DNA of 64,000 nucleotides, taken from sequence record MK327931.1, one strand, 5' to 3'. Positions 1-64,000 of this stretch are shown in pieces. A program made the translations under genes and the position numbers. How positions within the stretch are numbered: the first letter of the stretch is position 1; each line of letters starts with the position of its first letter. The notes under the pieces were generated by a model. It was not told the DNA's origin, ran no database searches, and saw only the letters and a program-made list of their open reading frames with translations. This DNA comes from Escherichia phage vB_EcoM_G17.

Positions 1-182
1 AGATCAAATTCTTCAGTCCACCTTCTGTGCCCTTTGCTTTCATTGCAGATGATTTTATATTTTACATCTGGTTTAAAAGTTTCAGTACTGTCATCCCATG
101 CACCATAGTCAGTATATTCATCATTTTCATCTAACTCTGCTAGATGCCACATTAATTGTGGTAAAAAGATTTTAGATTTCAT
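1..182 (-). CDS. hypothetical protein, N-terminal part only (gene runs past window start)
   Basis: ATG at 182..180 with GGAG about 9 nt upstream; frame stays open to position 1. Confidence 0.4.
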   Translation of the reverse strand, partial: MKSKIFLPQLMWHLAELDENDEYTDYGAWDDSTETFKPDVKYKIICNESKGHRRWTEEFD

Positions 183-193
183 TTATTTTCTCC

Positions 194-221
194 AAAAAAA
201 AGGACTTGAATACTCAAGTCC
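194..221 (-). terminator. rho-independent terminator-like hairpin after HNH gene
   Basis: 8-bp stem GGACTTGA/TCAAGTCC (202-209 / 214-221) followed on minus strand by a T8 run (A-run 194-201 on plus). Confidence 0.5.
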
Positions 222-234
222 CTATAATATCATA

Positions 235-846
235 TCAATCATGTTTATTCAATTTCTTCTGTTCTTTTTTCAAAGCTTTCATATGACGACCAAACTCTCG
301 AACATGCCATAGATGATCGGTTTCCCATAATTCTTGACGTAACCTACGTTCTTCTAGTAGTTTCGACTTGTCAATGTTATTTTTCTTTTTTTGTACATTA
401 AAGAAATTATTCATATGTTCTTGGAGAAGATTACGACCTTTAACTTTCTCAAGAAACTCATCAACTGTTTCAGTTTTATTCGAACGTAGTTGATTACATC
501 TGGAGCACATAGTATTAAAGTTTGACTCTAAATCAGGTCCACCCTTAGATGCCAGATGATTATGGTCAACTGTCATTAAAACTTCATAAAGACCACATAC
601 AGCATATACATTTAAATGTGGTTTACCATATACTGGATCAGAACATAATGAACGTTCAATGCGTACTTCAGTAGCTTCAATCCCACATGCCACGCATTTT
701 GGATTCTTAACAAAAGTAAGAACTTTTTGTGGGAAATATCGAAAAGTAATACCATTTAAAGTGTAGCGTTTCATCTTAGTACTTCGTTGATTTAATTCGT
801 CAAGAAGTGATAATTTTGTCGTATAGTAAACATGATATTTGTTCAT
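235..846 (-). CDS. HNH-family endonuclease (free-standing, homing-endonuclease-like)
   Basis: Motif VDHNHLASKGGPDLESNFNTMCSRCNQ (D-H-N...N...C..C) plus upstream CxxC pair; start moved to Met16 of track ORF (AAGGAA SD, 1 nt after upstream stop); track start 891 overlaps the upstream gene. Confidence 0.6.
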   Translation of the reverse strand: MNKYHVYYTTKLSLLDELNQRSTKMKRYTLNGITFRYFPQKVLTFVKNPKCVACGIEATEVRIERSLCSDPVYGKPHLNVYAVCGLYEVLMTVDHNHLASKGGPDLESNFNTMCSRCNQLRSNKTETVDEFLEKVKGRNLLQEHMNNFFNVQKKKNNIDKSKLLEERRLRQELWETDHLWHVREFGRHMKALKKEQKKLNKHD

Positions 847-847
847 T

Positions 848-1156
848 TTATTCCTTGATATTGATTTTAATATCTTTACCTTGTAAATCACGAATAGTTT
901 TAATCAATGCGTCGTGTTTTAAAGCACATTCATTGTAGACTGCATCCCAACGAGTAAGTACTTTAAGAATTTCTGCACCATCATAACCTTTAAAACCATT
1001 TTTGTCAATCATAATTTTTTGTGGTAGAGGTGTATCATCATCACATCTTTCTAACAGAATTTCTTGTTTAATTGGTGCGGGGGATTGTAGTTTTACTTGC
1101 TCGGCACACCCACTTATAATTAAAAAAGAAATCATTGGAACTAATAATTTTTTCAT
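848..1156 (-). CDS. outer-membrane lipoprotein, putative o-spanin (Rz1-like)
   Basis: Signal peptide with lipobox IISGC; ATGA overlap with the upstream TM/coiled-coil gene; arrangement like T4 pseT.3/pseT.2 separated spanins. Confidence 0.5.
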   Translation of the reverse strand: MKKLLVPMISFLIISGCAEQVKLQSPAPIKQEILLERCDDDTPLPQKIMIDKNGFKGYDGAEILKVLTRWDAVYNECALKHDALIKTIRDLQGKDIKINIKE

Positions 1157-1527
1157 TTGAATTTATTCCTCGCTGCTTGAGAATTTTGTTTTAGTTCATT
1201 CAGTACTTTTACACCATCTTCATCTAAACATACATTCTTATAAACTTCACGTTCTACAATAAAAGGAACCTTTGTTTCAATAACTTTAGCATTATCTTCC
1301 ATGATTTTTTTAGTTTCAAGGTAATTTTTTGCATTTTCTTGTTGCATTTTATCCAAGGCGGTATCAACTTTTTTAGCTATTTGTTGCTCTATGCTTTGTT
1401 GATATCCACTGTAATAAGTATTAGCTTCCCAACCAGCATAAGCTGAACCGCCAATTAATAATACAAAAGAAATTGGTTTCCAAAATGGAATAAGAATTTT
1501 TGAAACAATTATTTCTAACATACTCAT
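1153..1527 (-). CDS. putative i-spanin (Rz-like), N-terminal TM anchor with charged helical periplasmic region
   Basis: Hydrophobic N-terminal segment (ILIPFWKPISFVLLIGGSAYAGW) then K/E/Q-rich region; immediately precedes lipoprotein gene. Confidence 0.5.
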   Translation of the reverse strand: MSMLEIIVSKILIPFWKPISFVLLIGGSAYAGWEANTYYSGYQQSIEQQIAKKVDTALDKMQQENAKNYLETKKIMEDNAKVIETKVPFIVEREVYKNVCLDEDGVKVLNELKQNSQAARNKFK

Positions 1528-1580
1528 AATAATATCTCCTATAGTTGATGATATTATTTAGAGTATACAATTGTATAGTT

Positions 1581-2000
1581 TTACAACATTTTTTGAATAT
1601 GTTCTACTAGTTCATACAGCTTCGTTTCATTATTCTCGAACTTTTCATCAACTTCAACATTGAATTTTTCTTCTAGTTCCATGACCATTTCAATCCAATC
1701 AAGCCAATCAAAATTGAATTTTTCTTCGACTTCCAATTTAGTAAGATTGAAGTTCGCTGATACCTCATTCTCTGATGTATCACAGTAACGAGTAGTGATG
1801 AATTTGACAATTTCTTTTTCAACATCGTTTAATTCACGAGTTTGATATTCGGGCTGAAGATACCACCATTCTCCCTTATTAATAGATTCCAATTCTTGTT
1901 TGATTTCATGCATTACTTTATAACGGTCAGTACTTTTATCAATAGAATTTACTTCTTGGTTCAATACATGTAGTGCATTTTTAATACGTTCATTTAACAT
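1581..2000 (-). CDS. hypothetical protein with acyl-carrier-protein-like C-terminal motif lacking the phosphopantetheine serine
   Basis: NFDWLDWIEMVMELEEKFNVEVDE resembles ACP helix-II motif (DSLDxVELVMALEEEF) with Ser replaced by Trp. Confidence 0.5.
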   Translation of the reverse strand: MLNERIKNALHVLNQEVNSIDKSTDRYKVMHEIKQELESINKGEWWYLQPEYQTRELNDVEKEIVKFITTRYCDTSENEVSANFNLTKLEVEEKFNFDWLDWIEMVMELEEKFNVEVDEKFENNETKLYELVEHIQKML

Positions 2001-2013
2001 TTTATCACCTTAT

Positions 2014-2043
2014 AAAAAAAGAGAACTCCATATGAAGTTCTCT
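2014..2043 (-). terminator. rho-independent terminator-like hairpin
   Basis: 8-bp stem AGAGAACT/AGTTCTCT with 8-nt loop, followed on minus strand by T7. Confidence 0.5.
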
Positions 2044-2074
2044 GATTATACATAATTACTTTTTCTATGTCAAG

Positions 2075-4864
2075 TTATAAATCACGGAAACGATTTGGTG
2101 TGTTTAAGCGGTACATTGAGTATAATCCCAATCCACGCATAATCTCACCTGCCCAGAAACCAAAAAACATACCATTATCAGTACCTTCTCTAACTGCTGG
2201 ACTCCATGAACCATTCATTGGAGAACCTGGACTTACAATAACATAGTTCTTTTGAAGTTCGAGAACTAAGTTATCAGCGAGTGTTGTTAGACCTTCTATT
2301 TTACATCCAGCCAATCCAGCAGCACAAGCCCCAGCTAACCACAACCCACACATATGACCTGTAAAGTCCCAATCTGGACCTTCAACTGTGCCATCTTTAT
2401 TGAAGATTGTTGGTGAACGACCATCATTATCTTTTTGAAATTGAATTAAAAAGTGAATCCAATTCTCACAAAATTCAACAAGATCTGCTGGTGGTTCAAT
2501 TCCTCTCTCTGCGAGTTCTTGCCATGCTCTGGCAGCCCCAAAGAACGCACGTGGTTCATACCCACTCCATGCTTGATCACCCCAATGTAGCATAGTAAAT
2601 GTATCTGGTTCACCATATTTTAAGTTATCCCAGCGGTTCCAAACATATGCTTGTGCACATGGACCAACAGTACCGAATTGTTGAGTAAACCATGTTTGAG
2701 AATCTTTCATAAAGCTTAACATGTTGCCTAAACGTGTGTTATCAACTGGTTGGTCTTTAAAACAATATATCACAGGATATTGATAACCTGGATACGGTAA
2801 ACCACGCCATCCTGAATACTGGTTCGCATACGGGTCAGTGATGTTAGAAAATGGTATTGTTCCTGGTGTGTAATGCAATGAGTTTAACAAATAATCCTTG
2901 ATTACACAATCCCCTAACTGTGCAGTATATGGTGATTCACCTGCAATTGTTATTGAAAATGTCATAGTATAGTCATCACCGTCAGCATCCGTGTATAATT
3001 CTGGAATGTCATTAATACAATACCAATCAATTATTGCAGCAACACCATCTACTGGGGTTGTATCAGGTAAAATAGTAATATCTTCTAGTTCACTATAAAC
3101 TGGTGCATCTGGTCTTGGGTCAGAACTTGGATGATTTGGCTGATACCCAGATAAACGTAATGTATCGGAACTTAGTGTGATTGTAGTCCATTCCCCGTGT
3201 GTTGCAGGAATCATCCACCACCATCTCCAACCATTATCATCTACAATTCTTATATTGTAATCATCTTCATATGAACGATAGGTAAAAGATTTAACTTCAG
3301 ACTTATTTGTTGCTAATAGCCAAAATCCAATAACAGCACCATCATCTTCACCACAAACTAACTGATTAATGGTATCGCGGCGTGTAACTAATATATCAGT
3401 ACTATATATCATTTCGGACGTAGCTGCACCATAAGGAACAACAATTCTACTATCAGCAATTATATAAGGGGAACCATCTGCTTTCTTTTCTCTAACAAAT
3501 GCACTTAAAGGTGTTAATGAATGTGTGATATTTTGGTCTTTACTTTCCGGTAAGCCACAACGATAACGAACAACATCATGGTCATTTTTTGTTTTTGACA
3601 ATTCCAGTACTGGTTTAAATGATAACGGCTTACCATCATCACATACACCACCATAGTCTACAAGTAATTTAGAATCAGCATTGACCCTGAACCAAATAGC
3701 TTGTTGTTCCATAGTACTTTGTGCACTTTGGTCTTGCCTGATAGTAATATATCCTAGAGAATTTCTACCAAACTTAGCAATAGCATCACTAGGATAAAAA
3801 TATTCATAGGAAATACCATCAGTGAATGGTGTGGTTACAATTGTACTTTGTCTGAAAAATTTATCTCTGGAGTCAATATCACCATAAGCATAACACGTTA
3901 GTAGTGAACATTTCCAACCCAAATAATGTTTTCTTTCTTTTGTTATTTTATATAACAAATAAGAAGCATCACTAAACCATAATTCTGCATCTGATGCGTT
4001 ATCAGCAAATTCCAAATCAATTGGAACATGAAGAGGGCGGTTGTGTTGCATTTCATTTCGTTGAATTATCACACCACCATATTCTACTGGTTGACGATTT
4101 GCAAAATTTAATTTATATACACCATTAATTGTTGTATTCTTTAATTGAACAGTTCCTTTTTCCGATTCGTCAAAACCTTCTGCTAAAATATTACCATCCC
4201 AGTCGATTTTTCTACCCATGAAATCGATAATCCAGTCAACATCATATTGTTCACCTGGTGTATCCCAATCAACACTACCATCTGGTAATAATGCTTTTAC
4301 TGACGCATTTATTTGGTTCCATGCTAAAGCACCTTTGAATGCAAATGTTACTTTATCCAAGAACTGACCATAATAAGGTGCACCATGTGGTATTTTACAT
4401 TGTCCATTTGTAAATGTAAATTCTACACCCTTGAAACCACCATGTGTAGGCCATCCATCATCAGCTAAAGGCCAGTTAGCCAATATAGGTTCTTTGGCAT
4501 TAACTATCCAGTTACATTGTAGTGGTGTAGGTGGATCTGGTAATTCACGTCCAGCATAAAAGTACTGATGATATGCGTCCCAATACCACTTTGCCTTATC
4601 TAAAAACATTGGATCATTTGTTGCCAGATACGCATAAATGTATCCTAAAATTAATAGACTTTGACCTTCTGTTGTCCCGTCACCGTTTGGTTGACCTTCC
4701 ATTGCAGAATAGTTAATAAAATGACGGTTGTTCGCCAAAACACCCTGATTATTCACCACATAATGTTGTACTGTTGGATCTATAGTATCACCAGTATTTC
4801 TTTCAATAAACTTATGATGCCCATAAAGAAGTTGTACTATATTATCAATATTATTGTTTAACAT
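2075..4864 (-). CDS. large Trp-rich protein (929 aa), possibly a virion-associated glycan-binding or glycan-degrading protein (tailspike/depolymerase-like)
   Basis: Uninterrupted 2.8 kb ORF adjacent to tail-fibre module; many aromatic/Trp motifs (WYWDAY, DGWPTHGG, HWGDQAWSGYEP) typical of carbohydrate-active domains; function inferred only. Confidence 0.7.
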   Translation of the reverse strand: MLNNNIDNIVQLLYGHHKFIERNTGDTIDPTVQHYVVNNQGVLANNRHFINYSAMEGQPNGDGTTEGQSLLILGYIYAYLATNDPMFLDKAKWYWDAYHQYFYAGRELPDPPTPLQCNWIVNAKEPILANWPLADDGWPTHGGFKGVEFTFTNGQCKIPHGAPYYGQFLDKVTFAFKGALAWNQINASVKALLPDGSVDWDTPGEQYDVDWIIDFMGRKIDWDGNILAEGFDESEKGTVQLKNTTINGVYKLNFANRQPVEYGGVIIQRNEMQHNRPLHVPIDLEFADNASDAELWFSDASYLLYKITKERKHYLGWKCSLLTCYAYGDIDSRDKFFRQSTIVTTPFTDGISYEYFYPSDAIAKFGRNSLGYITIRQDQSAQSTMEQQAIWFRVNADSKLLVDYGGVCDDGKPLSFKPVLELSKTKNDHDVVRYRCGLPESKDQNITHSLTPLSAFVREKKADGSPYIIADSRIVVPYGAATSEMIYSTDILVTRRDTINQLVCGEDDGAVIGFWLLATNKSEVKSFTYRSYEDDYNIRIVDDNGWRWWWMIPATHGEWTTITLSSDTLRLSGYQPNHPSSDPRPDAPVYSELEDITILPDTTPVDGVAAIIDWYCINDIPELYTDADGDDYTMTFSITIAGESPYTAQLGDCVIKDYLLNSLHYTPGTIPFSNITDPYANQYSGWRGLPYPGYQYPVIYCFKDQPVDNTRLGNMLSFMKDSQTWFTQQFGTVGPCAQAYVWNRWDNLKYGEPDTFTMLHWGDQAWSGYEPRAFFGAARAWQELAERGIEPPADLVEFCENWIHFLIQFQKDNDGRSPTIFNKDGTVEGPDWDFTGHMCGLWLAGACAAGLAGCKIEGLTTLADNLVLELQKNYVIVSPGSPMNGSWSPAVREGTDNGMFFGFWAGEIMRGLGLYSMYRLNTPNRFRDL

Positions 4865-4865
4865 G

Positions 4866-5402
4866 TCATACTCCTGCTCTAATCAATGCACCGTACCATG
4901 TAACTCCTTTATCGTATGTTTCTAATGAAATAATATCTTTTTCACCAATTTCATAAGAAAGAACAACTGGTCTATTATATGACCATTTAACATTAGATCC
5001 CCAATTAACGAGGTTAGACCCTGTTTGCTGAGTTAATAGGATAGTAATTGAATAAACTTCAGTAGGAGCAGCACCAATAGCAATAGTGGTATTTCTGTCA
5101 GATAAATTAATATTAAAAACTGTATTACCTGATAGGGGATTAATTAAAATATTATTAGAACTCAATACATTATATAATTTGTTACTAGCACTATCATACA
5201 ATGTTACCCATTCTGTTTCATGATTCTCATTAGTAGCTTTAGCTTTTATTTTTACATTATTTTCGGAAGAAGTCATTCCAGTCCAGCCAGAAATAATAAA
5301 AGAACTGTTTTTATTTGTTCCAAATGATGCAATTACTGAATCACTAAGAGAACTATCTTCACCGTCAATAGATCCGAGTACTGACAATGTTAAAACCATC
5401 AT
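4866..5402 (-). CDS. hypothetical beta-rich structural-type protein (possibly the 3' part of a frameshifted gene)
   Basis: ORF with Ser/Asn/Thr-rich composition; starts ATGATG inside the end of ORF 5365..5565 in another frame. Confidence 0.5.
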   Translation of the reverse strand: MMVLTLSVLGSIDGEDSSLSDSVIASFGTNKNSSFIISGWTGMTSSENNVKIKAKATNENHETEWVTLYDSASNKLYNVLSSNNILINPLSGNTVFNINLSDRNTTIAIGAAPTEVYSITILLTQQTGSNLVNWGSNVKWSYNRPVVLSYEIGEKDIISLETYDKGVTWYGALIRAGV

Positions 5403-5565
5403 TTTTAATGTCTACACCAGTTGCACCTGAAAAATTATTTTGAAATTTAATAACTCCGGTAGTGTGGATATCTGTGAAAATTTGTTGTGCCATACTTAAT
5501 CCTTGCGTTAATTTATATTGAGTATTTATTGAGTATAATGGCATTTTTAGTACCATTATACTCAT
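5365..5565 (-). CDS. hypothetical protein (possibly the 5' part of a frameshifted gene continuing in 4866..5402)
   Basis: 66-aa ORF whose last 38 nt overlap the start of the next ORF; overlap contains an A-rich AAAAATGATGG stretch. Confidence 0.4.
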   Translation of the reverse strand: MSIMVLKMPLYSINTQYKLTQGLSMAQQIFTDIHTTGVIKFQNNFSGATGVDIKNDGFNIVSTRIY

Positions 5566-5570
5566 GTATG

Positions 5571-6803
5571 TTACTTATACCATTGCATTTCTCTGATATC
5601 AATGATAATTTTTGATGCTAATTTAATGTTTGGTTTTTTGGGAAGTACTGATTTCTTATATAGAACATCACGAATGTATTGTACTTTATCATCGAAATAT
5701 TCTAATACTTCTTCATACTTCCACTTACCATTACGAATATCCATCAACATTTGTGCATCAGGTCGTTTAACTTGAATAATTCCACTCTGTAAAGCTTCTT
5801 CTGCACTATTCAAAAGTCTAATTGTGTGCATAGCATGTTTACAATCGTATCCGTGTTGTGATTCTAAAACAGCACGTTTGGCATTACGATTTTCTTTCCA
5901 TTTATGATAACTTTTCCTATTCTCACTATTCTCCTGATATTCTTTTTCGTTAAATTTTACAATTAGTTCTGGTTTGGTTTTCAACTCTTCAGTACTACGT
6001 TCTTTTGAAAAATAACGCAATGAACCATCATGGTTAATAGTGCTTTCATTAGGATTCTTAACAATCGCAAAAATGTTTTCTCCGTAATGAATTAGTTCAT
6101 AACCATTATTAAAATTCAATAAATTGAAATCACGATCAAGAATTTTTTCAGTAGTGTAGTTATGCACTAATCTTACGAAATGATATTGCTTTAATGGATT
6201 TTTCGAAACTAACTGCAATGATGTATCACGCATATATTTTTCAAAATCAATCTTTTTAGCATTAAATGGATGTAAGTTGGATGTATCTAAACGTTCAACA
6301 AGATACTGTGGGAATGAATCATACATCCACGCAAGAACCTCATCGACAGGGTGTTCTTCTAAAATCTCATTTAATCGTTTTTCAGCAATACGCTCTTTAT
6401 CCATCCAACCGTGATGATTTGTCATACGCTTAATCTGATTATATGCATATCCAGTGTATGAAAATGCAATCTTGGAACTAAGAAGTTTTTGGTTAAATGA
6501 ACGAAGATAGTCATAAATTTCAGTACTTTCCACAATGTGTTCAGGTTCAACCCAAAGTGATTCAAGAATATTAGGGTTAGCTTCAGTGTATAATTTTAAA
6601 TACTGATTCAACTCATAGAATTTAGTATCTTCTTCGCTTTTGTCAGCTACCTCTTTGACCTTATAGAAGGGTGTAAGAATAAATTCTTTATTAGCAAGAA
6701 AAATACCACGATAATCAGTATCACTTTCCGGTGTACTGGTTCCGTAGGCTTGTGACCCAGCCAAGTGTTTCACTATTGTTTGTTCAATATATTGGTTATT
6801 CAT
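5571..6803 (-). CDS. DNA polymerase beta-superfamily nucleotidyltransferase (predicted)
   Basis: N-terminal GSQAYGTSTPESDTDYRG matches the hG[GS]...DxD nucleotidyltransferase signature. Confidence 0.55.
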   Translation of the reverse strand: MNNQYIEQTIVKHLAGSQAYGTSTPESDTDYRGIFLANKEFILTPFYKVKEVADKSEEDTKFYELNQYLKLYTEANPNILESLWVEPEHIVESTEIYDYLRSFNQKLLSSKIAFSYTGYAYNQIKRMTNHHGWMDKERIAEKRLNEILEEHPVDEVLAWMYDSFPQYLVERLDTSNLHPFNAKKIDFEKYMRDTSLQLVSKNPLKQYHFVRLVHNYTTEKILDRDFNLLNFNNGYELIHYGENIFAIVKNPNESTINHDGSLRYFSKERSTEELKTKPELIVKFNEKEYQENSENRKSYHKWKENRNAKRAVLESQHGYDCKHAMHTIRLLNSAEEALQSGIIQVKRPDAQMLMDIRNGKWKYEEVLEYFDDKVQYIRDVLYKKSVLPKKPNIKLASKIIIDIREMQWYK

Positions 6804-7201
6804 AGATAAATTGTTAACTCCTTTAAGAAACCATTATAATAACGATTAAAGTCATGTTCTAATGTTTTATAATCATCAAAACTAAAACCTAAATTGATAA
6901 TTGTATCTTCTTGAAAGAAAGTTTCTTCATTCATACATTCAATAGGTTCGTAATTAATTCCACCTTTGAAAACTTTTGTAAAAAACATTCCATCATTATT
7001 AATTTCAACATACATAAAATTATTTTCTGGGTCACGAGGACAGACGATATTCAGTGAACTATTTCCACTTGTATTGTACTCATAAGAAATTATATCAAAA
7101 GAATCAATACCATAACACTTAGATTTTTCTTTATCGCCAAATACTTTTCTATCTGTACTCATATTGCGTATAGTGCTATAGATATCATCAACTGTAGTCA
7201 T
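6800..7201 (-). CDS. hypothetical protein
   Basis: ORF co-oriented with and overlapping flanking genes by 4 nt. Confidence 0.5.
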   Translation of the reverse strand: MTTVDDIYSTIRNMSTDRKVFGDKEKSKCYGIDSFDIISYEYNTSGNSSLNIVCPRDPENNFMYVEINNDGMFFTKVFKGGINYEPIECMNEETFFQEDTIINLGFSFDDYKTLEHDFNRYYNGFLKELTIYL

Positions 7202-7203
7202 AG

Positions 7204-7713
7204 TTAACCACCATACTTTGACTTGTATGTTTCAAGTGATAAAGATATACGATTTTGCTTTTTAATTCTTTCATCAATATCCTTTGAATTCTTCACACTT
7301 CGGTATACGTCAGCTAATAAATTATAATCTTCTTTATTTGAGCTATGCTGTGTCCAACCTATGTCTGTTTTAATACGAACATTTGCTTTATTTGACGAGT
7401 AAAAGAAACTGAAACCATTTGACCCATCAAAAATATCAAAAGTATCTACCCAATCACCATAAGGAAAACTCATCGGGACTGACTCGTGGTCGATTGTGAT
7501 ATCCGATAAATTTTTTGAACAGTACTTCGCAAAGTGATAAACAATTGGATCACATTTAGATAATTCATATTTGTATTCAATGATAGTTTTTCTATTAGCA
7601 TCATTGATAGCATATTCTTTCATCAATGGGCTTTTTTTGATGATAAGAGTCCACAGAAACGATTCTAATCCGGTTTCATCAACTTTTTGTTTCTTTTTGA
7701 AAAATGAAATCAT
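7204..7713 (-). CDS. hypothetical protein, member of a 3-gene tandem paralog set
   Basis: Shares motif KSPxxK..xxDxxRKxxIExKYxLSK with 7710..8231 and 8238..8804. Confidence 0.55.
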   Translation of the reverse strand: MISFFKKKQKVDETGLESFLWTLIIKKSPLMKEYAINDANRKTIIEYKYELSKCDPIVYHFAKYCSKNLSDITIDHESVPMSFPYGDWVDTFDIFDGSNGFSFFYSSNKANVRIKTDIGWTQHSSNKEDYNLLADVYRSVKNSKDIDERIKKQNRISLSLETYKSKYGG

Positions 7714-8231
7714 TTATATAAACCCTTAATTTTCTGTCTATTATGTATATCATTTTGCTGGATTTTCAATTTAGTAAGGTTGTTTCTTACACCTTCAACT
7801 CCACGCATTATTTGTAACATAATTAGTGATTCGTCATATGTTAGTACATTGCTATTATTATCGATATATACTTTCACTCCACTTTCAAGATAATCATTTT
7901 CTTTGGAGTTAAAGTTTCTAATAGCAAACTTAACGCCATTTGATGTATCACTGAAAACATATCGTTCCGCACCGTAGAATGTTTTTCCACGAAATAAACC
8001 GCCGTCTTCCCACTTCCAACGACTAGATTCATAATCATTAACGTAATCAATGATTAAAGAAAGTAAAGGGTGTTTGCTCAATTTATATTTTGCATCTAAC
8101 AGGATACGTCTATCATTATCTGTGGTGATAATATCCTTTAGTGAGTAGCTTTTAGATATAATTTTAAAGATAATTTCATGCCAAATTAAAGTACTGTTTT
8201 GTTTTCCAACTGATCCAAAAAACATATCCAT
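7710..8231 (-). CDS. hypothetical protein, tandem paralog
   Basis: Paralog motif KSYSLKDIITTDNDRRILLDAKYKLSK; 4-nt overlap with neighbour. Confidence 0.55.
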   Translation of the reverse strand: MDMFFGSVGKQNSTLIWHEIIFKIISKSYSLKDIITTDNDRRILLDAKYKLSKHPLLSLIIDYVNDYESSRWKWEDGGLFRGKTFYGAERYVFSDTSNGVKFAIRNFNSKENDYLESGVKVYIDNNSNVLTYDESLIMLQIMRGVEGVRNNLTKLKIQQNDIHNRQKIKGLYK

Positions 8232-8237
8232 TCCTCA

Positions 8238-8804
8238 TTAGTATAAATCAGTAATGTCTTTGTATGCATTAATCTGTTTTTGTTGTAATGAAAGTTCATT
8301 GAGTTTAGTTACCATTTTATCTACACCAACACGTGTATAGAAAATAATAAATGAATCTAAATTGCCTAGAGTAATTCTTGAACTGAAATTTGAAAGTTTT
8401 CTTGCATAAACATAAATTTCTTCTTCACTTGGTAAACGTTTCTCAATCGGCCAGCTTTCCACACCATTCGGCTCATAATCGATTTCAAATTCAACTCCCA
8501 TCACTGTGTCTTGAATGAGATCCGTATATGAACCACCGTAAAAATACTCTCTTGGTTTGGCTCTCCAACGAGGACTAAATGGGTCAGATGCGTATTCTTT
8601 TACAAATTTGTAAAAGGACATTTTACTGAGCATATACTTCATCTCAATTAGTGCTTTGCGGTCATCATCAGTTTTAAACTCTGCTTTGAGCGATGGACTT
8701 TTACACAGTAACTTAACTAAATTGATGTACATCTTTAATGTACGTTGTTCTTTCATTTCTTTGATTTTGTGACGTTTTGGTGGCGGTAATAAAGATTTGA
8801 CCAT
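8238..8804 (-). CDS. hypothetical protein, tandem paralog
   Basis: Paralog motif KSPSLKAEFKTDDDRKALIEMKYMLSK. Confidence 0.55.
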   Translation of the reverse strand: MVKSLLPPPKRHKIKEMKEQRTLKMYINLVKLLCKSPSLKAEFKTDDDRKALIEMKYMLSKMSFYKFVKEYASDPFSPRWRAKPREYFYGGSYTDLIQDTVMGVEFEIDYEPNGVESWPIEKRLPSEEEIYVYARKLSNFSSRITLGNLDSFIIFYTRVGVDKMVTKLNELSLQQKQINAYKDITDLY

Positions 8805-8836
8805 AATTTCCTCCTATTTTTATTCAATTATACACA

Positions 8837-8867
8837 TAAAAGAAAAGCCCGTCAATAGACGAGCTTT
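8837..8867 (-). terminator. terminator-like hairpin after tail-fibre genes (imperfect)
   Basis: Stem AAAGCCCGTC/GACGAGCTTT with one mismatch, followed on minus strand by a U-rich tract. Confidence 0.35.
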
Positions 8868-8871
8868 AAAT

Positions 8872-11601
8872 TTATTTCCAACGTGTACCTGGACCTGATG
8901 GTACACCAGTACTGGCAGGTATCGCTGAACCACGTTTCGTTGTACTTGGACGATATGTCAAAAAACGAGTTACTTTTTCTGTATCAATTGAAGTTATTCC
9001 TGAAGTTCCAGTAACTATCTTACCAATGTAAGTGCTAGTTAAAGATTCATCAATTGTTTCAGTACTAATAACATATGACGCTTTCTTAGTATTCCTGTTC
9101 ATTTGTATATACAAATAGAACGTAGTATTAGCTGGGTTACTTTTTACAGTACTTAAATCAACACTTTGTATAGGTAGTCTGTCGAAAATTCCACCTAAAA
9201 ACACCGGAACTTCACGTGTAAAGTACACTGAGAATCCTTGTGCAACGTCTTGTGATACTACCACAATCTTTTCTTTAACGCTACCATTTCCACTAATTAA
9301 ACCATCCATTTCAGCAGATGTTGTACCAAAAACGCTGAATACAGATTTGGTTTGATAGTCAGAATCTTGAAAATTGTAATATCCAAAACCAACACCAGGA
9401 ATAACACCATGTTGATATGCTGCACCAAGTTGGATGTAACTAGATGATAAAAAACGATTTGATGTTATGACACCATCTACTGTTTTAGCTATCATCATCT
9501 TAAATTGTGCATTACCTGGTTGTGAAAATTGATGAACAGCATCAACACCAATGTAACCAAATCCTGAATATTTTGCAACTGTTAGACCAGTACAACGTTT
9601 CATATATGCTTCAGTAATAATTCCTGTAACAGAACTAAGTGTCTCATATCTAGTACTTACCAATGTAGCTGAAGTTATGTTAGATCCAGATAATACAACA
9701 TCAACTTCGGCATAGATTGCATAACCTTGGTTATTGTTAAGATTATATGCTGAAACTACTGCAATGGATTTAGAAAAAGTATTATCAGGTACATAATATA
9801 ATACAATTTGTCCAGATAGTGTACCAACAATGCCAGAGTTTCCTAGATTAGCAAAAATATCTTGTTTTAATGATTCTAATACCGTTGGTTCTATTGTATA
9901 TGTTTCATCAAATTCTAAAGTATCTGGGTTTAATAATCCACCACTTGTTTTATATACACCTTCAATGAATGATGTTCCATAACATCTAACACTACCATCG
10001 GTATCAACAAGAGAAATCATAGCAGTGTATGTAAAATCATCACCTATTTGTTTACGATTAGATTGTGGTGCAAAACCATTTAATGTAGTATTATTTTGAA
10101 CTGAGTTATATTGATATGTTGGTTGTGAGCCTATTTCAGAAAAAACAGTATTATTATAATTATATGTTACATCATCATACGTACCAGAACATGCTAATAA
10201 TATTTTTCTATTATCGATGAAACGTACACCTAATAGGTTTGCACCAACAGCACTACCAAAAACTGGTAAAACGTTTGCATTTATAACGTTACTTGCGGAT
10301 CTAGTACTAGCAACCCATGAATCAAACGGTGTACCACTAACCTTATATCGTTGTAGACCATAAAATTCAGTTGAACTCCATCTAAATTTAGATGCAAATA
10401 CTAAACCATCTTTGGTTTGACATAAACCACCTGCGTTTCCTAATACACCAGCAGCAGTTGTCCCAGTAAAGTTGACCATATTGATTTCAAATGGGTTAGA
10501 AACTTGAAATCCATTATCATATGAAACTGTAGCAGGAGCACGAGCAGAACCATCTAGTGACATAGATTTTGAGTTTATATTATAAACAAAACTGATACCA
10601 GTACCATACACTGTTGAAATATATAAAGGTGTAACCATTCTATGGGTTGGGTATAAAGTTACACGTATTTTGGATAAATCAGTACTAACGTTTGCTTGTA
10701 TATTAAAGTCTGTATAATCCGAAAATTCTACACGTGAGACTGGTGATGTAACTTCGAATAATGAATCCGAGCTAGTACCAACACTATATAATCTATCAAA
10801 CACTCTTATGTTATTAGATGCAGAATAACTTGTATTTCGAACAGTTTGCCCTGATAATCCAGTAACTTTTGTTAATGATGCCATTGAGCTTGCTTTCACA
10901 TCACTTAGCTCTACTGTATAAATTGAAAGTGCTAATCCTAAATTAGAAACACTTTTATCTTTACACCAAATATATACTTTTGTTCCAACAATATGAGTAT
11001 ATATAGGCATATCATTACCAAAAGAAGTACTTGGTACTTTAGCATGAATATGTGATACTTCGTTGAATGTACCATTAGTTATAGTAAAAATATAATTATC
11101 TTCTGTACTTAAACATCCAAGCATTTCATAACCATTAGAGCCAATAAAATACTTAATATTCTCTGTACTACTCATAATTGAAGGTTTATACATTGAATTG
11201 GTTGAAATAACACTTTCTTGTGAAATCATGGTTATATTTCTGATTTCTCGTATAAATGAATAATAAAAACCTTTAGTACTACCATTGGTTCCGCTACGCA
11301 GAACAACGGCGGTTCCATCATCTTCAATAATTGTTGGCTGAACTACTTGGTCACTTGACATAGGTGTAGCACCTTCATACGACCCACTTACGTTTAATGG
11401 CAAGTAATCCATTTCTCCTACACGTGATATAGGCAACATATCTAAAATACTTTGAACTTCTGAACGCTTATATATTGGATATTGAACAATTCCAGTATTG
11501 GCATTCGGTGAGGTTCCATTAAAAGTACGCATAGCGTACCTTTGTCCAATTGCCAAGTTCCCAAGGATCTCGGCACTTCCTATAATTCGTTTTGATGACA
11601 T
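8872..11601 (-). CDS. tail fibre / receptor-binding protein, paralog 1
   Basis: About 910 aa, Ser/Thr/Gly/Asn-rich; N-terminus (PISxxGxxxYLPxxVSG) and C-terminal ~70 aa (VxRFxTYRPSxTxxGSxxPxSTGxPSxxGT) shared with 12217..14913; start set at Met31 of track ORF (AAGGA SD, 16 nt after upstream stop). Confidence 0.7.
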   Translation of the reverse strand: MSSKRIIGSAEILGNLAIGQRYAMRTFNGTSPNANTGIVQYPIYKRSEVQSILDMLPISRVGEMDYLPLNVSGSYEGATPMSSDQVVQPTIIEDDGTAVVLRSGTNGSTKGFYYSFIREIRNITMISQESVISTNSMYKPSIMSSTENIKYFIGSNGYEMLGCLSTEDNYIFTITNGTFNEVSHIHAKVPSTSFGNDMPIYTHIVGTKVYIWCKDKSVSNLGLALSIYTVELSDVKASSMASLTKVTGLSGQTVRNTSYSASNNIRVFDRLYSVGTSSDSLFEVTSPVSRVEFSDYTDFNIQANVSTDLSKIRVTLYPTHRMVTPLYISTVYGTGISFVYNINSKSMSLDGSARAPATVSYDNGFQVSNPFEINMVNFTGTTAAGVLGNAGGLCQTKDGLVFASKFRWSSTEFYGLQRYKVSGTPFDSWVASTRSASNVINANVLPVFGSAVGANLLGVRFIDNRKILLACSGTYDDVTYNYNNTVFSEIGSQPTYQYNSVQNNTTLNGFAPQSNRKQIGDDFTYTAMISLVDTDGSVRCYGTSFIEGVYKTSGGLLNPDTLEFDETYTIEPTVLESLKQDIFANLGNSGIVGTLSGQIVLYYVPDNTFSKSIAVVSAYNLNNNQGYAIYAEVDVVLSGSNITSATLVSTRYETLSSVTGIITEAYMKRCTGLTVAKYSGFGYIGVDAVHQFSQPGNAQFKMMIAKTVDGVITSNRFLSSSYIQLGAAYQHGVIPGVGFGYYNFQDSDYQTKSVFSVFGTTSAEMDGLISGNGSVKEKIVVVSQDVAQGFSVYFTREVPVFLGGIFDRLPIQSVDLSTVKSNPANTTFYLYIQMNRNTKKASYVISTETIDESLTSTYIGKIVTGTSGITSIDTEKVTRFLTYRPSTTKRGSAIPASTGVPSGPGTRWK

Positions 11602-11617
11602 CTTTCTTTTCCTTAAT

Positions 11618-12205
11618 TTACCAACCAATTGTACCAGTTTCTGATGGTTTTCCAGTACTGACTGGGAATGAAGAACCTTTTTGTGTAACACTAGGTCTAT
11701 ATGTACTAAATCTGGATACTTTATTAATGTTTATATTTGTAATACCACTTGTACCAACGGTCAGTGTTCCAATAAACATTATAATTTCAGATTCTTGTAT
11801 TTGTGTTGGTGATATTTTATAAATTGGTTCACCGAGAACTAACGTTGCATATACATATTGTGTTTGTGTTCCAGATGAAACAGTTGAAGCAAAAATAGAA
11901 ACTGCTGGAAATTTATAAAGATAACCACCAATAAATGATGGTATCTGTCTATTAAATGTAAGACTATAGCCTGATGAAGTAATATTTAGACTAGCGTCAT
12001 CATACAATTCTCCGTATTGTGTAAGTGGTAATCCATTGACAATAAAGTTAACTTCATCTTTGGTAATAGAGGGGAATGTACATTCCCCATTTGAATTTGT
12101 TGGGTAATAAGTCATATTATTACCTAATACACCAAGTCCAGTACTTTTACCCTGTACTGTAACTTGTTGCATTGCCTTAAGGTCTGCTCTTATTTTAAAT
12201 GCCAT
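11618..12205 (-). CDS. short tail-fibre-related protein sharing the conserved C-terminal domain
   Basis: 195 aa; C-terminus KVSRFSTYRPSVTQKGSSFPVSTGKPSETGTIGW aligns with the C-termini of both long fibre proteins. Confidence 0.6.
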   Translation of the reverse strand: MAFKIRADLKAMQQVTVQGKSTGLGVLGNNMTYYPTNSNGECTFPSITKDEVNFIVNGLPLTQYGELYDDASLNITSSGYSLTFNRQIPSFIGGYLYKFPAVSIFASTVSSGTQTQYVYATLVLGEPIYKISPTQIQESEIIMFIGTLTVGTSGITNININKVSRFSTYRPSVTQKGSSFPVSTGKPSETGTIGW

Positions 12206-12216
12206 TATGTAATCCT

Positions 12217-14913
12217 TTACCAGTTTATGGTTCCTGTTTGTGATGGTAGACCGTAGCTAACTGGGAACGATGAACCTGCTGATTCAAGTGAAGCACCAAA
12301 TATATCTAAACGTGAACGTTTTTGTATATTAATAGTTTCGATTTGAATTGCGTTAGTTTGAATAGTACCTATCCAAAAAATATTATATGCAGTTGTTCCT
12401 GTTTCGGAAATAACATCAGTAGTTATGTAGTAGTTTGCCAACCCTTGTTCTAATTTAACATATACATAAAATGTTGTATTTGCTGGATTAGATTTTATAG
12501 TTCTCAAATCAATATTTGAAACTGGTAGTGTAAAAGACTTACCTGATAGTATAACTGGTGTTTCCTCTGTAAAATAAACAATAAACCCTTGAGCAACGTC
12601 TTGTGATACTACGTTAATTGGGCTACCTTGTGGAGTCCAGTTATTATAGTCGGCTATCGTTGTTCCATATTTTTGAAATGACATTTTATTTGTATAATCC
12701 AGTGGATCAAAAATACCAAATCCAATACCAGGCAACGCAGTGGGTTGTCTTCCTTGTTCATAACTGGCATGAGAACCAGTAATAACAAAACTTGTAAATT
12801 GTGCAGTTGATTTAGTTACATATGCTCTAAATTGATGAGTTGCTGTATTTCCTATTGTTGGATGTGTTAATGGGTCAGAACCACCAATGAAGTAGAATGA
12901 ACCACCATCATAAATTGTTAACCCAACAGAAGAAGATGCAATCGAACCATTACCATTAGGTGTAAAGTTTTCACCATATGTATTTTCTAGTACTAAACGC
13001 TTAAAGGTAATAGATGTTATATTTCCAACTCTAGTATTAACGTTAACTTCAGCAATTCTAATATAGTTTTTATAGTCATTTGTTATAGTACTCAACATAA
13101 CAAAAGCCGGAATGTCAGTTTGTTGTGGAACAAATAATGTCATATCACGATAAGCTTGTGAAGATAAGTTCCAGTCACTTAGAACTTTAGCATATTCTGT
13201 ATTTCTAAAGTTATCTAGAACTGATTGTGTAACACTAATAACACCAGTACCATTTAAGTTTTTATCATATGAAAATGATTGTGAATAACGTTGACCAACC
13301 ATAAAAATACCGCCATTAGTTGTTACAGTTGAACCTGAAATACTACTAATGAAAATTCTATTATTGGCATTATCATCTACATAACCACGTTCAGTTGTAG
13401 GTTCATAACCTTGTATGGTTCCTAAAGATAATGATTTAAATGTAAAATTAGGAGTACTTTTATGAACTGCATATGATGGTCTAAACCCACCACTACCAGA
13501 CGCACGTGAATATTGTTTAGTACTATTATCTGGTAACAACTCCACACCATTAATAAATGAACCAACTGCTGAACCAAAGGATGGTCTAACAACTCCACCT
13601 TTAAAATCAGTTGATTGTACTGCACGAACGTTAATCATACTATAAACAATTTGTATAGGAAACTTTGCTTTTTGCATAAGTAATGGTTCTGCTAAGTTTG
13701 GACACACAGTACAAAAAGCTTCACCTGAACTTAAGTAAAAATAAGAACTATAAATGTTTCTTGCATTAGCATGATTATATAATGGATCATTATTTAAAAC
13801 GTTACCTGTAGGCACTAATGCAGAACCAGTATTGGTTATAACCAATGGTGCTTGATATGAACCTATGTCATTCCCAGCGTCTAGGGTGCATTGTTTAGTA
13901 CTCATATTAAATGCAAAGCTGTAGCTATGTTGTGGTCGGGCATTATATGTCGCCATTGTAAACCATGCATCACCATTCATTCTAAAACGAAAGTTCTGTG
14001 TTCCTGGTTGCTGTGCAACATACAAATCAATGGATGTCATATAAATCCCAATACCACGTAGGTTTTGTGGTACATACACATAAGGCTTATCTGCTATATT
14101 AGTTGAAGTTACTTGATTAGTAATAACCATGTTATTCTGTGCAGAATAAGTTGTATTATAGAATGTTTTTGTAGTCCATCCTGTAATACGAGTTGCCGTA
14201 TATGTTCCATTGCTAATATTATATACAACTCGGACAACAACTAACTGTAGTTGGTTATTTTCATTAAGAACACTAAAGACATAGATTGAACCATCTTCAG
14301 CCATCATTGCAAATTCTATACCACCTTCAGGGCAAATATCTGCTTGATTTACAAAAAAACCAGTATGTAATTTATCATCTAATGTACCATTAGTAATAGA
14401 AATAAACAATCCATTAGTACTGTTAGAAGTGTCTACATATCTACCGAGTAAAATATTTGGATCAGTATTGTATAAGCCAATTGCGACGCGATTTGAACCG
14501 AAAAAACCAGGCTTGTATTGACGACTGGTGTTAATTGTACGGCTCATGTCATCAACTGATAATGCGTTAGCCAAATATGAATAATATAATCCCTCAACAC
14601 TACCGTTTGTACCACTACGTAATAATACGAGTGTACCATCGTTTTCTAATAAAATTTTATTTCTACGTTGGGACTGGTTTTCAGATGCACCATTGAAATC
14701 ACCAGATACACCAGCAGGAAGATAGTTTTGTGACCCATAATGGGAAATTGGCATCATACTGACGATATCTAGTACTTCATCTCTTGAATAAGTATCTAGC
14801 TCCATATTGCCATTAGCATCAAATACTTGATCATTGATACCTTGTATTGTTCTTTTACCATTAACTGTCACATTATGTGTGACATCCAAGCCACCATATA
14901 TTTTCTTTGACAT
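12217..14913 (-). CDS. tail fibre / receptor-binding protein, paralog 2
   Basis: 898 aa; same composition and shared termini as paralog 1; AAGGGA SD upstream; TATAAATA motif 35 nt upstream. Confidence 0.7.
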   Translation of the reverse strand: MSKKIYGGLDVTHNVTVNGKRTIQGINDQVFDANGNMELDTYSRDEVLDIVSMMPISHYGSQNYLPAGVSGDFNGASENQSQRRNKILLENDGTLVLLRSGTNGSVEGLYYSYLANALSVDDMSRTINTSRQYKPGFFGSNRVAIGLYNTDPNILLGRYVDTSNSTNGLFISITNGTLDDKLHTGFFVNQADICPEGGIEFAMMAEDGSIYVFSVLNENNQLQLVVVRVVYNISNGTYTATRITGWTTKTFYNTTYSAQNNMVITNQVTSTNIADKPYVYVPQNLRGIGIYMTSIDLYVAQQPGTQNFRFRMNGDAWFTMATYNARPQHSYSFAFNMSTKQCTLDAGNDIGSYQAPLVITNTGSALVPTGNVLNNDPLYNHANARNIYSSYFYLSSGEAFCTVCPNLAEPLLMQKAKFPIQIVYSMINVRAVQSTDFKGGVVRPSFGSAVGSFINGVELLPDNSTKQYSRASGSGGFRPSYAVHKSTPNFTFKSLSLGTIQGYEPTTERGYVDDNANNRIFISSISGSTVTTNGGIFMVGQRYSQSFSYDKNLNGTGVISVTQSVLDNFRNTEYAKVLSDWNLSSQAYRDMTLFVPQQTDIPAFVMLSTITNDYKNYIRIAEVNVNTRVGNITSITFKRLVLENTYGENFTPNGNGSIASSSVGLTIYDGGSFYFIGGSDPLTHPTIGNTATHQFRAYVTKSTAQFTSFVITGSHASYEQGRQPTALPGIGFGIFDPLDYTNKMSFQKYGTTIADYNNWTPQGSPINVVSQDVAQGFIVYFTEETPVILSGKSFTLPVSNIDLRTIKSNPANTTFYVYVKLEQGLANYYITTDVISETGTTAYNIFWIGTIQTNAIQIETINIQKRSRLDIFGASLESAGSSFPVSYGLPSQTGTINW

Positions 14914-14947
14914 TATATATCCCTTATAAATTAGATATTAGTTAATG

Positions 14948-14955
14948 TATTTATA
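14948..14955 (-). promoter_or_regulatory. T4-type late-promoter-like TATAAATA element upstream of the tail-fibre operon
   Basis: Exact TATAAATA on coding strand about 35 nt upstream of the start at 14913, just after the nrdG terminator; only clear copy seen in the window. Confidence 0.4.
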
Positions 14956-14960
14956 TACAT

Positions 14961-14986
14961 AACAAAAAAGCACCCAATGGGTGCTT
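14961..14986 (-). terminator. rho-independent terminator after nrdG
   Basis: Stem AAGCACCCA/TGGGTGCTT (14968-14986) followed on minus strand by a T-rich run. Confidence 0.55.
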
Positions 14987-14989
14987 ATG

Positions 14990-15460
14990 TTAAAAATCTT
15001 TATTTTTATATAGTATTCTTTGATTATTTGAACCACGGAAAGGTAATTTTAAATTCTTTTCGGACTCGATAAACTTACCATCAACTAATACATCTAAGTA
15101 CTGAAGTATATCTTTAGCATGATTTTTCATAATCTCATCTAAAGTATACCCACTCCAGCACCAAATAGTTTTACTAGGATAAGTTTCTTTAACTACTTTG
15201 CATAGATTTAAAACTTCATCTATATTCTTTTTCATTAATGGATCGCCGCCTAGAAGTGACAAACCACTAACATATGGTTTTTTTAGTTCCTGTAGTATAA
15301 TCTCAACTGTTTCAGTACTGAACTCTTGTCCACTTCGGTAGTCCCATGCTTCTTCATTGAAGCAACCATCACATCCGTGCGAACACCCACTAACAAATAA
15401 AGAGCAGCGAACGCCCTCTCCATTTACTAAATCATCCTTGATTATCGTCTGGTAATTCAT
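14990..15460 (-). CDS. nrdG: anaerobic ribonucleoside-triphosphate reductase activating protein (radical SAM)
   Basis: Collinear with E. coli/T4 NrdG as recalled: VNGEGVRCSLFVSGCSHGCDGCFN, LSLLGGDPL, WCWSGYTLDE, VLVDGKF. Confidence 0.9.
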   Translation of the reverse strand: MNYQTIIKDDLVNGEGVRCSLFVSGCSHGCDGCFNEEAWDYRSGQEFSTETVEIILQELKKPYVSGLSLLGGDPLMKKNIDEVLNLCKVVKETYPSKTIWCWSGYTLDEIMKNHAKDILQYLDVLVDGKFIESEKNLKLPFRGSNNQRILYKNKDF

Positions 15461-15764
15461 CTAATATTGCACTCACTATTTCGACAAGAACATCGCCGTG
15501 ACATGATTTTGGTTTACAGAAACAACCAAGGCGTTTCCCTGCGAGTTCAAGTAATTCATCAATCTTAACTTCTCCACAAGAAATACGTTCAATAATGTAT
15601 TCTCTGAATTTTTCAATTGATTCTTCTCTTGTACTAACAATGAATTCGGCTTTAGTTTGTTTATCTTTAATATGGGTAAATGGGTTTCCCCATTTAGACC
15701 CACGTCCAATATACACATCATACGGTTCTTTGTATTTGTTAACCACAATTGGCTTTAAATCCAT
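15432..15764 (-). CDS. hypothetical protein with YIGRGSKWGNPF and CFCxPxxCHGD motifs
   Basis: 110-aa ORF between nrdD and nrdG; motifs as stated; family assignment not verified. Confidence 0.5.
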   Translation of the reverse strand: MDLKPIVVNKYKEPYDVYIGRGSKWGNPFTHIKDKQTKAEFIVSTREESIEKFREYIIERISCGEVKIDELLELAGKRLGCFCKPKSCHGDVLVEIVSAILDELPDDNQG

Positions 15765-15772
15765 AATTTACC

Positions 15773-17641
15773 TTATTTGTGCTGAATACGCTCACAACAC
15801 TCTTGTTGTTTGCCTTTATTGAATCCACGCGAAGAAGGATTACCCAAGTAACCAGAAACACGACGAATCACTGAGATTGTCTTCTCATTACGATTATCAC
15901 ATACCGGACAGTGGAAACCATGTTTATCTACACTGAACTCACCCTGGAAGCCACATTCATAACAATGGTCAACTGGTTGGTTAATACCAAAATATGGTAT
16001 CTTAGTGTACGCATAGTTAACTAATGTTTCAAGTGCTTGAATGTTGTTTGCTAAGTTTGGAGATTCAACATAACTGATGTTTCCACCGTTACTTAGGTAA
16101 GCAAACCCTTCTTCATAACTCCATTTATCAAATGGAGAACTTTCTACCCATACTGGTTGATGGAAGGAATTTGTGATGTAATCACGTTTTAGTACTGAAG
16201 GATATTTTGCTTCAATGCAACGTGCAAATTTATAACAAAGCGACTCTGCTGGAGTTCCATATAGACTAAAAGCAATATTACTTTCTTTTTTGAACTCATC
16301 ACATTTTACTTTCATATAATTCAGTACTGACATACAAAACTCCTTACTGATAGAACCAGTGAGGATTTCTGAACATTCAACAAGACCAACATAACCAATA
16401 CTAATACTAGCATAACCATTGTAAAATAGCTTGTCAATGGTTTCTTCTGCACCTAAACGTGCTAATGCACCTTCCATGAACAAAATTGGATTCTGCTTCG
16501 CTTTAGTGCCTTTTAAACGCTCCACACGGTTCATCTGAGCACGATATGCAATATTCATGTGCTCGTCTATCTTATCAAAAAACTCTCCATCAGAAGCACT
16601 CTCAAGAGCAATTAGAGGTAAATTGATAGAAACTACGCCTAAATTGAAACGACCGTTGTATTGTTCATTTCCATTTGAATCTTCCCATTTTCCTAAGAAT
16701 GAACGACAGCCCATCGGTGTTACAGCAGTACTACTACTTCCAGTCACTTTGTGATTTAATGGAACTGAAACAAAGTCTGGGTAGATTCGTTTTGATGCAC
16801 AACGCATAGCTAACTGTTTAAGGTCATAATTACTATCATTGGTATTCATGTTTATACCATCTTGTAAAAAGAAAATTACTTTAGGAAACACTGGAGTAAT
16901 CTTATCTTTACCTAAACCATTCTCATGAACTTTTAAGTACTGTTCAGTGATTAATTTACCAAATTTAGAAGTATTAAGCCCTAAACTAAGAGAAATGAAT
17001 GCAGCTTGTCCATTAGTGCTAATCATTGAATTAGTCTGGTAAAGTAATGTTTGACATCCATCGTATACTTCTTTTCGTAATTCTTCTTCAATGAACTCAT
17101 CACTTAGATTATATTTCTTTTGTTTTTCTAACAGCTTATCCCATGACTTTTGGACGTAAGGTTCAAGACCAACGTCAATATGAGCCAACGATTGTCCACC
17201 GTACTGGGAACTGGCAACAGCTTGGACAATTTGTGTCAGTACTGTGCAAGCTACACTGAAACTTTTTGGTTCTTCAATTTTAGCACAACCAATAGTGAAG
17301 CCGTTTTTAAGCATATCAGGATAGTTAACCAAGCAACAATTGGTCAATGGGCTAATATAGTAATCTAAATCATGAATATGACCATATCCATCATTATGCC
17401 ATTGCATTAACTCGGTGGGAATAACATCTTGTGAATAATGCTTAGATAGAATACCTGCTAGTAAATCTCTATGTGTATTGACGCATTTTGCATCTTTATT
17501 AGCGTTTTCATTAGTAAGATCAGTATTACTCTGATTTAGGAAATTTGTTACATCGGTATATAATTTATCTAATTGCATTGTACATTCCTTGTATTTTGAA
17601 ATCATCTGGGGGTGAAGATATTTAATATCACCAGACAACAT
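15773..17641 (-). CDS. nrdD: anaerobic ribonucleoside-triphosphate reductase (class III, glycyl-radical enzyme)
   Basis: 622 aa; C-terminal glycyl-radical motif RVSGYLG and Cys cluster (CYECGFQ...CPVCDN); directly upstream of nrdG. Confidence 0.9.
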   Translation of the reverse strand: MLSGDIKYLHPQMISKYKECTMQLDKLYTDVTNFLNQSNTDLTNENANKDAKCVNTHRDLLAGILSKHYSQDVIPTELMQWHNDGYGHIHDLDYYISPLTNCCLVNYPDMLKNGFTIGCAKIEEPKSFSVACTVLTQIVQAVASSQYGGQSLAHIDVGLEPYVQKSWDKLLEKQKKYNLSDEFIEEELRKEVYDGCQTLLYQTNSMISTNGQAAFISLSLGLNTSKFGKLITEQYLKVHENGLGKDKITPVFPKVIFFLQDGINMNTNDSNYDLKQLAMRCASKRIYPDFVSVPLNHKVTGSSSTAVTPMGCRSFLGKWEDSNGNEQYNGRFNLGVVSINLPLIALESASDGEFFDKIDEHMNIAYRAQMNRVERLKGTKAKQNPILFMEGALARLGAEETIDKLFYNGYASISIGYVGLVECSEILTGSISKEFCMSVLNYMKVKCDEFKKESNIAFSLYGTPAESLCYKFARCIEAKYPSVLKRDYITNSFHQPVWVESSPFDKWSYEEGFAYLSNGGNISYVESPNLANNIQALETLVNYAYTKIPYFGINQPVDHCYECGFQGEFSVDKHGFHCPVCDNRNEKTISVIRRVSGYLGNPSSRGFNKGKQQECCERIQHK

Positions 17642-17666
17642 TATAGCGTCAGAACAGGTTATTTCT

Positions 17667-17682
17667 CTTGACCTATATCAAG
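17667..17682 (-). promoter_or_regulatory. inverted repeat upstream of nrdD (possible operator or 5'-UTR hairpin)
   Basis: CTTGA-N6-TCAAG about 30 nt upstream of the nrdD start; core TTGAC-N4-ATCAA is one mismatch from the FNR half-site consensus TTGAT-N4-ATCAA. Confidence 0.2.
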
Positions 17683-17716
17683 GAAAAGTCACATTGCTTT
17701 TTATTTGCACAAATAG

Positions 17717-17744
17717 AAAAAGCACCACAAGGGTGCTTTTAAAG
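17717..17744. terminator. bidirectional terminator-like hairpin
   Basis: Stem AAAAGCACC/GGTGCTTTT with 5-nt loop, A-rich on one side and T-rich on the other. Confidence 0.5.
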
Positions 17745-17841
17745 TACTGCTAATATAACAACTGCCCAAATTAGCAGTAATACATTGGTTGGTGCGGAAA
17801 AAAGCATATATGCAGCAAGTGCACTGCAACCTATGACAAGT

Positions 17842-18078
17842 TTAGCTAGTCTCATCTGGACTCCATGTAATAGTTACTGTGAACGTCCCTTCTTGAAAAC
17901 CAAACTCATCTTGTGGGATTTGTTCAGCTAATGGGTTAAATCTTGAATCGAAGGCTTCATGCACATCTCTCTGAATATCATAGAGACTTTCACCATCGTA
18001 TTCTTTTTTAAAGATTTCATTCTGCATTGATACGTAACGACCCTCGTATTCTGTCTGGATAGCCATCAAATAGTTCAA
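17842..18078 (-). CDS. hypothetical protein (start probably internal)
   Basis: ORF; track start overlaps upstream gene by 62 nt. Confidence 0.4.
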   Translation of the reverse strand: MNYLMAIQTEYEGRYVSMQNEIFKKEYDGESLYDIQRDVHEAFDSRFNPLAEQIPQDEFGFQEGTFTVTITWSPDETS

Positions 18079-18427
18079 TAAGTTGGTTTAACGCATAAGA
18101 ACTGAAGAATGGATTATTCTTTGCAATTTCTATTCGTTTTTCAATATCCATTAATATAATCTCTGGTCTACTGAAATTACCTTTACGTCTATATGTTAGT
18201 AAACGCTCTTTGTGTCCGTTGAACTGAAATTCAAAATATGTTGATGATGTATAATCACTTCCATCAGGAATCGGAATTGAGAAATCAACATTGTACTTAT
18301 AACCAAATGCAAAAAAATAACCACCATCTTCGAACGGTATAGTTGTATCATTTAGGTGGAAATCTATTTCATCTCCTAATATATCAAATATCTTGGTACT
18401 TAGAGACATAAAATCATCGGCTAACAT
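18017..18427 (-). CDS. hypothetical protein
   Basis: ORF co-oriented in dense minus-strand array. Confidence 0.5.
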   Translation of the reverse strand: MLADDFMSLSTKIFDILGDEIDFHLNDTTIPFEDGGYFFAFGYKYNVDFSIPIPDGSDYTSSTYFEFQFNGHKERLLTYRRKGNFSRPEIILMDIEKRIEIAKNNPFFSSYALNQLIELFDGYPDRIRGSLRINAE

Positions 18428-18437
18428 TTTTTTTACC

Positions 18438-18656
18438 TTATTTTATAACTCGACAGTAGTACTGAATAATGTAAGGAAATAATGGATTATTCACGTATGT
18501 AGCGAAATTAGCTATTGTAACTTTTTTATAGTACGAATTATGAATTGTTATAAGAGTGTGGGGATCTATTGATTCTCTATTAGAGAGTTCAACATAACGC
18601 CCACACTTCATATAAGCCTTACCATAATAATCGTAAATTATGTCATATTTTTCCAT
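18438..18656 (-). CDS. hypothetical protein
   Basis: 72-aa ORF abutting neighbours. Confidence 0.4.
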   Translation of the reverse strand: MEKYDIIYDYYGKAYMKCGRYVELSNRESIDPHTLITIHNSYYKKVTIANFATYVNNPLFPYIIQYYCRVIK

Positions 18657-19016
18657 TTATTCTGGATCTTTGTTTTTATCAACTGTGTTGTTTTTATTTA
18701 AATCAATTTGTAAAGCCATTGCAGCTTCAGCATTTTCTTCATGTGTGCCATTGAATTTATACCCATTCTTAATGAGATTCACTGTGTAGTACTTATTGTA
18801 AAGAAATGCCCACACGACCATTGCAATTGTACCCACAATCCAAAATGACACTGCGTTGAGGATGAAGTAAATTACAAATGCACCGATGAACGTAATAAAG
18901 TCACCACGAAACAATGCAGGGAATGGTCCAAAGAATAGTGTTGTCCATGAGAATCCAAAGAAACCATCTTTGCGTTGTCCTACATTTTCATTTTTTAAAG
19001 AAATAGTTTTAGCCAT
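18657..19016 (-). CDS. membrane protein (two predicted TM segments)
   Basis: Hydrophobic stretches FFGFSWTTLFFGPFPALF and FITFIGAFVIYFILNAVSFWIVGTIAMVVWAFL. Confidence 0.5.
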   Translation of the reverse strand: MAKTISLKNENVGQRKDGFFGFSWTTLFFGPFPALFRGDFITFIGAFVIYFILNAVSFWIVGTIAMVVWAFLYNKYYTVNLIKNGYKFNGTHEENAEAAMALQIDLNKNNTVDKNKDPE

Positions 19017-19025
19017 TTTAATCTC

Positions 19026-19250
19026 CTACTTATTATTTGGGTTTGGTATACAGTACACATATACTAGATTACTAAAGTGTTCAGTACTGGAATATTTTGC
19101 TAACTCAGTAATGTGAAAGTTCTTGTCATAAAACCTTCCACTATTGAATGTTGTTATTTGGCAACAATGTATAGGTCTGAAAATATAATAATAAAATATA
19201 TCATTTTCAACTACAACAGTATGGTTTGTATAACGCTCGATTTTCTTCAT
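19026..19250 (-). CDS. hypothetical protein
   Basis: 74-aa ORF. Confidence 0.35.
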   Translation of the reverse strand: MKKIERYTNHTVVVENDIFYYYIFRPIHCCQITTFNSGRFYDKNFHITELAKYSSTEHFSNLVYVYCIPNPNNK

Positions 19251-19615
19251 GTGTGGATAATTTCCTTAACCCCGTATTCCATAATTGCTAATGTGCAAAT
19301 TTCACATGGTTTGGCAGGTACAGGAATTCCATCTTTACTTATCCGTGCAATCAGTAAAGTATGAACATCAGCACGAGCAGCCAGTAAACATGAAATTTCA
19401 GCATGAAGAAACTCACCTTGCGGTCGCCCAGCACGAATGGCGAAACCCTTCTGTACTGGGTGAGTCTGTGTATAAGAATTTGTGCGAGTTGCCAGTACTC
19501 GACCTTTTTTATCCAGTGCACGAGCAATCACACGATACCGCTTGTAGTTCCCTACTTGCTCAATAGGTGGCATCCGGCGTAATTCTTCAACAAGTTTCTC
19601 CAATTTACTATTCAT
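19247..19615 (-). CDS. cytidine/deoxycytidylate-deaminase-fold zinc-dependent deaminase (small)
   Basis: Zinc motifs HAE (FLHAEISCLL) and PCxxC (AKPCEICTLAI) with typical spacing; locally higher GC. Confidence 0.55.
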   Translation of the reverse strand: MNSKLEKLVEELRRMPPIEQVGNYKRYRVIARALDKKGRVLATRTNSYTQTHPVQKGFAIRAGRPQGEFLHAEISCLLAARADVHTLLIARISKDGIPVPAKPCEICTLAIMEYGVKEIIHT

Positions 19616-20238
19616 AAGTCTAAGTCTATACCCTTTTCAAGTGATTTTTCTAGAACCCAAAGTTTACATTCTTCACTCTCCAAATGTATCTTTGCCTCTT
19701 GCTGTTCTCCTATTGTACAAGACTTTATGAATGCACGCAAGGCTTGGATTGTATTTTTTAAATTTTTTATGTCATCGATGATTTTTTCTTTGGTTTCTTC
19801 ATCGATTACACATGAACTCCAACTGTGTCGTTCCTCCCAAACTGTTTTAGCGGGATTATATATTGATTGTGATGCATTGAATGAATGTATTTTATGAAAT
19901 TTATCATCTGCTTCCTGTTGGGTATAATCCCCATATGTGTTCAGAACATTTTTGTATAATTCATCAATGGCCTCTTCATACGTATCACCACCACAATCCA
20001 ATTGATAATCATGTGCTTGTACCCATTCGTCGTCTTGCTCAATATACATTGGTGAAAGAAATTCTACCCAAAATTGAGTCTTTGTATTCAATGCTTTGAA
20101 ATCTTCAATTCGATTTGTCATTGGACACACATCATGAGGTTCAATATCAATCCTAGCTGGAACCATATCTTTGTTTATGAATTTAGGATGACCCAAAATC
20201 CACCAGTACTTTTCCGATGTAGTCATAGTAATCTCCAA
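19612..20238 (-). CDS. hypothetical protein
   Basis: 208-aa ORF, 4-nt overlap with neighbour. Confidence 0.5.
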   Translation of the reverse strand: MEITMTTSEKYWWILGHPKFINKDMVPARIDIEPHDVCPMTNRIEDFKALNTKTQFWVEFLSPMYIEQDDEWVQAHDYQLDCGGDTYEEAIDELYKNVLNTYGDYTQQEADDKFHKIHSFNASQSIYNPAKTVWEERHSWSSCVIDEETKEKIIDDIKNLKNTIQALRAFIKSCTIGEQQEAKIHLESEECKLWVLEKSLEKGIDLDL

Positions 20239-20272
20239 TTAAAAAGTACTGCACACGATGGCAGTACTGATG

Positions 20273-20632
20273 TTAAACGTAACGTTTCTTTTTATAATCA
20301 TACCCTACTGCTTTGTAAAAGTCAAACAAAGAAGCATGTTCAAATGTAGGTAATAGATCATATGGGTGCTGATAGTTCGCAATACCAACAATAGCCATCA
20401 TTGATTCAGCAGTTCTTACGTTATCACTATCCCATTCATCTAAACGCCAAAGTGAGCAAAGTACCTCTCGTTCATGTTGCTTACCCAGAAAGAATCCAGC
20501 TTCACGGTCACGAAATGCACCTACACTGACAGTACTTTTGTACCAGTCTTTTTCACCATATAATGGCATACGGATAATATGTTTTTCTTTAGCTTCTCCA
20601 AAGCGATGAAGAAATGCTACATAATCACTCAT
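20273..20632 (-). CDS. hypothetical protein
   Basis: 119-aa ORF. Confidence 0.5.
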   Translation of the reverse strand: MSDYVAFLHRFGEAKEKHIIRMPLYGEKDWYKSTVSVGAFRDREAGFFLGKQHEREVLCSLWRLDEWDSDNVRTAESMMAIVGIANYQHPYDLLPTFEHASLFDFYKAVGYDYKKKRYV

Positions 20633-20799
20633 AATTTATAACCCATTACAGGTTTGGTATGATCCGGTTCGTAAGACTTTTCAGTACTGAACCCTCTGAA
20701 ATTTCCACGTCCTGGATTTGGACAAGCCATCCCTTGTATTGAATGCTTACCCTTATCTTTGCCACAATTTTTACATTTGTAGCCAATTACTTCTTTCAT
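20629..20799 (-). CDS. small zinc-ribbon-like protein (56 aa), not in ORF track
   Basis: Hand-translated MKEVIGYKCKNCGKDKGKHSIQGMACPNPG...; AAGGA SD 7 nt upstream; ATGA overlaps with both flanking genes. Confidence 0.45.
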   Translation of the reverse strand: MKEVIGYKCKNCGKDKGKHSIQGMACPNPGRGNFRGFSTEKSYEPDHTKPVMGYKL

Positions 20800-21044
20800 T
20801 GTGCATCCTTCGGAACAGTATTAAGACGTTTGCGATTCACAATCTTCCTGCACATGAGGTTAAGATCTTGCCCATGACGCATAGTATGACATGCGTATAG
20901 TGTTCCTTGATGATTTAGTTTTGTTAAACCTTGACGGATGATTTCAGCATCCATCTCATCAACTTTAGGAGCACAACCACAGAGAATAATGGATACAAAT
21001 ATTGTTAATGTAATGAATATATTTTTCATGATATTTTTTCTCAT
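20796..21044 (-). CDS. small lipoprotein
   Basis: Signal peptide with lipobox (IILCGC). Confidence 0.45.
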   Translation of the reverse strand: MRKNIMKNIFITLTIFVSIILCGCAPKVDEMDAEIIRQGLTKLNHQGTLYACHTMRHGQDLNLMCRKIVNRKRLNTVPKDAQ

Positions 21045-21421
21045 TTAGTAAAACACGAATTATTACTGATAAGTTCATCAAGTACTTTTTGTACTTCGAT
21101 AGAATTAATATCAACTTTGTAATAATTATAGTTTTTAACTCTAAAATGTTCTTTTGATATATCAACTTTAAATTCAATAATATCAAGATTACCAATAAAA
21201 TCAGACTTATCAGTTCTTAAATCCAAAATACCTAATTCCGGTTTTTGTGGTTTACATAAAATCAAACCAAATTTATTTTCTTCAAATGCCTGATTAAACA
21301 TATCATAATAATCACTAATAACAAATCTAATATTATCAGTGCTTAACTTTCCTGATTTTCCTTTTTTATAAACAGAAACAATGTTTAGTTCAAAGGTTTT
21401 ACCAAAGCGTGTGATTTTCAT
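21041..21421 (-). CDS. hypothetical protein
   Basis: 126-aa ORF, 4-nt overlaps. Confidence 0.5.
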   Translation of the reverse strand: MKITRFGKTFELNIVSVYKKGKSGKLSTDNIRFVISDYYDMFNQAFEENKFGLILCKPQKPELGILDLRTDKSDFIGNLDIIEFKVDISKEHFRVKNYNYYKVDINSIEVQKVLDELISNNSCFTK

Positions 21422-22389
21422 TTTGGGCTATAACCACTTTTAATTTTAGAAATTACTTTCTTCTCGAAGAACTTACGTGCTTCTTCAATAGTTTCGAATT
21501 CTTCACCATCTGTAGTACTGGTTTTACCAATAGCACCGTACTCAATAATTACTTCACACACTGGAGCATTCAATTCAATATTATAGAATTTGTTTGAAGA
21601 ACCGTGAACATATTCCAAATGTACATTATCAGGAATGTTCTGTACATAATCATAGTTCTTGAAGATAATATCAATCATATTTTCTTCGCCGCGATCAGGA
21701 AATAGTTCAGTATTATTCAGTACTAAACGCTGTGCAGCACGGAACATATCAAAATATTGTTCGCCTTTTTTCAGTTCTTTTGTATCAGAACAGAAATGAC
21801 CATAGTATTCTACATAATCATTCCAAGGATAAATTCCTTCATCAGCAGTTTCAGACACGTAAGTTTCATCTTGTGGAACTTTAAAACCACGAGTTTTTGG
21901 ATGAGAAATTAAGCACAGTGAAATATTATGACCGATATCTGAATCATCAGTAATACTACCACCAACCATATGAACAACATTTTTAATACTTTCAAAATCT
22001 ACATCTTCAATTTCATGATACATTAAATGTTCTTCAATATTACTTACTAGTAATGAATTACCATTTCCGGCATCGAATTCAAAAATGAAAAGTTCTACAC
22101 AATCTTCTTCTTTCATTTCAATAGTATCACTGAGTTTAATATACTCATTTTTTAATTGTTCAATATTTTCATGAGAACCAAAACTATAACGTGAACTGAT
22201 ATAACTACTACCGTCCAACCATCCCATATCCCAAGGTTCTTCTGACATGTATTCTGAGCTATAGAAATCAGTCAAATCATCTCTCTGAGTACAAACCGTA
22301 AGAGAACGAACATTACTAAGACCTTGAACTTCAAGATTCAGTACTGTAGTATTGCCAATTTTTTGTTCAGAAATAATTTTAGTTTTCAT
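21418..22389 (-). CDS. hypothetical protein with WGR-like C-terminal domain
   Basis: C-terminus SSNKFYNIELNAPVCEVIIEYGAIGKTSTTDGEEFETIEEARKFFEKKVISKIKSGY resembles the WGR fold pattern (motif recalled from memory). Confidence 0.5.
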   Translation of the reverse strand: MKTKIISEQKIGNTTVLNLEVQGLSNVRSLTVCTQRDDLTDFYSSEYMSEEPWDMGWLDGSSYISSRYSFGSHENIEQLKNEYIKLSDTIEMKEEDCVELFIFEFDAGNGNSLLVSNIEEHLMYHEIEDVDFESIKNVVHMVGGSITDDSDIGHNISLCLISHPKTRGFKVPQDETYVSETADEGIYPWNDYVEYYGHFCSDTKELKKGEQYFDMFRAAQRLVLNNTELFPDRGEENMIDIIFKNYDYVQNIPDNVHLEYVHGSSNKFYNIELNAPVCEVIIEYGAIGKTSTTDGEEFETIEEARKFFEKKVISKIKSGYSPK

Positions 22390-22602
22390 TTAAAATACCT
22401 ATTGAATTGATTTACGCCATTTGGCTAGTTTAACATTCATGTAAGTAACTCACGTTCCATCTCTTCTGAACTCATATTATCGCATTACAAAGCGAACATG
22501 TCAAGTGCACAAATGCAAAGATCTACAGCTTCACCTTTGACACCATCTTTACCTGCTTCTTTATATGATAACCCATCACGGATGTTCATATTTCATATCA
22601 TC

Positions 22603-23253
22603 CTACTTTTTCGATTGGAACAATGCAATCTGTACGCGTGTAATGAACTCACGCTCTACTTCTTCAGCACTGTGTCCTTCATATTGTGTCTTGAAAAGTT
22701 CCATTGCTTTTAGTGCCATCTGTACAGAAATGTCTGTAATACTTTCAGTACTGGTACTTTCAAATACATTTTTGAGGCTTAGTTCATCATCACTAACATC
22801 ATCAACTTCAACTGGGTTGTTGTTTTGTTCATCAATGTAACGTAAAGCTTTGTACTCTGCTTTTGTTAGATTTTCATACCAACGTGGGTGGTGGAACAAA
22901 TCATGCATTGTAACTTTTGCTGCTTCCATGAGAAGTAATAGCTCTTCATTTCTGCGAATATGTTTTTCTTCACCTTTATGATTTTTGTAAGTATATGCAC
23001 AACGCATAATGGCTAATCGAACTTCACCTGCTTTGGTGATAGTGTATGAATGTATTGCATTATCATAATCACTTTCCCATTTCTGACCAGCATATTCGTA
23101 CCAAAGTTCATTAGTTTCCCATTTAATGAAATCAAATTCTAACAAACTGTCAATCAACTTAGCCAAATTACCACTGTACTCACGGCTAATGATATTGAAA
23201 CCACCATTGTACTTTGCAAGGTACAGAATCTTTTCTTGAGTTACATTTTTCAT
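22603..23253 (-). CDS. hypothetical protein
   Basis: 216-aa ORF. Confidence 0.5.
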   Translation of the reverse strand: MKNVTQEKILYLAKYNGGFNIISREYSGNLAKLIDSLLEFDFIKWETNELWYEYAGQKWESDYDNAIHSYTITKAGEVRLAIMRCAYTYKNHKGEEKHIRRNEELLLLMEAAKVTMHDLFHHPRWYENLTKAEYKALRYIDEQNNNPVEVDDVSDDELSLKNVFESTSTESITDISVQMALKAMELFKTQYEGHSAEEVEREFITRVQIALFQSKK

Positions 23254-23591
23254 TACATGTAATCCTTGATGTATTTTAGCAGTTTAGATTTCTCTTCGGT
23301 ACTTAATGATTTCTTGTTCATTAAGTGTTTCATTTCTTGACGTTCAATTTCTTCACATCTTTTAGATTCAGCTTCAATTCGTGTATTATATTCTTCGTCA
23401 GTTTCTTCTCTGGTCCAAATTACATTGTATCCATGAAAACCGCCGTAACCACTGTCTGGTGAAAGACTAATGTGACCGTTATATTCAGCACGATACTTAT
23501 TAAGAGTGTCAATAAAGGTATCAATGCCACACGGTTCAATTTCAATATAACCAATCACTACAGTAACGTCAATTTTGTTCATAAAGTTCAC
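23253..23591 (-). CDS. hypothetical protein
   Basis: 112-aa ORF, start/stop overlap with neighbour. Confidence 0.5.
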   Translation of the reverse strand: MNFMNKIDVTVVIGYIEIEPCGIDTFIDTLNKYRAEYNGHISLSPDSGYGGFHGYNVIWTREETDEEYNTRIEAESKRCEEIERQEMKHLMNKKSLSTEEKSKLLKYIKDYM

Positions 23592-23609
23592 CTATAAAAT
23601 TAGGGAGCA

Positions 23610-24167
23610 TTAGCTCCCTTTGTATTGATGTTTACGTTTAGTACTGTATTTCCAGCCAGTACTATGTCTTGTTCTGATATCGTCCCAATACGATGGTAAT
23701 GAACGCATCTTACGTCTTCCACGTATATCAGGTTCCCCCTCATCCTTCAGTACTGCACAAGCCATACGACGCTCTTGTTGTGTCTTAGGACGCTTGTATC
23801 GGGAGTGGTTATGTTTGTACATATACGAACGCTTATGTCGCCATTCCGTATCACGAGCTTTACGTTTATGTTCCCAGTACTCATTATAGAGTATCATGTA
23901 TTCACCCATAAGTAAATCAGGAGATACAAGTAATCCTTTTTCAGTACAAAGATAATAACCCACAAACTTTTCTGGAAACATTTCGTAATAGAAACGGTTC
24001 TTCCAAAATGTTTCACGATTCTTTTTGTTGAATTCAGCTAAATCGAATTTCATCTTACTGTGGAAACGGTCTATACCGTCATGTTCCGCAATGTACTCTA
24101 ACAGATTATCAATAATCTCAACTTTACCAGAATCGTGATACAACGTAAATGTTTGGTCAAAAAACAT
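23610..24167 (-). CDS. hypothetical protein with strongly basic C-terminal tail
   Basis: 185 aa; C-terminal third rich in R/K/H; AAAGGAG SD upstream. Confidence 0.5.
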   Translation of the reverse strand: MFFDQTFTLYHDSGKVEIIDNLLEYIAEHDGIDRFHSKMKFDLAEFNKKNRETFWKNRFYYEMFPEKFVGYYLCTEKGLLVSPDLLMGEYMILYNEYWEHKRKARDTEWRHKRSYMYKHNHSRYKRPKTQQERRMACAVLKDEGEPDIRGRRKMRSLPSYWDDIRTRHSTGWKYSTKRKHQYKGS

Positions 24168-24261
24168 ATGAAATCTCCTTTAAGTTAAAATAACCTAATG
24201 GAAAGTCATTCTTCCTTTAATACATGTTCTCATGATTTGTTCCTTTTGTCAAGATATAGAT

Positions 24262-24289
24262 ATAAAAAATCCCTGCCAAAAGACAGGGA
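24262..24289 (-). terminator. rho-independent terminator-like hairpin
   Basis: Stem TCCCTG/CAGGGA with 8-nt loop, followed on minus strand by T6. Confidence 0.45.
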
Positions 24290-24393
24290 CGAAAAACTGA
24301 AATAACACATGGAGTTCTTTTTAATTTAATAAAAAGTATTATTATTCTTATAAAAGTATTTATTAAGAACTCCACAATATGTCTTCAAATGAA

Positions 24394-24582
24394 TCAAAAA
24401 CCTTTCTGAGCTACTAGTTCACGGTACTGTGCACGAGTTAGTACACCTTGTTTGCGTAGAGCTTGAAGACCGGATAGGGTTTCACTCTTACGTTGTTCGT
24501 ACATACGTTGTTCTTTAGATTGAATAACTTTCTCTTTCTTAACTTTTGCTACTGGTTCTTTTTTCTTAGGTTGTTTAGCCAT
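24394..24582 (-). CDS. small basic protein
   Basis: 62 aa, Lys-rich N-terminus. Confidence 0.4.
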   Translation of the reverse strand: MAKQPKKKEPVAKVKKEKVIQSKEQRMYEQRKSETLSGLQALRKQGVLTRAQYRELVAQKGF

Positions 24583-24650
24583 TTTATATCTCCTTCTGTA
24601 TTATGATAACAACATTATATCATGTATGGGACATAATGTCCCATACAATA

Positions 24651-26090
24651 TTACATATTTTCTTCAGCAAATTCTGCAAGTGGTGAACGAACAACACCTT
24701 CTAGTTCGATGACACGACAACCTGCCCAATCTTTAAACTTCTCAGTTACATATGTCAAACCACTGTTAACAGGACTAATAAACTTACTGTCAATCTGACT
24801 CAAGTTACCCATAATTACTACTTTACAGTTTAATCCTGCTCGTGTCAAGATTGTTTTGGCTTGTGCAGGTGTAATGTTTTGGAATTCATCAACTACTAGA
24901 ATAGTGTTGGTGAATGAACGTCCACGTACAAAGTTTAGTGCTTTAAATTGAATAACATTACGTTTCATAATCTCTTCAATACTACCTTGAGGGTTAGCAT
25001 CATCTTTATGAAGAAACTCTAACGCGTCAATTGCGGCTCCACAGAATGGAATCACTTTTTCTGCTTCTGAACCTGGCAAGAAACCAATATCTTCAAACTG
25101 TGAGTCTTGAGTTTTAGAGAAGATGATTCGGTCGTATTTACGTTTTTCCAGTACTAATTCTAATGCAGTCGCAATCGTAATTAGTGTTTTACCAGTACCA
25201 GCAGAACCTAGCAGTACTGTTAGATGTACATCAGGATCGAGAATACTGTTGATGGCGAGTGCTTGTTGGATATTCTTTGCTTTAATATCCCATACTTTAG
25301 CACGTAAAGCTACTGATTGTCCAATATCTTGGAATACCAAAATATCTTCTGGTGTTAGTGTTCCATCATCTTCCTCAATTGCTGATTGACCTTCGTACAC
25401 AAATAATACGTCTGCATCATCATATAGATAATCCCCGATGCATAGATTTTGTGGGAGCAAATGCTCAATCAAGCTTTTGGAAATGTAATGATACAAACGA
25501 CGACCAACTTGTTCGGATTGAATATTAGTATTGGTTAAGTTGCTATATACTTCCCAAAAATTGATTTCCAAATGGTGTTGACCAATGTGAATCAAATCAC
25601 TATCACCAATAACAATATCATGGCGATAATCTTGTACCTCGACACCATAACTTAGTGCTTTGATACGCATGTTGATATCACGAGTTACCAGTACTGATTC
25701 TGTTGCTAAAGCTACCAGAATGATTTTATCATCAGGTACTGTGCTTTTGAGAAGGGTTTGAACTTTCTCTTCTGAACCTTTAGTACGAATTAGTGCTTCA
25801 GCTTCTTCGTTTGTAATAACAAACAATTTGCTATCAGGATTCATATTGGTATGAACATCAGCAATATTAACACCAGTACTACTAATCTCATCATGTGATG
25901 CATCTGCAATAATTGCTTCAATGTTACGAATAGCAACACGAGCATCGCGTGAAACATCTACATTACGACTCTTAATTGAATCCAATTCTTCCAGTACTGT
26001 AAATGGTAGAATGATTGCAGCACCATCAAAAGCAATAGATGCATTAGGGTCAGATAGTAGTACGTTTGTGTCAATTGTATATTTTTTCAT
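24651..26090 (-). CDS. phoH: PhoH-like ATPase with N-terminal PIN-like domain
   Basis: Walker A LLGSAGTGKTLITIA; overall PhoH/YlaK-type architecture. Confidence 0.85.
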   Translation of the reverse strand: MKKYTIDTNVLLSDPNASIAFDGAAIILPFTVLEELDSIKSRNVDVSRDARVAIRNIEAIIADASHDEISSTGVNIADVHTNMNPDSKLFVITNEEAEALIRTKGSEEKVQTLLKSTVPDDKIILVALATESVLVTRDINMRIKALSYGVEVQDYRHDIVIGDSDLIHIGQHHLEINFWEVYSNLTNTNIQSEQVGRRLYHYISKSLIEHLLPQNLCIGDYLYDDADVLFVYEGQSAIEEDDGTLTPEDILVFQDIGQSVALRAKVWDIKAKNIQQALAINSILDPDVHLTVLLGSAGTGKTLITIATALELVLEKRKYDRIIFSKTQDSQFEDIGFLPGSEAEKVIPFCGAAIDALEFLHKDDANPQGSIEEIMKRNVIQFKALNFVRGRSFTNTILVVDEFQNITPAQAKTILTRAGLNCKVVIMGNLSQIDSKFISPVNSGLTYVTEKFKDWAGCRVIELEGVVRSPLAEFAEENM

Positions 26091-26150
26091 AAAACATCCT
26101 TGAGTTATGAGTACATCCTTGTACTCGACTAATGTTATTGACTCGGATTA

Positions 26151-26453
26151 TTACATATTTGGTTCGTATTCAACATAGCAACGTGAACCTCGAACCTTTT
26201 CTTCCCAGCACTCCTGGTAAACAAGTTGACCAATTGAAACTGGTTCTCTTGATAGTCCATTACGTACTTCACCATTTTGGGTTTTATACATAAATGAACA
26301 TTTGGACTCGCTACATTGTCCTAAACTAACAACTTCTGCGGTATTGTAGTGAATGTTGGTACGCTTAGTGTTCTCGTGATACTGTCCGAACCAAAGAACT
26401 CCTGCACCTAACAGAACAGTACAAATAAGACTTTTGATGTGTGTTTGAATCAT
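26151..26453 (-). CDS. membrane-anchored Cys-rich small protein
   Basis: N-terminal hydrophobic helix (LICTVLLGAGVLWF) then soluble domain with five Cys. Confidence 0.45.
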   Translation of the reverse strand: MIQTHIKSLICTVLLGAGVLWFGQYHENTKRTNIHYNTAEVVSLGQCSESKCSFMYKTQNGEVRNGLSREPVSIGQLVYQECWEEKVRGSRCYVEYEPNM

Positions 26454-26770
26454 AATGAGTTAAATCCATTGTTTAAGTATGTTTCAATATTAATTTTACC
26501 AACAGGATTACTACTGTGAACAAAGTACTCAAACGGTTCTTTAATATTATTATCAAACATATAATCAATAAGAAACTTAGCAAAAGAATATCCAGTCTTT
26601 TCGTCTTCGCTCACATCACCCAAGTCATGGTCGAATGATACAAATGCTGGAATTCCATTTTCAATAACATATTCACATGCACTTTTAAAGTCACGACATA
26701 CCACCATATCTTGGTTTGGATAATATAGATTTGCATCACGAATATCATCCAAAAACATTGAGTAAGACAT
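26450..26770 (-). CDS. stand-alone receiver (REC)-like domain protein
   Basis: Acidic residues spaced as in CheY-type receivers: FLDDIRD ... FVSFDHDLGD ... FVHSSNPVGK; ATGA-coupled to Nudix gene. Confidence 0.4.
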   Translation of the reverse strand: MSYSMFLDDIRDANLYYPNQDMVVCRDFKSACEYVIENGIPAFVSFDHDLGDVSEDEKTGYSFAKFLIDYMFDNNIKEPFEYFVHSSNPVGKINIETYLNNGFNSL

Positions 26771-26779
26771 GTTAAACTC

Positions 26780-27331
26780 CTATAGATAACTAATTAGTAA
26801 GTTTTCTTTTTGAACCAGATACTCCAATTCTTGTTTTGCTGTACCGATGAAGTTCTGTGTCATAAGATTATTATATCCCGCTTCTCGATTTTGTCCCTTA
26901 GAATAACGAGAAATATGACATAAATTTACACCAGCAACTTCTGCACTTGCATGTTTAGCATTAGTGTATCCATCTCTAATGTGTTTCAACTCGTCATAGG
27001 TTACTTCATAGCTAAAACTGTGACTGTTTGCACCTGGGTAAATTTCAAAAGTTTTGAGTGGTCGAAGATGGGAAACAAAAATATTGTAATCCATTTCTTC
27101 TTGAACTTCACGACGCAACGCATCTTCTAGTGAGATATCAGTACTTTCTACGGTTCCACCACATCCACCAAGAAGACCATCCCATCGTAATTGCAGTAAT
27201 ACTAAATTTACTTCTGGTATATCATTCAACTCATAGTTTTTGTAAGGGTTGCATTTTCTTGCAAAGAAATAACAAAATACAAAATTTGCACGTGTGCCAT
27301 ATTCACCAAAGGGAACTTCTTTAACACTCAT
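26780..27331 (-). CDS. Nudix hydrolase
   Basis: Nudix box GGCGGTVESTDISLEDALRREVQEEMDY (Gx5Ex7REUxEExGU pattern). Confidence 0.75.
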   Translation of the reverse strand: MSVKEVPFGEYGTRANFVFCYFFARKCNPYKNYELNDIPEVNLVLLQLRWDGLLGGCGGTVESTDISLEDALRREVQEEMDYNIFVSHLRPLKTFEIYPGANSHSFSYEVTYDELKHIRDGYTNAKHASAEVAGVNLCHISRYSKGQNREAGYNNLMTQNFIGTAKQELEYLVQKENLLISYL

Positions 27332-28086
27332 TTCATACGTTCCTTAATTATAGTCTCTAGATGCGGTATTGCTTTGGTTGCTGGCTTGATAACTTTTTCA
27401 TTAAACAAAAAATCATTATCATTTTTACGAATGTTAACATTAACACTATAACATGGTAATGCTGCTGCTAATCTCGACCATACCAGTACTGTATCGCTAC
27501 TACCAATTACAATAACTGTATCATTTTCATTAAGAGATTTCAACACATTATTTCGTTCTTCGTAAATTGGTAAGCGAATACCATCAACATAACGATGATA
27601 TTCTCCAATCATTACTACATTTGGTTTAGCAAAAACATCATGTTTTGGTATGTATGGTTCGTATCCGCAGTTAATAACATTATAATCATCGGAATTGATA
27701 CTATAATTTTCAATAACTTCGCACAAGTTTCCATGAAGTTTAAGCTCATGACCACCAATACGAGTATAAAGATCGTCCATGTTAGAAGTCATATGAAGGA
27801 AGCAATCACCATATTGATCTTCTAACGATTTTATAAAATAATGCATTGCATTCGGTTCGCATTGTCCCAATTTTACACGTAATGTATTATAGAAAGAATG
27901 AACAACATGATATTTTGTAGTTAAACTAGCAATGTTACATACATCATTAATTTTAAATGTATCCCACAAACCATCATCAAATCGAAAAGGTTCCATACCA
28001 CTTTCAACAGAAAGTCCTGCACCTGATATAATCAGTAATCGCTTTTTACCTTCATTGCTTATAAATTTTTCTGATATCATATTCAA
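27328..28086 (-). CDS. Sir2-family (sirtuin-like) NAD-dependent enzyme
   Basis: Rossmann motif ISGAGLSVESGMEPFR and TSNMDDLYTRIGGHELKLHG, matching sirtuin GAGIS...GIPxFR and TQNIDxLH...LHG. Confidence 0.75.
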   Translation of the reverse strand: MNMISEKFISNEGKKRLLIISGAGLSVESGMEPFRFDDGLWDTFKINDVCNIASLTTKYHVVHSFYNTLRVKLGQCEPNAMHYFIKSLEDQYGDCFLHMTSNMDDLYTRIGGHELKLHGNLCEVIENYSINSDDYNVINCGYEPYIPKHDVFAKPNVVMIGEYHRYVDGIRLPIYEERNNVLKSLNENDTVIVIGSSDTVLVWSRLAAALPCYSVNVNIRKNDNDFLFNEKVIKPATKAIPHLETIIKERMK

Positions 28087-28283
28087 TCCTTATAAAAAAC
28101 AATTAAATATATTGATAATAACAGAATGATTCCAATATGATAGGCATACATAAAATTATTATCTTTGTGATAACCATTGGATTTCAAGTCCCTATATAAG
28201 CATTTAGCATTGTTATAAATTACAACAATAGAAAAAACTATAAAAAAACTCAAAACCCATTCATAAATTGTGTATGCCATCAT
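28083..28283 (-). CDS. small membrane protein (two TM helices)
   Basis: 66 aa, two hydrophobic segments; ATGA overlap with Sir2 gene. Confidence 0.45.
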   Translation of the reverse strand: MMAYTIYEWVLSFFIVFSIVVIYNNAKCLYRDLKSNGYHKDNNFMYAYHIGIILLLSIYLIVFYKD

Positions 28284-28310
28284 CTATTCTCTCTTATAAT
28301 ATTAGTACTT

Positions 28311-28904
28311 TTAATATTTTAAAACATCAAACTCTTCGCTTACGCTTGTTACATTATCACTAACAATTTTAAAAATTGATTTGATACGTTCGTGTAGTGG
28401 TTTTTTAGATTCGTTCTCAACTTCAATATATGCTTGCATTGCTGCAATTGCATGATATGTCCCACTACCTACTGCGGTAATTCTTGTTTTAGGTTGTAGT
28501 ACTGAAAAGTCTTCTTGAACTTCATAGATTGTATGATTGTGGAGAATGATAAATTGTCCACCTCCTACATCTTGTGATGCATCTCGTGCACCCCATTCTT
28601 CTTTAAACATTTGACGAATAATTGGAATAACTTTAAGAACCAAATATTGTGAAAATGTTTGACTAGCATCTTGTTCAGGTAAATTAAGGTTATAATTTAA
28701 CAACTGACCCATACGAAATGATGTAGTATAACCCAATGCCATTACTTCTTTAGTTCTAGTTAGTCCATCATCATGTAACTTGATAAATTCTTTCTCGAAT
28801 ACCTTTGGCTCAGTTTGAACAGTTTTTGTAAATCCATTGCTTCCTAACTTATCCCCAGCAATAAAAGAACTTACTCCGTCAGTGTGTGCAATAATACAGG
28901 TCAT
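28311..28904 (-). CDS. HslV/proteasome-beta-like Ntn-hydrolase peptidase
   Basis: Start at Met24 of track ORF gives MTCIIAHTDGVSSFIAGDKLGSNG (Thr after Met, as in HslV TTIVSV...IAGDGQ) and ITAVGSGTYHAIAAMQA (HslV AIGSGGxYAxAAA); GGAG SD and ATGA overlap with upstream gene. Confidence 0.65.
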   Translation of the reverse strand: MTCIIAHTDGVSSFIAGDKLGSNGFTKTVQTEPKVFEKEFIKLHDDGLTRTKEVMALGYTTSFRMGQLLNYNLNLPEQDASQTFSQYLVLKVIPIIRQMFKEEWGARDASQDVGGGQFIILHNHTIYEVQEDFSVLQPKTRITAVGSGTYHAIAAMQAYIEVENESKKPLHERIKSIFKIVSDNVTSVSEEFDVLKY

Positions 28905-29161
28905 AAAATAGCTCCAATTGCAAATAATGTTGTGTATAAGATATAAATTAGTGCTCCTAACAACATTAGGCACACCAAGTATGAAGTTGATAGTACATAA
29001 TAAATTATTGCTTCGAATTTTGAATTGAACTTCATTGTAGTTGAATCAATAAAGCCATTACGATAATCTTTGTAAATGAAAACTGTTAGAAAAATAACTG
29101 TAGCATACATTACTACAGTAGCATAAAAAATAATAGATGTCAAGTTTTGGATGTTTGTCAT
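28901..29161 (-). CDS. small membrane protein
   Basis: 86 aa, three hydrophobic segments. Confidence 0.45.
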   Translation of the reverse strand: MTNIQNLTSIIFYATVVMYATVIFLTVFIYKDYRNGFIDSTTMKFNSKFEAIIYYVLSTSYLVCLMLLGALIYILYTTLFAIGAIL

Positions 29162-29231
29162 AGTTATATAATCTCAATATAATTAATAACAAAGGAAGTA
29201 CATCATAATCATCCTGTTATTTTAATTATTT

Positions 29232-29855
29232 TTATTGTTTGACTGAACCGTAAAAAACCAGTTCTGGTTTTGTTAATATTACAACATCTTCACCACGAGA
29301 ACGACTAACTCTAAATAGAACTTCTGGTGGGATTCCATTTGCTGCATATAGTGAAAAAAGGAAACCTACCTTTGTTGCCATTTCTTCGGTAAAAGTTGAT
29401 AACTGTCTTACAGACACAAATGAATTATCACCATCAGTAACATTACTTTTAATCGAAATGTTATGAAGACCCAGTACTGAGCGATTTGTCATATATCGCT
29501 TTTCGGGAGATACACTAAAGAATACCACAGTACATGCTGAATTGCAATACCTAGAAACAATTAAATTTATCCCATTGTCTCTAACAAAGTTTGCCATTCG
29601 AATACCTGCATCAAAATCACCACCAGGAGATGTAATTGTGATGGTATCATAGTGTTCTTTATCATACAACTCTATCATACGCTTGAGTGACCCATCTGTA
29701 ATATCTGATATGAAATATACATTTCGGGTTTCAGGATTATACTTTATCACATTTTTACTTTCAATACCAGCACTGGCTGGAAAATTTATTAACAATAGAA
29801 ACATTGCTGCTTGTATCACTTCAAGCCATAGTCTTTTCATATAACAAGTCCTCAA
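29232..29855 (-). CDS. secreted ClpP/S49-fold serine peptidase-like protein
   Basis: N-terminal signal peptide (LLLINFPASAG); ITSPGGDFDAGIRMANF...NSACTVVF parallels ClpP INSPGGxVxAG...AASMGA. Confidence 0.55.
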   Translation of the reverse strand: MRTCYMKRLWLEVIQAAMFLLLINFPASAGIESKNVIKYNPETRNVYFISDITDGSLKRMIELYDKEHYDTITITSPGGDFDAGIRMANFVRDNGINLIVSRYCNSACTVVFFSVSPEKRYMTNRSVLGLHNISIKSNVTDGDNSFVSVRQLSTFTEEMATKVGFLFSLYAANGIPPEVLFRVSRSRGEDVVILTKPELVFYGSVKQ

Positions 29856-30065
29856 TTTTGTTTAGGAAGATATAAATAATATAGTACTTAAACACTTAAG
29901 TCAAACTTTTTCTGTACTTAACTCAAATTTTTAAAAATAAAACTTAAGGTGTACAGTTTATAACAGATCATATCATACCACTGATGTTTTGTCAACTAGT
30001 TCATGGTGCATCTGATGTAAAAAACAAATATATTTCATACTTATATTTAAAAAAGGAAATAAAAT

Positions 30066-30443
30066 ATGAAAGCTATCGCAGCACAAGGTAAACTACCATT
30101 CAATATCGGCGGGTTTTGTGTAACCGCAGCTAATATAAACGGTGAATTGAAATATAACTTGAACATCTTTAATCAACGTTCTAGTTGTGTTTACGATCTC
30201 ATTGATACTGATTTTAATGTTTATCGTTTTGTAACTATCACTAGTTATGATAAAGATAAAATTAGATTAGATGCATCTAAAACAGCATTGGAAATTGCAC
30301 CAACTCTAGCCAAAAATACTTTTTGTATTAAGATTGACGATAGTGCATTTGCTGAATCATTCCAGTTTCATAAAATTAAATTGAGTACTGGGGCGATGAA
30401 ATATCACCCTTGGGATTTGTATTATTGCAACCTCCCAGGTTAA
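30066..30443 (+). CDS. hypothetical protein (only convincing plus-strand gene)
   Basis: AGGAAA SD 8 nt upstream; 210-bp AT-rich upstream region; strong terminator immediately downstream. Confidence 0.6.
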   Translation: MKAIAAQGKLPFNIGGFCVTAANINGELKYNLNIFNQRSSCVYDLIDTDFNVYRFVTITSYDKDKIRLDASKTALEIAPTLAKNTFCIKIDDSAFAESFQFHKIKLSTGAMKYHPWDLYYCNLPG

Positions 30444-30444
30444 C

Positions 30445-30476
30445 AAAAAAGGAGCCTTGTGGCTCCTTTTTTTATT
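30445..30476. terminator. bidirectional rho-independent terminator
   Basis: Stem AAAAAAGGAGCC/GGCTCCTTTTTT with TTGT loop, A-run and T-run flanks. Confidence 0.75.
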
Positions 30477-30729
30477 CTACAGTATTAAGCTTCTGACAAA
30501 TCATATCAGCTTCTACTCGGTCTTTATAATAAATGGTAAATCCAAATCTACTTGTTACCCTTTTCTCACTACGGTGTATACAGTTTACAATATAGTACTT
30601 ATTATTTTGTGCAGAAAAACGAACTTCATAATTTCGAAAAGAAGTATTAGGTTCATCCATAGCAACTATATATAACATAAAAATAAAAAACACTGTTATT
30701 AGAAAAGCAATAATAATTATTACTGTCAT
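30472..30729 (-). CDS. small membrane protein
   Basis: 85 aa, N-terminal hydrophobic helix. Confidence 0.45.
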   Translation of the reverse strand: MTVIIIIAFLITVFFIFMLYIVAMDEPNTSFRNYEVRFSAQNNKYYIVNCIHRSEKRVTSRFGFTIYYKDRVEADMICQKLNTVE

Positions 30730-31217
30730 TTATCAAGACCCTTATCATAAATGCAATTAACAATAATTCCAGCATCTTCCAGTACTTTAATAGCTTCTGG
30801 TGGTGTACGAGGATAATTTTTGAGATAAATTACACGTGAAATCCCACTACCTGCGATCAACTTAGAACAAGTATAACATGGTTGTAGTGTTGTGTAAAGA
30901 GTAGCACCTTGACGTTCAGTAGGAGAACTATAGAGTAAAGCGTTCATTTCAGCATGGATTTCATGAATATTACTCCACTCATGATGTTCATGCTTTGCTT
31001 CATCACTAACCCAGTCTTGAAAACGTCCATCATTGACTAAGTGTTGATTCACATCACAACAATTTGGTTGTTTTGATGGAGTACCATTGTATCCAGTACT
31101 CAATACTCGGTTATTTTTAACAATAACACAACCAACTTTTTGTGAAATACATTTACTTTCCTCAGCAACTACTTCTGCTATCTTCAACCAAGTCGTATGT
31201 TTCATTATAAGCTCCAA
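30726..31217 (-). CDS. cd: dCMP deaminase
   Basis: Zinc motifs HAEMNAL and PCYTCSKLI; T4 cd-like length. Confidence 0.85.
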   Translation of the reverse strand: MELIMKHTTWLKIAEVVAEESKCISQKVGCVIVKNNRVLSTGYNGTPSKQPNCCDVNQHLVNDGRFQDWVSDEAKHEHHEWSNIHEIHAEMNALLYSSPTERQGATLYTTLQPCYTCSKLIAGSGISRVIYLKNYPRTPPEAIKVLEDAGIIVNCIYDKGLDK

Positions 31218-31686
31218 TACTTAACAATGCGTTTTTACACAAATCATGAATTTTCATAACTCGAATATAGTTTAACACATCTGTTTCATTAATTTCAAAT
31301 GGTTTATCTGCATATGTAGACCACGTTTGATTTAATTCAATAACAAATGTAATTTTATCTGTATCCATAATATTATCACAAAATCTACGAAAATCTTGCT
31401 CTTCATCGGAAAGTCTGAAATTTAAATCATTTTTTAAACCATTAACTGTGAAGCAAATACCAGTACTGTAACCGATGCAAATATCTTCAATATCATATAA
31501 TCCATAAATTAATTTAGAGATAAACGTGCTATATTTGTTTCTATGATAATAGTTTAATATTTCTTGTTTAATATTAATTTCAATATCAGTAGTTTTTTGT
31601 AATGTAAGTTTAATTAATTCTAATGTCTTGATTATGTTATCTAACCAGATATTAGTATCATCTATACTTAGGTGTGTGTATTTCAT
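31162..31686 (-). CDS. hypothetical protein
   Basis: 174-aa ORF. Confidence 0.5.
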   Translation of the reverse strand: MKYTHLSIDDTNIWLDNIIKTLELIKLTLQKTTDIEINIKQEILNYYHRNKYSTFISKLIYGLYDIEDICIGYSTGICFTVNGLKNDLNFRLSDEEQDFRRFCDNIMDTDKITFVIELNQTWSTYADKPFEINETDVLNYIRVMKIHDLCKNALLSIGAYNETYDLVEDSRSSC

Positions 31687-32212
31687 TATGTCCCTCTAGA
31701 TTCCAATCATCAACGAGTTTAGAACAAACTTCCATATGATTATAGTACTTTTCATCCAATACATACGGTTTATTATGATATTGTCGTACATCAGTGAATA
31801 TATCATAATTTCTATATATGAATGACATATTTTTATGCATTAATTCTATAGTTTTCCAAATTTTCTCAATATCATATAGAATTGTTTCTAATGACAAACC
31901 TGTTAACTTGGAAATTCTTTCAACTTTAAACCCTGATAACATCATAGTACTGTTGTGTTTAGTTAAGTAACTATATCCAATAGAACTATGTATTAACTCA
32001 ATACTATCAGTGTATGTGATTGTTTTTAGAAATGATTTTATATTTCTATTAAACCAATACCACTTTTTGTTTTTATTATAACAACTATACCATTTCTTCA
32101 ATATATCAATTGCTTCAGAATTAATTTTTAAAGCAAATTCATCAATTAAAAACATATGATGGTAAAAAATATCACTTTGTTCTTCAGTTAAATTATATTG
32201 CTGCATATTCAC
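31658..32212 (-). CDS. hypothetical protein
   Basis: 184-aa ORF. Confidence 0.5.
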   Translation of the reverse strand: MNMQQYNLTEEQSDIFYHHMFLIDEFALKINSEAIDILKKWYSCYNKNKKWYWFNRNIKSFLKTITYTDSIELIHSSIGYSYLTKHNSTMMLSGFKVERISKLTGLSLETILYDIEKIWKTIELMHKNMSFIYRNYDIFTDVRQYHNKPYVLDEKYYNHMEVCSKLVDDWNLEGHNEIHTPKYR

Positions 32213-32290
32213 CTACCCTAGTAACAATGATTCCTTGGGTATTTAGCTCATATAGATCAAAATATGATCAATGGAAAATTGATATACAGC

Positions 32291-32322
32291 AATAAAAATA
32301 GGAATCCCATGATAGGATTCCT
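32291..32322 (-). terminator. rho-independent terminator-like hairpin
   Basis: Stem AGGAATCC/GGATTCCT with 7-nt loop, followed on minus strand by a T-rich tract. Confidence 0.5.
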
Positions 32323-32332
32323 TTTCACAATA

Positions 32333-32779
32333 TTATTTTTGATATGGGGTGTACTGATATTTTTCACAATCAGAAACAGTTAGAACACCTTCATCATAAC
32401 CATATTGAAGTACAAGGTCAAATGCTTTATCAACCATAGCAACAACATCTTTATAACGAACAATCTTATGAGATTGATTCTCAACTGCTTTCATAATCCC
32501 CATTAGCAACCAGCGACCTTCATCGGTGTGTAATTTAGCAAAGCGTGGACGCTTTGTCGCTGCCATAATATCAGTCCATTCAGCTTTAAAAATGTGTGGA
32601 CGTTTTGGAATATCATATAGTGTAGTAGGGAAAGTTACATTATTTTTCTTCATTGCTTCTGCTTGTGCTGCACGATAGCCCTGACGATATAATGGATGCT
32701 GCATTTTTAGCTGTTCAGCACTTAGAACTACTTTTGCTTTGTATGCGTCATAACCATCTTTATATTGTGCATTGGACAT
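32333..32779 (-). CDS. hypothetical protein
   Basis: 148-aa ORF. Confidence 0.5.
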   Translation of the reverse strand: MSNAQYKDGYDAYKAKVVLSAEQLKMQHPLYRQGYRAAQAEAMKKNNVTFPTTLYDIPKRPHIFKAEWTDIMAATKRPRFAKLHTDEGRWLLMGIMKAVENQSHKIVRYKDVVAMVDKAFDLVLQYGYDEGVLTVSDCEKYQYTPYQK

Positions 32780-32780
32780 A

Positions 32781-33098
32781 TTATTCTTTTACCTCATCAG
32801 TTTGAATGTATTTTTTGTCAGAGAATGTACCGTGTTCTTTACGCACAGCTTCTGCATGTTGAACCGCATCAACTGGATTAATGTTCTTTTTAATTAGTAC
32901 TTCATTCATTAATTCAAGTACAATTGCAAAACCATTCAGCACACGCTCAGATTCATCTACATTTTTTAATTCAAGTGCTACTGCACTAATTTGATCGAAC
33001 GCAACATTAATAAAATCGGAATCTTCTAATACATTTGCTACTTCCGTATTATTACGTACTAGTACTTTCATATAATCTCCACAAAGATGATGCCCCAT
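32781..33098 (-). CDS. hypothetical protein
   Basis: 105-aa ORF. Confidence 0.45.
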   Translation of the reverse strand: MGHHLCGDYMKVLVRNNTEVANVLEDSDFINVAFDQISAVALELKNVDESERVLNGFAIVLELMNEVLIKKNINPVDAVQHAEAVRKEHGTFSDKKYIQTDEVKE

Positions 33099-33119
33099 AT
33101 TGAGGCATCAAAATCTATC

Positions 33120-33815
33120 TTACACCCACTCTTCTACACCACCGCGACGCTTAACTAAGTACTTGCCTTCTTCGTTACGTGGACCAAGAATAATACCATC
33201 AATGAAACCATGTTCACCATATTCAAGTGCTTCTTCTGCATTTAACCACAAATCGCGGTCAGCATCTTTTAGTAATTGTTCATGTGATACACCTACAGCT
33301 TCTGCAATTTCTTTGGTCAACAATGTATTCAGTGCATCAGAATGTTGTAGGGAAATCTTCTGGTCTGTAATTAGACCTTGTGTACCAGAACTTACTTGGT
33401 GACACATGAAGTATGAGCGTTTACCACCTAAACGGAAACCTTTAGTCCCAATAACAGATTGTGTATAGCAACCCATTGATGCTGCATAGCCCATTACTAC
33501 AGTGCGAATTGGCGAAATACAAGACTTAGCAACATCTGCAATACCCAAACCTGCGTGTACTGAACCACCCGGTGAACTAATGTAGAATGTAATAGGGGAA
33601 TCACCTTGTGAGTCTAACCATACCAATTGTTGTTTGATGATATGTGCCATTTGATCATTGAAATCAGTATCAAGGAAAATGATACGGTCTTGCATCATAC
33701 GAGATGCTAGATCATATGTACGTTCTGAACCATTAACTTTCTCAACTACGTAAGGAATAGAAATGTTACGTACTTCGCCATTAGCATAACCACCAAACAT
33801 GAATTGTTCAACCAT
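33120..33815 (-). CDS. clpP: ATP-dependent Clp protease proteolytic subunit
   Basis: Collinear with ClpP: ISSPGGSVHAG, catalytic Ser in GYAASMG, His in MCHQ. Confidence 0.85.
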   Translation of the reverse strand: MVEQFMFGGYANGEVRNISIPYVVEKVNGSERTYDLASRMMQDRIIFLDTDFNDQMAHIIKQQLVWLDSQGDSPITFYISSPGGSVHAGLGIADVAKSCISPIRTVVMGYAASMGCYTQSVIGTKGFRLGGKRSYFMCHQVSSGTQGLITDQKISLQHSDALNTLLTKEIAEAVGVSHEQLLKDADRDLWLNAEEALEYGEHGFIDGIILGPRNEEGKYLVKRRGGVEEWV

Positions 33816-33879
33816 TATTAATTTCCTCTATTATTTCGTTGTTGTGAGTATTATATCACTAAGATTTAAAATGTCCAAA

Positions 33880-34320
33880 CTATTTTACTGGAATATTTGA
33901 AAAGAAATCAGTCATCCAATACGCCGTCTCTTTGTTGAATAATACTGGATCAAACTTAAGTAACTCAACATGACTTGTATCATACACGCTTGTATCGGTA
34001 ATGTCAAACAAAGTTTTAGTACTGAATAGTGGATTACTCACTAGAAAGTAGTAATCAGCAGTAGTGCTAATGTCATCATAAAACACACCGTCATACCATC
34101 CATCATCATATACATAAACAGAATCGTCATGAAGATAGTAAACTTCTATATGTAAACTCAAGTTCTTCATGGTTTCAATCATTTTTGCCGTATGAGGATT
34201 TAACTTATTGACATTTTCAAACACATAAGAGTGTTTTTTATTCATATCAACAAATGAAAATATTCGTACTGAACGTATATTCATATTACTCCAAATAAAC
34301 AAGTGAATTAATGAAATCAT
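33880..34320 (-). CDS. hypothetical protein
   Basis: 146-aa ORF. Confidence 0.5.
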   Translation of the reverse strand: MISLIHLFIWSNMNIRSVRIFSFVDMNKKHSYVFENVNKLNPHTAKMIETMKNLSLHIEVYYLHDDSVYVYDDGWYDGVFYDDISTTADYYFLVSNPLFSTKTLFDITDTSVYDTSHVELLKFDPVLFNKETAYWMTDFFSNIPVK

Positions 34321-34669
34321 ATTTCAATTTATCATCAACATAATTCAAATCAACTTTAATCATCGGAGCATGGGAACGTATAGACAGTGTTTCCATAAAG
34401 TACTGATTAAGTTTGTATGTATGGAAAAGATGAATATCTCGTTTCAATACCACCATTACTTCCCCGAACAGATCACAGAGTTCAACTTCAGTGTTAGTTG
34501 GGTCAAACCCATAACGATTCTTTAATGTACGTGGTTCTTTATTTCGATAATAATGCACAGCTTTATTACTATTCACTAACAAGTGATGATATGCATTACT
34601 ATAAACTGAGCAAATAACTCGGCTTGGATAATTGGTATATTCTGGCAGTTCAAAATAAATTAATGACAC
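34286..34669 (-). CDS. hypothetical protein
   Basis: 127-aa ORF. Confidence 0.45.
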   Translation of the reverse strand: MSLIYFELPEYTNYPSRVICSVYSNAYHHLLVNSNKAVHYYRNKEPRTLKNRYGFDPTNTEVELCDLFGEVMVVLKRDIHLFHTYKLNQYFMETLSIRSHAPMIKVDLNYVDDKLKYDFINSLVYLE

Positions 34670-34681
34670 AATATCCTCTCA

Positions 34682-35485
34682 TTAAATTTCAAATACAAAT
34701 TTAGGATTGTAATCAAAATTCTCACAAGCTCCACTGTATGATTCATAGCCTCGTGGATTACAAATGATACGTGTCTTACCAATGTGGTAGTCAAAACTAC
34801 TATGAACATGACCATGAATCCAAACATCAGCACCCAAATCTTCAATGTACTGATCCATATCGGAACAGTAACAACCATTCAGTGAATCATTTTTATATTT
34901 TGGTGAAACACTTTGATAACTTGGTGCGTGATGGGTAACCACGATGACCTTGAAATCATTATCATGCATAAAGCGAACTGTGTCAATAGAATTTTTGATA
35001 AATTGTTTATCTTTGTGATGCATAAACTCAGTATCATCTGGTGTCAGTTTCTTACGCCAAGGCTCTGATGTTGTTCCATGACGGATATGTTTGTAATCGT
35101 TCATCTTCAGACGAGCATCAAACTTCGTCAAAGAATTACCTTTATCGAAGTCTGTCCACAGAGTACTACCAACAAGCAGTACTCCGTCCAGCCATACAAA
35201 TTTGTTTTGCAAAAAGATGAAATTTGGAATCTCATCTTGCATATCGGACAGTACTTTATGCGTTTTGTGGATATTGGAACCATAATATTCATGATTGCCA
35301 GGAACCAGTACTACATTCTTAAACTGCTTACATAGTGATTCTATACCAGTACGGTAACGACTGCGTTTAACTTCATCGAAGTCCCCAGCAATAATCAGTA
35401 CTGTATCACTGTAATCACCACTATGGAGGTAATCAGTCCCACCGTGTACATCAGATGTTACAACAAATTTCATAATCACCTCCAA
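34682..35485 (-). CDS. calcineurin-like metallophosphoesterase
   Basis: Motifs VTSDVHGG, IIAGDFD, VPGNHEYYG, VVTHHAP, HGHVH. Confidence 0.75.
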   Translation of the reverse strand: MEVIMKFVVTSDVHGGTDYLHSGDYSDTVLIIAGDFDEVKRSRYRTGIESLCKQFKNVVLVPGNHEYYGSNIHKTHKVLSDMQDEIPNFIFLQNKFVWLDGVLLVGSTLWTDFDKGNSLTKFDARLKMNDYKHIRHGTTSEPWRKKLTPDDTEFMHHKDKQFIKNSIDTVRFMHDNDFKVIVVTHHAPSYQSVSPKYKNDSLNGCYCSDMDQYIEDLGADVWIHGHVHSSFDYHIGKTRIICNPRGYESYSGACENFDYNPKFVFEI

Positions 35486-35492
35486 TAAATGG

Positions 35493-36911
35493 TTAACCTA
35501 ATGCGTCAATAATACTGTTTGAGAACACTTCAACAGCACTCTCACGAATTTCTAAGATACGAGTATAATCATCACAAGTGTTTTTGTCAAATCTAAATTC
35601 AATAAACACTGGTAAGAACAGTGATGGCTCACCAGTACGCTTGTCGAATACAATGTCATTACACTCAACTGTAACCACTTTACCAATAAGTTCTTGCATT
35701 CTTTCCCAAATGGTTTTAAATGTCCATTCAGCATCTTTCTCTTTGATACCAGTACCCACATTAACTTTCAATGAACCACAAGCACTTTCCAGTTGTAAAG
35801 AACCTAGGCTTCCTTTACGTTTACCTTCACCTTCATTGAAACCAACAATACGTAAGTCCAGTTGCATTTTCAATTTCATTTTCAACTGCTTAGGTGAAGT
35901 ATGAGATTTCCAGATACCATCTTCACATTTCAGTACTGAACCCTCTTCACCTTCGTTCATTAGTTCACTATTGTACTCAAATGCTTCTTTGATGTTTAGA
36001 ACTTTACGGAATCCAACCATACGAACAAAATCACTATTGAGTTCGTTAATTGCATCTACTAAGATCTCGCGACGTTCTTTACGTTTTACATCCCATACAC
36101 CTTCACAAAATGCATCATATGGAACAACATCCCATAGAACGAATACAGTACGCATTGCTTCATTCTGACTGATGCTATCTTTACCAGCTTTCTGAATTAT
36201 ACCGTTGCCAGTAGTGCGTGGGAGAATGGTTTCTCCATCATTGTCCAGTACTACACCTTCCCCCATAAAGACTACACCACTACTAAAACGTTCATCTTTA
36301 CTTTGGATGATGTGAGCAAGACCTGCCATCTCACCATCACGACAACCCAGGAAGTCGTATAGTTTACCATTACGGGATGTAGAAGTTAATGAACCATTAA
36401 TGACAACGTGGTTTAAGTACTGACCATCCATTTTCACTTCTGATATAGCGTAACCATAATCTTTGAAGTTGATGTTCTTTGCAGTCTTTTTGTCAATCAA
36501 AGAACAACGCATATATGGTTCGTCTTTGATGAATCCTTTACCAAACACATCATTGCAGTTCTTCTCCTGAATACCACAATCAAGGTTCTTAGTGAGCATT
36601 CTACGTAGAACTTCCTGATCATCTTCAGATACAGAACCCAGTACTGAAGCAATGAAATCACGCCCCGCATTTCCTGTCACATCACGCTTGTAAATGCATT
36701 CTAGCTTATCAATTGCTTCATCTAACGTCATATGTTGATATACGTCATCAGCGGCAGGGAGCTTCTTATAGCCACTAACGATAGAAGGGTCTAGAGTATA
36801 TTTCAGTACTTTTTGTAAAGTTACATTATCTTTATTTTGTTCAAGAATAGCCTTTTTGCCCAGAGTACTGCTAGTATTTTTAATGCTTTCAAGAATTGCT
36901 AAAATGCTCAT
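35493..36911 (-). CDS. ATP-dependent DNA ligase (T4 gp30-like)
   Basis: Adenylation motif I KMDGQ; N-terminus and DQEVLRRMLTKNLDCG resemble T4 DNA ligase as recalled. Confidence 0.85.
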   Translation of the reverse strand: MSILAILESIKNTSSTLGKKAILEQNKDNVTLQKVLKYTLDPSIVSGYKKLPAADDVYQHMTLDEAIDKLECIYKRDVTGNAGRDFIASVLGSVSEDDQEVLRRMLTKNLDCGIQEKNCNDVFGKGFIKDEPYMRCSLIDKKTAKNINFKDYGYAISEVKMDGQYLNHVVINGSLTSTSRNGKLYDFLGCRDGEMAGLAHIIQSKDERFSSGVVFMGEGVVLDNDGETILPRTTGNGIIQKAGKDSISQNEAMRTVFVLWDVVPYDAFCEGVWDVKRKERREILVDAINELNSDFVRMVGFRKVLNIKEAFEYNSELMNEGEEGSVLKCEDGIWKSHTSPKQLKMKLKMQLDLRIVGFNEGEGKRKGSLGSLQLESACGSLKVNVGTGIKEKDAEWTFKTIWERMQELIGKVVTVECNDIVFDKRTGEPSLFLPVFIEFRFDKNTCDDYTRILEIRESAVEVFSNSIIDALG

Positions 36912-36922
36912 TGTATATTCCT

Positions 36923-38125
36923 TTATAGATAATACTTTCCAATATAAAGTGGATTACTAATTGATAGTTGAACGTGACATGGTTTGTCTTGGTAGTAACG
37001 AGTGCTTGATGTTTTGCGTTCATTTGGTGGGAAGAATGGGGAACGATAGCCATTCCATGTACTAAATGATGAGTGTTCATTAATATCAACATCCATTACC
37101 ATAATCCCATTATCATCAATTTGAACTGGATATGCACTAAAGCGTTCAAATTTATCATTATAATGGATATTATAATCTCCACTACGCCCATAATAACTAC
37201 GCGTTGTATTATTACTTACACCAAAAAATACGCGATATGTTTGTTCATTATCTTTAGTCATAAATGGTACGTTCTCGTTGAAACGTCCATTATTCATAAG
37301 ATCATCAACATTTATTTCTTCGTATTTAATTTTAAGGTCTTTTGCTTTAAATGATTTATTGTGTACCAGTACTGGAATGTTAGATTCACCTAATGGGTTA
37401 TGTCTGTTTGTTCTATAGCTTTGCCAAAATTCATTAGCAAGTTTAATTTCTTCATCTGCCGTAGTCTTCTTATTCAAGAGTGCACGAGGTTCAAGATTGT
37501 AATTATCCAAACGTTGATTCAATGCATAAGTTCCACGAGTACTGTTAAAAAGTAAATGATAAACTGAACTTTTGTCGGGATATGCAAATTCTTTAGTTTT
37601 CTTTATACAAATTGCATGTACTTTACCGCAGTAATAGTAATCTTCTTTAAGATAAGTGAAACCATCACCAACTTTAAGACCTGCTACAGTTTCTTTTTGT
37701 TGTTCTTTTTTATTTTCTTTTTCAACTAACTTAGCAAACGTTTTTGTTTTACCATTAATTAATTCTAAGTTATTGTTGAAAAACATTGGGTCTACAAAAA
37801 CACCTTTGATTATATCGTTATTGATAATTAAATCATTCATGTTTTTTGCACTAATCATAAATTCAAATCCTTCTGGGTGACGGATCGTGAAATATGTTTC
37901 TCGTGCATGAGTTGTTAATTTATCAACTACACAAAATCCCGTAGTTGGAACGTTGTCAATATATAACGATGGAAGATTGTTCTTCTTTGCCCAGTACTCT
38001 GCTCTCTCTTTCTTTGTTTCAAACGCTTTTGTATGTGATTTTGTTGCATCGATAATAAAACCATCAACTTGGTTGTGGTTTACATAGGAACGTGCAACAA
38101 ATAACTTCTCTGGAAAATCCATCAA
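36923..38125 (-). CDS. hypothetical protein
   Basis: 400-aa ORF. Confidence 0.55.
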   Translation of the reverse strand: MMDFPEKLFVARSYVNHNQVDGFIIDATKSHTKAFETKKERAEYWAKKNNLPSLYIDNVPTTGFCVVDKLTTHARETYFTIRHPEGFEFMISAKNMNDLIINNDIIKGVFVDPMFFNNNLELINGKTKTFAKLVEKENKKEQQKETVAGLKVGDGFTYLKEDYYYCGKVHAICIKKTKEFAYPDKSSVYHLLFNSTRGTYALNQRLDNYNLEPRALLNKKTTADEEIKLANEFWQSYRTNRHNPLGESNIPVLVHNKSFKAKDLKIKYEEINVDDLMNNGRFNENVPFMTKDNEQTYRVFFGVSNNTTRSYYGRSGDYNIHYNDKFERFSAYPVQIDDNGIMVMDVDINEHSSFSTWNGYRSPFFPPNERKTSSTRYYQDKPCHVQLSISNPLYIGKYYL

Positions 38126-38541
38126 ATTGTCCTCATTGTGCTGATTGCTTTTAATGTGTCAAACAATGCACCATATTTTACTTGCATTAGTTGATCACCA
38201 GCAGGAAGATTCATACGCATAACAGCCATGTCTTCAATCATTTCAGACGTACACAGTACTGCTACACAGGTAATAGCATCATTCAATCCAGCTTCATTGA
38301 ATTTGGCAAACGGAACTTTTCCCTGTTTGCTAAGGTTGTTATAATAAGAATTTAACTTATCATGTCCACCAGCATTTAGTACTACAATAGTTTCGTGTTC
38401 ATAGTACCATTCATCAATAATAGTACTGAAAGCAGTACCTTCATATTCTTTAATTAGTTTAACACCAGCATGGAATGCTTGAATACCAGCTTGGACACCT
38501 TGGCAGTACATATTAGTTAAGCAATACAATTTCATTTCCAT
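38122..38541 (-). CDS. hypothetical protein
   Basis: 139-aa ORF. Confidence 0.5.
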   Translation of the reverse strand: MEMKLYCLTNMYCQGVQAGIQAFHAGVKLIKEYEGTAFSTIIDEWYYEHETIVVLNAGGHDKLNSYYNNLSKQGKVPFAKFNEAGLNDAITCVAVLCTSEMIEDMAVMRMNLPAGDQLMQVKYGALFDTLKAISTMRTI

Positions 38542-38759
38542 ACCTCTTGTTTTTCTACGTAGCCTTTCCCATCACAGTGTGGACAAGCATAAAAGCTGCG
38601 GTAATCTTCTGACGGTACTTGTTGTGTTCCATTACATGTAGGACATACTTTACGTGCACCAGAAATAATACGTTCATGGTGTTCAGCTTGTTTAGCTGAA
38701 TCAAAAATACGACCATCTTCAGTTTGGTATTTTTCTACCATAACTTGAATTACTTTCAT
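38532..38759 (-). CDS. zinc-ribbon protein
   Basis: CPTCNG ... CPHCDG (two CxxC pairs). Confidence 0.5.
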   Translation of the reverse strand: MKVIQVMVEKYQTEDGRIFDSAKQAEHHERIISGARKVCPTCNGTQQVPSEDYRSFYACPHCDGKGYVEKQEVWK

Positions 38760-38769
38760 TTCTATTTCC

Positions 38770-39039
38770 TTATAAAAATGTTAAATCTTCAGTACTTAAT
38801 TGTGATAATTTACCATCATATTCTATTTCAACATATACATCTTGGTCATAAACAGCAACTACACGTTTAATAACTCCAACCTTCACGACATTCTTTTTGT
38901 AGTTGAACTCAACTGAACAACCAATAAGTTTATTTGATAGAATCTCACGTATTTGATTTGCATGGTCTTTTAGGATAGAATTAATAGATTTTTTCATAAT
39001 ATATCTATCATTCAAATATTTTTTAACTACATCATGCAT
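38770..39039 (-). CDS. hypothetical protein (small dispersed paralog family)
   Basis: 89 aa; internal LIGCSVEF motif resembling other ~90-aa ORFs here. Confidence 0.45.
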   Translation of the reverse strand: MHDVVKKYLNDRYIMKKSINSILKDHANQIREILSNKLIGCSVEFNYKKNVVKVGVIKRVVAVYDQDVYVEIEYDGKLSQLSTEDLTFL

Positions 39040-39044
39040 AATTA

Positions 39045-39803
39045 TTACCTTTTGAAACGATTGAATGAGTACTCATCTTTTTCTTTACGTAAGTATCTCA
39101 TCCCACCACTTTGTGGAGTAGCGAGAGTTAAGTCACCCGTCAAGAACTGACTATCAATCCAAATGCGATTACCGTAAATGAGTGGGTCTGTAACTGCTGT
39201 ATGTCCACTAAAGACACAATGCACTCCATCTAACTTAGGTGCATAATATGTATTATTAGTTCTACAATAATCGAATGTTTTTCTATCCCACAAGCACTTA
39301 TCAATTATATCAGCACTAAGTGATTTTGTCCCATTAACAAATCGTTCCCATGTTGTATATTCCAACGGAACTCCAGCATGAACTAACCCAATCTTCAATC
39401 CTCGGTGATTGATTTGGATAATCATAGGGAGATCCTTTAAGTACTGACGAAAGAATTGAATGCCTGTTCCTCCAACTTCATCAAGGAATTTATCACCACC
39501 ATTACTTATCCAACAATGATACCAATCTCGAAGTGTTTCCGAATCAACGCACATCATCTCATGATTACCCGCAATCATGTAACGATTTTCTCCGAACAAA
39601 AATTCAAAAAGGAGCTTTGAATTTTGTTCTCCACGGTCGATAATATCACCTACACTGAAAACATAATCATTGTGTGTAATACCAAATTCTTTCACTGTAG
39701 CATCCCATAGTTTACCATTACCATGCAAATCACCTACAATGTATAAATCTTTATCATCAGGTACAGTTACTTCTAAGAAGTGTTTCATTATTACTCCAAC
39801 CAT
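39045..39803 (-). CDS. Ser/Thr protein phosphatase (lambda-PPase-like metallophosphatase)
   Basis: Motifs GDLHGNG, VGDIIDRGEQ, AGNHEMM. Confidence 0.8.
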   Translation of the reverse strand: MVGVIMKHFLEVTVPDDKDLYIVGDLHGNGKLWDATVKEFGITHNDYVFSVGDIIDRGEQNSKLLFEFLFGENRYMIAGNHEMMCVDSETLRDWYHCWISNGGDKFLDEVGGTGIQFFRQYLKDLPMIIQINHRGLKIGLVHAGVPLEYTTWERFVNGTKSLSADIIDKCLWDRKTFDYCRTNNTYYAPKLDGVHCVFSGHTAVTDPLIYGNRIWIDSQFLTGDLTLATPQSGGMRYLRKEKDEYSFNRFKR

Positions 39804-40042
39804 ATAATATTAGTGTGTTTAGTAACTTGTGTTCCAGCAAAAGAACCATCTTTAAGATAAGTATTAATTTTAAAACGCCATTCACCACCACTAATATACA
39901 TATCAGTAATAATATACTTTCCATACCCTCTGGAGTTTATTAATCGTACTTCTTGACCAATATATTTTGGCTTCAGATCATTTATAAAATCATCAGCCAA
40001 AGACATAAGATATCGCAAATGTGATAAGTCAGTGTTGAACAT
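39791..40042 (-). CDS. hypothetical protein (small paralog family)
   Basis: 83 aa; LKPKYIGQEVRLI motif. Confidence 0.45.
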   Translation of the reverse strand: MFNTDLSHLRYLMSLADDFINDLKPKYIGQEVRLINSRGYGKYIITDMYISGGEWRFKINTYLKDGSFAGTQVTKHTNIIWLE

Positions 40043-40257
40043 TATTTCTTTCTCTTATATTTGTTAATAATATCTTGGGTAAGTGAAATAAAAATATATA
40101 CTAATGTTACAGGCCAAATAATAGCCATCAGTGCTGCTGTTTGGAGATTCATGATAATCATGATTTCATCTTTAAAACAACCCCAATTAAGTACTAGAAA
40201 GTTGGTTATAAATGTAACAAATGCTACAAAACCATATATTGCAAAAAATGTTATCAT
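40042..40257 (-). CDS. small membrane protein
   Basis: 71 aa, two hydrophobic segments. Confidence 0.4.
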   Translation of the reverse strand: MITFFAIYGFVAFVTFITNFLVLNWGCFKDEIMIIMNLQTAALMAIIWPVTLVYIFISLTQDIINKYKRKK

Positions 40258-40259
40258 AA

Positions 40260-40589
40260 TTATTCCTCATCATCCACTAAAACAAGATAATCCAAACTTA
40301 ACTCGGTATCTATGTAACAATCACAATTCAAGTACTCAATTTCAGCACCTATAGTTCTCCCATTCTTAAATATCTCAATGATTTTCATTCTAGTATTGGG
40401 ATTAATGTGTTCAATGTCGTATTCGTATTCAGGGTCAATATACTCACTTGTCATACGTTTGATGTATTGTTCCGAATATCGTACAGTTTTACCTATAAGA
40501 TCATTACTCAACGTCTGATAAAAATCATCTTGAATTTTGAATAATGACCTATAAAAAATATTATGTTGAATTAGTGGTTTCATTGACAT
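40260..40589 (-). CDS. hypothetical protein (small paralog family)
   Basis: 109 aa; LIGKTVRY motif. Confidence 0.45.
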   Translation of the reverse strand: MSMKPLIQHNIFYRSLFKIQDDFYQTLSNDLIGKTVRYSEQYIKRMTSEYIDPEYEYDIEHINPNTRMKIIEIFKNGRTIGAEIEYLNCDCYIDTELSLDYLVLVDDEE

Positions 40590-41230
40590 TAATCACAACT
40601 TCCAGACGATGAACTTGAATCAGAACTAGAGCTATCATAGGAACAAGAATCAGAGGAAGAACTGCTGTGACGGCTATAATCACTGTAATCATCATTGTTG
40701 TAGATTGGTGATGTTACGATTGCTGCTGCGGTCGCTGCCGTTGCAATTTGTGCAGTATGGTCATGAACACCTAGTTGTGGTTCATCCTTAGATTTACCTT
40801 TGTTCTTACCTTTAGTGTAACGAGCTTTCTTTGCAGTTTTAGTATTTTTCTGTACTTTAGGAGCTTTTGGTTTCACATCTTCAACGACTGGAACTACATT
40901 CACTACAACTTTAGGATCAGTTTCTTCAAGTGTATTATACACTTTAACTTGCATTTGAACTTCAACTTCTTTAACTTCTTCTTTAACTTCTTCTTTAACT
41001 TCTGGAATAACTGTTTCTGGTGCTGGAGTGATTTTATCAAGTTCTTTAGTAATAAAGAAGCTTGTATTTTTCTCACCTAGCATAACAAGAAGACCAATGG
41101 CAATCACTGGACTTAGTACTGTACCAAGTACTACATAACCTAGAACACTTCGGTTATAGTTATATGCAAGCATACCAGAAATAATAATACCGATTACATA
41201 TGCACTGCTAAGAATAATTGGGGTTAACAT
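40589..41230 (-). CDS. membrane protein with EVKEE repeats and Ser/Asp-rich C-terminal tail
   Basis: Two N-terminal TM segments; tandem 15-nt DNA repeats near 40960-41010; C-terminal SSSSSDSCSYDSSSSDSSSSSGSCD. Confidence 0.5.
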   Translation of the reverse strand: MLTPIILSSAYVIGIIISGMLAYNYNRSVLGYVVLGTVLSPVIAIGLLVMLGEKNTSFFITKELDKITPAPETVIPEVKEEVKEEVKEVEVQMQVKVYNTLEETDPKVVVNVVPVVEDVKPKAPKVQKNTKTAKKARYTKGKNKGKSKDEPQLGVHDHTAQIATAATAAAIVTSPIYNNDDYSDYSRHSSSSSDSCSYDSSSSDSSSSSGSCD

Positions 41231-41534
41231 ATTCTACTCCTTTGTATATAAATTTACTAACTTCTTCGATGTATAAAGACAACCCTGAACGTTCATTTAG
41301 AACTAACCAAGCACCAAAACCACATCGAATCTCGGATATATGAAACTCTTCTACACTATAAATTGAATACGCGTTAAATGGACATATTTCATCAGATATA
41401 CTTACCACATAGTTATTATTAATTGAATCTAACACCTGGGTATTGTATAAATTATTAGTACTGAAAATCTGCATTAACGAGCTAGAAAGCATCTCGGTTG
41501 TCTTTTCTAATATTGTTAAAAACGAACCATTCAC
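41208..41534 (-). CDS. hypothetical protein
   Basis: 108-aa ORF. Confidence 0.4.
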   Translation of the reverse strand: MNGSFLTILEKTTEMLSSSLMQIFSTNNLYNTQVLDSINNNYVVSISDEICPFNAYSIYSVEEFHISEIRCGFGAWLVLNERSGLSLYIEEVSKFIYKGVEYVNPNYS

Positions 41535-41591
41535 TTCAACTTCTCCCTATTGGTGATGTAATCAAATTATATCACCGAATTCTGATACGTC

Positions 41592-41897
41592 TCATGATAT
41601 TCGCATTTCATCTATATATAATGAACATGATTCAGAATTATCGTCTAAACTTAAACCTAAATCGACCATCAAACCGCAATGCGTTCCCCAGAATTTCTTT
41701 ATGTATAGTTTTTTGCTATTATTACCTAAATCATAAACATATTCATTTTTAAATATACTTTTTAATTCTTCACATATACATTTTATTATCTTCATTACTT
41801 GATTATGATATTCGTATGGTATTCCATCAAGTTCGTTAATTATTAATGCAAAACCATCATCATAGTACTTAAGTTTATTGAATGTTTGTATATCCAT
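41592..41897 (-). CDS. hypothetical protein
   Basis: 101-aa ORF. Confidence 0.45.
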   Translation of the reverse strand: MDIQTFNKLKYYDDGFALIINELDGIPYEYHNQVMKIIKCICEELKSIFKNEYVYDLGNNSKKLYIKKFWGTHCGLMVDLGLSLDDNSESCSLYIDEMRIS

Positions 41898-42194
41898 TTA
41901 ATATATAATCTCACTAGCTTCTATTGTGTAGACACCATCATCAGTCATTAATCTAACTGCAACTTTAATATTATTAGACATTCGTGTAACTATCAATCCA
42001 ATAATTACACCATTCTTTAAAGTACCGTTATGGTATCTTACTTGTACTTTAGTTTTGTTATCAATTAGGTATCTTCGAATTTGATGAATTTCAGTTCTAA
42101 ACAGTTCTAAATAAACTTCACTATATTCCTTATCTGAACCGTCTGAACACCAGTACAATAAATTTACTTGTTCAAATAATTTTTTTATATTCAT
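41898..42194 (-). CDS. hypothetical protein (small paralog family)
   Basis: 98-aa ORF. Confidence 0.45.
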   Translation of the reverse strand: MNIKKLFEQVNLLYWCSDGSDKEYSEVYLELFRTEIHQIRRYLIDNKTKVQVRYHNGTLKNGVIIGLIVTRMSNNIKVAVRLMTDDGVYTIEASEIIY

Positions 42195-42550
42195 AAAAAT
42201 CTCACAGATTTAATATTACTGGTTACATGATTTACCCAAGTGTTATCGAACTTGTAAACAATTGTATTAAGTGATTTATGAAAATTAACCTCGCACACTA
42301 ATGCCTTGGAACCATTGATTGTACAGACCGTGGATGGTAAGTTGTTTGCTAATATCTCTTTTTCATCTAAACATAGTGAACTAATACAATCATAATAGAG
42401 AGGTTCAAGAACTTTTTCAGTACTGAGAAATTCAAAAGAAAGATCATCTATTAGTTTTATGTAATCGAATAAATTATGATAATATTCATTCATTGCAGAT
42501 CCTTTTAAATTTAGCATTATTAGAATATGTATATGAATGACCGAAATCAT
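42191..42550 (-). CDS. hypothetical protein
   Basis: 119-aa ORF. Confidence 0.4.
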   Translation of the reverse strand: MISVIHIHILIMLNLKGSAMNEYYHNLFDYIKLIDDLSFEFLSTEKVLEPLYYDCISSLCLDEKEILANNLPSTVCTINGSKALVCEVNFHKSLNTIVYKFDNTWVNHVTSNIKSVRFL

Positions 42551-42740
42551 TTACACCATGTACATTTAGTACACCGTCACTGAAATAAATTCGATCAATA
42601 GTGAGTTCACGTTTATAATCCCAATCATCATACCAGCACAGAACACGAATACCTTTGTACTTTGTAGTTAAATCATTTTCTAATATAGTCAAGTAATCAA
42701 TATGACTTTTGAATATCTCTAAGTCCTGCTCAAACATCAT
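42486..42740 (-). CDS. hypothetical protein (small paralog family)
   Basis: 84 aa; LTTKYKGIRVLCW motif. Confidence 0.4.
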   Translation of the reverse strand: MMFEQDLEIFKSHIDYLTILENDLTTKYKGIRVLCWYDDWDYKRELTIDRIYFSDGVLNVHGVNDFGHSYTYSNNAKFKRICNE

Positions 42741-42997
42741 TGTTCCTCGTATAATTCTATATCATCAACACCAACTTGGCGAATTGCAGTACTTCTGTTG
42801 AATGTATTTTTTTCAAACAAACATACTGTTAAACGTATTTCACACTTCAATGCACTATAATAAATCATATCAATAACACCATATGTTTCATACATTTCTA
42901 CGTATACATTTCGACCTAAATACTTTTCTTCTAAATCAGTAATTAGACTATTGATAAGATTACCTATCTGTGTTATATCTGTGTGAAATTTATCCAT
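42737..42997 (-). CDS. hypothetical protein (small paralog family)
   Basis: 86 aa; LEEKYLGRNVYV motif. Confidence 0.45.
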   Translation of the reverse strand: MDKFHTDITQIGNLINSLITDLEEKYLGRNVYVEMYETYGVIDMIYYSALKCEIRLTVCLFEKNTFNRSTAIRQVGVDDIELYEEQ

Positions 42998-43184
42998 TAT
43001 AATAAACCTCTCACATAAAACATTGATGAAAATAGATAATCATCAGTACTGGAATTTAGTAGTTTATCAAAACTATAATTTTTATGCTTATTTTCATACA
43101 AAGACAATCTATAGTATCGTTCTATATTTTCTAAGTAGTCTTTTTGTAATAACATCTGTGTTGTTACATTCACTATAATGTACC

Positions 43185-43219
43185 TTAAAAGAAAAAGGGA
43201 CCAATATATGATCCCTTTT
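43185..43219 (-). terminator. weak terminator-like hairpin after polynucleotide kinase gene
   Basis: AT-rich stem AAAAGGGA/TCCCTTTT with 11-nt loop and U-rich flank. Confidence 0.3.
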
Positions 43220-43222
43220 GTA

Positions 43223-44155
43223 TTAGAAATTTCCTTCAGCCACTTGGAAAACTTTCAACCCAAGTAGCTTACGCCACATGAATACAACTTGATCGCGGTC
43301 ATCATATACCTTTTTAACATCGTAATGATCAACCACATTTTTCATGTACAGGTCGAATTTTACAACATCATCAGGACGTTTATCATCGATATCTCGCATA
43401 AACAATGCATCGTAAGGAACACCCCAATTCTTAAGCCACTGTTCGGTATCAGCACGACACCCTTCAGTACGCCCACTCATGACGATAATCTTGCGTTTAT
43501 GAAAAACTGCTTCAGCGATAATAGACAAAATAACTTCTTCATCAGGTGTATCCTGAAGAACAGTACTTTCATCGTAAGGATTACGACCCCATTTATGAGC
43601 AAGAGTTCCATCGATATCAACGATGATAGCAGCTTCGCGTGAATTACCATAGTAACCAATGTGTAATGCCTTACTATAATAGTACGTATCTGCCATTGTG
43701 TCAATGATATCATCTTGTACTGAACGCTCACGCTGGAGGTTATATTTCTTACAAAGTTTTACGAACTCTTTAATCTTAAAGAATTCATGAACATCTGCAC
43801 CACGGTCTTCATTAGGTACAAAATCATCATAGAAGTTCTTTTCTTTGTAATCATAACCATTATCTTTAGCCCATACTTTCCAGAGATTACGGAAATGTTG
43901 TTTAAGGTTTGTATCGGATATGATGATGTTCCAACCATTCTCTGCTGCTGAATTTGCTGCACTGAACTGTAAATTAGTTACGTACTGCTCATTAGCATCG
44001 TTGAATTTGTAAGCATCATGTGACCCAGCCATAGATTCACGAATATCATCACGGTTGATGTTGATAGTCTTGGATTTGGCATTTTTAATTTCTTGAACTG
44101 CCCATGTGGTTTTACCACACCCAGGTAATCCAACTGTTAGTGTAATAGTTGGCAT
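43223..44155 (-). CDS. pseT: polynucleotide 5'-kinase / 3'-phosphatase (T4 Pnk-like)
   Basis: N-terminal P-loop LTVGLPGCGKTTWA and C-terminal HAD-type phosphatase motif IVDIDGTLA. Confidence 0.85.
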   Translation of the reverse strand: MPTITLTVGLPGCGKTTWAVQEIKNAKSKTININRDDIRESMAGSHDAYKFNDANEQYVTNLQFSAANSAAENGWNIIISDTNLKQHFRNLWKVWAKDNGYDYKEKNFYDDFVPNEDRGADVHEFFKIKEFVKLCKKYNLQRERSVQDDIIDTMADTYYYSKALHIGYYGNSREAAIIVDIDGTLAHKWGRNPYDESTVLQDTPDEEVILSIIAEAVFHKRKIIVMSGRTEGCRADTEQWLKNWGVPYDALFMRDIDDKRPDDVVKFDLYMKNVVDHYDVKKVYDDRDQVVFMWRKLLGLKVFQVAEGNF

Positions 44156-44167
44156 TATTACTCCTTG

Positions 44168-44482
44168 TTACTCAATGAATTCTACATCTTCGAGTTTGTG
44201 CCATCCTCTTGAAAGGTTTCTTGTTCCGTTATTGTATTCAGTGTATACAAAGCATTCACCATTTACTAAATTACCAATAGCAGTACGCGATACTTTAACA
44301 TCAAGAATTATAGTACTGAACCATTCTCTGATTGTATGATCCCAGCATTTAACTTTACATCCAATCAATGTTTTCTTAAAATCGAAAACGTAATCTTCGA
44401 CCATTGATTCGACAGATTCTATTAGTTCCTTTTCAATGTACTTTAACTTTTCGATCCTCTCAAATGCAAGTTCTTTATTCAT
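44168..44482 (-). CDS. hypothetical protein (small paralog family)
   Basis: 104 aa; LIGCKVKCW motif. Confidence 0.45.
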   Translation of the reverse strand: MNKELAFERIEKLKYIEKELIESVESMVEDYVFDFKKTLIGCKVKCWDHTIREWFSTIILDVKVSRTAIGNLVNGECFVYTEYNNGTRNLSRGWHKLEDVEFIE

Positions 44483-44488
44483 ATGTCC

Positions 44489-44743
44489 TCAATTATCTAG
44501 AACATCCACTATCAAACAAGCTTCAATAACGAAACAATCATCTAATTCAAAGAGTAATTGATAGTCATCAGAAAACTTCACTTTAGTAATGTAAGCACTT
44601 TCAATTCCACCACTATGATAAGAACTATATAAAATACATTTACCTGTATATTCCTTACGGATACGACTAAATTCTTCATATAAATGAGTAATAAACGTAT
44701 CCGCAGTTTTGTTGTAGTATTTTAGGTCACTTACTGTGCTCAT
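44489..44743 (-). CDS. hypothetical protein
   Basis: 84-aa ORF. Confidence 0.4.
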   Translation of the reverse strand: MSTVSDLKYYNKTADTFITHLYEEFSRIRKEYTGKCILYSSYHSGGIESAYITKVKFSDDYQLLFELDDCFVIEACLIVDVLDN

Positions 44744-44957
44744 TAACTTTTCCTACTCCAAATCGTTTGGAGATTTTCACAAGTACAGATTCATCACAAC
44801 GAATACTAGCAGTATCATTGGATGAACTGTACTTTAATGGGGTCCACTGTAATTGAGATTCTTCTAGGAACTTGATACATCTGAAGTAATCTTTCAGAGA
44901 AAGAAATTTAACTACTGACATATCCTGAACAATACTATGCTGAACTTCAACTTTCAT
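44727..44957 (-). CDS. hypothetical protein
   Basis: 76-aa ORF. Confidence 0.35.
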   Translation of the reverse strand: MKVEVQHSIVQDMSVVKFLSLKDYFRCIKFLEESQLQWTPLKYSSSNDTASIRCDESVLVKISKRFGVGKVNEHSK

Positions 44958-44966
44958 ATGAACTCC

Positions 44967-45224
44967 TTATAGTGGATCAAATTTATTTTCACGTTTCGAT
45001 GTATAGCGAGTTACATCATGTATTCTCGGCTTAACACCTTTTGGTTTCCTTTTCTTCTTGTATTCAGTACTACTACATCCGAAGGTATTCTCGATTCGTT
45101 TCTTACTTATCTTCACACCTTTCATTGAGCGTTTGTGCTGTAATTCATCGATTTCTTCTTGTATTTTCCTGAACTCAGTCGGAGAAAGGGAACCGTCATT
45201 TTTATACTTAGGTTTAGCCATCAC
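44967..45224 (-). CDS. small basic protein
   Basis: 85 aa with KKKRKPKGVKP stretch. Confidence 0.4.
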   Translation of the reverse strand: MMAKPKYKNDGSLSPTEFRKIQEEIDELQHKRSMKGVKISKKRIENTFGCSSTEYKKKRKPKGVKPRIHDVTRYTSKRENKFDPL

Positions 45225-45251
45225 TTCTCCTTGTGCTTAGGCTAGATAGTA

Positions 45252-46394
45252 CTAAAAATCCTTTAGTACAATTTTCATGTATTTTATAAGAGTCTCTTTG
45301 TAATCAACTTTCTTATTGTTATACATTGCAAAGGCCAAGCCCTGACGATTCAGTTCATTAGTTAAACACTCCTGAACCTTCATTGCGAATTCCTTTCGCT
45401 CCAAGTGCTTGTGTTCCTTGACGAAGCTTTCTACTTCATCTTGTAATGCATTATAGCACGAAAATACCAATTGTTCCATTCTTAATATCTTTTGCATAGC
45501 ATATTCATCAGTACTGAACAATTGTTTTAAATCATCACTTGAACCATTTAATACTGCTTCATATAAATGAGAATCAATAATAATACTATCTTTTGTAAGA
45601 TGTAATGAACTGTACCAGTCAGTCTTTATTTTACACATTGTCCCATTATTTAGGATGCACACAAAACCCTCAATATCAAGCATTTTATGAACTTCCTCCA
45701 CGCTTTCACGGAAGGTATTTCGTACCGGAAAAGTGTGATGAATATCTTTTCCAGTCATATTAGTACTGTACTGTGCAAGACATGGAAACTTATCACGTAG
45801 TGCTTTACCACATAGCAACTCACCACTCACACGATGACGAACGTTCAGTACAAACAGTTGTTCTACCTGATATGGTAATACAATTCGGTACTCTGGGCTT
45901 GTATACTCCATATTAACTGTGTAACCTAAACGTTCCGCTTCGTCGATGTACTGATACAAATTCTGGTTCTCGTTAATAAGTCGAGTACTGTTAATCGCAT
46001 GGTCAGAATACAATGCAGTATGTGATTTACAACGAATCTCACCATCATTATCACGGTAAGTACTGATAATCGAACCATCCAACTTAGGCATCACTACCGC
46101 AATGTCATCGCATGTGGTGTTAGCAGGGAACATTGTAGCAGGATTCTCGTAAGCATTGAAGAACTTTTTCATTGTACGTGCTGCACAACGTATCATTTCA
46201 CCTTCTTCATCAATTTCCCACATAGAGCCACGGGTTTCCAACGCATTTGGTTGCATGAAATCAGTGTATGATGCTAGACGATAACTGAATACACGATACG
46301 TGCCACCAGCAGGACTTTTATGATCCACATAAAAGAATGCATCGTTTGTATTACATAAGTGCATTAAATCTTCATATATTTGCAAAAGGGTCAT
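45252..46394 (-). CDS. rnlA: RNA ligase 1 (T4 Rnl1-like)
   Basis: Closely parallels T4 Rnl1 as recalled: FFYVDHKSPAGGTYRVFSYRLASYTDF, ALETRGSMWEI, KKFFNAYENP, lysine motif PKLDGSI. Confidence 0.85.
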   Translation of the reverse strand: MTLLQIYEDLMHLCNTNDAFFYVDHKSPAGGTYRVFSYRLASYTDFMQPNALETRGSMWEIDEEGEMIRCAARTMKKFFNAYENPATMFPANTTCDDIAVVMPKLDGSIISTYRDNDGEIRCKSHTALYSDHAINSTRLINENQNLYQYIDEAERLGYTVNMEYTSPEYRIVLPYQVEQLFVLNVRHRVSGELLCGKALRDKFPCLAQYSTNMTGKDIHHTFPVRNTFRESVEEVHKMLDIEGFVCILNNGTMCKIKTDWYSSLHLTKDSIIIDSHLYEAVLNGSSDDLKQLFSTDEYAMQKILRMEQLVFSCYNALQDEVESFVKEHKHLERKEFAMKVQECLTNELNRQGLAFAMYNNKKVDYKETLIKYMKIVLKDF

Positions 46395-46699
46395 TTTATT
46401 ACCTCTATATCTACATCAGTTCCATAATATGATATTAATCCATCATCAGATTCACACTGAATAGACAACTCAGATTCATAGTATGTTACTTTATTCACTG
46501 TTAGTACTTGTTCTTCAATTACTCCAGAAAAATAATTCATCTCACGTACACGAACTTTAGTTCCTTTAGGTAGTTCATCTGAGATTTTTCGAACAAGATC
46601 ATAAGCAGCCTGTTCAAGTGTGTACAGTAATTGTAATCTATCTTGAATATTCATATTATTTCCACCAACTGGTATCACGTCCATTAGACAAAGATTCAT
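46391..46699 (-). CDS. hypothetical protein
   Basis: 102-aa ORF, ATGA overlap with rnlA. Confidence 0.45.
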   Translation of the reverse strand: MNLCLMDVIPVGGNNMNIQDRLQLLYTLEQAAYDLVRKISDELPKGTKVRVREMNYFSGVIEEQVLTVNKVTYYESELSIQCESDDGLISYYGTDVDIEVIK

Positions 46700-47345
46700 T
46701 GTACTGATGCCTAAAATTAGTTTTTGGATTATTGTTCATAGTACTAATAAAATCAAATTTAACATTCTCTTGAATATATTTTTTAACACTATCTTTAAAT
46801 TTAATAGTACTGAAGTCTAAATCTAGATGTTCATACAATACCGGATGACAAAACTCATGTGTACGCAACGCTGGCATGGTATCCTTAATGTATTGCACAG
46901 TGTTAATCATTGCATTGTATTCCGGCATAGCACGCATCATCATTAGCTGAAAGTGTTCTTCCTCTGACATTGACTCATCCAAATCAATAACGACTTCATC
47001 ATTTTTAGAGTCATAAACTTTAATGGTACTCTTGGTTGGATCAAGCATAGCCCACTCTGGATACAGGCATGTTTTCCAAAAAGGATTATTGCACTGAAAC
47101 ATACTAATGAGATTTTGATCTTTATCAAAAATAGCAAATCCAAGATCCGAACTTGGTTGTACTTCACATACACAAATATCGTAAGACGAGTCTTCAGTAC
47201 TGAGTGAACCAACTACATTTGATATATGTGAATATGGAGTTTCTCTTGACTCCAACTGAAATGTACTTTCAATTCGATTGATTTGTGGATGTAATGTAAT
47301 TACACCCCTTAGTACATATAAAATTCTATCTAAATCTTTAATCAA
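46656..47345 (-). CDS. hypothetical protein
   Basis: 229-aa ORF. Confidence 0.5.
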   Translation of the reverse strand: MIKDLDRILYVLRGVITLHPQINRIESTFQLESRETPYSHISNVVGSLSTEDSSYDICVCEVQPSSDLGFAIFDKDQNLISMFQCNNPFWKTCLYPEWAMLDPTKSTIKVYDSKNDEVVIDLDESMSEEEHFQLMMMRAMPEYNAMINTVQYIKDTMPALRTHEFCHPVLYEHLDLDFSTIKFKDSVKKYIQENVKFDFISTMNNNPKTNFRHQYNESLSNGRDTSWWK

Positions 47346-47920
47346 AATTCTATCCCCGTATCAGTTAATTTCGTTCCGTCCATGTACTTAACAGTTATTT
47401 CAATGCGTCGATCAGTACTCAATTTTTGAAGATCATTGTAGTACAATTTAAATTCTTCAAAGAACTCAAGTGGTGGAATATCGTATAAAGTACTAATCTG
47501 GAAGTGCTCAGGTAATCCAAATTCCAATATATCAATCTTAGGCATAAGTCCATCGGCTGCTGCACCTTCTGGAGTACTGCTATCTGCTACATAAAACATA
47601 GAATTACCATGACGCTGGATAACGAATATGCAATCATCTTCACTTACATAAATCATATTTCCAAGGTATGGATCGTTATCACACCAATTATCATGGACGA
47701 GTTGTTCAACTTGAAGTAAATCTTTTATAATTCCCTGACCACTATCGTCAACTAGAATATGTAAACCAGAACAATCTTTGCTCAACCAGCGGTATCTTGC
47801 ATCACATCCTGATTCCATAAATGGATATTTTGAAAAATCCATATCAGTACCATTATAAAACCAATCGTACCACTCATTACGCATACTAATCAGCTTAGTA
47901 CTTAATTCTAATACATTCAT
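47342..47920 (-). CDS. hypothetical protein, FQxSTLxD-motif paralog family
   Basis: C-terminal HFQISTLYDIPPLEFF shared with 62456..63007 and 63069..63650. Confidence 0.5.
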   Translation of the reverse strand: MNVLELSTKLISMRNEWYDWFYNGTDMDFSKYPFMESGCDARYRWLSKDCSGLHILVDDSGQGIIKDLLQVEQLVHDNWCDNDPYLGNMIYVSEDDCIFVIQRHGNSMFYVADSSTPEGAAADGLMPKIDILEFGLPEHFQISTLYDIPPLEFFEEFKLYYNDLQKLSTDRRIEITVKYMDGTKLTDTGIEF

Positions 47921-47927
47921 TTTAGTT

Positions 47928-48230
47928 TTATCCTCTTAATTTAATAGTACTGGCTGGATATTCTACAAAAGTATTATCTGGTAATCCTATACAGTAATAA
48001 GGTAAATACCCCATCTTTATATTAATACCAATTAAAATTCCTGTTTTATATGAAGTATTAATTCCATAGTAATCGTCTATATCAACAGCAAGTCCATATA
48101 ATGATATGTTACAATCCTTGATGTATCGGTCAAACATTTTATACATTGATGGATATAAAGTTCCATTGGATTGTCTCACCAAATCAGCCAACATTTTGAT
48201 AGTACTGTTAATTAAATCTATACTGAACAT
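47928..48230 (-). CDS. hypothetical protein
   Basis: 100-aa ORF. Confidence 0.45.
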   Translation of the reverse strand: MFSIDLINSTIKMLADLVRQSNGTLYPSMYKMFDRYIKDCNISLYGLAVDIDDYYGINTSYKTGILIGINIKMGYLPYYCIGLPDNTFVEYPASTIKLRG

Positions 48231-48274
48231 CTTTGTACCTGCGAAAAAAGACCAGCAAACGCTGGCCTAAGAAT

Positions 48275-48556
48275 TTAAATTATTTCATAAAGACAATATA
48301 CACCATCAACGCCAGCATCAGGAAAATCAACATAGAAATTCACACTAACAGTGTCGTAATCTATATCAGTGATTCGTCCGGTTTTACCTACACTTTTTAC
48401 AAATATATCAGACCCAAGATACACAAACTCGAACTCGTCAGCATACTCTTTTATGATATCTGCGAACCTACAACCACACCTAGGTTCTGTGTTAATAATT
48501 TCAAGATATAATGTAATATATTGTTCGTATGTCCATGTGTGTAGATAAAAATCCAT
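48275..48556 (-). CDS. hypothetical protein
   Basis: 93-aa ORF. Confidence 0.45.
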   Translation of the reverse strand: MDFYLHTWTYEQYITLYLEIINTEPRCGCRFADIIKEYADEFEFVYLGSDIFVKSVGKTGRITDIDYDTVSVNFYVDFPDAGVDGVYCLYEII

Positions 48557-48566
48557 AGAAGTTTCC

Positions 48567-49304
48567 TTAGAAATATATCATACCCATCAATTCAGAATCG
48601 GCGGGGCGAGTATAACCTTGCTTCTTAACTTTAAAATAGAATGATTCATGCTCTTCTAAATTATAACGTTTTTTCAAGCAACGAGTGTATGTCTGACAAT
48701 TTGGGTGAACCCATTCATAAATGTGAATGCCATTTTCGTCATAACCATTTATACTACAACGATTTCCTTCATGCTTCATGAAGTTTTTACTTTTTTCAGT
48801 AAATTCTTTCACTGTAGTTGTATATGGGGATTTGTATTCAAAAGGAACTTCAGTCATACGAAAATAATAGTATTCTTCGTCTTCATCATATCCCAAGAGC
48901 ACTGTGTTAGTTTCACGTACATTGTAATGATTCTTACTTTTTAATTCATTTTCGTATATATCTTTCAGTACTTCTGCAAAAACTTCCTCGCTTGATGCAT
49001 TAGGATTAGATACACCTGATACTCGGCGTTCAATAATAAAATCAGTGAATTTACGGTCTTCGGCAATATCTTCGTTCATATAAAGACTAACAAACTTATC
49101 CTTATATGTCTTTACACTATATTGCTTACTTTGCACTTCACTATAAACATCTGCTAACATATTCTCCTGACCACACTGCACACCACTTACAGAATAAGCA
49201 CATGCATGTTCAGCCATTACTGATGTTAACATTTGGAAATTTGCCATGTTTAATTCATTCGCCATCTCTGTAGCGAAACGGATACGGTCAAGCATTTCAC
49301 ACAC
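48567..49304 (-). CDS. hypothetical protein
   Basis: 245-aa ORF. Confidence 0.5.
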   Translation of the reverse strand: MCEMLDRIRFATEMANELNMANFQMLTSVMAEHACAYSVSGVQCGQENMLADVYSEVQSKQYSVKTYKDKFVSLYMNEDIAEDRKFTDFIIERRVSGVSNPNASSEEVFAEVLKDIYENELKSKNHYNVRETNTVLLGYDEDEEYYYFRMTEVPFEYKSPYTTTVKEFTEKSKNFMKHEGNRCSINGYDENGIHIYEWVHPNCQTYTRCLKKRYNLEEHESFYFKVKKQGYTRPADSELMGMIYF

Positions 49305-49353
49305 TCCTTGTGTTAATTATTGTTCCTTACCCATTATTATATCATGAATTAAA

Positions 49354-49650
49354 CTATTGTCCCTGTTTATAGCAATAAAGATTCTCTAATTTAAAATCTA
49401 CTAGATCACATTCAGAACGTACTCGATTCTTGTTCCAGAATAAAATACGAATCCTTTCATAATCACGATAAACACTAATAATGCTTCTGTGCTTGGATTT
49501 GTAGTAATCCTGTACTATCCCCAGATACACAGTCCTCAATAAAGACTTAGTTGGATAGGGCATATTCTGTGCTGACGTGATATCGTAAATCATCTTCATT
49601 GTTTCAGCAACAAGTACTTCATTTGTTCTCATTGTAATCCTTACATACAC
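49354..49650 (-). CDS. hypothetical protein (track start is GTG; true start probably an internal ATG)
   Basis: 98-aa ORF. Confidence 0.4.
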   Translation of the reverse strand: MYVRITMRTNEVLVAETMKMIYDITSAQNMPYPTKSLLRTVYLGIVQDYYKSKHRSIISVYRDYERIRILFWNKNRVRSECDLVDFKLENLYCYKQGQ

Positions 49651-49795
49651 TATGTAAAGTAAATCCTAATCCAACACCGACAAATGGAAATAGTAAATTG
49701 ATATACCAAGTATTAATTGATGAAAGTAAACAAATCCCACATACTGTCAGTACTGCCAATGAAAAAAGACTCCAGATAAAAAATACTGCTCTCAT
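49619..49795 (-). CDS. small hydrophobic protein (58 aa, two TM segments), not in ORF track
   Basis: Hand-translated MRAVFFIWSLFSLAVLTVCGICLLSSINTWYINLLFPFVGVGLGFTLHSVCKDYNENK; GAGGT SD about 10 nt upstream; ATGA overlap with upstream gene stop. Confidence 0.4.
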   Translation of the reverse strand: MRAVFFIWSLFSLAVLTVCGICLLSSINTWYINLLFPFVGVGLGFTLHSVCKDYNENK

Positions 49796-50082
49796 AAAAA
49801 TGTTACCTCATCAAATGAAAAGTTTAAGTACGTTGTTGAATCTTGGTCTAAAGTATGAATAGTAATATGACCATTGAAATAAAAAGAAACATCAACTATT
49901 TGAAGTTTTGGGTATTTTCTAGTACTGAAATACCTTCCTACTACTAAGTCAGAAAACATATTTCTGTATTCTTGTGTTACGTTTTTGTATAGGTTATGTA
50001 GAGCACTTTCTTGTGAATCGAAAGTAATGGAATAATCTTTCACCAATATAGCATATGTTTTCTGCATTAAAATGATATTCAT
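49792..50082 (-). CDS. hypothetical protein, tandem ~90-aa paralog array
   Basis: 96 aa; similar size and composition to 50079..51937 ORFs. Confidence 0.45.
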   Translation of the reverse strand: MNIILMQKTYAILVKDYSITFDSQESALHNLYKNVTQEYRNMFSDLVVGRYFSTRKYPKLQIVDVSFYFNGHITIHTLDQDSTTYLNFSFDEVTFL

Positions 50083-50342
50083 AAATCTCCTAATATCTCA
50101 AAAATTATTGATATTGGGTATACTGGGTTATCAGATGAAGTAACACATACTATTAGTACGTTTTTTCCAGGTGCTACATCCTTTACCGTGAAATTAATAT
50201 TATTAAGAATCAGTGATTTACCAATATAATGCTCTTTCAATAATTCAACAAAATAATCCAGTACTGGATTATCTGCACTATATGATAACTCAGTACTTGA
50301 TATCATTTTATATGTATGAACTATTAGTTCAGCTTTAGTCAT
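50079..50342 (-). CDS. hypothetical protein, tandem ~90-aa paralog array
   Basis: Start moved to Met42 of track ORF (avoids swallowing the zinc-ribbon ORF); LKEHYIGKSLIL motif. Confidence 0.45.
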   Translation of the reverse strand: MTKAELIVHTYKMISSTELSYSADNPVLDYFVELLKEHYIGKSLILNNINFTVKDVAPGKNVLIVCVTSSDNPVYPISIIFEILGDL

Positions 50343-50535
50343 GAACACGCTCACAATTAAGGCAATAAATGCACTCAATGTCAGGTCGCCATGATTTATC
50401 AAAATCTTTGTGTTGTTCTTCGGTGTATTCCGCATCATCATTAATAGGGAAGAAATCACCAGCACCAGTCGCCCAGTCTGAATCTAAACGGAAACGAGCT
50501 AATTGAGTACTGTTACAATATGGACATTTATTCAA
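50335..50535 (-). CDS. zinc-ribbon protein
   Basis: 66 aa; CPYC ... CIYCLNC. Confidence 0.45.
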   Translation of the reverse strand: MNKCPYCNSTQLARFRLDSDWATGAGDFFPINDDAEYTEEQHKDFDKSWRPDIECIYCLNCERVHD

Positions 50536-50812
50536 AATTTATTCCTTCTAACTGATATACGTTTAATGAAAATGACCCACTATTATTATCGCATCTGAAA
50601 CACAGTGTTAAAGAACCATTAAAACTAACTACATCCGTACAGATACATTTTTCACCATTGGATATGATAGATTTTCCTATATATAAATCTCTTACTATAG
50701 TACGGTAATGTTGCCATAAAAAATAATACACACTTTCATAGTACTCATCTTTTACATATGATAAGTATAAGAATTTATAAAATACTTGTATTTCCTTTAA
50801 GTTGTTTTTCAT
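50528..50812 (-). CDS. hypothetical protein, tandem ~90-aa paralog array
   Basis: N-terminal EIQVFYKFLYLSY and DLYIGKSIIS motifs. Confidence 0.5.
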   Translation of the reverse strand: MKNNLKEIQVFYKFLYLSYVKDEYYESVYYFLWQHYRTIVRDLYIGKSIISNGEKCICTDVVSFNGSLTLCFRCDNNSGSFSLNVYQLEGINFE

Positions 50813-51086
50813 TCTTCAATTCCAGTAAATTTACACCAATCCAATCAACATCACTATCAGTACTTAATTCCAATCGTAGCTTACCGCTATGACTAACAAT
50901 ATCGCGGAATTTGTATATTTTATTATCACGAACTATACACAAATCATGGTAATATTCATGTAATTCATCCAAAAACTTTATCCATACCGAACGATAGATT
51001 TCACTGTAGAGATATTCTCCAGCATCAACCGTAGCGTATTGGATATACAAAAATTTGTATGTGAATTGTATATCATTTAATAACAT
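50775..51086 (-). CDS. hypothetical protein, tandem ~90-aa paralog array
   Basis: N-terminal LNDIQFTYKFLYIQY. Confidence 0.5.
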   Translation of the reverse strand: MLLNDIQFTYKFLYIQYATVDAGEYLYSEIYRSVWIKFLDELHEYYHDLCIVRDNKIYKFRDIVSHSGKLRLELSTDSDVDWIGVNLLELKNEKQLKGNTSIL

Positions 51087-51096
51087 ATGTAACCTC

Positions 51097-51408
51097 TTAT
51101 AAATTCACCAACTTCACAACTTTAATCTCGATAAATCCCCTATCGGTTATTTCCTGAAATTGAACATGGATTATACCATTATATGATTGCACACCATAGA
51201 AATCGAATTTATCATTTCCATCGATAAAAGTACTGTAATTCTTTTTTATATATTCACCTACTGAATCTAAGTACTCAATATATAAATCAATAAATGGTTG
51301 TTCTTTGGATCGGTTATGTGAACCTATGTTGTTACTAACAAGGTATACATCATACAAATCATATAGGATCTTATAAGTGAATTGTATATCATTTAAATTT
51401 AATCCCAA
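51097..51408 (-). CDS. hypothetical protein, tandem ~90-aa paralog array
   Basis: N-terminal LNDIQFTYKILYDLY. Confidence 0.5.
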   Translation of the reverse strand: MGLNLNDIQFTYKILYDLYDVYLVSNNIGSHNRSKEQPFIDLYIEYLDSVGEYIKKNYSTFIDGNDKFDFYGVQSYNGIIHVQFQEITDRGFIEIKVVKLVNL

Positions 51409-51665
51409 GGGAATATCTCCAACGGAATACTGGTAAATCCAAAATCAGTGTAGTACTGAACCTCAACTTTACCATCACGTCTAATGATTATATCAGAAAA
51501 TTCTGCATGGTCATCACCAATAATAACAGTACTGAATTTTTTTTTAATCTTACCACGAATCGTATGAATCATTTCAGTGCATGTGTCTTCTAGACTAGGG
51601 CTATCATTGTCGTGTGCTAAATCTCGAATAATCTTGTATGTTAGTAGGAAATCTTTATAATTCAT
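51399..51665 (-). CDS. hypothetical protein, tandem ~90-aa paralog array
   Basis: N-terminal DFLLTYKIIRDL. Confidence 0.5.
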   Translation of the reverse strand: MNYKDFLLTYKIIRDLAHDNDSPSLEDTCTEMIHTIRGKIKKKFSTVIIGDDHAEFSDIIIRRDGKVEVQYYTDFGFTSIPLEIFPWD

Positions 51666-51937
51666 ATGTCCACCAAATCTATACTATATCTTTCATTAGT
51701 ATTACTATCTATAAATGATAGTACTAATTTACCACCAAAACTATTAACTTGTTCTATCTTCTGTTTTTTACCACGAATGATTATCTCACTATTAACAAAA
51801 TATTCACGTATCATTATTAAGTGATTAATCCAGATAGTATGAGTGAATGTGTTTTCTCGTATTGTATTGAGATATCTTCCATTGTGATGTAAATCAAACA
51901 AAACACTGTATGTATATTGTAGAACTTTATAATTCAT
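51662..51937 (-). CDS. hypothetical protein, tandem ~90-aa paralog array
   Basis: N-terminal YKVLQYTYSVLFDL. Confidence 0.5.
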   Translation of the reverse strand: MNYKVLQYTYSVLFDLHHNGRYLNTIRENTFTHTIWINHLIMIREYFVNSEIIIRGKKQKIEQVNSFGGKLVLSFIDSNTNERYSIDLVDI

Positions 51938-51983
51938 ATATCCCCTTACAAAAATAGCCCGAACTTATGTCGGGCTATGTACA

Positions 51984-52598
51984 TTATTCATCGTCGTCAT
52001 CGTCATCTAGATCGATATAGATACTATCATCACCATCATCAAAGTACTCCACAATAACTCCTGGAATATTAAGGGCAGTAAACATTGCATCATATTTCTC
52101 ATCAGATGGAATCAAAACAAATTCGTCAATGTTTTGAACTTCTGGCATTTTATCTTCGGGGATACCCATATCAACAAGTGACTGAATAATCTTTTCTTTG
52201 AATTCTAAAAACTTCTCTTCAGATTCAAAATCCATAATAAGCTGTGCAACATATCCTTCATCGTTACCGAATGAAATTGACATTTGTGCATCAGTACCGA
52301 CATAGCACCAAACACGTTTACCTGTGTGCTGCTCAATAAAGTTTTGAATCTGTAACACAATGTCATGGCGAGAACTGTTAGCAATGTTGTTAAGATTTTC
52401 TACACCAGCATTAATTCCAGTACTGTCATTTGTTTCTTCAAATTCACCATAATCACCCAATACATACTGTACACCTTCATGATGTAATGCATATGCATAG
52501 TCAAGGTCAGCGAGTGAATCGCACTTTCCACGGATCGGACGTAGGGAAAGACCTAAGCGAAGATAACGGAAGTATGTATTAGTATTTGTATTTGTCAA
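51984..52598 (-). CDS. acidic protein with poly-Asp C-terminus
   Basis: Start set at TTG (AAGGAG SD 7 nt upstream) after upstream gene stop; C-terminus YFDDGDDSIYIDLDDDDDDE. Confidence 0.45.
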   Translation of the reverse strand: MTNTNTNTYFRYLRLGLSLRPIRGKCDSLADLDYAYALHHEGVQYVLGDYGEFEETNDSTGINAGVENLNNIANSSRHDIVLQIQNFIEQHTGKRVWCYVGTDAQMSISFGNDEGYVAQLIMDFESEEKFLEFKEKIIQSLVDMGIPEDKMPEVQNIDEFVLIPSDEKYDAMFTALNIPGVIVEYFDDGDDSIYIDLDDDDDDE

Positions 52599-52878
52599 CG
52601 TAATGCTCCTTAACAATATAAAAGTAGTTGCTGTTATTGTCAAAAAAGATAACCATCCCTTTATAGACATTTACACCAATTTTGATTTCACATATGTTAT
52701 TTGATTTACTCGCTTCAGTCAATAACATTTTGTGCTCTTTACTGAAAGTGTGGAACAGTGGTTTGACATGCCACATTTCGATACCATCCAGTACTGAAAA
52801 TTTTTCACTAAATTTAATCATTGATTCTTGTAAAAAATATCCTGTAAGATTTATTTCATCACACATGCAAGTTTCCAA
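52579..52878 (-). CDS. hypothetical protein
   Basis: 99-aa ORF. Confidence 0.45.
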   Translation of the reverse strand: METCMCDEINLTGYFLQESMIKFSEKFSVLDGIEMWHVKPLFHTFSKEHKMLLTEASKSNNICEIKIGVNVYKGMVIFFDNNSNYFYIVKEHYVDKYKY

Positions 52879-53152
52879 GAAAATTAATCACATCTGCATG
52901 TGATAATGTATCATTACCTTCTAGTACATTAATGATAAACGGCACTTGACGATATAGTTCAGCCAGGAATTGTACCTCATCAGATGTGTAAGAATATCCC
53001 ATAGGAACAACCTGTGCAGTCCAGTTTCCTAGAGTTTTGTTAGCAATAATTGCAACTACAGTATTACCTTTGTATTCAACATGGATGGAACGAAATCCTG
53101 ATTGCTCATTTTGATCCCAAAGTACTGGATTGGTTTTGAACAGTACTGACAT
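52859..53152 (-). CDS. hypothetical protein
   Basis: 97-aa ORF. Confidence 0.45.
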   Translation of the reverse strand: MSVLFKTNPVLWDQNEQSGFRSIHVEYKGNTVVAIIANKTLGNWTAQVVPMGYSYTSDEVQFLAELYRQVPFIINVLEGNDTLSHADVINFLGNLHV

Positions 53153-53154
53153 AA

Positions 53155-53688
53155 TTATTTCCTCATGTATTTTATAACGTCTTCAAATAATTGTATTTTT
53201 AAGTCCTCGTCATTTCCAGGTAAAAACTCACGAAAACTATCAAAATCTTCATTTTTTGCGAAGTTACGCATTTGTGTTGAGCTATATTGACTTACATTAC
53301 GGTCAATACCTGCCTGAATTGCTTTTATACTACAAAAATTATACAACTTACCATTGTACATGTCAAGAGTTTTTTGAAAAGAATCAATACGGTCAGAACC
53401 ACAAATGAAAAGAACATCTAAGTACTTTCCATCCAGTTCTCTCATTATATCAAATAGATTGTCTTCTGTGTAGATGTTCTCTTGCACTGAAGGATAGAAT
53501 CCCTCTGTATAATACATTTTTAGTTCAGGTGGGAGTGGGTTTTTTATATTGTCAGTACTGGTGCTTAGATATATTTTTAAATCAGCATTGTACTGTTCTT
53601 GTAATGTTTTGGCCTTTTCAAAAACTAAACCATGTCCACGATGTACAGGATTAATACGACCAAACGTTAATACACATGTTTCTTTCAT
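53155..53688 (-). CDS. HxGH-type nucleotidyltransferase (cytidylyltransferase superfamily; NMN adenylyltransferase- or PPAT-like)
   Basis: N-terminal FGRINPVHRGH (HxGH) and downstream SSTQMR (ISSTxxR-like). Confidence 0.65.
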   Translation of the reverse strand: MKETCVLTFGRINPVHRGHGLVFEKAKTLQEQYNADLKIYLSTSTDNIKNPLPPELKMYYTEGFYPSVQENIYTEDNLFDIMRELDGKYLDVLFICGSDRIDSFQKTLDMYNGKLYNFCSIKAIQAGIDRNVSQYSSTQMRNFAKNEDFDSFREFLPGNDEDLKIQLFEDVIKYMRK

Positions 53689-54206
53689 AAATTCTTCATC
53701 ACCAATCCGAGAGATTTAAGATAATTAATTTTAGCAGTGGTTAAGTACTTATCCAGTACTATCAGACACGAAGGAAATGGTGCTGAATCTGTTTTCTTAT
53801 CGGGTTCTTCTGGTATACCAAATCGTAATCTTCCCTTAATAAAACAAATACAATCACATATTTTAGCAGCATAATCCTGAAAAGCAATTGTGTCGGTTCT
53901 TGAGGGTACAAGAATAACTACAGTTGCCCCGTTATTATATGCATCTACTGCTTTAGATAACCAAGTTTTCAAATCACTGTATGGTGGATTCAACCAAACT
54001 ATATTATTTCCCCAATCCTGTGATAGTGAATCATCTTCTGGAGTGAAAAAATTATCACACAATGCAGTCTCATCAACACAAGCAGCATCAAGTGTAAATC
54101 CCCATAACTCATCCAAATCTTCAAAGAAATCTTTGGGAGTTGTCCAGTTATCTTTTCCAGTACTGAAATGTACTGAATGTTTTTTCGAAGCATCCTTCTT
54201 CGACAT
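53685..54206 (-). CDS. DNA N6-adenine methyltransferase (phage Dam-like family)
   Basis: Catalytic NPPYS motif with WTTP, LDAA and TVVILVPSRTDT context. Confidence 0.7.
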   Translation of the reverse strand: MSKKDASKKHSVHFSTGKDNWTTPKDFFEDLDELWGFTLDAACVDETALCDNFFTPEDDSLSQDWGNNIVWLNPPYSDLKTWLSKAVDAYNNGATVVILVPSRTDTIAFQDYAAKICDCICFIKGRLRFGIPEEPDKKTDSAPFPSCLIVLDKYLTTAKINYLKSLGLVMKNL

Positions 54207-54222
54207 TATATAATTCCTTTTG

Positions 54223-54843
54223 TTAGAGACAGTTGTGTACTATCTTATCAAAAGTACTACTGTCAATGTTATATTCATATAAAAATTTAAAATGTGAACC
54301 GTAACGCATCATCAGATTAAACTCTTCTTCAGTATTGAACTTGTAATCATGAATAGTCTCAGGGGTACATTTTAAACCCAAGAACTCTATAATTTCAGAT
54401 GTTACATCATATCCTGAATTGAAGTATTTAACCCAAACACATTTTCCTTGTGGGTTGTATTTTCTATATTCTCCTTCTAGTTCTCCTTTAATAATATGAG
54501 CCTTAACACTTATTGAATTATTACTATATCTTTCTTCAAAATAATTACCATACTGGGCTTTTGATATTGTTGGTTTTTGAGTAGGAAGTAATTTAACTGA
54601 AGTTACTTCAATTCCATTTTGTAATTCCTTTATATAAGAAATGCATCCTTTTTCTTTAATAACCACATATCCAGTAAAGATATCTTCGTCTTGTGATTGA
54701 TTAATGCAATCATCAAAATTCAAAGTTTTATAAGTAACAGTTTTTTCTTTTCTAATAAATGCCATCATTATTCCTATGGAAACATCAATGAATATACGTG
54801 ACGTTGATTGCATCAACATCAGTAGAATTATCATGCTACGCAT
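54223..54843 (-). CDS. hypothetical protein (true start probably an internal Met)
   Basis: 206-aa ORF with Met-rich hydrophobic N-terminal extension. Confidence 0.5.
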   Translation of the reverse strand: MRSMIILLMLMQSTSRIFIDVSIGIMMAFIRKEKTVTYKTLNFDDCINQSQDEDIFTGYVVIKEKGCISYIKELQNGIEVTSVKLLPTQKPTISKAQYGNYFEERYSNNSISVKAHIIKGELEGEYRKYNPQGKCVWVKYFNSGYDVTSEIIEFLGLKCTPETIHDYKFNTEEEFNLMMRYGSHFKFLYEYNIDSSTFDKIVHNCL

Positions 54844-55384
54844 GTCTAATTCTACACAAGTACTATTTTCTTTTAATTAATATTGACGGGGTTTGCTTGA
54901 GCATATTTCATCCCCCCGCAGGGGAAAGAACAAAAAAATTTGACGCTGGTGGCCTTCACATAGTTCATATCACGAATTCTCTTACGAGACGAAAGCGGGT
55001 TGCTCTGTTTCTCTCTATCGCGGTTCTTGTAGCAACGGTCGTCGGTCTTAAACATCCCGACACATAATACAAATACCATATGACCAGTACTTGTATTTGA
55101 TTTCACAAAATTTGGACGCAACTATATTGTATAATTCCGACCGCATATTTCTTATGAAATCTCCCTTAGATAATTGGTAAGGTGCGATCCTTATATGTCT
55201 ATCGAGGAACTCTCTTTATCCTATTGGAGTTCTTTATACAGCCGCATTGCCGTGAGTGGTTCAAACTATGCCATCATCTAACGGGTTTCATCTGCTGTTC
55301 GTACTGAAAGGACTACTCATCTACCCTCTACATTTTCGAGTGGATTAGGCTTTTAATCATTTCCTTATGGGAACCTTTCAGGAT

Positions 55385-55420
55385 TAAAAAAAGGTGACTA
55401 ACATATTATGTTGTCACCTT
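55385..55420 (-). terminator. rho-independent terminator
   Basis: Long stem AAGGTGAC(t)AACAT/ATGTTGTCACCTT followed on minus strand by T7. Confidence 0.65.
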
Positions 55421-55448
55421 ATATTATATCATTAACTTATCATTTGTC

Positions 55449-56303
55449 TCAGTTATATTCGGTTTTTTCTGTGAAATTTGTTAGTATATCAACACTAAAA
55501 CTTCGAATAACCTCAATCCTGCTTGGCATGAAACGATGTTTATTTTTAATATACAACTCATCATCTTCAATAAAAGACGTAAAAATAAATGTCATATCTT
55601 CACGTGGAATTTGTAAAATATCACACATTTCATTTGCCGATGCTACTGGTGAATCGTTGTAGTACTGAGAGTATGCACTAGATTGGCGACCGATTATAAT
55701 AGAATTTCTGATTAGAAAATTACTACAGTACTGAAAATCTTTGTAGTACTTTTCAATAATGTAAGGCATAAGTGCTTCTTTCACGTCTTCATAACCATTA
55801 GTACTATCAATTGCTATACAGTAATCTTCACGTTCTTTTTTCTCATGATGGTAATCATAAACATACTCAAAGAATGAATTTTTATTTAATGAATCATTTA
55901 AACCAACTGACCCACTATAGTATGATTTTCTATCATTCATTCGATCATCTGGGCATGATGCATACATAGAAGTGTCATGTGATGATGTACCAATATAAAT
56001 TTTCTTAGTAATATGATTATACGCTATGTAATCATAATCTTGAACTCCAGTCAGCATTAACTGGAACATTAAATCATCAGGAACATCAATTAACGGGTAC
56101 TCAAACTTCGAATATCTACTGCGGCAGAAGTTCTTTTCAAATGCTCGGTATGCGATAAAATCTTTTAGATTTTTACAAGATTCATGTTCATGAGCACTAC
56201 TGCTACGTACATTGACATTAGTCGATGTGCAATATCCATCCGAATCTTCGGTGAAGTTACCAGCATAATCCTTATTGTAGTCAACGATTAGATAAAGTTT
56301 CAT
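55449..56303 (-). CDS. hypothetical protein
   Basis: 284-aa ORF. Confidence 0.55.
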   Translation of the reverse strand: MKLYLIVDYNKDYAGNFTEDSDGYCTSTNVNVRSSSAHEHESCKNLKDFIAYRAFEKNFCRSRYSKFEYPLIDVPDDLMFQLMLTGVQDYDYIAYNHITKKIYIGTSSHDTSMYASCPDDRMNDRKSYYSGSVGLNDSLNKNSFFEYVYDYHHEKKEREDYCIAIDSTNGYEDVKEALMPYIIEKYYKDFQYCSNFLIRNSIIIGRQSSAYSQYYNDSPVASANEMCDILQIPREDMTFIFTSFIEDDELYIKNKHRFMPSRIEVIRSFSVDILTNFTEKTEYN

Positions 56304-56355
56304 ACATCTCCAGACAAAAAAAAGGACGAGATAACAAATCCCGTCCTTTGGTTTA

Positions 56356-56661
56356 TTAGTGACTTGCCCAGCAGTAAACAGGACGTAGATTTTCCATTGG
56401 ATTTACTTCAGGCTTCAGTACTGTTACACGTACTTCATATGGAGTTCCATCTGCGTGATGGAATGTTTCATAATGAATACTTTCAATAAATGTTTCGTAT
56501 TCTTCTTGTGAACGTGAACGTACTGATGATGAATATTTCTTTTTAGAATCTGCTTTAAGTGTAACACTAACTAGTTCTGATTCCTCACCTTCTTCAAGTT
56601 TGTTGAAATCGAACTCTGGTACACCTTCAAACATATCAAATTTCATTCCATTGTCTTCCAT
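56356..56661 (-). CDS. hypothetical acidic protein
   Basis: 101-aa ORF, Glu/Asp-rich. Confidence 0.45.
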   Translation of the reverse strand: MEDNGMKFDMFEGVPEFDFNKLEEGEESELVSVTLKADSKKKYSSSVRSRSQEEYETFIESIHYETFHHADGTPYEVRVTVLKPEVNPMENLRPVYCWASH

Positions 56662-56710
56662 TTTTAAATTCCTTTTATATAATGTTAATTAGATATTTTT
56701 AATAAGCAGA

Positions 56711-57097
56711 TTAGATTGTGTCATACTGTAGTGTTCCGTGACGGAATTTTTCAAGTCGTGCTAGAACTTCTTTTCGTTCAACAATTTCTGGAACATCTTC
56801 TTGTAGTTGATCACAAACTTCAACAATGAAGTCCCAATCACTCTCACAACTTTGTCGTACCGCCTCAATTGTTTTCCAATCAGTACTGATATCACCATCA
56901 GCATTTTGATATACAGGCCAAACTTTTCCATAATCAGCAATGGATTTGTCATTTAGAATACGAATGGCATTGAAAATCTGACCAGTACTGAAGTGTTTTG
57001 TATTCTTCATATCTTCTAAACAGCATAGCTTTGGCTCACCTTTTACTTCAATGAGTAAAACACCACCAATTGCTTTTAGGACTGAACTTGTATTCAT
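56711..57097 (-). CDS. hypothetical protein
   Basis: 128-aa ORF. Confidence 0.5.
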   Translation of the reverse strand: MNTSSVLKAIGGVLLIEVKGEPKLCCLEDMKNTKHFSTGQIFNAIRILNDKSIADYGKVWPVYQNADGDISTDWKTIEAVRQSCESDWDFIVEVCDQLQEDVPEIVERKEVLARLEKFRHGTLQYDTI

Positions 57098-57169
57098 CTA
57101 TATCTCCGTTATCAAAAAAAAGATGTGAACATTATATCACAAGAATCTAATATGTTCACATTATTTTCA

Positions 57170-57463
57170 TTAGATTTTAATAATATTGTACCAGTTATCA
57201 AAATCCTCAATTGCTAGAATGAACATATTTTCATCATTGAAATCTAAAATATGTTCATTGTATAGGTAACTAATGTACTTGTTTTTGCATAGTCTAGCAT
57301 TCATTAGTAACATTTCTACTGCACGTTCATAAGAACAAGGAACAAGGTATAACTTAGTACCATCTTGGTGAATAATTTCCTCAGCACCATGTGGTATAAA
57401 ACGTTCTGCTGTATGTGGAATATACGGCTTAGTTTTAAAAATAATTTTGAATTTAGTATCCAT
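57170..57463 (-). CDS. hypothetical protein
   Basis: 97-aa ORF. Confidence 0.45.
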   Translation of the reverse strand: MDTKFKIIFKTKPYIPHTAERFIPHGAEEIIHQDGTKLYLVPCSYERAVEMLLMNARLCKNKYISYLYNEHILDFNDENMFILAIEDFDNWYNIIKI

Positions 57464-57479
57464 ACCAAATCCTCCAGAT

Positions 57480-58328
57480 TTATAATGTTTCTTTTATGTT
57501 ATGTAACATAGTATTAACTATGCACATCTTACCACCTAACTTGTAGTAATATTCTAACTTATTAATAATATTACTTTTTAATATATCAAATATTTGATAT
57601 TCATTTGGATCGAAACTAAGTTCGAATTGGAATGTATATAAATTGTTAAAGAGGTGAACTAATGATGCATCTGGTGATTCCATTGTAACTGTATATTTTT
57701 CACGATAACCAGTACTAATCACTACTTCGGATATATCACCTTTCATGTATATGTCAATATTGTACATCATTGGTCTGCCTGTGGCAATATCTTTCATGCG
57801 AAAGAATGCAGTACTACGATATACAATGCCTTCTGAAACCTGTTCTTGTATAGTGATATTTGAAACTTCACTCTCTTGGAATTTGGACTCGAATGAATGA
57901 GTGTAATTTGTTTTTTCATTATCCGTGTGCATAGTACATGTGTATTTTCCAAAATCATCTCTAGATGTATATGATTTATCACTGCTAGTTTTATAGAACG
58001 AAACACCATTAATATGTTGTTCTTTATACATCATCGTGTCATGGGATTTGTAGTATGAACAATTAGGTGTTGAAAGAGATTCAAACTTGTTCACGTCATG
58101 ACAGTAAGAAATAGAAGAATCGCTATACATTACTACATCACGAATTGCAACTTCTTTTGTAAAACCTTTTTTGACGGAAATTTGAAAGTCATTGTATGGG
58201 AAGATTGTATATCCATCGTATGCATCTGATGTACTGATACCAAATGGTGTAGTAGAATTCAGAAATTCGTTGATATGTTCAAGTACTGAATACTTTTTAA
58301 AATTAAGAAAATCTGAAATATCTAACAT
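57480..58328 (-). CDS. hypothetical protein
   Basis: Track start is TTG at 58334; ATG two codons in has GAGGA SD 8 nt upstream. Confidence 0.55.
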   Translation of the reverse strand: MLDISDFLNFKKYSVLEHINEFLNSTTPFGISTSDAYDGYTIFPYNDFQISVKKGFTKEVAIRDVVMYSDSSISYCHDVNKFESLSTPNCSYYKSHDTMMYKEQHINGVSFYKTSSDKSYTSRDDFGKYTCTMHTDNEKTNYTHSFESKFQESEVSNITIQEQVSEGIVYRSTAFFRMKDIATGRPMMYNIDIYMKGDISEVVISTGYREKYTVTMESPDASLVHLFNNLYTFQFELSFDPNEYQIFDILKSNIINKLEYYYKLGGKMCIVNTMLHNIKETL

Positions 58329-58350
58329 ATACAATCCTCATAAATTTAGA

Positions 58351-58379
58351 CAAAAAATTAGTCGAGAATAAATCTCGAC
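58351..58379 (-). terminator. rho-independent terminator-like hairpin
   Basis: Stem GTCGAGA/TCTCGAC with 5-nt loop, followed on minus strand by T6. Confidence 0.45.
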
Positions 58380-58489
58380 TTGTGTTTTACTTTACCATTT
58401 TTCATTTCTTTTTTACGATCCACATGTGTCTGAGGCTTGTTAAACTCATTCATGTGTTTCTGTACGAAATTGTTTACTTTCTTAGCCAT
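58358..58489 (-). CDS. small basic protein (43 aa), not in ORF track
   Basis: Hand-translated MAKKVNNFVQKHMNEFNKPQTHVDRKKEMKNGKVKHKSRFILD; GGAG SD 8 nt upstream; starts 3 nt after upstream stop. Confidence 0.4.
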   Translation of the reverse strand: MAKKVNNFVQKHMNEFNKPQTHVDRKKEMKNGKVKHKSRFILD

Positions 58490-58491
58490 AC

Positions 58492-58965
58492 TTACTCCAA
58501 ACTGGGATCTTTAACTGTTAGACTTTCTATGTCACTCGCATAAAGAACTACATTGGATTGATTTTCAGACACTTTAAAGTCGTGATAACTGTCTTTGACG
58601 ATAAAATTATCTAATATAAACCCTTTACTACAGCACATCATAATTTTATCATCTTTGATTGTGTAGGTGTTTTTCTTTTTACGTACTTCAGATTGTGGCG
58701 TAATACTATCGTTATTACGAATAACACAATCAATATATTGTTCATTTGTACTCATAGGCATACCCATGATAAACGAGTTTTCAGTACTGATTGTTAGTAT
58801 AAAAACGTTAGTATTTGGGTTGTGAAAAAAATCATGCATTGTCTTGCTACACAAAAATAGACATTGAATAATGTCCTTCACATTAAACATTATATCATGA
58901 ACTTTGAATGCGTCCAACTCTAAAATGTCATCAATTTTCCCATTTTCAACAGTTTTAATCTCCAT
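58492..58965 (-). CDS. hypothetical protein
   Basis: 157-aa ORF. Confidence 0.5.
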   Translation of the reverse strand: MEIKTVENGKIDDILELDAFKVHDIMFNVKDIIQCLFLCSKTMHDFFHNPNTNVFILTISTENSFIMGMPMSTNEQYIDCVIRNNDSITPQSEVRKKKNTYTIKDDKIMMCCSKGFILDNFIVKDSYHDFKVSENQSNVVLYASDIESLTVKDPSLE

Positions 58966-59007
58966 GATCTATCCTTGATCTTCTAATGCACTCCATGTGC
59001 GTTTTTA

Positions 59008-59505
59008 TTAAGTCACTGCATTATACTTCTCTATAGCATTAGTAATATTTAATATAGCTTCAGGAACCATTTCTTTATTGTATTCACGTTTTAAATTTTC
59101 CATTTTCTTAATAATTTCCAAGAAAAATGGCAAAATACATGAAGTATCTGTAAAATTACATGAGTACAAAGTACTCATTTGAAATAATTCACCTGAATCA
59201 ATATTAAGAGATTTGTATTCCTTAACAATGTTTTCGTTTGTATTGAAAATATGAAATACTGTTCCCATGTGATGAAGATATACACCATTCTCATTTTGAA
59301 TATGGCATGGTGTGATTACAATAGCAGTGTTGTCAATATTATTTACTATTGATAAACGTAGACTATGTAAACCTAAAATAACAGTACAATCACTTGAACT
59401 GCTTTGAATTTGGTCAGCAGTTTGTGTAACACTTGTAATATTTTCCCCATCAAGACAACTCTTGATTTTATCAAATGAATTTTTCATTGATTTAGTTAGA
59501 TACAT
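59008..59505 (-). CDS. hypothetical protein
   Basis: 165-aa ORF. Confidence 0.5.
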   Translation of the reverse strand: MYLTKSMKNSFDKIKSCLDGENITSVTQTADQIQSSSSDCTVILGLHSLRLSIVNNIDNTAIVITPCHIQNENGVYLHHMGTVFHIFNTNENIVKEYKSLNIDSGELFQMSTLYSCNFTDTSCILPFFLEIIKKMENLKREYNKEMVPEAILNITNAIEKYNAVT

Positions 59506-59909
59506 TTATGAACACCTTCGAAATATTTGATTAATGATTTTATCATATCGCTACTAATGCCATGTAAGTCAACACCTAAACACTCGTATTGAAAAAAATC
59601 AATATCCTCCAGTGTGTTTAGATCAATTTCCACCTTATCATGACCCAACGAATTCATAATAACGTTTTTATCATTAATTGTCAAGAAAGTTTTTTTATCT
59701 GAACCTAAAAAGATTTTTACATGTTTTTTTGGCATTACATCATAAGATAAAGATTGTGAACCATAAATGTATATGCCTTCCATTGAACCAATATCTATAA
59801 AATATAGACGAATCCCTTTGTGGTATTTTGACTCCTTAGTGATCGCCTCTATTAGTTCATCTGTGGTTGTTAACCTTGTTTCTTTCTTCTCTAAATTGCT
59901 CAAATGCAT
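59496..59909 (-). CDS. hypothetical protein
   Basis: 137-aa ORF. Confidence 0.5.
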   Translation of the reverse strand: MHLSNLEKKETRLTTTDELIEAITKESKYHKGIRLYFIDIGSMEGIYIYGSQSLSYDVMPKKHVKIFLGSDKKTFLTINDKNVIMNSLGHDKVEIDLNTLEDIDFFQYECLGVDLHGISSDMIKSLIKYFEGVHKCI

Positions 59910-60330
59910 AAAATAATACCTTGATCATTTGTAATGTTTCTGACATTACATCAGCAGAAAATTGAACATCAGTGTATTTTACCATAGTACTTTGAGTAAA
60001 GAAAGTAGCTTCAATATCTTCAAGGTCAAATGGTTCATCAAATAAATTAGTACTGAACATATCAGTTTTTTTCTTATAAGTCAACATAAACTTAGCACTG
60101 TATCTCAATACAATTTCATCTTTACTTACTAAAATTCGTGCAATGTTCTGTCTACCCAGTGTTGTAATGTTAACATTAAACGTATTCTTTCGTGCCTCAA
60201 CAATATCAACGAAATAACCATCACCTTGGTAAACGTTATGACGAACTTCTAATCCTTGTTGAACTGTATTGAACAGTGCGTCCTGGATAAAATAATTTGC
60301 AGTATCGATGTTTCCTAAAATATCTAACAT
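59857..60330 (-). CDS. hypothetical protein
   Basis: 157-aa ORF. Confidence 0.45.
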   Translation of the reverse strand: MLDILGNIDTANYFIQDALFNTVQQGLEVRHNVYQGDGYFVDIVEARKNTFNVNITTLGRQNIARILVSKDEIVLRYSAKFMLTYKKKTDMFSTNLFDEPFDLEDIEATFFTQSTMVKYTDVQFSADVMSETLQMIKVLFYAFEQFREERNKVNNHR

Positions 60331-60860
60331 AACTTCTCCTTTATAGCTGTCATATTTAGAAGAAATTCAGTAAGCAATTCCTCCGTAACATGCTCTGTAT
60401 ACCAGAATATCACAATATCTTTTGAAAGTCGTGTATTCATAAAAATATCTACTAACTCTTTGTAGAACTCTAGTGTTTCGAGATTTGTGAGAATTAACGA
60501 GTACTGAAAGAGTAATTCTTCCGTTAGATTAAATTCTGGATAAAGTAAATCATTGAACTCATGTGATGCAGTTTGAACTTTAATTTCTTTGAAGTTATTG
60601 GTTATACAACCGGAATAAATATTTCGGTGCAACTCTCTGTACAACGCAGCATAATCTATGAATTTTGCTTTAGGGTTAAAATCAAGAACACTTTCACCTT
60701 TATATGACAATCGGTGGAACGCCGAGAACATAGTCACTTCCCACGGTTGCTTAATATCTAGCTCAGTAATATCAATATTATTGGACAGAAGAACCGTAAA
60801 AATCTCACCAATCTTTAATAGTAACTTAGTACGTGCCAGTGCTACCATCGGGTCAGTCAT
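60324..60860 (-). CDS. hypothetical protein
   Basis: 178-aa ORF. Confidence 0.5.
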   Translation of the reverse strand: MTDPMVALARTKLLLKIGEIFTVLLSNNIDITELDIKQPWEVTMFSAFHRLSYKGESVLDFNPKAKFIDYAALYRELHRNIYSGCITNNFKEIKVQTASHEFNDLLYPEFNLTEELLFQYSLILTNLETLEFYKELVDIFMNTRLSKDIVIFWYTEHVTEELLTEFLLNMTAIKEKLC

Positions 60861-61273
60861 TATACACCTTCATATTCATCAAGAAAATCTTCGATAATCA
60901 TTTCAGCTTCATCCATATGCATAGCATCAACTTCAATGATGCGAACTTTAGATGCATCCCAAATCATAAAGCTAGGAACATTATCAGGCTCGTAGTCATT
61001 TTTGTACTGAACAGCATCATAACCTTGAGCAGTGCAATTCTCAATAAGTGAACGCCACTCATCATCACTGCCTAAATCTTCACACAGAAGCACGTTATCA
61101 ACATCAACTTCTAAGGTATGCAAGTATACTGTACATGCGTCTACTACGTTCAGTGGGCTTCTCAGCTTGCGTAATGCAGCTTCCAAAGCACTGTGTTTAC
61201 CTCCCATATGAAGACCACCATACGGGATATAAAAGTTATCAATTTTTACAGTACTCGCATGATACAGTTTCAT
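60860..61273 (-). CDS. hypothetical protein
   Basis: 137-aa ORF. Confidence 0.5.
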   Translation of the reverse strand: MKLYHASTVKIDNFYIPYGGLHMGGKHSALEAALRKLRSPLNVVDACTVYLHTLEVDVDNVLLCEDLGSDDEWRSLIENCTAQGYDAVQYKNDYEPDNVPSFMIWDASKVRIIEVDAMHMDEAEMIIEDFLDEYEGV

Positions 61274-61282
61274 ATTTCATTC

Positions 61283-61867
61283 CTATTTCAGTACTTTAGT
61301 CAATGCTTTCACAGCGGTTTCGAGTTGAGCATAGTCGTTAATTGTAAGGTAATGAATACCATGTGCCTTCATTTCAGCATCTATTTTACTATATAAATCA
61401 AACATGTCAAGGATATGATTGTATGCATATGAAGTATTTGAAACACACAATTCTTGGAACAAACGTTCTTCCAAGTCATTCACAACTTCTCCATGAATGT
61501 CAAGTACTACACCATCTTTGTAAGTGTAGTACTCTTCACTCCACTCTTCAGAAAGTCGGAACAGTAACGGATTCCCGCCGAACACTTCCATGTCATAGGA
61601 ATTTATCTCACTAAGTAGTGTTTCACCTGGTTCTGGTGTGAAGTCAAAATATGCGAGTGTTGTACCATCATAGTCCTTGAGTGATATACCAGTATGATTT
61701 AAGGTTACTTCACCATAATTATTATTCTTGAACTTGATTTTGATATTAATCTCAATGTATTTTATTGTCTCATCATCACTGAAATTGTAATCAACTTTAT
61801 ACTTTTTCCAAAGAAGTTTGATATCTTTGAAGTACTTTAATTTACTTTCAATTTCTTTAAAGTCCAT
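61283..61867 (-). CDS. hypothetical protein
   Basis: 194-aa ORF. Confidence 0.5.
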   Translation of the reverse strand: MDFKEIESKLKYFKDIKLLWKKYKVDYNFSDDETIKYIEINIKIKFKNNNYGEVTLNHTGISLKDYDGTTLAYFDFTPEPGETLLSEINSYDMEVFGGNPLLFRLSEEWSEEYYTYKDGVVLDIHGEVVNDLEERLFQELCVSNTSYAYNHILDMFDLYSKIDAEMKAHGIHYLTINDYAQLETAVKALTKVLK

Positions 61868-62459
61868 CTGGAACCACCATTTCTTGAATGTGCTTACATT
61901 TTATATTTGCCATATTGGTATGTAATATAATGCTGTGTTTACGCAATGATTTTACTTTGTAGCACTCATTGAGTACTGAAATAATTCCCCATAACTCTTC
62001 TACACTAATAGTGATAGGTTCACTTGTACTCAGTTGCATCAGTGCTGCTTGAACATCATCTTTGTTATTAATAGTGAACTGGATTCCTCTTTTGAGAATT
62101 TTAGTTTTTGGATTGTACTCAGCTAATACATCACCTTCTGGATAACCCTCATGAAGTAATAATGTTGTTTCAAAATCACCGCAGTTGAAGTTAATTTCAT
62201 CATAATCAGGTACACAAATGTTCCCTTCCCCGTACTCATTAGGTTCAGATTCTAGTGTTAAAATACGCTGAGTCTCATTGCTCAGGATGATAGAATCATT
62301 CCAGTACTGGGTAGTGAATGCTCTACGTTTCTTTTGAAAGCACATACTCGACATTGAACCATACTTCTTGTATATGGACTTCTTGAACTCAATAGCAGCA
62401 GGAGCCACCTTGATAACTTCACGAATTAAGTCAATAGCTTCTTGATAACTTTTTCTCAT
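61857..62459 (-). CDS. hypothetical protein
   Basis: 200-aa ORF. Confidence 0.5.
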   Translation of the reverse strand: MRKSYQEAIDLIREVIKVAPAAIEFKKSIYKKYGSMSSMCFQKKRRAFTTQYWNDSIILSNETQRILTLESEPNEYGEGNICVPDYDEINFNCGDFETTLLLHEGYPEGDVLAEYNPKTKILKRGIQFTINNKDDVQAALMQLSTSEPITISVEELWGIISVLNECYKVKSLRKHSIILHTNMANIKCKHIQEMVVPDGL

Positions 62460-63007
62460 TTATCGTATCCATATAAAATATGATCTAGTGTACTTTGTAC
62501 TTCTTCATGAAAGAATGAAGGGTAAACTTGTATCAATTTATCTTTAAGTTCAAGGGAATGGCATAGTTCTAATGTTTTGTAACAATCCTCGTACTGTGCC
62601 AGATCATGTAATGTACTTAACTGAAAATGTTGTTCTTCGGAGTACAATAAATCATAAACCATATTATCGGATAAAAGATTAGATTTGATTGAAGGATCAA
62701 GTACTGTCTGGTGGTGACCAACCCAAAAGATAGCTTTTGAGTTAATGTTATTACAACCCCATCCTTTCCCCATCTTTTGGTGAATAGCAAATACACAGGA
62801 ATCATACAAATTAATGCTCAGACGTTCTTCGTCTGCATGGATAGTTACACCATCAATAGATAGTGTATATTTGAAATCCATAGCCCCCTCACTTCGTGCA
62901 CGAGAACTAAAGACCAGATATCGATGAATTATGGTATTGATTTTATCTGTCCATCCATCAACACATTTGGATGCACATAATGTAAAAAGATCATGATTGT
63001 AGTTCAT
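62456..63007 (-). CDS. hypothetical protein, FQxSTLxD-motif paralog family
   Basis: C-terminal HFQLSTLHDLAQYED. Confidence 0.5.
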   Translation of the reverse strand: MNYNHDLFTLCASKCVDGWTDKINTIIHRYLVFSSRARSEGAMDFKYTLSIDGVTIHADEERLSINLYDSCVFAIHQKMGKGWGCNNINSKAIFWVGHHQTVLDPSIKSNLLSDNMVYDLLYSEEQHFQLSTLHDLAQYEDCYKTLELCHSLELKDKLIQVYPSFFHEEVQSTLDHILYGYDK

Positions 63008-63068
63008 AAAATTCTCCTTTAGGACAATGTATCATACAAAAATACCAGAGTCAACCCCTGGTACGAAT

Positions 63069-63650
63069 TTAATCCATCATAAGTGGGATAATTGCCCATA
63101 TCTTTTTCATAATCATATCTTCAGTAAAAACAAATGTTTTAGGAGCAGTATATGATATTGACACACCAAATGGAAGTTTGATTGCATCATCAATTATATT
63201 ATGAATATCAAACCATGTTTTAACATAATCATACGGTGGAAGTTCATGAATTGTACTTAACTGAAAGTAATTCTCTTCACCAAAATCACTATATTCAATT
63301 TCACAAATTTTAGTGAATTGATGATTCCATTTAGATATAATACTATTTTTATTATTGTACATAGTAGTTCTATGCATAAAACCATTTTTGCTAGTATGAT
63401 TTGATATTACGTTTTCTTCAATGTCAGTATCTATTTTAAAATTCATATCAAAGTTGTAGTACGGACTTGACGATTCTTTGAATTTTAAATGTAAATTGCG
63501 ATTGTTATTAATTTCAATTTCAATACAAAACACATCTGAATCAAAACGATTAAACTTGTAATCGTTATCTTCCGGTAGATTCTGTATTTTTTTCATAATA
63601 CTAAGCATAGGGTGTACTACACTTTTAATAAAATCATTTGTTATTTTCAT
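63069..63650 (-). CDS. hypothetical protein, FQxSTLxD-motif paralog family
   Basis: C-terminal YFQLSTIHELPPYDY. Confidence 0.5.
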   Translation of the reverse strand: MKITNDFIKSVVHPMLSIMKKIQNLPEDNDYKFNRFDSDVFCIEIEINNNRNLHLKFKESSSPYYNFDMNFKIDTDIEENVISNHTSKNGFMHRTTMYNNKNSIISKWNHQFTKICEIEYSDFGEENYFQLSTIHELPPYDYVKTWFDIHNIIDDAIKLPFGVSISYTAPKTFVFTEDMIMKKIWAIIPLMMD

Positions 63651-63966
63651 AGTATTCCTTTAGAACTTTATATGATTCAACAATACTATCTTGTGTATAA
63701 TTTGAACTATATACAACAGCACTTGTTTTAGTTGACCATAGATATGACATAAAGGTTATAACACTACTACATGGACTTAATGTATTGTTTTGAAATTCAA
63801 TTTCTTCAATGTTATCAGTACTGGTATAGATGAATTGGAAAGTACCCATTGATTTATTGGACAGCGATACTATAGTAGAATCCGTACCAGGACTATACAT
63901 GAATGTCTCATTACTAATTGAACTATCATTAGTATATGATGGTTTGGGAATATAAATCAAACGCAT
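63634..63966 (-). CDS. hypothetical protein
   Basis: 110-aa ORF. Confidence 0.45.
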   Translation of the reverse strand: MRLIYIPKPSYTNDSSISNETFMYSPGTDSTIVSLSNKSMGTFQFIYTSTDNIEEIEFQNNTLSPCSSVITFMSYLWSTKTSAVVYSSNYTQDSIVESYKVLKEYYENNK

Positions 63967-64000
63967 GATATCGCGTTCAAGACCTGACTTATTACTTTCC

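Follow-up and report, generated by a model that had tools for sequence, protein, structure and literature searches.

The palindrome AGTACT appears to be kept as a deliberate mark on the DNA of Escherichia phage Sharanji and its relatives

In the jumbo E. coli phage Sharanji, and likewise in Asteriusvirus, RaK2, GAP32/CBB and Munch, to which it is related, the hexamer AGTACT has the look of a mark purposely kept on phage DNA. Some 900 copies, each of them dispensable by itself, are spread fairly evenly over the whole genome at one per 0.3–0.4 kb. They are kept by a force that acts on DNA and is weak at any single site, yet shifts codon choice and even dipeptide content. We found no prior report of this enrichment in the searchable literature. 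The window, the whole stretch of DNA analysed here, comprises 64,000 bases (271,631–335,630 of Escherichia phage Sharanji) with 115 annotated CDS, and feature coordinates below are those of the window.

AGTACT is over-represented in coding and intergenic DNA

1..64000, no strand: dispersed AGTACT sites, n = 180, of which 43 reach CAGTACTG

The exact count of 180 copies corresponds to about one per 356 bp. Expected numbers are 21.5 from mononucleotide composition, 17.3 and 31.5 under order-1 and order-2 Markov models, and 17.47 ± 4.11 (maximum 31) in 100 dinucleotide-preserving shuffles of the window. The preliminary description was right about the over-representation and the abundance, although its tally of 150–160 copies was too low. 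Longer forms were also frequent: CAGTACTG is found 43 times (0.88 ± 0.91 expected), YCAGTACTGR 26 times, AGTACTGAA 25 times and TTCAGTACT 23 times. One-mismatch variants of AGTACT occur at about their expected numbers, except for TGTACT (56 versus 26 expected), AGAACT (42 versus 15) and AGTGCT (24 versus 9). GTAC cores had been described as mostly flanked by A and T. This holds for each side separately, since among 417 cores 241 are preceded by A and 262 followed by T, but only 180 (43%) have both.

Inside CDS, 170 copies were observed, compared to 41.0 ± 5.5 (maximum 55) when synonymous codons were shuffled within each of the 115 CDS, so that AGTACT is enriched over the codon-preserving as well as the Markov nulls. 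Codon or dipeptide usage as the cause of the excess is thereby ruled out, as the preliminary description had held for codon usage. The sites occupy all three reading frames (83/32/55) and are equally dense in intergenic (2.9/kb) and coding DNA (2.8/kb). Ser-Thr is written AGTACT in 83 of 136 dipeptides, whereas codon usage predicts 19.8, and the dipeptides themselves are inflated in the window (ST 136 versus 86, VL 152 versus 101, QY 61 versus 36). It is the DNA word that shapes the proteins, not the reverse.

Flanks and spacing of the sites

The flanks are two-fold symmetric, with the extended form T-T-Y-C-AGTACT-G-R-A-A. T is preferred at −4/−3, Y at −2 and C at −1 (46%), where G is disfavoured (down to 7.7%), and these preferences are mirrored on the other side. 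Three local arrangements stand out:

20245..20268, no strand: paired intergenic AGTACT sites, 18 bp apart, just ahead of gp469, which starts at 20226
35162..35402, no strand: densest AGTACT cluster of the window, 5 sites in 241 bp (35162, 35178, 35250, 35307 and 35397), within the metallophosphoesterase gene gp499
55661..55805, no strand: AGTACT cluster, 4 sites in 145 bp, within gp544

On the gene strand the pair reads CAGTACTG-N10-CAGTACTT, or equally TACTG-N10-CAGTA. The gp544 product has no Pfam family and falls in a PHROG of unknown function.

Spacing is more even than random: its coefficient of variation (CV) is 0.763 in the window versus 0.99 ± 0.07 for random placement (P<0.0002), below that of all 73 control hexamers, and lies between 0.76 and 0.90 (under-dispersed) in every 50-kb segment of Sharanji. 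Such evenness, together with maintenance in several genera despite turnover, points to a functional site, as had been proposed. In Munch, GAP32 and the two prophages described below this regularity is faint or lacking, which weakens the explanation preferred here.

Distribution over the genome and among relatives

The whole Sharanji genome contains 903 AGTACT versus about 100 expected (about 9-fold). AGTACT is its sole over-represented hexamer palindrome, while 22 of the 64 hexamer palindromes are absent, as is GCGC. The excess of AGTACT runs counter to restriction-site avoidance, as the preliminary description held, and coexists with an extreme avoidance of other palindromes. RaK2, GAP32, CBB, Munch and XbC2 show the enrichment too, with CBB, GAP32 and XbC2 as enriched as Sharanji. 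All enriched genomes sampled are phages or prophages of Enterobacterales, save XbC2, whose recorded host is Xanthomonas. No enrichment is seen in PA5oct, a relative from Pseudomonas; AGTACT is depleted both there (1 versus 11 expected) and in T5 (4 versus 12). In E. coli, a 50-kb sample of the chromosome has 3 copies, which is no enrichment; the phage exceeds the density of this sample about 40-fold.

Between genera, 26–41% of AGTACT positions are conserved versus 15–17% for all hexamers. Between Sharanji and PBECO4 the values are 94% and 89%, gains about equal losses, and close relatives most often differ by the single step AGTACT<->TGTACT. Enrichment across genera, modest positional conservation and balanced gains and losses indicate a density-type selection with turnover.

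Two unrelated lambda-like prophages of low GC content, from Pantoea and Mangrovibacter, are enriched as well; they have no detectable replication or recombination gene in common with Sharanji (22 kb seen). This weighs against the explanation preferred here and points either to a factor not found here or to convergence. A single protein is detectably common to Sharanji and the enriched Pantoea prophage (phmmer E=2e-14 to L139 7101–7691):

15432..15764, minus strand: gp461, DUF4326-domain protein, phrog_464, between nrdG and nrdD

Its gene has zero AGTACT sites. Since no relative was found in the Mangrovibacter locus, the association of gp461 with the enrichment is weak.

Density peaks in the 21-kb direct terminal repeat (132 copies versus 6 expected, 6.4/kb), and grades from about 6/kb in this early region through 3–4/kb in small-gene regions to 1–2/kb in structural and replication genes. 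Beside the repeat, two AGTACT-free zones at 370–8092 and 10531–15909 of the Sharanji genome, 13 kb in total, surround a dense 2.4-kb centre. They hold instead the one-base variant AGTACA, with strand orientation mirrored between zones. In the minus-strand zone 5′-AGTACA-3′ occurs 41 times versus 3.7 expected, and A precedes plus-strand GTAC in 0 of 68 scored; in the plus-strand zone it occurs 11 times versus 1.4. AGTACA lies in all three frames, the flank signature is retained on one side only and the base following GTAC is specifically A, not merely ‘not T’. The two zones are transcribed in the same direction yet have opposite AGTACA polarity. PBECO4 and 121Q show exactly this arrangement. 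In 96% of the genome AGTACT stays palindromic.

A proposed recognition site for a DNA-acting protein

The explanation we prefer, though tentatively, is that AGTACT is recognised by a DNA-acting protein, under selection that is weak and depends on the density of sites; the palindrome probably doubles a strand-specific unit. Such a protein would need to encounter phage DNA at close and even intervals, and the sites would in effect mark this DNA. A protein of infected cells or virions would then prefer TTCAGTACTGAA over a scrambled oligonucleotide. No reader protein was found, and neither nicking, priming nor binding can be read from the sequence, which by itself cannot decide between modification, nicking, binding and recombination.

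The mechanism to which we commit, a strand-specific unit for a strand-directed replication or recombination step, is possible but rather doubtful. The working unit would be roughly 5′-YCAGTAC-3′, the palindrome being this unit on both strands at one place. It might serve priming, transient nicking, or motor or clamp loading, coming from either side in most parts of the genome and from a fixed direction beside the terminal repeat. The mirrored AGTACA zones with their one-sided flank signature speak for such a unit, as does the T4 gp61-type primase gp322, which adjoins the DnaB-like helicase gene. T4 and T7 primases recognise 5′-GTT/GCT and 5′-GTC, and the priming version is weakened since trinucleotide-specific primases have no need for an enriched hexamer. 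Two observations weigh against the strand-specific unit itself: the mirrored zones are limited to Asteriusvirus, with none in CBB, and a simple half-site model does not predict the specific A after GTAC.

Less likely readings: architectural protein or methylation target

It is also conceivable, though fairly unlikely, that AGTACT binds a structural genome-organising protein, a symmetric dimer without strand-specific chemistry, for instance in condensing or spooling the 350-kb chromosome or in separating phage DNA from the host nucleoid. The symmetric flanks, the regular spacing and the very large density contrast between phage and host would fit such a protein, as would the many virion proteins of unknown function and the report that Sharanji has no phage nucleus, its DNA filling the filamented cell (PMC11895373). 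However, zones free of AGTACT with strictly polar variants are hard to reconcile with a symmetric protein, the small lambda-like prophages are equally enriched with no giant genome to organise, and a candidate DNA-binding protein was not found.

The preliminary description had pointed to a Dam-like methyltransferase and an HNH endonuclease. Both genes are indeed present:

53685..54206, minus strand: gp542, predicted Dam-like N6-adenine DNA methyltransferase (Pfam PF05869, E=7e-32)
235..846, minus strand: gp445, predicted HNH endonuclease (Pfam HNH, E=1e-5; PHROG HNH endonuclease)

Their proposed link to AGTACT fared less well. Relatives of gp445 at E<1e-8 occur in Escherichia, Klebsiella, Salmonella and Yersinia phages and in one Erwinia phage; at this threshold none was seen in Cronobacter, Pectobacterium or Serratia phages or in any other Erwinia phage. 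The GAP32/CBB/Serratia BF group is thus enriched without a gp445 relative, which argues against this endonuclease as the AGTACT reader. For gp542, which has no solved relative, no tie to AGTACT could be established, its family being found in about 1,800 phage records.

That AGTACT is nevertheless the target of a phage or host DNA methyltransferase, as an epigenetic mark or as protection from ScaI-type restriction, is unlikely, but would explain why this word alone escaped the palindrome purge. A 6-bp palindrome with symmetric flanks is a classic type II substrate and is tolerated here while 22 of 64 others are fully removed; besides gp542, a C5 methyltransferase is encoded elsewhere in the genome. 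The depletion of AGTACT in PA5oct and T5 makes an AGTACT-specific restriction pressure plausible. The DNA of RaK2 is reported as methylated, although its cytosine methylation is described as CpG (PMC3622015), a dinucleotide that AGTACT lacks. Protection would account for tolerance (observed/expected near 1), not for a 9-fold excess, even spacing and polar variants. Besides being widespread, PF05869 enzymes are typically GATC-specific, and the enriched Pantoea prophage yielded no methyltransferase in its 22 kb. The targets of ScaI-type (AGTACT) and RsaI/CviQI-type (GTAC) restriction-modification match the word exactly, and type II systems typically use 6-bp palindromes; phage genomes, however, avoid such targets or are neutral towards them and do not enrich them 9-fold, and a ScaI-like enzyme pair was not found here.

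Improbable readings: mutational drive, RNA and SlmA

Quite improbable is a by-product of sequence-specific mutational or repair bias, such as very-short-patch-like repair or biased gene conversion turning near-cognate words into AGTACT, with sites that have no function. Per-site conservation only modestly above background leaves room for such a drive. Weak purifying selection with high turnover, indiscriminate occurrence in all frames and in non-coding DNA, and the prevalence of the AGTACT<->TGTACT step are consistent with it. A blind drive would not, however, give spacing more regular than random. Neither does it fit with one-mismatch neighbours that are not depleted, nor with two zones that have no AGTACT in 13 kb but 41 and 11 oriented variants. 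Since T5 is depleted in the same host, any drive would have to be phage-encoded, and a Vsr-like gene is absent from the annotations of the Sharanji record.

A role of AGUACU in RNA, as an endoribonuclease cleavage or binding site timing mRNA decay, like RegB at GGAG in T4, is very improbable. The density is highest in early genes (about 6/kb in the terminal repeat) and a palindrome reads alike whichever strand is transcribed. Nevertheless, the flanks are symmetric though nearly all window genes lie on one strand, intergenic DNA is as dense in sites as coding DNA, and the two variant zones differ in polarity under the same direction of transcription.

Recruitment or titration of the host nucleoid-occlusion protein SlmA, whereby replicating phage DNA would block FtsZ and cause filamentation, is barely tenable and largely refuted by the flanks. 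The SlmA-binding sequence GTGAGTACTCAC does have an AGTACT core (PMC3020112), Sharanji infection does lead to filamentation, with no division inhibitor identified (PMC11895373), and the restriction of enrichment to Enterobacterales save XbC2, with PA5oct not enriched, would suit a host factor of this order. But binding by SlmA depends strongly on G1 and T2 and is favoured by a purine at position 3, and these outer G-T-R positions are not enriched around phage AGTACT: GT at −3/−2 is no commoner than flank frequencies predict, C instead of G is preferred at −1, the full site is absent from Sharanji and GT.AG..CT.AC occurs 3 times versus about 3.5 by chance (a rough composition estimate).

Comparison with known systems

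The closest analogue would be HIP1 (GCGATCGC), a highly iterated palindrome of cyanobacteria. Like AGTACT, it is short and perfectly palindromic, recurs about once per 0.4–1 kb, exceeds expectation tens of times, lies in non-coding DNA as well as in all frames of coding DNA, and is kept across related genomes with turnover. To our knowledge, neither word has an agreed function. AGTACT differs in being a 6–8 bp AT-rich word with a GTAC core, in phage genomes rather than cellular chromosomes, accompanied by total loss of many other palindromes and by zones of oriented one-base variants, and with no cognate methyltransferase identified.

The uptake sequences USS/DUS of Pasteurellaceae and Neisseriaceae are likewise short, hugely over-represented, placed in genes at amino-acid cost and kept by weak selection or drive. 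They are, however, asymmetric, 9–12 bp long and serve natural transformation of cells; we know of no comparable process in a lytic phage. The single-strand interruptions of T5 (consensus 5′-NPu pGCGCN-3′, NC_005859 annotation) combine a short palindromic word with a strand-specific nick in a phage with long direct terminal repeats, and the oriented variants of Sharanji would fit one-strand nicking. But T5 nick sites are few and not enriched, GCGC is fully absent from Sharanji, and no nicks are known from Asteriusvirus DNA. The restriction patterns of fEgEco12 virion DNA were as predicted (PMC13070987).

Chi (GCTGGTGG) and KOPS-type polar words resemble AGTACT as many individually dispensable, density-dependent copies that mark own DNA, and in the two variant zones also by orientation with a polarity switch around a centre. 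Chi is nonetheless asymmetric and read on one strand by RecBCD, unlike a word that is palindromic in nearly all of the genome. Genuine E. coli Chi is present in the phage as well, in 29 copies, 9 of them co-oriented in the terminal repeat, so AGTACT is not its RecBCD signal and its identity with Chi is ruled out.

AGTACT is over-represented in the window as a DNA word

The window is identical in sequence to positions 271,631-335,630 of the Asteriusvirus jumbo phage Sharanji (OR545507.1; 350,079 bp, 34% G+C). It is 94% coding and carries 115 complete annotated genes, all but one on the minus strand. A by-eye tally in the preliminary description had suggested that the palindrome AGTACT is strongly over-represented here. 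Exact counting confirmed this, with 180 copies compared to 17.3 and 31.5 expected from order-1 and order-2 Markov models, respectively, and 17.47±4.11 (maximum 31) in 100 dinucleotide-preserving shuffles of the window. The extended form CAGTACTG was present 43 times, for 0.88 expected. One-mismatch variants of AGTACT were mostly near expectation in the window, showing that enrichment is specific to the full hexamer. The copies are dispersed singly in unique contexts and are not parts of a longer repeat.

The same description held that codon usage does not explain the motif, and this was borne out. In a synonymous-codon shuffle, where codons were permuted inside each gene so that every protein and each gene's codon usage were unchanged, only 41.0±5.5 copies were obtained against 170 observed inside CDS. 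Moreover, density was 2.9/kb in intergenic and 2.8/kb in coding DNA. Codon or dipeptide usage is therefore ruled out as the cause. All three reading frames are occupied in window CDS (83/32/55), and 61% of Ser-Thr dipeptides are spelled AGTACT (15% expected). The three-frame dipeptides of the motif, ST, VL and QY, are ~1.5-fold above expectation while the reversed dipeptides are not raised, indicating that the DNA word has bent the phage proteins.

One palindrome is multiplied and others are purged

The enrichment extends to the whole Sharanji record, with 903 AGTACT for 100.5 expected, a 9-fold excess. AGTACT is the only over-represented palindromic hexamer genome-wide, the runner-up being AACGTT (1.56-fold). 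Conversely, the Sharanji genome lacks 22 of the 64 palindromic hexamers altogether, and the window lacks 27 of 64, with a summed expectation of 89. GCGC is also missing from the genome (0 for 179 expected), and GATC is at 0.6-fold. The phage has thus rid itself of restriction-type palindromes to an extreme extent and multiplied a single one.

Palindromic hexamers absent from the Sharanji genome (copies expected)
CCATGG (47)
TGGCCA (43)
GCATGC (39)
CTGCAG (36)
GGTACC (32)
GGATCC (also absent)

AGTACT is almost absent from host DNA: in the single 50-kb stretch of E. coli chromosome sampled, there were 3 AGTACT and 342 GCGC (6.8/kb). Along Sharanji, structural and replication genes carry AGTACT at 1-2/kb and small-gene regions at 3-4/kb.

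AGTACT sites have symmetric flanks and regular spacing

The flanks of AGTACT are two-fold symmetric. At position -1, C is found in 46% and G in 7.7% of sites, T reaches 42% at -3 and -4, and the information vanishes gradually past ±4 bp. All lineages sampled (see below) disfavour G at -1 and favour T at -3/-4; the base they prefer at -1 varies, being C in Asteriusvirus and RaK2 and A in CBB and the prophages.

Sites in the window are also spaced more evenly than random, with a coefficient of variation of 0.763 compared to 0.99±0.07 for random placement (P<0.0002). This value is below those of all 73 frequent control hexamers (median 1.02). Both very short and very long gaps between sites are under-represented.

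The terminal repeat is the AGTACT peak and adjoins two zones of oriented variants

The following regions of Sharanji, outside the window, show the strongest departures from mean density.

15.8-36.4 kb: direct terminal repeat, 132 AGTACT for 6 expected (6.4/kb, the highest density)
370-8,092: AGTACT-free zone, 5'-AGTACA-3' on the minus strand
10,531-15,909: AGTACT-free zone, 5'-AGTACA-3' on the plus strand

The first is identified as the terminal repeat by the right physical end of phage vB_Ec-M-J, which aligns to Sharanji 15,778. A repeat of 20,668 bp was reported for Sharanji (PMC11895373), and terminal repeats of about 21 kb for Asteriusvirus, with ends confirmed by restriction digests (PMC13070987). 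GC skew flips near 37 kb, where the repeat has its outer end.

Directly inside the repeat, the two free zones are separated by a 2.4-kb centre with 15 sites. At mean genome density, the probability of the longer of these two AGTACT-free gaps is 2e-9. The larger zone contains 69 GTAC, preceded on the plus strand by T in 59 cases and by A in none, and TGTACT occurs 41 times for 3.7 expected. In the smaller zone, A follows 14 of 16 GTAC, and AGTACA occurs 11 times for 1.4 expected. Transcription runs the same way through both zones. In the larger zone, variant sites lie in all three frames and retain the TTC flank signature on just one of their two sides. The same pattern is present in the relatives PBECO4 and 121Q, and no AGTACT-TGTACT interchange was found in the larger zone among the three phages. 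A sequencing artefact is thereby ruled out, Sharanji having been sequenced by Illumina. CBB, of another genus, has no AGTACT-free zones after its annotated repeat. These results suggest that a single strand-specific half is able to exist by itself, and that these zones exclude the full palindrome. Inspection of the centre that separates them for signs of an origin gave nothing decisive, a shift in AT skew near 9-10 kb being all that appeared.

AGTACT enrichment is clade-wide and recurs in an independent lineage

Relatives, where the preliminary description had proposed to repeat the count, are enriched as well. Enrichment is 6- to 11-fold across the five phages below, and GCGC is at zero in all their sampled stretches.

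AGTACT in sampled stretches of other enriched phages
Munch (Salmonella phage): 61, 11.8 expected
GAP32 (Cronobacter phage): 82, 12.0 expected
RaK2 (Klebsiella phage): 95, 8.5 expected
CBB (Pectobacterium phage): 266 in 50 kb
XbC2: 66 in 31 kb

Between Sharanji and PBECO4 (97.7% identity), 94.1% of AGTACT sites are unchanged compared to 89.3% for all hexamers (P about 0.02-0.04). Gains and losses are balanced (8 and 7, respectively), and the commonest difference at motif sites is AGTACT to TGTACT or the reverse. In a three-genus alignment (66-69% nucleotide identity), 26-41% of AGTACT sites occupy the same position, for 15-17% of all hexamers, and lost sites are mostly replaced by unrelated words. 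Such conservation combined with turnover is the signature of many sites that are individually dispensable and under weak selection, where density rather than position is kept.

Two other phages show the opposite. In PA5oct, a more distant Pseudomonas relative (L013, 100001-140000), AGTACT occurs once for 11.3 expected and GCGC is normal. In the AT-rich coliphage T5 (L144, 30001-70000), AGTACT is depleted (4 for 11.8 expected) and GCGC is not absent. The T5 result rules out a host-imposed bias on AT-rich coliphages generally. Both depletions imply that AGTACT-specific restriction pressure probably exists in nature, against which the enrichment of the RaK2-like clade stands out all the more.

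We scanned IMG/VR for three AGTACT within short distances. Matches were RaK2-like contigs, many Ser/Thr-repeat genes and 7-bp tandem repeats, the latter two set aside as a different phenomenon, and one genuine second case. This is a prophage of Pantoea sp. RIT-PI-b with a lambda-type terminase and portal (L139, NZ_LGIS01000014.1 536503-558413), which has a 69% identical relative in Mangrovibacter plantisponsor (L140). The two prophages are of 36-41% G+C, the genera Pantoea and Mangrovibacter being ~50-57% G+C. Each carries 52 AGTACT in 22 kb where 7 are expected, every one in a unique context, and GCGC is missing from both. The jumbo phages have hardly any genes in common with them. The only protein detectably common to the prophages and Sharanji has a DUF4326 domain (window 15432-15764), and it was not found in the Mangrovibacter locus.

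Host signals and the named enzymes do not account for AGTACT

SlmA, the E. coli nucleoid-occlusion protein, binds GTGAGTACTCAC and needs G1 and T2 (PMC3020112), and Sharanji infection leads to filamentation (PMC11895373). Using G1, T2, A4 and G5 of each half-site (GTRAGY|RCTYAC), we found no full SlmA site in the phage, and GT.AG..CT.AC occurred 3 times for roughly 3.5 by a rough composition estimate. There is no GT excess at -3/-2 of AGTACT; G is found at -3 in 15.7% of sites, and at -1 G is at 7.7% and C at 45.7%. These flanks rule out AGTACT as a SlmA site.

A role like that of Chi towards RecBCD is also unlikely, since the phage has true Chi as well, enriched and with a set orientation in the terminal repeat. 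E. coli Chi (GCTGGTGG) occurs 29 times in Sharanji, for 2.5 (order-1) or 9 (order-3) expected. Nine copies lie in the terminal repeat in one orientation (Sharanji 17140-35853 region), and an opposite copy is located at 35853, about 0.6 kb from the outer end of the repeat. Copies so arranged would face RecBCD whichever physical end it entered. The first 50 kb of CBB carries 9 co-oriented copies, and the window has two on each strand. As the phage already uses the host's own Chi against RecBCD, AGTACT is unlikely to be a substitute. Nor does AGTACT display the orientation bias of a Chi-like word, being palindromic in most of the genome; orientation is confined to the variant AGTACA, at Sharanji 370-8092 and 10531-15909.

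The preliminary description had pointed to two enzymes as candidates. Both are indeed encoded in the window, but no link to AGTACT was found for either.

235-846: HNH protein gp445
53685-54206: Dam-like methyltransferase gp542 (PF05869)

As a protein recognizing AGTACT, gp445 was rejected because it has no relative at E<1e-8 in the equally enriched GAP32/CBB/Serratia group. The PF05869 Dam family is present in about 1,800 phage records. Besides gp542, a PF00145 C5 methyltransferase is encoded elsewhere in the genome, and AGTACT could be assigned to neither. CpG methylation was reported for the RaK2 counterpart of the latter (PMC3622015), and AGTACT has no CpG, which speaks against this enzyme. 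Searches of solved structures with gp445 and gp542 gave nothing informative, and Pfam and PHROG scans yielded no function for gp541, gp543, gp544 and gp548, encoded near the methyltransferase.

No ScaI-like endonuclease/methyltransferase pair is recognizable in the phage. A ScaI-type restriction target should occur at or below expectation in phages exposed to the enzyme, in contrast to the 9-fold excess observed. In fEgEco12 virion DNA, ten enzymes cut as predicted (PMC13070987), so this DNA carries no global modification and is free of double-strand breaks at AGTACT.

AGTACT as the proposed recognition site of a putative protein

AGTACT is thus a clade-wide, DNA-level word, selectively or directionally maintained, with symmetric flanks, regular spacing and a peak in the terminal repeat; it is explained neither by codons nor by SlmA, Chi or the named enzymes. 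We infer that it is the recognition site of a putative protein that has to encounter phage DNA at intervals of a few hundred bases.

Three features, namely the oriented variants, the spacing and the peak in the terminal repeat, lead us to favour, tentatively, a strand-specific unit that would serve priming, transient nicking or loading during replication and recombination. The unit would be doubled into a palindrome where the process can come from either direction. Primases of the T4 gp61/T7 gp4 type have a zinc finger and read template GTN, with a cryptic 3' base, on the lagging-strand template. AGTAC contains GTA, and a gp61-like primase is encoded (gp322, phrog_47); the link is one of resemblance only. 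Neither the enrichment in the prophages nor the specific A of the variant zones is accounted for by such a strand-specific unit.

The same three features fit less well with protection of AGTACT by methylation or with a purely architectural protein binding the motif. A phage-encoded mutational drive is a possible source of the enrichment.

A rather improbable reading takes both words together. RaK2-like jumbo phages would discriminate self from host by tagging their DNA with AGTACT and purging GCGC, and some low-GC temperate phages of Enterobacterales would do so independently. AGTACT would be a positive 'self' tag, through which a putative protein would steer replication, recombination or packaging machinery to phage DNA, and the zero level of GCGC would let a GCGC-directed nuclease destroy the host chromosome and spare the phage. 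If true, recognition by sequence would here take the place of base modification or a phage nucleus.

Comparison with known DNA words

Among known objects, cyanobacterial HIP1 comes closest to AGTACT in logic and anatomy; Chi, uptake sequences and the T5 nick sites at GCGC come next. Like HIP1, AGTACT is many-fold over both nulls, dispersed in coding and non-coding DNA and kept across diverged relatives. It differs from these systems in word, symmetry, host, or the purge of other palindromes. Association with a cognate DNA methyltransferase has been proposed for HIP1. To our knowledge, density-dependent over-represented DNA words are few (Chi, uptake sequences, KOPS, HIP1), and each has revealed a piece of DNA machinery. 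We found no prior report of AGTACT enrichment in the full-text literature on AGTACT and phage, and none in the papers on Sharanji, CBB, RaK2 and fEgEco12. If this search is representative, AGTACT would be the first such word described for a bacterial virus, here in a clade of 350-kb phages.

The motif offers a cheap and concrete route to a new DNA-reading component in a little-studied clade. An oligonucleotide carrying it, TTCAGTACTGAA (comparison TTCAGTACAnnn), is a bait for fishing out the protein. The natural 'mutant' zones, where the palindrome gives way to an oriented half-variant, and the large contrast in motif content with host DNA are further experimental handles. These phages are candidates for therapy and engineering, and recoding that ignores roughly 900 selected sites may cripple the phage.

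Other features of the window

TGTACT occurs 56 times on the plus strand of the window and AGTACA 28 times, a twofold difference. This 2:1 bias tracks gene orientation genome-wide, AGTACA being preferred on the sense strand.

Two intergenic arrangements of the motif were noted.

20245-20268: two intergenic AGTACT 18 bp apart, directly upstream of gp469, forming TACTG-N10-CAGTA
54844-55448: 600 bp with no annotated gene between gp543 and gp544, only short ORFs on either strand; AGTACT at 54859 and 55086

The first pair resembles the outer arms of the LexA SOS box, TACTG-(TA)5-CAGTA, but lacks the inner T and A of CTGT/ACAG.

Among Ser codons, AGT is the most used in the window (34%). Two tRNAs are encoded by the phage, a tRNA-Ser whose unusual anticodon, ACT, reads AGT (L004, 45470-45561), and a tRNA-Thr(TGT) (L004, 43711-43784), and window 30726-31205 carries the gene for an annotated tRNA-specific adenosine deaminase. 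Both tRNAs and the deaminase may represent a translational adaptation to the motif, which in frame 0 gives Ser-Thr.

What the first reader, a model, noticed from the sequence alone, without database searches (positions are those of the whole stretch)
5571..6803. Polymerase-beta-superfamily nucleotidyltransferase between structural modules
A 410-aa protein carries the GS...DxD nucleotidyltransferase signature in its first 40 residues. Enzymes of this fold include RNA-repair-associated nucleotidyltransferases, CCA-adding-like enzymes, nucleotide-signal synthases and protein nucleotidylyltransferases. Its position next to fibre genes, far from the Pnk/Rnl1 pair, leaves its substrate open.
Basis: partly seen in the sequence, partly recalled or inferred. 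Interest (0 to 1): 0.45.

Follow-up and report, generated by a model that had tools for sequence, protein, structure and literature searches.

The report
Phage RNA-repair-type nucleotidyltransferase gene
This is a real, intact gene for a nucleotide-adding enzyme in a giant E. coli phage, already labelled as such in the public record; it belongs to a family tied to RNA repair and most likely patches damaged tRNA ends, but nobody has tested the phage version.

Summary
The 410-aa ORF at 5571-6803 (minus strand) is real. It is identical to gp452 of Escherichia phage Sharanji (Asteriusvirus), deposited as "putative nucleotidyltransferase". Pfam places it in PF10127/RlaP (59.6 bits, cut-off 23), and PHROG 388 matches the full length (E 1e-76). 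A confident AF2 model (pLDDT 90.6) matches only Pol-beta-fold NTases. G16-S17, D28-x-D30 and D59 are invariant in 30 homologues. It is a long-form RlaP of the T4 NrdC.11 type: NTase core, a beta subdomain, a HEPN-like helical domain, and a 61-aa insert specific to jumbo phages. Canonical short RlaPs add 1-2 NMPs to RNA 3'-OH ends (2025 preprint). Long-form relatives sit in RtcR/Ro60/RtcB/RtcA RNA-repair operons in at least four deep bacterial lineages, and directly after Cca genes in several phage lineages. Sharanji itself encodes Pnkp, Rnl1 and Cca. A larger RecA/UvsX-UvsW context comes from one clade only. The best reading is an RNA (tRNA) 3'-end nucleotidyltransferase acting between Pnkp healing and Rnl1 sealing. 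This is inferred, not shown. It is a known family and a known annotation, so interest is low to moderate.

The parts
5571..6803 (-). Complete gene for the 410-aa NrdC.11-type (long-form) RlaP-family Pol-beta nucleotidyltransferase. It equals Sharanji_gp452 / WNN14733.1.
   Evidence: ORF; 100% identity to OR545507.1 277201-278433; Pfam PF10127 59.6 bits; PHROG 388 E 1.3e-76.
6390..6803 (-). N-terminal NTase core plus following helices (aa 1-138). It holds G16-S17 (6753-6758), D28-x-D30 (6714-6722), D59 (6627-6629) and the NPN motif at aa 76-78.
   Evidence: Pfam match aa 13-131; invariant columns; strands and helices in the AF2 model; NTase-fold hits.
6207..6389 (-). Helical insert of about 61 aa (aa 139-199) specific to the jumbo-phage lineage and absent from the 340-360-aa forms.
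   Evidence: Alignment gap in all short-type homologues; helical in the model.
5949..6206 (-). Central beta-rich subdomain (aa 200-285). It is shared by all long-form relatives and is not covered by the Pfam RlaP profile.
   Evidence: Alignment; strands E210-215, E233-241, E244-254, E280-284; a canonical short RlaP aligns only to the NTase core.
5574..5948 (-). C-terminal helical domain (aa 286-410), a HEPN-like four-helix bundle. Invariant residues are W302 K303 R306 N307 R310 E314 D320 K322 H326 R329 E336 R347 D349 R357 G359. It is the presumed substrate and NTP-binding side of the cleft.
8827..8867 (-). Terminator-like hairpin overlapping a near-consensus sigma-70-type promoter (TTGACG-17-TATAAT), followed by AGGAGG and the gp456 start. 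This is the likely start of the gp456-to-gp449 transcription unit that contains the NTase gene.
   Evidence: These are consensus matches only and were not tested.
2020..2073 (-). Perfect sigma-70-type promoter (TTGACA-17-TATAAT) followed by a terminator-like hairpin, just after gp449. This is the likely end of the unit containing the NTase gene and the start of the ACP unit.
   Evidence: 12 of 12 promoter match in an intergenic gap.
43223..44155 (-). T4-type polynucleotide kinase-phosphatase (Pnkp), deposited as 'zeta toxin' (gp516). It is the proposed upstream partner for end healing.
   Evidence: Pfam HAD_PNKP 8.6e-44 plus AAA_33; coordinates. The partnership is inferred.
45252..46394 (-). 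T4-type RNA ligase 1 (gp521). It is the proposed downstream partner for sealing 3'-OH/5'-P ends.
   Evidence: Pfam RNA_lig_T4_1 plus T4_Rnl1_C; coordinates. The partnership is inferred.

Best explanation
gp452 is a catalytically intact Pol-beta-fold nucleotidyltransferase of the RlaP family (PF10127). It belongs to the long-form subfamily typified by T4 NrdC.11. The most likely function is template-independent addition of one or a few nucleotides to the 3'-OH ends of damaged RNA, chiefly tRNA, during infection. The proposed order has three steps. First, the phage Pnkp converts the 2',3'-cyclic-phosphate and 5'-OH ends left by a host anticodon nuclease or similar ribotoxin into 3'-OH and 5'-P ends. 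Second, gp452 refills nucleotides that the toxin excised. Third, Rnl1 seals the break. The phage Cca enzyme may handle acceptor-end damage in parallel. What is shown: the fold, the family, the intact active site, the presence of the partner genes in the genome, and the RNA-repair contexts of relatives. What is inferred: the substrate, the number of nucleotides added, and the link to a particular host toxin.
For: Family and active site. Pfam RlaP scores 59.6 bits against a cut-off of 23. PHROG 388 matches the full length. All but one truncated sequence of the 120 listed homologues carry PF10127. G16, S17, D28, D30 and D59 are invariant. The AF2 model has pLDDT 90.6 and its best structural hits are NTases. 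hhalign to T4 NrdC.11 gives probability 97.9% over 274 columns.

Biochemistry of the family. Pseudomonas RlaPs add 1-2 NMP to RNA 3'-OH. They do not act on DNA or protein, prefer Mn2+, and improve aminoacylation of repaired tRNA that lacked a nucleotide. The authors note that the 3'-OH product suits 5'-phosphate ligases, and Rnl1 is one (preprint 10.64898/2025.12.29.696909).

Context of long-form relatives. L096 has RtcR | Ro60-RtcB-RtcA next to a 360-aa relative that is 51% and 39% identical over the two halves. L103 has Ro60 ... short RlaP - long RlaP - RtcB. RtcB is the top real neighbour, in 5 of 42 cellular groups, and falls in at least 4 deep lineages of the tree. A Cca (PolyA_pol+HD) gene lies 0-1.6 kb upstream in 6 of 52 viral groups, in 3 of 4 sampled contigs, 2 kb upstream in KB57, and in L069, the nearest outgroup of the jumbo clade.

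The genome itself. Sharanji carries Pnkp, Rnl1 and Cca. T4 likewise has NrdC.11, which is dispensable in the laboratory, as expected of a conditional counter-defence gene.
Against: No enzyme of the long-form subfamily has been assayed. The Pfam match covers only the NTase half (profile 24-144 of 249). A canonical short RlaP aligns to the long-form profile only over 69 core columns (probability 35%). The activity is therefore transferred across a real divergence, from a preprint. In Sharanji the gene is not adjacent to any RNA-repair gene. It is 36-39 kb from Pnkp and Rnl1 and 16 kb from Cca, and it sits in a unit with tail-type genes. The commonest viral context, 36 of 52 groups, is gp32 - RecA/UvsX - RlaP - UvsW, a DNA recombination block, although that is one clade. 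The solved PfRlaP structure was not in the PDB copy, so equivalence of the C-terminal domains could not be checked.
Confidence: 0.55

Rival explanations
1. It is a DNA-end nucleotidyltransferase that works in phage recombination or repair, for example by adding nucleotides to 3' DNA ends handled by the recombinase, SSB and helicase.
For: In 36 of 52 de-replicated viral groups the homologue lies directly after a RecA/UvsX-like gene (median gap 79 nt), 1.2 kb after gp32 and 1 kb before UvsW. The Sharanji paper lists the protein among DNA-repair proteins, by annotation only.
Against: All RecA-linked proteins form a single clade in which the whole block is syntenic, so this counts as one event. 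A bacterial RtcB-operon copy (L096) nests inside that clade. Canonical RlaPs do not use DNA acceptors. Sharanji's own gene is not near its recombination genes.
Confidence: 0.12
2. It is a synthase of a nucleotide or oligonucleotide signal, or a decoy for one, used to manipulate a host defence system. An example would be a HalB-like oligodeoxyadenylate maker that interferes with Hailong-type defence.
Against: Similarity is at fold level only (13% identity, TM about 0.2-0.3). There is no PADLOC hit, although that 2023 library may lack Hailong. No context of any relative points to signalling partners, while RNA-repair contexts recur.
Confidence: 0.08
3. It is a protein or small-molecule nucleotidylyltransferase, that is, an AMPylase like the MNT antitoxins or an ANT/KNTase-like modifier, acting on a host or phage protein or a metabolite.
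Confidence: 0.07
4. It has a virion- or tail-fibre-related role, either packaged or needed for fibre assembly, as its position among tail-type genes might suggest.
For: The downstream neighbours are PHROG tail and tail-fibre proteins. The gene overlaps its upstream neighbour by ATGA and appears to share a promoter-terminator unit with them.
Against: The neighbourhood is not conserved. In GAP32 the gene is flanked by small non-structural genes, and in other phages by Cca or RecA. Bacterial relatives exist with no phage context. No virion proteome data were found.
Confidence: 0.03

Closest known systems
T4 NrdC.11 / PHROG 388 'nucleotidyltransferase' (long-form RlaP; SSN cluster 5 of PF10127 in the 2025 preprint)
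   Same: Homologous over the full length: hhalign probability 97.9% over 274 columns, including the C-terminal GxD.K..H..R and DA..L motifs. PHROG 388 gives E 1.3e-76 over aa 4-409. Both are phage accessory genes in genomes that also encode Pnkp and Rnl1, and the T4 gene is deletable.
   Different: Sequence identity to T4 is low (about 29% over aa 6-150 by tblastn). Sharanji carries an extra helical insert of about 61 aa. Neither protein has been characterised.
Canonical bacterial RlaP (PF10127; PfRlaP/PaRlaP of Pseudomonas, encoded between rtcB and rtcA)
   Same: Same Pfam family above the gathering score, same NTase core and catalytic carboxylates, and the same overall plan of an NTase domain plus a C-terminal helical domain. 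Long-form relatives also sit in RtcB/Ro60 operons, sometimes in tandem with a canonical short RlaP.
   Different: Only the N-terminal half matches the Pfam profile (24-144 of 249). The long form has an added beta subdomain and a divergent helical domain. A short RlaP aligns to the long-form profile over only 69 columns. The activity of adding 1-2 NMP to RNA 3'-OH is shown only for the short form, in a preprint.
Class II CCA-adding enzyme / poly(A) polymerase (PF01743), including Sharanji gp419 Cca
   Same: It is another Pol-beta-superfamily enzyme that adds nucleotides to RNA 3' ends without a template. It is often encoded directly upstream of long-form RlaP genes in phages.
   Different: gp452 has no PF01743, RNA-binding or HD domain match. 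It is a separate gene, 16 kb from Sharanji's Cca.
KNTase/ANT and Hailong HalB (NTase plus helical-domain enzymes)
   Different: Identity is 10-18% and TM is 0.2-0.3. There is no family-level sequence match, and the substrates (aminoglycosides, free dATP) and genomic contexts differ.

Membership tests
Pol-beta superfamily nucleotidyltransferase fold | hG[GS] motif followed by [DE]x[DE] and a third carboxylate on a later strand | tested here: met
   G16-S17, D28-T-D30 and D59 are invariant in 30 homologues. D59 sits at the start of strand E60-64 in the model.
Pol-beta superfamily nucleotidyltransferase fold | Structural match of the core alpha/beta domain to solved NTases | tested here: met
RlaP (Pfam PF10127) | Score above Pfam's gathering threshold | tested here: met
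   59.6 bits against a cut-off of 23, E 4.9e-16.
RlaP (Pfam PF10127) | Match over the whole profile, including the C-terminal helical half | tested here: not met
   Only profile positions 24-144 of 249 align. A canonical short RlaP (222 bits, full profile) aligns to the long-form alignment over only 69 core columns, probability 35%.
RlaP (Pfam PF10127) | Gene-neighbourhood association with RNA ligases or RNA-repair genes, the basis of the family name | tested here: inconclusive
   This is not met for this gene itself, which is 36-39 kb from Pnkp and Rnl1 and 16 kb from Cca. It is met for the subfamily: RtcB lies within 8 kb in 5 of 42 cellular groups across at least 4 lineages, Ro60 in 3, and Cca is adjacent in several phage lineages.
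RlaP (Pfam PF10127) | Adds 1-2 NMP to RNA 3'-OH; no DNA or protein acceptor; prefers Mn2+ | not testable with these tools
   This is known only for PfRlaP and PaRlaP (preprint). It needs an enzyme assay.
RlaP (Pfam PF10127) | Crystal-structure plan: NTase domain, helical domain, and a final helix packing back on the NTase domain to form a charged cleft | tested here: inconclusive
   The model has an N-terminal NTase domain, a C-terminal helical domain and a terminal helix H393-409. The PfRlaP coordinates are not in the PDB copy, and model coordinates could not be inspected.
T4 NrdC.11-type long-form RlaP (PHROG 388) | Full-length match to the PHROG 388 profile and to T4 NrdC.11 | tested here: met
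   PHROG 388 gives E 1.3e-76 over aa 4-409. hhalign to NrdC.11 gives probability 97.9% over 274 columns.
Class II CCA-adding enzyme / PolyA polymerase (PF01743) | PolyA_pol head domain with an RNA-binding domain (with or without HD) | tested here: not met
   There is no PF01743, PF12627 or HD hit at E <= 1. The phage's true Cca is gp419.
CD-NTase / known defence or anti-defence NTases | Match to PADLOC defence-system models | tested here: not met
   No PADLOC families at E <= 1. The library dates from 2023 and may lack newer systems such as Hailong.
HEPN ribonuclease domain / MNT-HEPN toxin-antitoxin | Conserved Rx4-6H catalytic motif in the helical domain | tested here: not met

The most novel reading that the evidence does not exclude
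The long-form (NrdC.11-type) RlaP is an overlooked third enzyme of the classical phage tRNA-repair pathway. After Pnkp heals the ends, it would rebuild nucleotides excised by 'smart' host tRNases (RloC-type wobble-nucleotide excision, or acceptor-end trimming together with Cca), so that Rnl1 can restore a functional tRNA. That would make it a dedicated counter-counter-defence factor found across T4-like, Vequintavirinae and jumbo phages.
Probability: 0.3. Interest if true: 0.6.

Novelty: already known. Interest (0 to 1): 0.28.

Why it matters
The gene itself is ordinary. It is an already annotated member of a named family that occurs in hundreds of phage genomes, T4 among them. Its value is as a handle on a modest open question: what do NrdC.11-type enzymes do? 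If they refill nucleotides removed by nucleotide-excising anticodon nucleases, the textbook two-enzyme T4 tRNA-repair pathway (Pnkp plus Rnl1) gains a third step. It would also explain how phages can defeat tRNases such as RloC, which were thought to frustrate repair by excising a nucleotide. The analysis here sharpens that hypothesis. The long form is a distinct subfamily. It recurs in RtcB/Ro60 operons and next to Cca genes. Its C-terminal GYD-x-KH motif is marked as critical by intein insertion.

Tried and rejected
1. A 781-aa ORF in L069 and a 702-aa ORF in L088 looked like Cca-RlaP fusions. They are intein-interrupted RlaP genes instead. The flanks rebuild the GYD|[CT]KHAMH motif, the insert starts with Cys and ends with HGN, and there is a weak LAGLIDADG_3 match.

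2. The RecA/UvsX-UvsW context, in 36 of 52 viral groups, was taken seriously as evidence for a DNA role. It was down-weighted because all these proteins form one clade with whole-block synteny.

3. A HEPN RNase function for the C-terminal domain was rejected, because no conserved Rx4-6H motif exists.

4. PDB sequence searches, both phmmer and a profile search, found nothing. The PfRlaP structure is not in the copy.

5. The afdb50 fold library was unavailable. The BFVD search returned only unnamed or generically named phage NTases.

6. NCBIfam and PADLOC gave no meaningful hits.

7. A Thg1 homologue of the kind found 3 kb upstream in GAP32 was sought in Sharanji record positions 246000-335700 and not found.

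8. There are no tRNA genes in the window.

9. Phyletic co-occurrence of RlaP with Pnkp, Rnl or Cca across all phage records could not be computed, because the search tool lists at most 60 records.

10. The search of protein representatives and the second structure prediction were not used. They would not have changed the verdict.

Full report
**Observation.** The window matches Escherichia phage Sharanji (OR545507.1, Asteriusvirus, 350 kb) at 100% identity, with window position equal to record position minus 271630. The ORF at 5571..6803 on the minus strand encodes 410 aa and equals Sharanji_gp452 / WNN14733.1, deposited as "putative nucleotidyltransferase". gp516, deposited as "zeta toxin", is a T4-type Pnkp (AAA_33 + HAD_PNKP, E 8.6e-44) at 43223-44155(-). 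gp521 is an Rnl1 at 45252-46394(-).

**Anatomy.** The protein has four parts:
- An NTase core with trailing helices (aa 1-138).
- A helical insert of about 61 aa (aa 139-199), found only in the jumbo-phage lineage.
- A beta-rich subdomain (aa 200-285).
- A C-terminal helical domain (aa 286-410).

T4 NrdC.11 is homologous across nearly the whole length (hhalign probability 97.9%, 274 columns). By contrast, a canonical short bacterial RlaP (245 aa, 222 bits over the full Pfam profile) aligns to the long-form profile only over 69 core columns (probability 35%). The Pfam match of gp452 likewise stops at profile position 144 of 249. gp452 is therefore a member of a distinct long-form, NrdC.11-type subfamily of RlaP. 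The HEPN-like domain has no conserved Rx4-6H motif, so it is not a HEPN RNase.

**What is known about the family.** A December 2025 preprint (10.64898/2025.12.29.696909) reports on two Pseudomonas RlaPs encoded between rtcB and rtcA. They add one or two NMPs (dNMPs also work) to RNA 3'-OH ends, do not act on DNA or protein, prefer Mn2+, and favour the broken anticodon-loop end of a cleaved-tRNA mimic. Their crystal structure shows an NTase domain and a helical domain forming a cleft. Treating a tRNA that lacks one nucleotide with RlaP before ligation raises its aminoacylation. The authors propose that RlaP counters ribotoxins that excise nucleotides, such as RloC. They note that its 3'-OH product suits 5'-phosphate ligases, and they place T4 NrdC.11, of unknown function, in a separate similarity cluster. 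T4's nrdC.11-mobD.3 segment is deletable in the laboratory (PMC9825161). The Sharanji genome paper merely lists WNN14733.1 among DNA-repair proteins (PMC11895373).

**Context in this genome.** The gene's ATG overlaps the stop of gp453 (ATGA). A terminator-like hairpin and a TTGACG-17-TATAAT promoter lie upstream of gp456 (8867-8827, minus strand). A perfect TTGACA-17-TATAAT promoter plus a terminator follows gp449 (2073-2020, minus strand). Together these bracket a gp456-to-gp449 unit; they are consensus matches only. The downstream genes gp450 and gp449 fall in PHROG tail-fibre and tail families. gp454, gp455 and gp456 are paralogues of unknown function. The large gp457 and gp459 fall in a PHROG family of unknown function. 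This placement carries no functional message. In Cronobacter phage GAP32 (58% identity), homologues of gp457 and gp459 lie 4.5 kb upstream. The immediate neighbours there are small genes, a DNA methyltransferase and a Thg1-like tRNA-His guanylyltransferase. Only the order RlaP ... acyl carrier protein ... spanin is shared. Sharanji also encodes a Cca enzyme (gp419), 16 kb away and outside the window. The window holds no tRNA genes.

**Context of relatives, sampled without prior choice.** In 80 IMG/VR loci (52 groups at 80% identity), ORFs were clustered and ranked by recurrence. Three patterns emerged:
- 36 groups have gp32 - RecA/UvsX - RlaP - two small genes - UvsW.
- 6 groups have a Cca (PolyA_pol + HD) gene 0-1.6 kb upstream, and two of them also have a Pnkp within 8 kb.
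- The four jumbo-phage groups have none of these within 10 kb.

Three of four metagenomic contigs sampled earlier also have Cca directly upstream or one small gene away. One overlaps by 4 nt and one has a Pnkp 4 kb upstream. Klebsiella phage KB57 has a tRNA nucleotidyltransferase 2 kb upstream.

In 80 bacterial loci (42 groups), no neighbour dominates. The top real one is RtcB (5 groups), with Ro60/TROVE in three of them. Two loci are especially clear:
- L096 has RtcR | Ro60 - RtcB - RtcA, a metallo-beta-lactamase-fold gene, and then a 360-aa long-form RlaP that is 51% (aa 7-135) and 39% (aa 201-410) identical to gp452.
- L103 has Ro60 ... short RlaP - long RlaP (hhalign 99.95% to the alignment) - RtcB.

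A rough NJ tree helps weigh these contexts. All RecA-linked proteins form one clade, with the L096 copy nested inside it. RtcB linkage occurs in at least four deep lineages. Cca linkage spans several deep branches. The nearest outgroup of the jumbo clade, L069, has a Cca gene immediately upstream whose head domain is 49.5% identical to Sharanji's Cca. Recurrent and independent association therefore favours RNA-end repair. The DNA-recombination context is a single inherited synteny.

**Mechanism proposed.** Shown: the gene encodes an intact Pol-beta NTase of the RlaP family, and the phage encodes Pnkp, Rnl1 and Cca. Inferred: during infection a host tRNase cuts tRNA and may remove a nucleotide. 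[quoted passage not shown] Acceptor-end damage would be handled together with Cca. I put this at about 0.55. The rivals are a DNA-end role (0.12), a HalB-like signal or oligonucleotide synthase (0.08), protein or small-molecule nucleotidylylation (0.07) and a virion or fibre role (0.03).

**Comparison and novelty.** The closest known entities are T4 NrdC.11 / PHROG 388 (same subfamily, uncharacterised) and the canonical RlaPs (same Pfam family and core; different C-terminal half; activity known only from a preprint). Class II CCA-adding enzymes, CD-NTases and HEPN RNases were tested and are not matched. The gene, its fold and its family were already annotated, so the finding is "already known". 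This analysis adds four points: the distinction between long and short forms, the recurrent RtcB/Ro60 and Cca contexts for the long form, the single-clade nature of the RecA context, and the intein landmark. Interest is low to moderate (0.28). A specialist would not be surprised, but the hypothesis that NrdC.11-type enzymes are a third step in phage tRNA repair is now directly testable.

Noticed in passing
L069 7271-8311 (ORF 6245-8590); L088 10739-11794 (ORF 9959-12067); also L089: RlaP homologues in three viral contigs are interrupted by an intein of about 350 aa. It starts with Cys, ends with HGN followed by C or T, and gives a weak LAGLIDADG_3 match of 20-21 bits. It is inserted exactly between D320 and residue 321 of the invariant GYD[CT]KHAMH motif, which marks that C-terminal motif as functionally critical.
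   Followed up: partly
window 43223-44155 (-): Sharanji gp516 is deposited as 'zeta toxin', but it is a T4-type polynucleotide kinase-phosphatase (AAA_33 kinase plus HAD_PNKP phosphatase, E 8.6e-44). It lies 1.1 kb from the Rnl1 gene at 45252-46394.
   Followed up: yes
L100, L101, L111, L139, L142, L146, L155, L166, L169 and others (35 of 80 bacterial loci, 21 of 42 groups): Many bacteria, especially Planctomycetota and Bacteroidota, carry tandem and often overlapping pairs of RlaP-like genes, one of about 250 aa and one of about 290-400 aa. This suggests a two-subunit or two-step arrangement of short and long forms.
   Followed up: no
L096 7968-9050, against the viral loci in the tree: The long-form RlaP beside the RtcR/Ro60/RtcB/RtcA operon of a Thioalkalispiraceae MAG nests inside the clade of RecA-linked phage proteins. 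This suggests horizontal transfer between phages and bacterial RNA-repair operons. The tree is a rough NJ tree without support values.
   Followed up: partly
window 8827-8867 (-) and 2020-2073 (-): Two intergenic gaps combine a terminator-like hairpin with a consensus or near-consensus sigma-70 promoter (TTGACG-17-TATAAT and TTGACA-17-TATAAT). They bracket an eight-gene unit (gp456 to gp449) that mixes small unknown genes, the NTase gene and tail-type genes. Host-type promoters in front of tail-type genes would be unusual.
   Followed up: partly
window 7204-8804 (-): Three tandem paralogous small genes (gp454, gp455, gp456; 169-188 aa; PHROG 7868/18641, unknown function) lie just upstream of the NTase gene. 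A weak match to GAP32_150 covers only their N-terminal 35 aa or so.
   Followed up: no
window 8872-14913 (-): gp457 (939 aa), gp458 (195 aa) and gp459 (898 aa) share a C-terminal module of about 120 aa (PHROG 26864/3573). gp457 and gp459 are homologous to GAP32_145 (38% and 26% identity). They are fibre-like in layout, but PHROG lists the family as unknown function.
   Followed up: partly
L090 5186-5965 (GAP32_147): Cronobacter phage GAP32 encodes a Thg1-like tRNA-His guanylyltransferase (Pfam Thg1, E 5.5e-30) 3 kb upstream of its RlaP gene. This is another tRNA-end enzyme. No homologue was found in Sharanji record positions 246000-335700.
   Followed up: partly
window 235-891 (-): A 218-aa ORF near the window start has CxxC ... 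DHNH ... CxxC features that suggest an HNH-type endonuclease. It was not examined further.
   Followed up: no

Follow-up and report, generated by a model that had tools for sequence, protein, structure and literature searches.

Genes A, B and C of Escherichia phage vB_EcoM_G17 form a row of two long reading frames with a short one between them, and all public annotations call them "hypothetical". The locus raises the question of what these proteins do for the phage, and why a short protein that carries only the ends of its neighbors is kept among them. We analyzed a 64-kb stretch of DNA (the window), in which no further copy of the A/B/C family was found elsewhere. The three same-strand reading frames were recovered where the original prediction had placed them; its interpretation, a cassette of fiber proteins for host-range switching, is partly supported by the results. 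The genes, their modules and the flanking transcription signals are as follows.

14968..14986, minus strand: intrinsic terminator, AAGCACCC-loop-GGGTGCTT hairpin with T-run, just upstream of gene A, ending the nrdG unit
14948..14955, minus strand: T4-type late promoter motif TATAAATA, 35 nt upstream of the gene A ATG
12217..14913, minus strand: gene A (Sharanji gp459), 898 aa
14689-14913: gene A N-module, aa 1-75
12595-14688: gene A body, predicted β-propeller-type, aa ~76-773
12316-12594: gene A shoulder-like β-sandwich, aa 774-866
12220-12315: gene A conserved tail, aa 867-898
11618..12205, minus strand: gene B (gp458), bodyless, 195 aa
11981-12205: gene B N-module, aa 1-75
11726-11980: gene B shoulder-like β-sandwich, aa 76-160
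11621-11725: gene B conserved tail, aa 161-195
8872..11601, minus strand: gene C (gp457), 909 aa from ATG 11601
11368-11601: gene C N-module, aa 1-78
9244-11367: gene C body, aa 79-786
8980-9243: gene C shoulder-like β-sandwich, aa 787-874
8875-8979: gene C tail, aa 875-909
8844..8867, minus strand: intrinsic terminator, 10-bp-stem hairpin with T-run, right after the C stop, closing the A-B-C unit

The start of gene C at ATG 11601 is preceded by an AAGGAA ribosome-binding site and is the same as the GenBank start; counted from this ATG, homology of C to A begins at residue 2-3. A 939-aa reading frame from GTG 11691 was rejected as gene C, being an ORF-finder extension that runs into B. Gaps of 11 and 16 nt separate the genes, a ribosome-binding site lies in each gap, and A-B-C is one transcription unit bounded by two terminators. 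The upstream hairpin is kept in nine phages and is labeled a terminator in the annotation of UE-S1. The promoter motif TATAAATA occurs at only 2 sites in the 64 kb, versus 13.3 expected, and one of these is the site upstream of A; elsewhere within the window it is depleted 7- to 9-fold. The motif also lies ahead of a unit of PHROG "tail fiber" and "tail protein" genes at 5523. The motif upstream of A is conserved in nine phages, with (T)ATAAATACA shared at the same place by Asteriusvirus, CBB, Kaldavass and Yen9-04. For CBB, ATAAATA is reported upstream of structural genes, as is a gp55-like sigma factor encoded by the phage (PMC5259590). Matches to σ70-type promoters in the region were not commoner than in shuffled sequence. 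Judged from these sequence features, the three genes are best explained as a single operon, transcribed late, with a conserved late promoter motif upstream.

Pairwise BLASTP alignment confirmed the homology of the three proteins. A and C are paralogs, with 27% identity end to end (E 2e-61). The C-terminus of B aligns with that of C (43% over 120 aa, E 7e-24) and that of A (36% over 125 aa, E 1e-16), and an N-terminal region of about 70 aa is also common to all three (B 1-75 vs A 1-74: 33%, E 7e-7). Low-complexity Ser/Thr/Gly bias as the cause of the C-terminal similarity is ruled out by a control with 2000 composition-preserving shuffles per segment: none of the 2000 reached the observed score for the last 35 aa alone (z = 8-17) or the β-sandwich preceding the tail (z = 9-30), nor did any for the N-terminal 75 aa (z = 7-22). 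The C-terminal module that had been predicted to be common to all three is thus real but larger, about 120 instead of 70 aa, and consists of a folded domain of about 90 aa followed by a motif of about 33 aa, the part that had been noticed originally. This 33-aa tail segment is non-helical and probably becomes ordered only upon oligomerization or partner binding. The middles of A and C do differ, as proposed, but with 14-28% identity and alignment from end to end they are divergent homologs and not unrelated inserts.

Pfam, searched up to E 1, returned nothing but noise for the three proteins, and NCBIfam gave no match. A and C match phrog_3573 over the full length (E 1e-274 and 2e-266, respectively), B matches phrog_26864 over its full length (E 4e-115), and all three match part of the 1714-aa phrog_7449. 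Because these PHROGs are all of "unknown function", without structure or name, membership adds no mechanism.

The bodies of A and C are predicted to be globular, all-β and propeller-type, without fibrous repeats, so that the term "fiber" for the two long paralogs does not hold. A Foldseek search of full-length A against the PDB gave only generic propellers (TM about 0.15), which identifies the fold class and no specific relative. Most fold matches of the body are lectins and glycosidases, and among its neighbors are GH43, GH130, sialidases and ulvan lyases. In the models, the β-sandwich of the C-terminal module superposes on the shoulder of the p2 receptor-binding protein, and its fold matches are exclusively phage or T6SS baseplate-anchoring domains. 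The shoulder is known from the RBP of lactococcal phage p2 (PDB 2wzp/ORF18) and its relatives, the TssK N-domain, SPP1 gp22, the phage 1358 RBP and gp34, the long tail fiber of cyanophage A-1(L) (8kec). In known systems (p2 RBP, TssK, the A-1(L) long tail fiber) the shoulder is trimeric and anchors RBPs or fibers to baseplates. The likeness does not extend to sequence (7-14% identity, no sequence similarity), and the polarity differs: the shoulder is N-terminal in all known cases, whereas here it is C-terminal, after the putative binding body. PDB searches with single sequences and profiles returned nothing significant for A, B or C; the best lead, PHIKZ049 against the C-terminal module, had a non-significant E of 0.48.

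Several observations suggest that the family belongs to the virion. A protein of phAPEC6 that is 96% identical to A, gp323c, was detected in virions by mass spectrometry, though the support is thin (4 peptides, 5.6% coverage); thymidylate synthase, RecA and PhoH stand in the same table, which is limited to counts. Other phages have homologs labeled virion structural, tail or minor tail protein, and in other lineages the family genes lie beside PAAR, baseplate and tail-fiber genes. The "structural protein" label of CBB gp147-149 was discarded as a case of mass-spectrometric detection; these proteins are absent from the CBB mass spectrometry table, and the label derives from homology to RaK2/GAP32 proteome data. 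In the Goslar cryo-EM study the peripheral baseplate and fibers were left without assignment, a search of its supplements for family member gp26 came up empty, and no cryo-EM density is assigned to any member of the A/B/C family. For EJP2, a relative with a long-short-long arrangement, the receptor is LPS.

We infer from such indirect indications where A, B and C sit on the virion and what they bind. The explanation that we favor, with moderate confidence, is that they are virion proteins of an uncharacterized family, expressed from a late operon and equipped with docking-type ends, of which A and C bind the host surface with their bodies and the bodyless B is retained. The C-terminal shoulder-like β-sandwich would dock the chains on the periphery of the tail or baseplate, and the body of about 700 aa in A and C would be the likely host-surface (glycan or LPS) binding part. 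In the simplest form of this proposal, the three chains would assemble together or dock at equivalent sites around the periphery of the tail or baseplate.

The rates of evolution can be read in two ways. C, the ortholog of CBB gp149, evolves fastest of the three, its body (dN/dS 0.25) three times faster than its ends (0.07-0.08), as in receptor-binding proteins, whereas the A body is strongly conserved (dN/dS 0.08-0.11). The latter would fit proteins that form a structural decoration or scaffold of the tail or baseplate periphery, e.g., the bases of the "hairy" whiskers, with bodies used for protein-protein contacts and not for receptors. Such a role also draws on the unassigned whiskers and capsid fibers of phAPEC6 and CBB virions and on the phiKZ outer baseplate, which is made of many scaffold proteins, and no motif for glycan binding or catalysis was recognized in A, B or C. 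We nevertheless consider it unlikely. The family occurs in GAP32 and chimalliviruses, none of which is reported to bear whiskers, and the dominance of lectins and glycosidases among the fold matches speaks against it, as does the gene content of the same site in a related phage. In RaK2, the tailspike genes ORF525-534 directly follow nrdG and a small ORF, and the clusters of the Alcyoneusvirus phages RaK2, K64-1 and φKp24 share this position, immediately downstream of nrdD-nrdG and the small ORF. Like A-B-C, with its proposed role in host recognition, they are multi-gene sets in Rak2-like phages. The proteins themselves are different: those of RaK2 are podovirus-like tailspikes (record annotations, PMC3622015), while A and C are predicted to be propeller-plus-shoulder proteins and B is bodyless, and no homologs of A, B or C were found in the 46-kb RaK2 terminal region.

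The fold neighbors of the bodies, together with the low coverage of gp323c and the clear non-structural contaminants in the phAPEC6 list, could also point to late, soluble propeller-fold glycosidases or lyases that act on envelope or exopolysaccharide at lysis and were carried over into the virion preparation. This is improbable: the C-terminal module resembles only baseplate-anchoring domains, family genes in other lineages adjoin those for PAAR, baseplate and tail fibers, and conservation extends to B, Goslar gp28 and the L013/L019 short forms, none of which can be an enzyme.

The original prediction of a host-range cassette, in which middles are exchanged on constant ends and the C-terminus provides recombination homology or a cleaved intramolecular chaperone, is very improbable. 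The ends are indeed conserved and the middles more variable, and the degree of divergence does not agree from gene to gene, UE-S1 being closer in B and WPEC5 in C, so that phages may have recombined to some extent. However, comparison across related phages revealed no swapping of middle domains; the middles of A and C diverge gradually and align with each other throughout. A, B and C, all on one strand, are 1:1 orthologs in fixed order in at least four phage groups (Asteriusvirus, Mimasvirus, Eneladusvirus and Kaldavass). Between 8700 and 15100 there are no DNA repeats of >70 nt at 70% identity, only short ones of low identity; the 6.4-kb region holds no pair of inverted repeats on which an invertase could act, and neither an invertase nor a reverse transcriptase was found among the ORFs examined in the flanking few kilobases. 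The chaperone variant found no support, with no match to Peptidase_S74 (PF13884) or another Pfam family and a tail that is short and non-helical.

Gene B was described as the carrier of a shared module on an otherwise different protein, which is not supported; it also has the N-module. B is a body-deleted ortholog of a full-length paralog and is still kept by selection: its 1:1 ortholog is CBB gp148, the 916-aa middle paralog in CBB-like phages, and B aligns with gp148 residues 1-67 and 798-916, with about 730 aa missing between them. Loss of this size, and the fact that the phAPEC6 annotators did not call the gene, might suggest a decaying, functionless pseudogene, a reading that is hardly credible and was rejected because dN/dS is 0.13-0.23, i.e., purifying selection, and against which also stand the intact frame (195-202 aa across homologs from 100% down to 45% identity), the gene's own ribosome-binding site and tight packing in the operon, and deletion edges that coincide exactly with domain boundaries. 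Short forms recur elsewhere, as in Goslar gp28 and L013/L019, and bodyless forms account for about 40% of the 150 top-ranking family representatives. In the host-surface-binding proposal, B, which has lost exactly the body, would persist because assembly still requires its end modules.

The distribution of the family may bear on how the chains are combined. In the phage collection it turned up only in genomes of 209 kb or more, and a profile of the C-terminal module matched 537 cluster representatives. Adjacent sets of three members, from independent lineages of jumbo phages, have the following arrangements.

Long-long-long: CBB, GAP32, Kaldavass, Yen9-04
Long-short-long: Asteriusvirus
Medium-long-long: RAY
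Long-short-short, twice: a 258-kb metagenomic phage
Short-long-short: a 205-kb phage
Short-short-long: Goslar

In searches for third members with hhalign, Goslar gp27, the 247-aa and 956-aa proteins of GXNNA8 and N1M2 gp115 were negative or suggestive only (E 0.11-0.7); the N-terminus of Goslar gp27 is common to gp28 (E 6e-5). Goslar gp25 carries S74 and the adjacent family member gp26 does not. The DUF7941 "fiber cloud" of Goslar was considered and rejected, as it is a different family to which gp26 does not belong.

A precedent for hetero-oligomeric fibers made of paralogs is provided by gp131-gp135 of phiKZ, which share an N-terminal attachment domain, differ in their C-terminal domains, including a seven-bladed propeller, and assemble as hetero-hexameric fibers (PMC13250141). 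A/B/C resemble them as a jumbo-phage paralog set with conserved attachment modules and a predicted propeller-type binding body. Unlike the helical bundle of phiKZ, the conserved module of A/B/C is a C-terminal shoulder-type sandwich. No sequence homology to the gp131 N-domain or the seven-bladed propeller and no significant match to phiKZ PDB chains were found, and phiKZ is absent among the tblastn matches listed (best 60 of 172 and 60 of 110).

Trimerization and co-assembly of A, B and C are likewise matters that we infer. That members lie side by side in threes, one to three of them with a body, in several lineages of jumbo phages hints at heterotrimers. Tentatively, the chains may form obligate heterotrimers or three-chain complexes, joined by their paralogous C-terminal shoulder modules, in which the number of headed chains can evolve; we regard this stronger form as possible, with the odds against it. 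To our knowledge, an RBP architecture with a C-terminal anchor and a variable number of heads has not been described for any phage. If the sets of three do reflect heterotrimers carrying one to three heads, this would be a novel route for the construction and evolution of receptor-binding proteins and would explain the persistence of bodyless paralogs.

Host recognition is largely unassigned in Rak2-like and many chimallivirus jumbo phages, and phages under development against E. coli and Salmonella make the matter relevant. The locus offers a candidate host-recognition set of three genes, with a domain map, a predicted anchoring module and a late promoter motif. Since the profile of the C-terminal module matches so many cluster representatives and Pfam has no match for A, B or C, it is a usable marker for such loci in metagenomic jumbo phages.

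Genes A, B and C are three neighboring paralogues, named here by their gene numbers in Escherichia phage Sharanji (OR545507.1, Asteriusvirus, 350 kb), to which the 6-kb region is 100% identical. Identity is 99.8% to 121Q and about 94.5% to the PBECO4/phAPEC6 group. Record position 271631 is window position 1.

Genes A, B and C in the window
12217-14913, minus strand: A, 898 aa, gp459
11618-12205, minus strand: B, 195 aa, gp458
8872-11601, minus strand: C, 909 aa, gp457

A 939-aa ORF from the mechanical list was rejected as gene C, since its GTG start lies inside B; the real start is ATG 11601, as indicated by an AAGGAA ribosome-binding site and homology to A from residue 2-3. Many records, e.g., 121Q_501 and PBECO4 gp071, give C as an 886-aa protein starting at Met24. 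These starts are probably wrong, because the N-terminus of the 909-aa form is homologous to A and to gp149 of Pectobacterium phage CBB from residue 2-3 onward. All public annotations of the three genes read 'hypothetical protein', Pfam and NCBIfam searches matched no family, and the PHROG matches (3573, 26864, 7449) are all labeled 'unknown function'.

The original prediction described two fiber proteins of about 900 aa and a 195-aa protein with a common C-terminal domain. Alignment bears out this domain: residues 77-195 of B match the C-terminus of C at 43% identity (E 7e-24) and that of A at 36% (E 1e-16). The module is about 120 aa, larger than the 70 aa first proposed. The shared N-termini claimed for the long pair are real and extend to B, whose residues 1-75 match A at 33% (E 7e-7). 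The middles of A and C do differ as predicted (14-28% identity), yet they are homologous, since the two proteins align end to end (27%, E 2e-61), with 46% identity at residues 51-100 and 48-54% at residues 751-850. Each segment was compared with 2000 composition-preserving shuffles, none of which scored as high as the real sequence (z of 8-17 for the 35-aa tails, 9-30 for the sandwich and 7-22 for the N-module), so a bias toward Ser, Thr and Gly fails to explain the likeness. No further family copy was found elsewhere in the 64-kb window.

An AlphaFold2 model of A (46 aligned homologues; mean pLDDT 86, pTM 0.79) is all-β from about 60 to 770, followed by a separate β-domain at 775-865; pLDDT is below 50 at 1-55 and 869-898. 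The B model is confident only at about 70-160 (pLDDT 84-94), and the motif by which the C-terminal module was first recognized corresponds to the last 33 residues of B, with a pLDDT around 30. The predicted bodies are globular β-domains, which speaks against calling these proteins fibers. Fold matches listed for the C-module sandwich include HFTV1 fiber gp42, a phi812 baseplate protein, IglD and Mtd. By its fold, the C-module of all three would be an anchoring domain of the shoulder type, in an unusual C-terminal position. The earlier suggestion of a cleaved intramolecular chaperone is not upheld, the Pfam search having found no S74 domain.

Using C as a tblastn query, we found 172 phage records; among the matches listed, all are at least 209 kb, and they comprise Rak2-like phages, the chimalliviruses Goslar, RAY/Ea35-70, RisingSun, SPN3US and EL, and the Aeromonas D3, N1M2 and Miami groups. 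Annotations such as virion structural, tail or minor tail protein are frequent among the listed matches. A B-family profile retrieved 537 cluster representatives (50% identity) out of 1.84 billion proteins. Of the best 150 of these 537, about 89 have the body. Short proteins among them include 15 of B-type, which consist of N-module and C-module (190-237 aa), and about 45 of other kinds that contain the C-module. Sandwich and tail are found as a pair at the C-terminus in nearly every case. Goslar members do not have the conserved tail. In SPN3US (NC_027402.1, 145536-150719), a 1727-aa protein embeds the family N-proximal region and the C-module, the latter at about aa 1318-1423 with some 300 residues following; the C-module is therefore not always terminal in chimalliviruses. 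Family members adjoin a baseplate gene in an EL-like phage; in a metagenomic phage of 258 kb their neighbor is a PAAR protein. In Goslar, the long gp26 adjoins the Peptidase_S74 fiber gp25, and gp28 is a short member.

Comparison with CBB clarifies the origin of B. Following nrdG and a small ORF, the corresponding site of CBB has three long paralogues (902, 916 and 916 aa), and reciprocal comparisons assign 1:1 orthology of A with gp147 (46%), B with gp148 and C with gp149 (35.5%). Residues 1-67 of B align to 1-67 of gp148, and residues 79-195 to 798-916 (45%). All three members are long in CBB, Kaldavass and Yersinia phage fHe-Yen9-04, and the order is long-short-long in Sharanji, phAPEC6, UE-S1, WPEC5, A4 and Salmonella phage PHA46. 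Judged from these patterns and the gp148 alignment, B lost about 730 aa in the Asteriusvirus-side lineage, and the missing part is exactly the body. B is thus not an otherwise different protein, as first thought, but the counterpart of gp148 without the body. Its length stays at 195-202 aa down to 45% identity, and its dN/dS (0.13 against UE-S1, 0.23 against WPEC5) is comparable to that of A (0.08-0.12) and C (0.13-0.21), which contradicts a pseudogene. On this comparative evidence, B is a body-deleted orthologue retained by selection. The fastest-evolving part is the body of C (ω 0.25, against 0.07-0.08 for the ends of C), as would be expected if a binding domain were carried on a conserved anchor.

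The genes are separated by 11 nt (A-B) and 16 nt (B-C), each gap containing a ribosome-binding site, and are flanked by the following signals.

Signals flanking the three genes
14986-14968, minus (coding) strand: terminator-like hairpin just after nrdG
14955-14948, minus strand: TATAAATA, between the first terminator and A
8867-8844, minus (coding) strand: terminator-like hairpin just after C

TATAAATA is the T4 late-promoter consensus. Nine phages, drawn from at least three genera and including unclassified ones, keep the order terminator, (T)ATAAATACA, about 28 nt, AGGGAT and ATG. The window has two copies of TATAAATA, where 13.3 ± 3.4 are expected (about 7-fold depleted), and five of ATAAATA, where the expectation is 45 ± 7 (about 9-fold). 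Such depletion is typical of motifs serving as signals. The three coding-strand sites (5523, 14948 and 24357) are all intergenic; those at 14948 and 5523 lie upstream of tail-related units, the latter being a unit of PHROG 'tail fiber protein' and 'tail protein'. The site at 24357, downstream of PhoH, separates a 62-aa ORF from a 185-aa basic protein. Late expression of A-B-C is predicted, with good support from sequence: the conserved motif, its depletion elsewhere and the precedent of CBB, which is reported to encode a gp55-like sigma factor and to have ATAAATA in front of its structural genes (PMC5259590).

The unit at 5523 is a second virion-related late unit amid nucleotide-metabolism genes. 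Its PHROG 'tail fiber protein' gene is apparently split (5365-5493 and 4866-5402, minus) into a 42-aa ORF, with ATG 5493, a good ribosome-binding site and ATAAATA 30 nt upstream, and a 178-aa ORF; together they correspond to one 209-aa ORF in phage A4 (A4_503). The split may come from a frameshift, programmed or due to a sequencing error; alternatively, both products are real. The 42-aa ORF fits phAPEC6 gp315c (4.66 kDa, between gp314c and gp316c) in size and position, and gp315c was found in virions at 69% coverage. A 929-aa ORF at 2075-4864 (minus) matches phrog_2871 'tail protein' and no Pfam family; its size and position make it the probable counterpart of phAPEC6 gp314c, a 105-kDa 'tail fiber protein' with eight peptides in virion MS. 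Directly downstream of the A-B-C terminator are three paralogous ORFs (8238-8804, 7710-8231 and 7204-7713, minus; 188, 173 and 169 aa; phrog_18641/phrog_7868, unknown function), preceded by a near-consensus σ70-like promoter (TTGACG-17-TATAAT, 8855-8827) overlapping that terminator. A4 and PHA46 have three copies and CBB one. Their products may help to assemble A, B and C, or may have nothing to do with them.

Virion association of A has moderate support: ESI-MS/MS of virions identified its phAPEC6 orthologue gp323c (96% identical, 98.6 kDa) by four peptides at 5.6% coverage, in a list that also contains obvious non-structural proteins. phAPEC6 (MK817115.1) carries intact, unannotated orthologues of C (3004-5730, 99% identical) and B (5750-6334, 99.5%), the stretch being annotated solely with a spurious 37-aa ORF, gp322c; hence neither was identifiable in the published proteome. 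CBB gp147-149 are absent from the CBB MS table, and they are labeled 'structural protein' on the basis of homology to RaK2/GAP32 proteome data.

In RaK2 (NC_019526.1), exactly the slot that the three paralogues fill in Asteriusvirus and CBB-like phages, immediately behind nrdG and a small ORF, is taken by a ten-gene tail-fiber/tailspike cluster (ORF525-534, 322571-345682), and no homologues of A, B or C were found in the 46-kb terminal region of RaK2. The slot looks like a replaceable host-recognition locus in Rak2-like phages. The receptor of the relative EJP2 is LPS. The predicted cassette for host-range switching finds no backing, as the region has no invertase-type inverted repeats or DGR-type repeats, all genes share one strand and orthology is fixed at 1:1. 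Judged by sequence, A-B-C is a late operon of three paralogous proteins that are probably virion-associated and resemble receptor-binding proteins.

Members adjoin in threes in several lineages: long-long-long in CBB-type phages, long-short-long in Asteriusvirus, a 420-aa protein plus two long members in RAY (gp18-20), short-long-short in a 205-kb phage contig (L019), short-short-long in Goslar (where gp27 matches gp28 at the N-terminus only, E 6e-5), and long-short-short, twice, in the 258-kb contig. In the latter (JGI Ga0247734_1000011, 4400-14458), a tandemly duplicated unit, flanked by a PAAR-motif gene and a GH19 gene, comprises a long member (959 or 981 aa), two short ones (233 and 238, or 233 and 244 aa) and an unrelated protein of about 210 aa. 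Two members were found in the EL-like phage, which has a weak third candidate besides, and two in N1M2. The shoulder fold is a trimerization domain, which together with the sets of three suggests, as a tentative and rather doubtful reading, three-chain complexes with one to three heads. If true, such complexes would explain why B has been retained.
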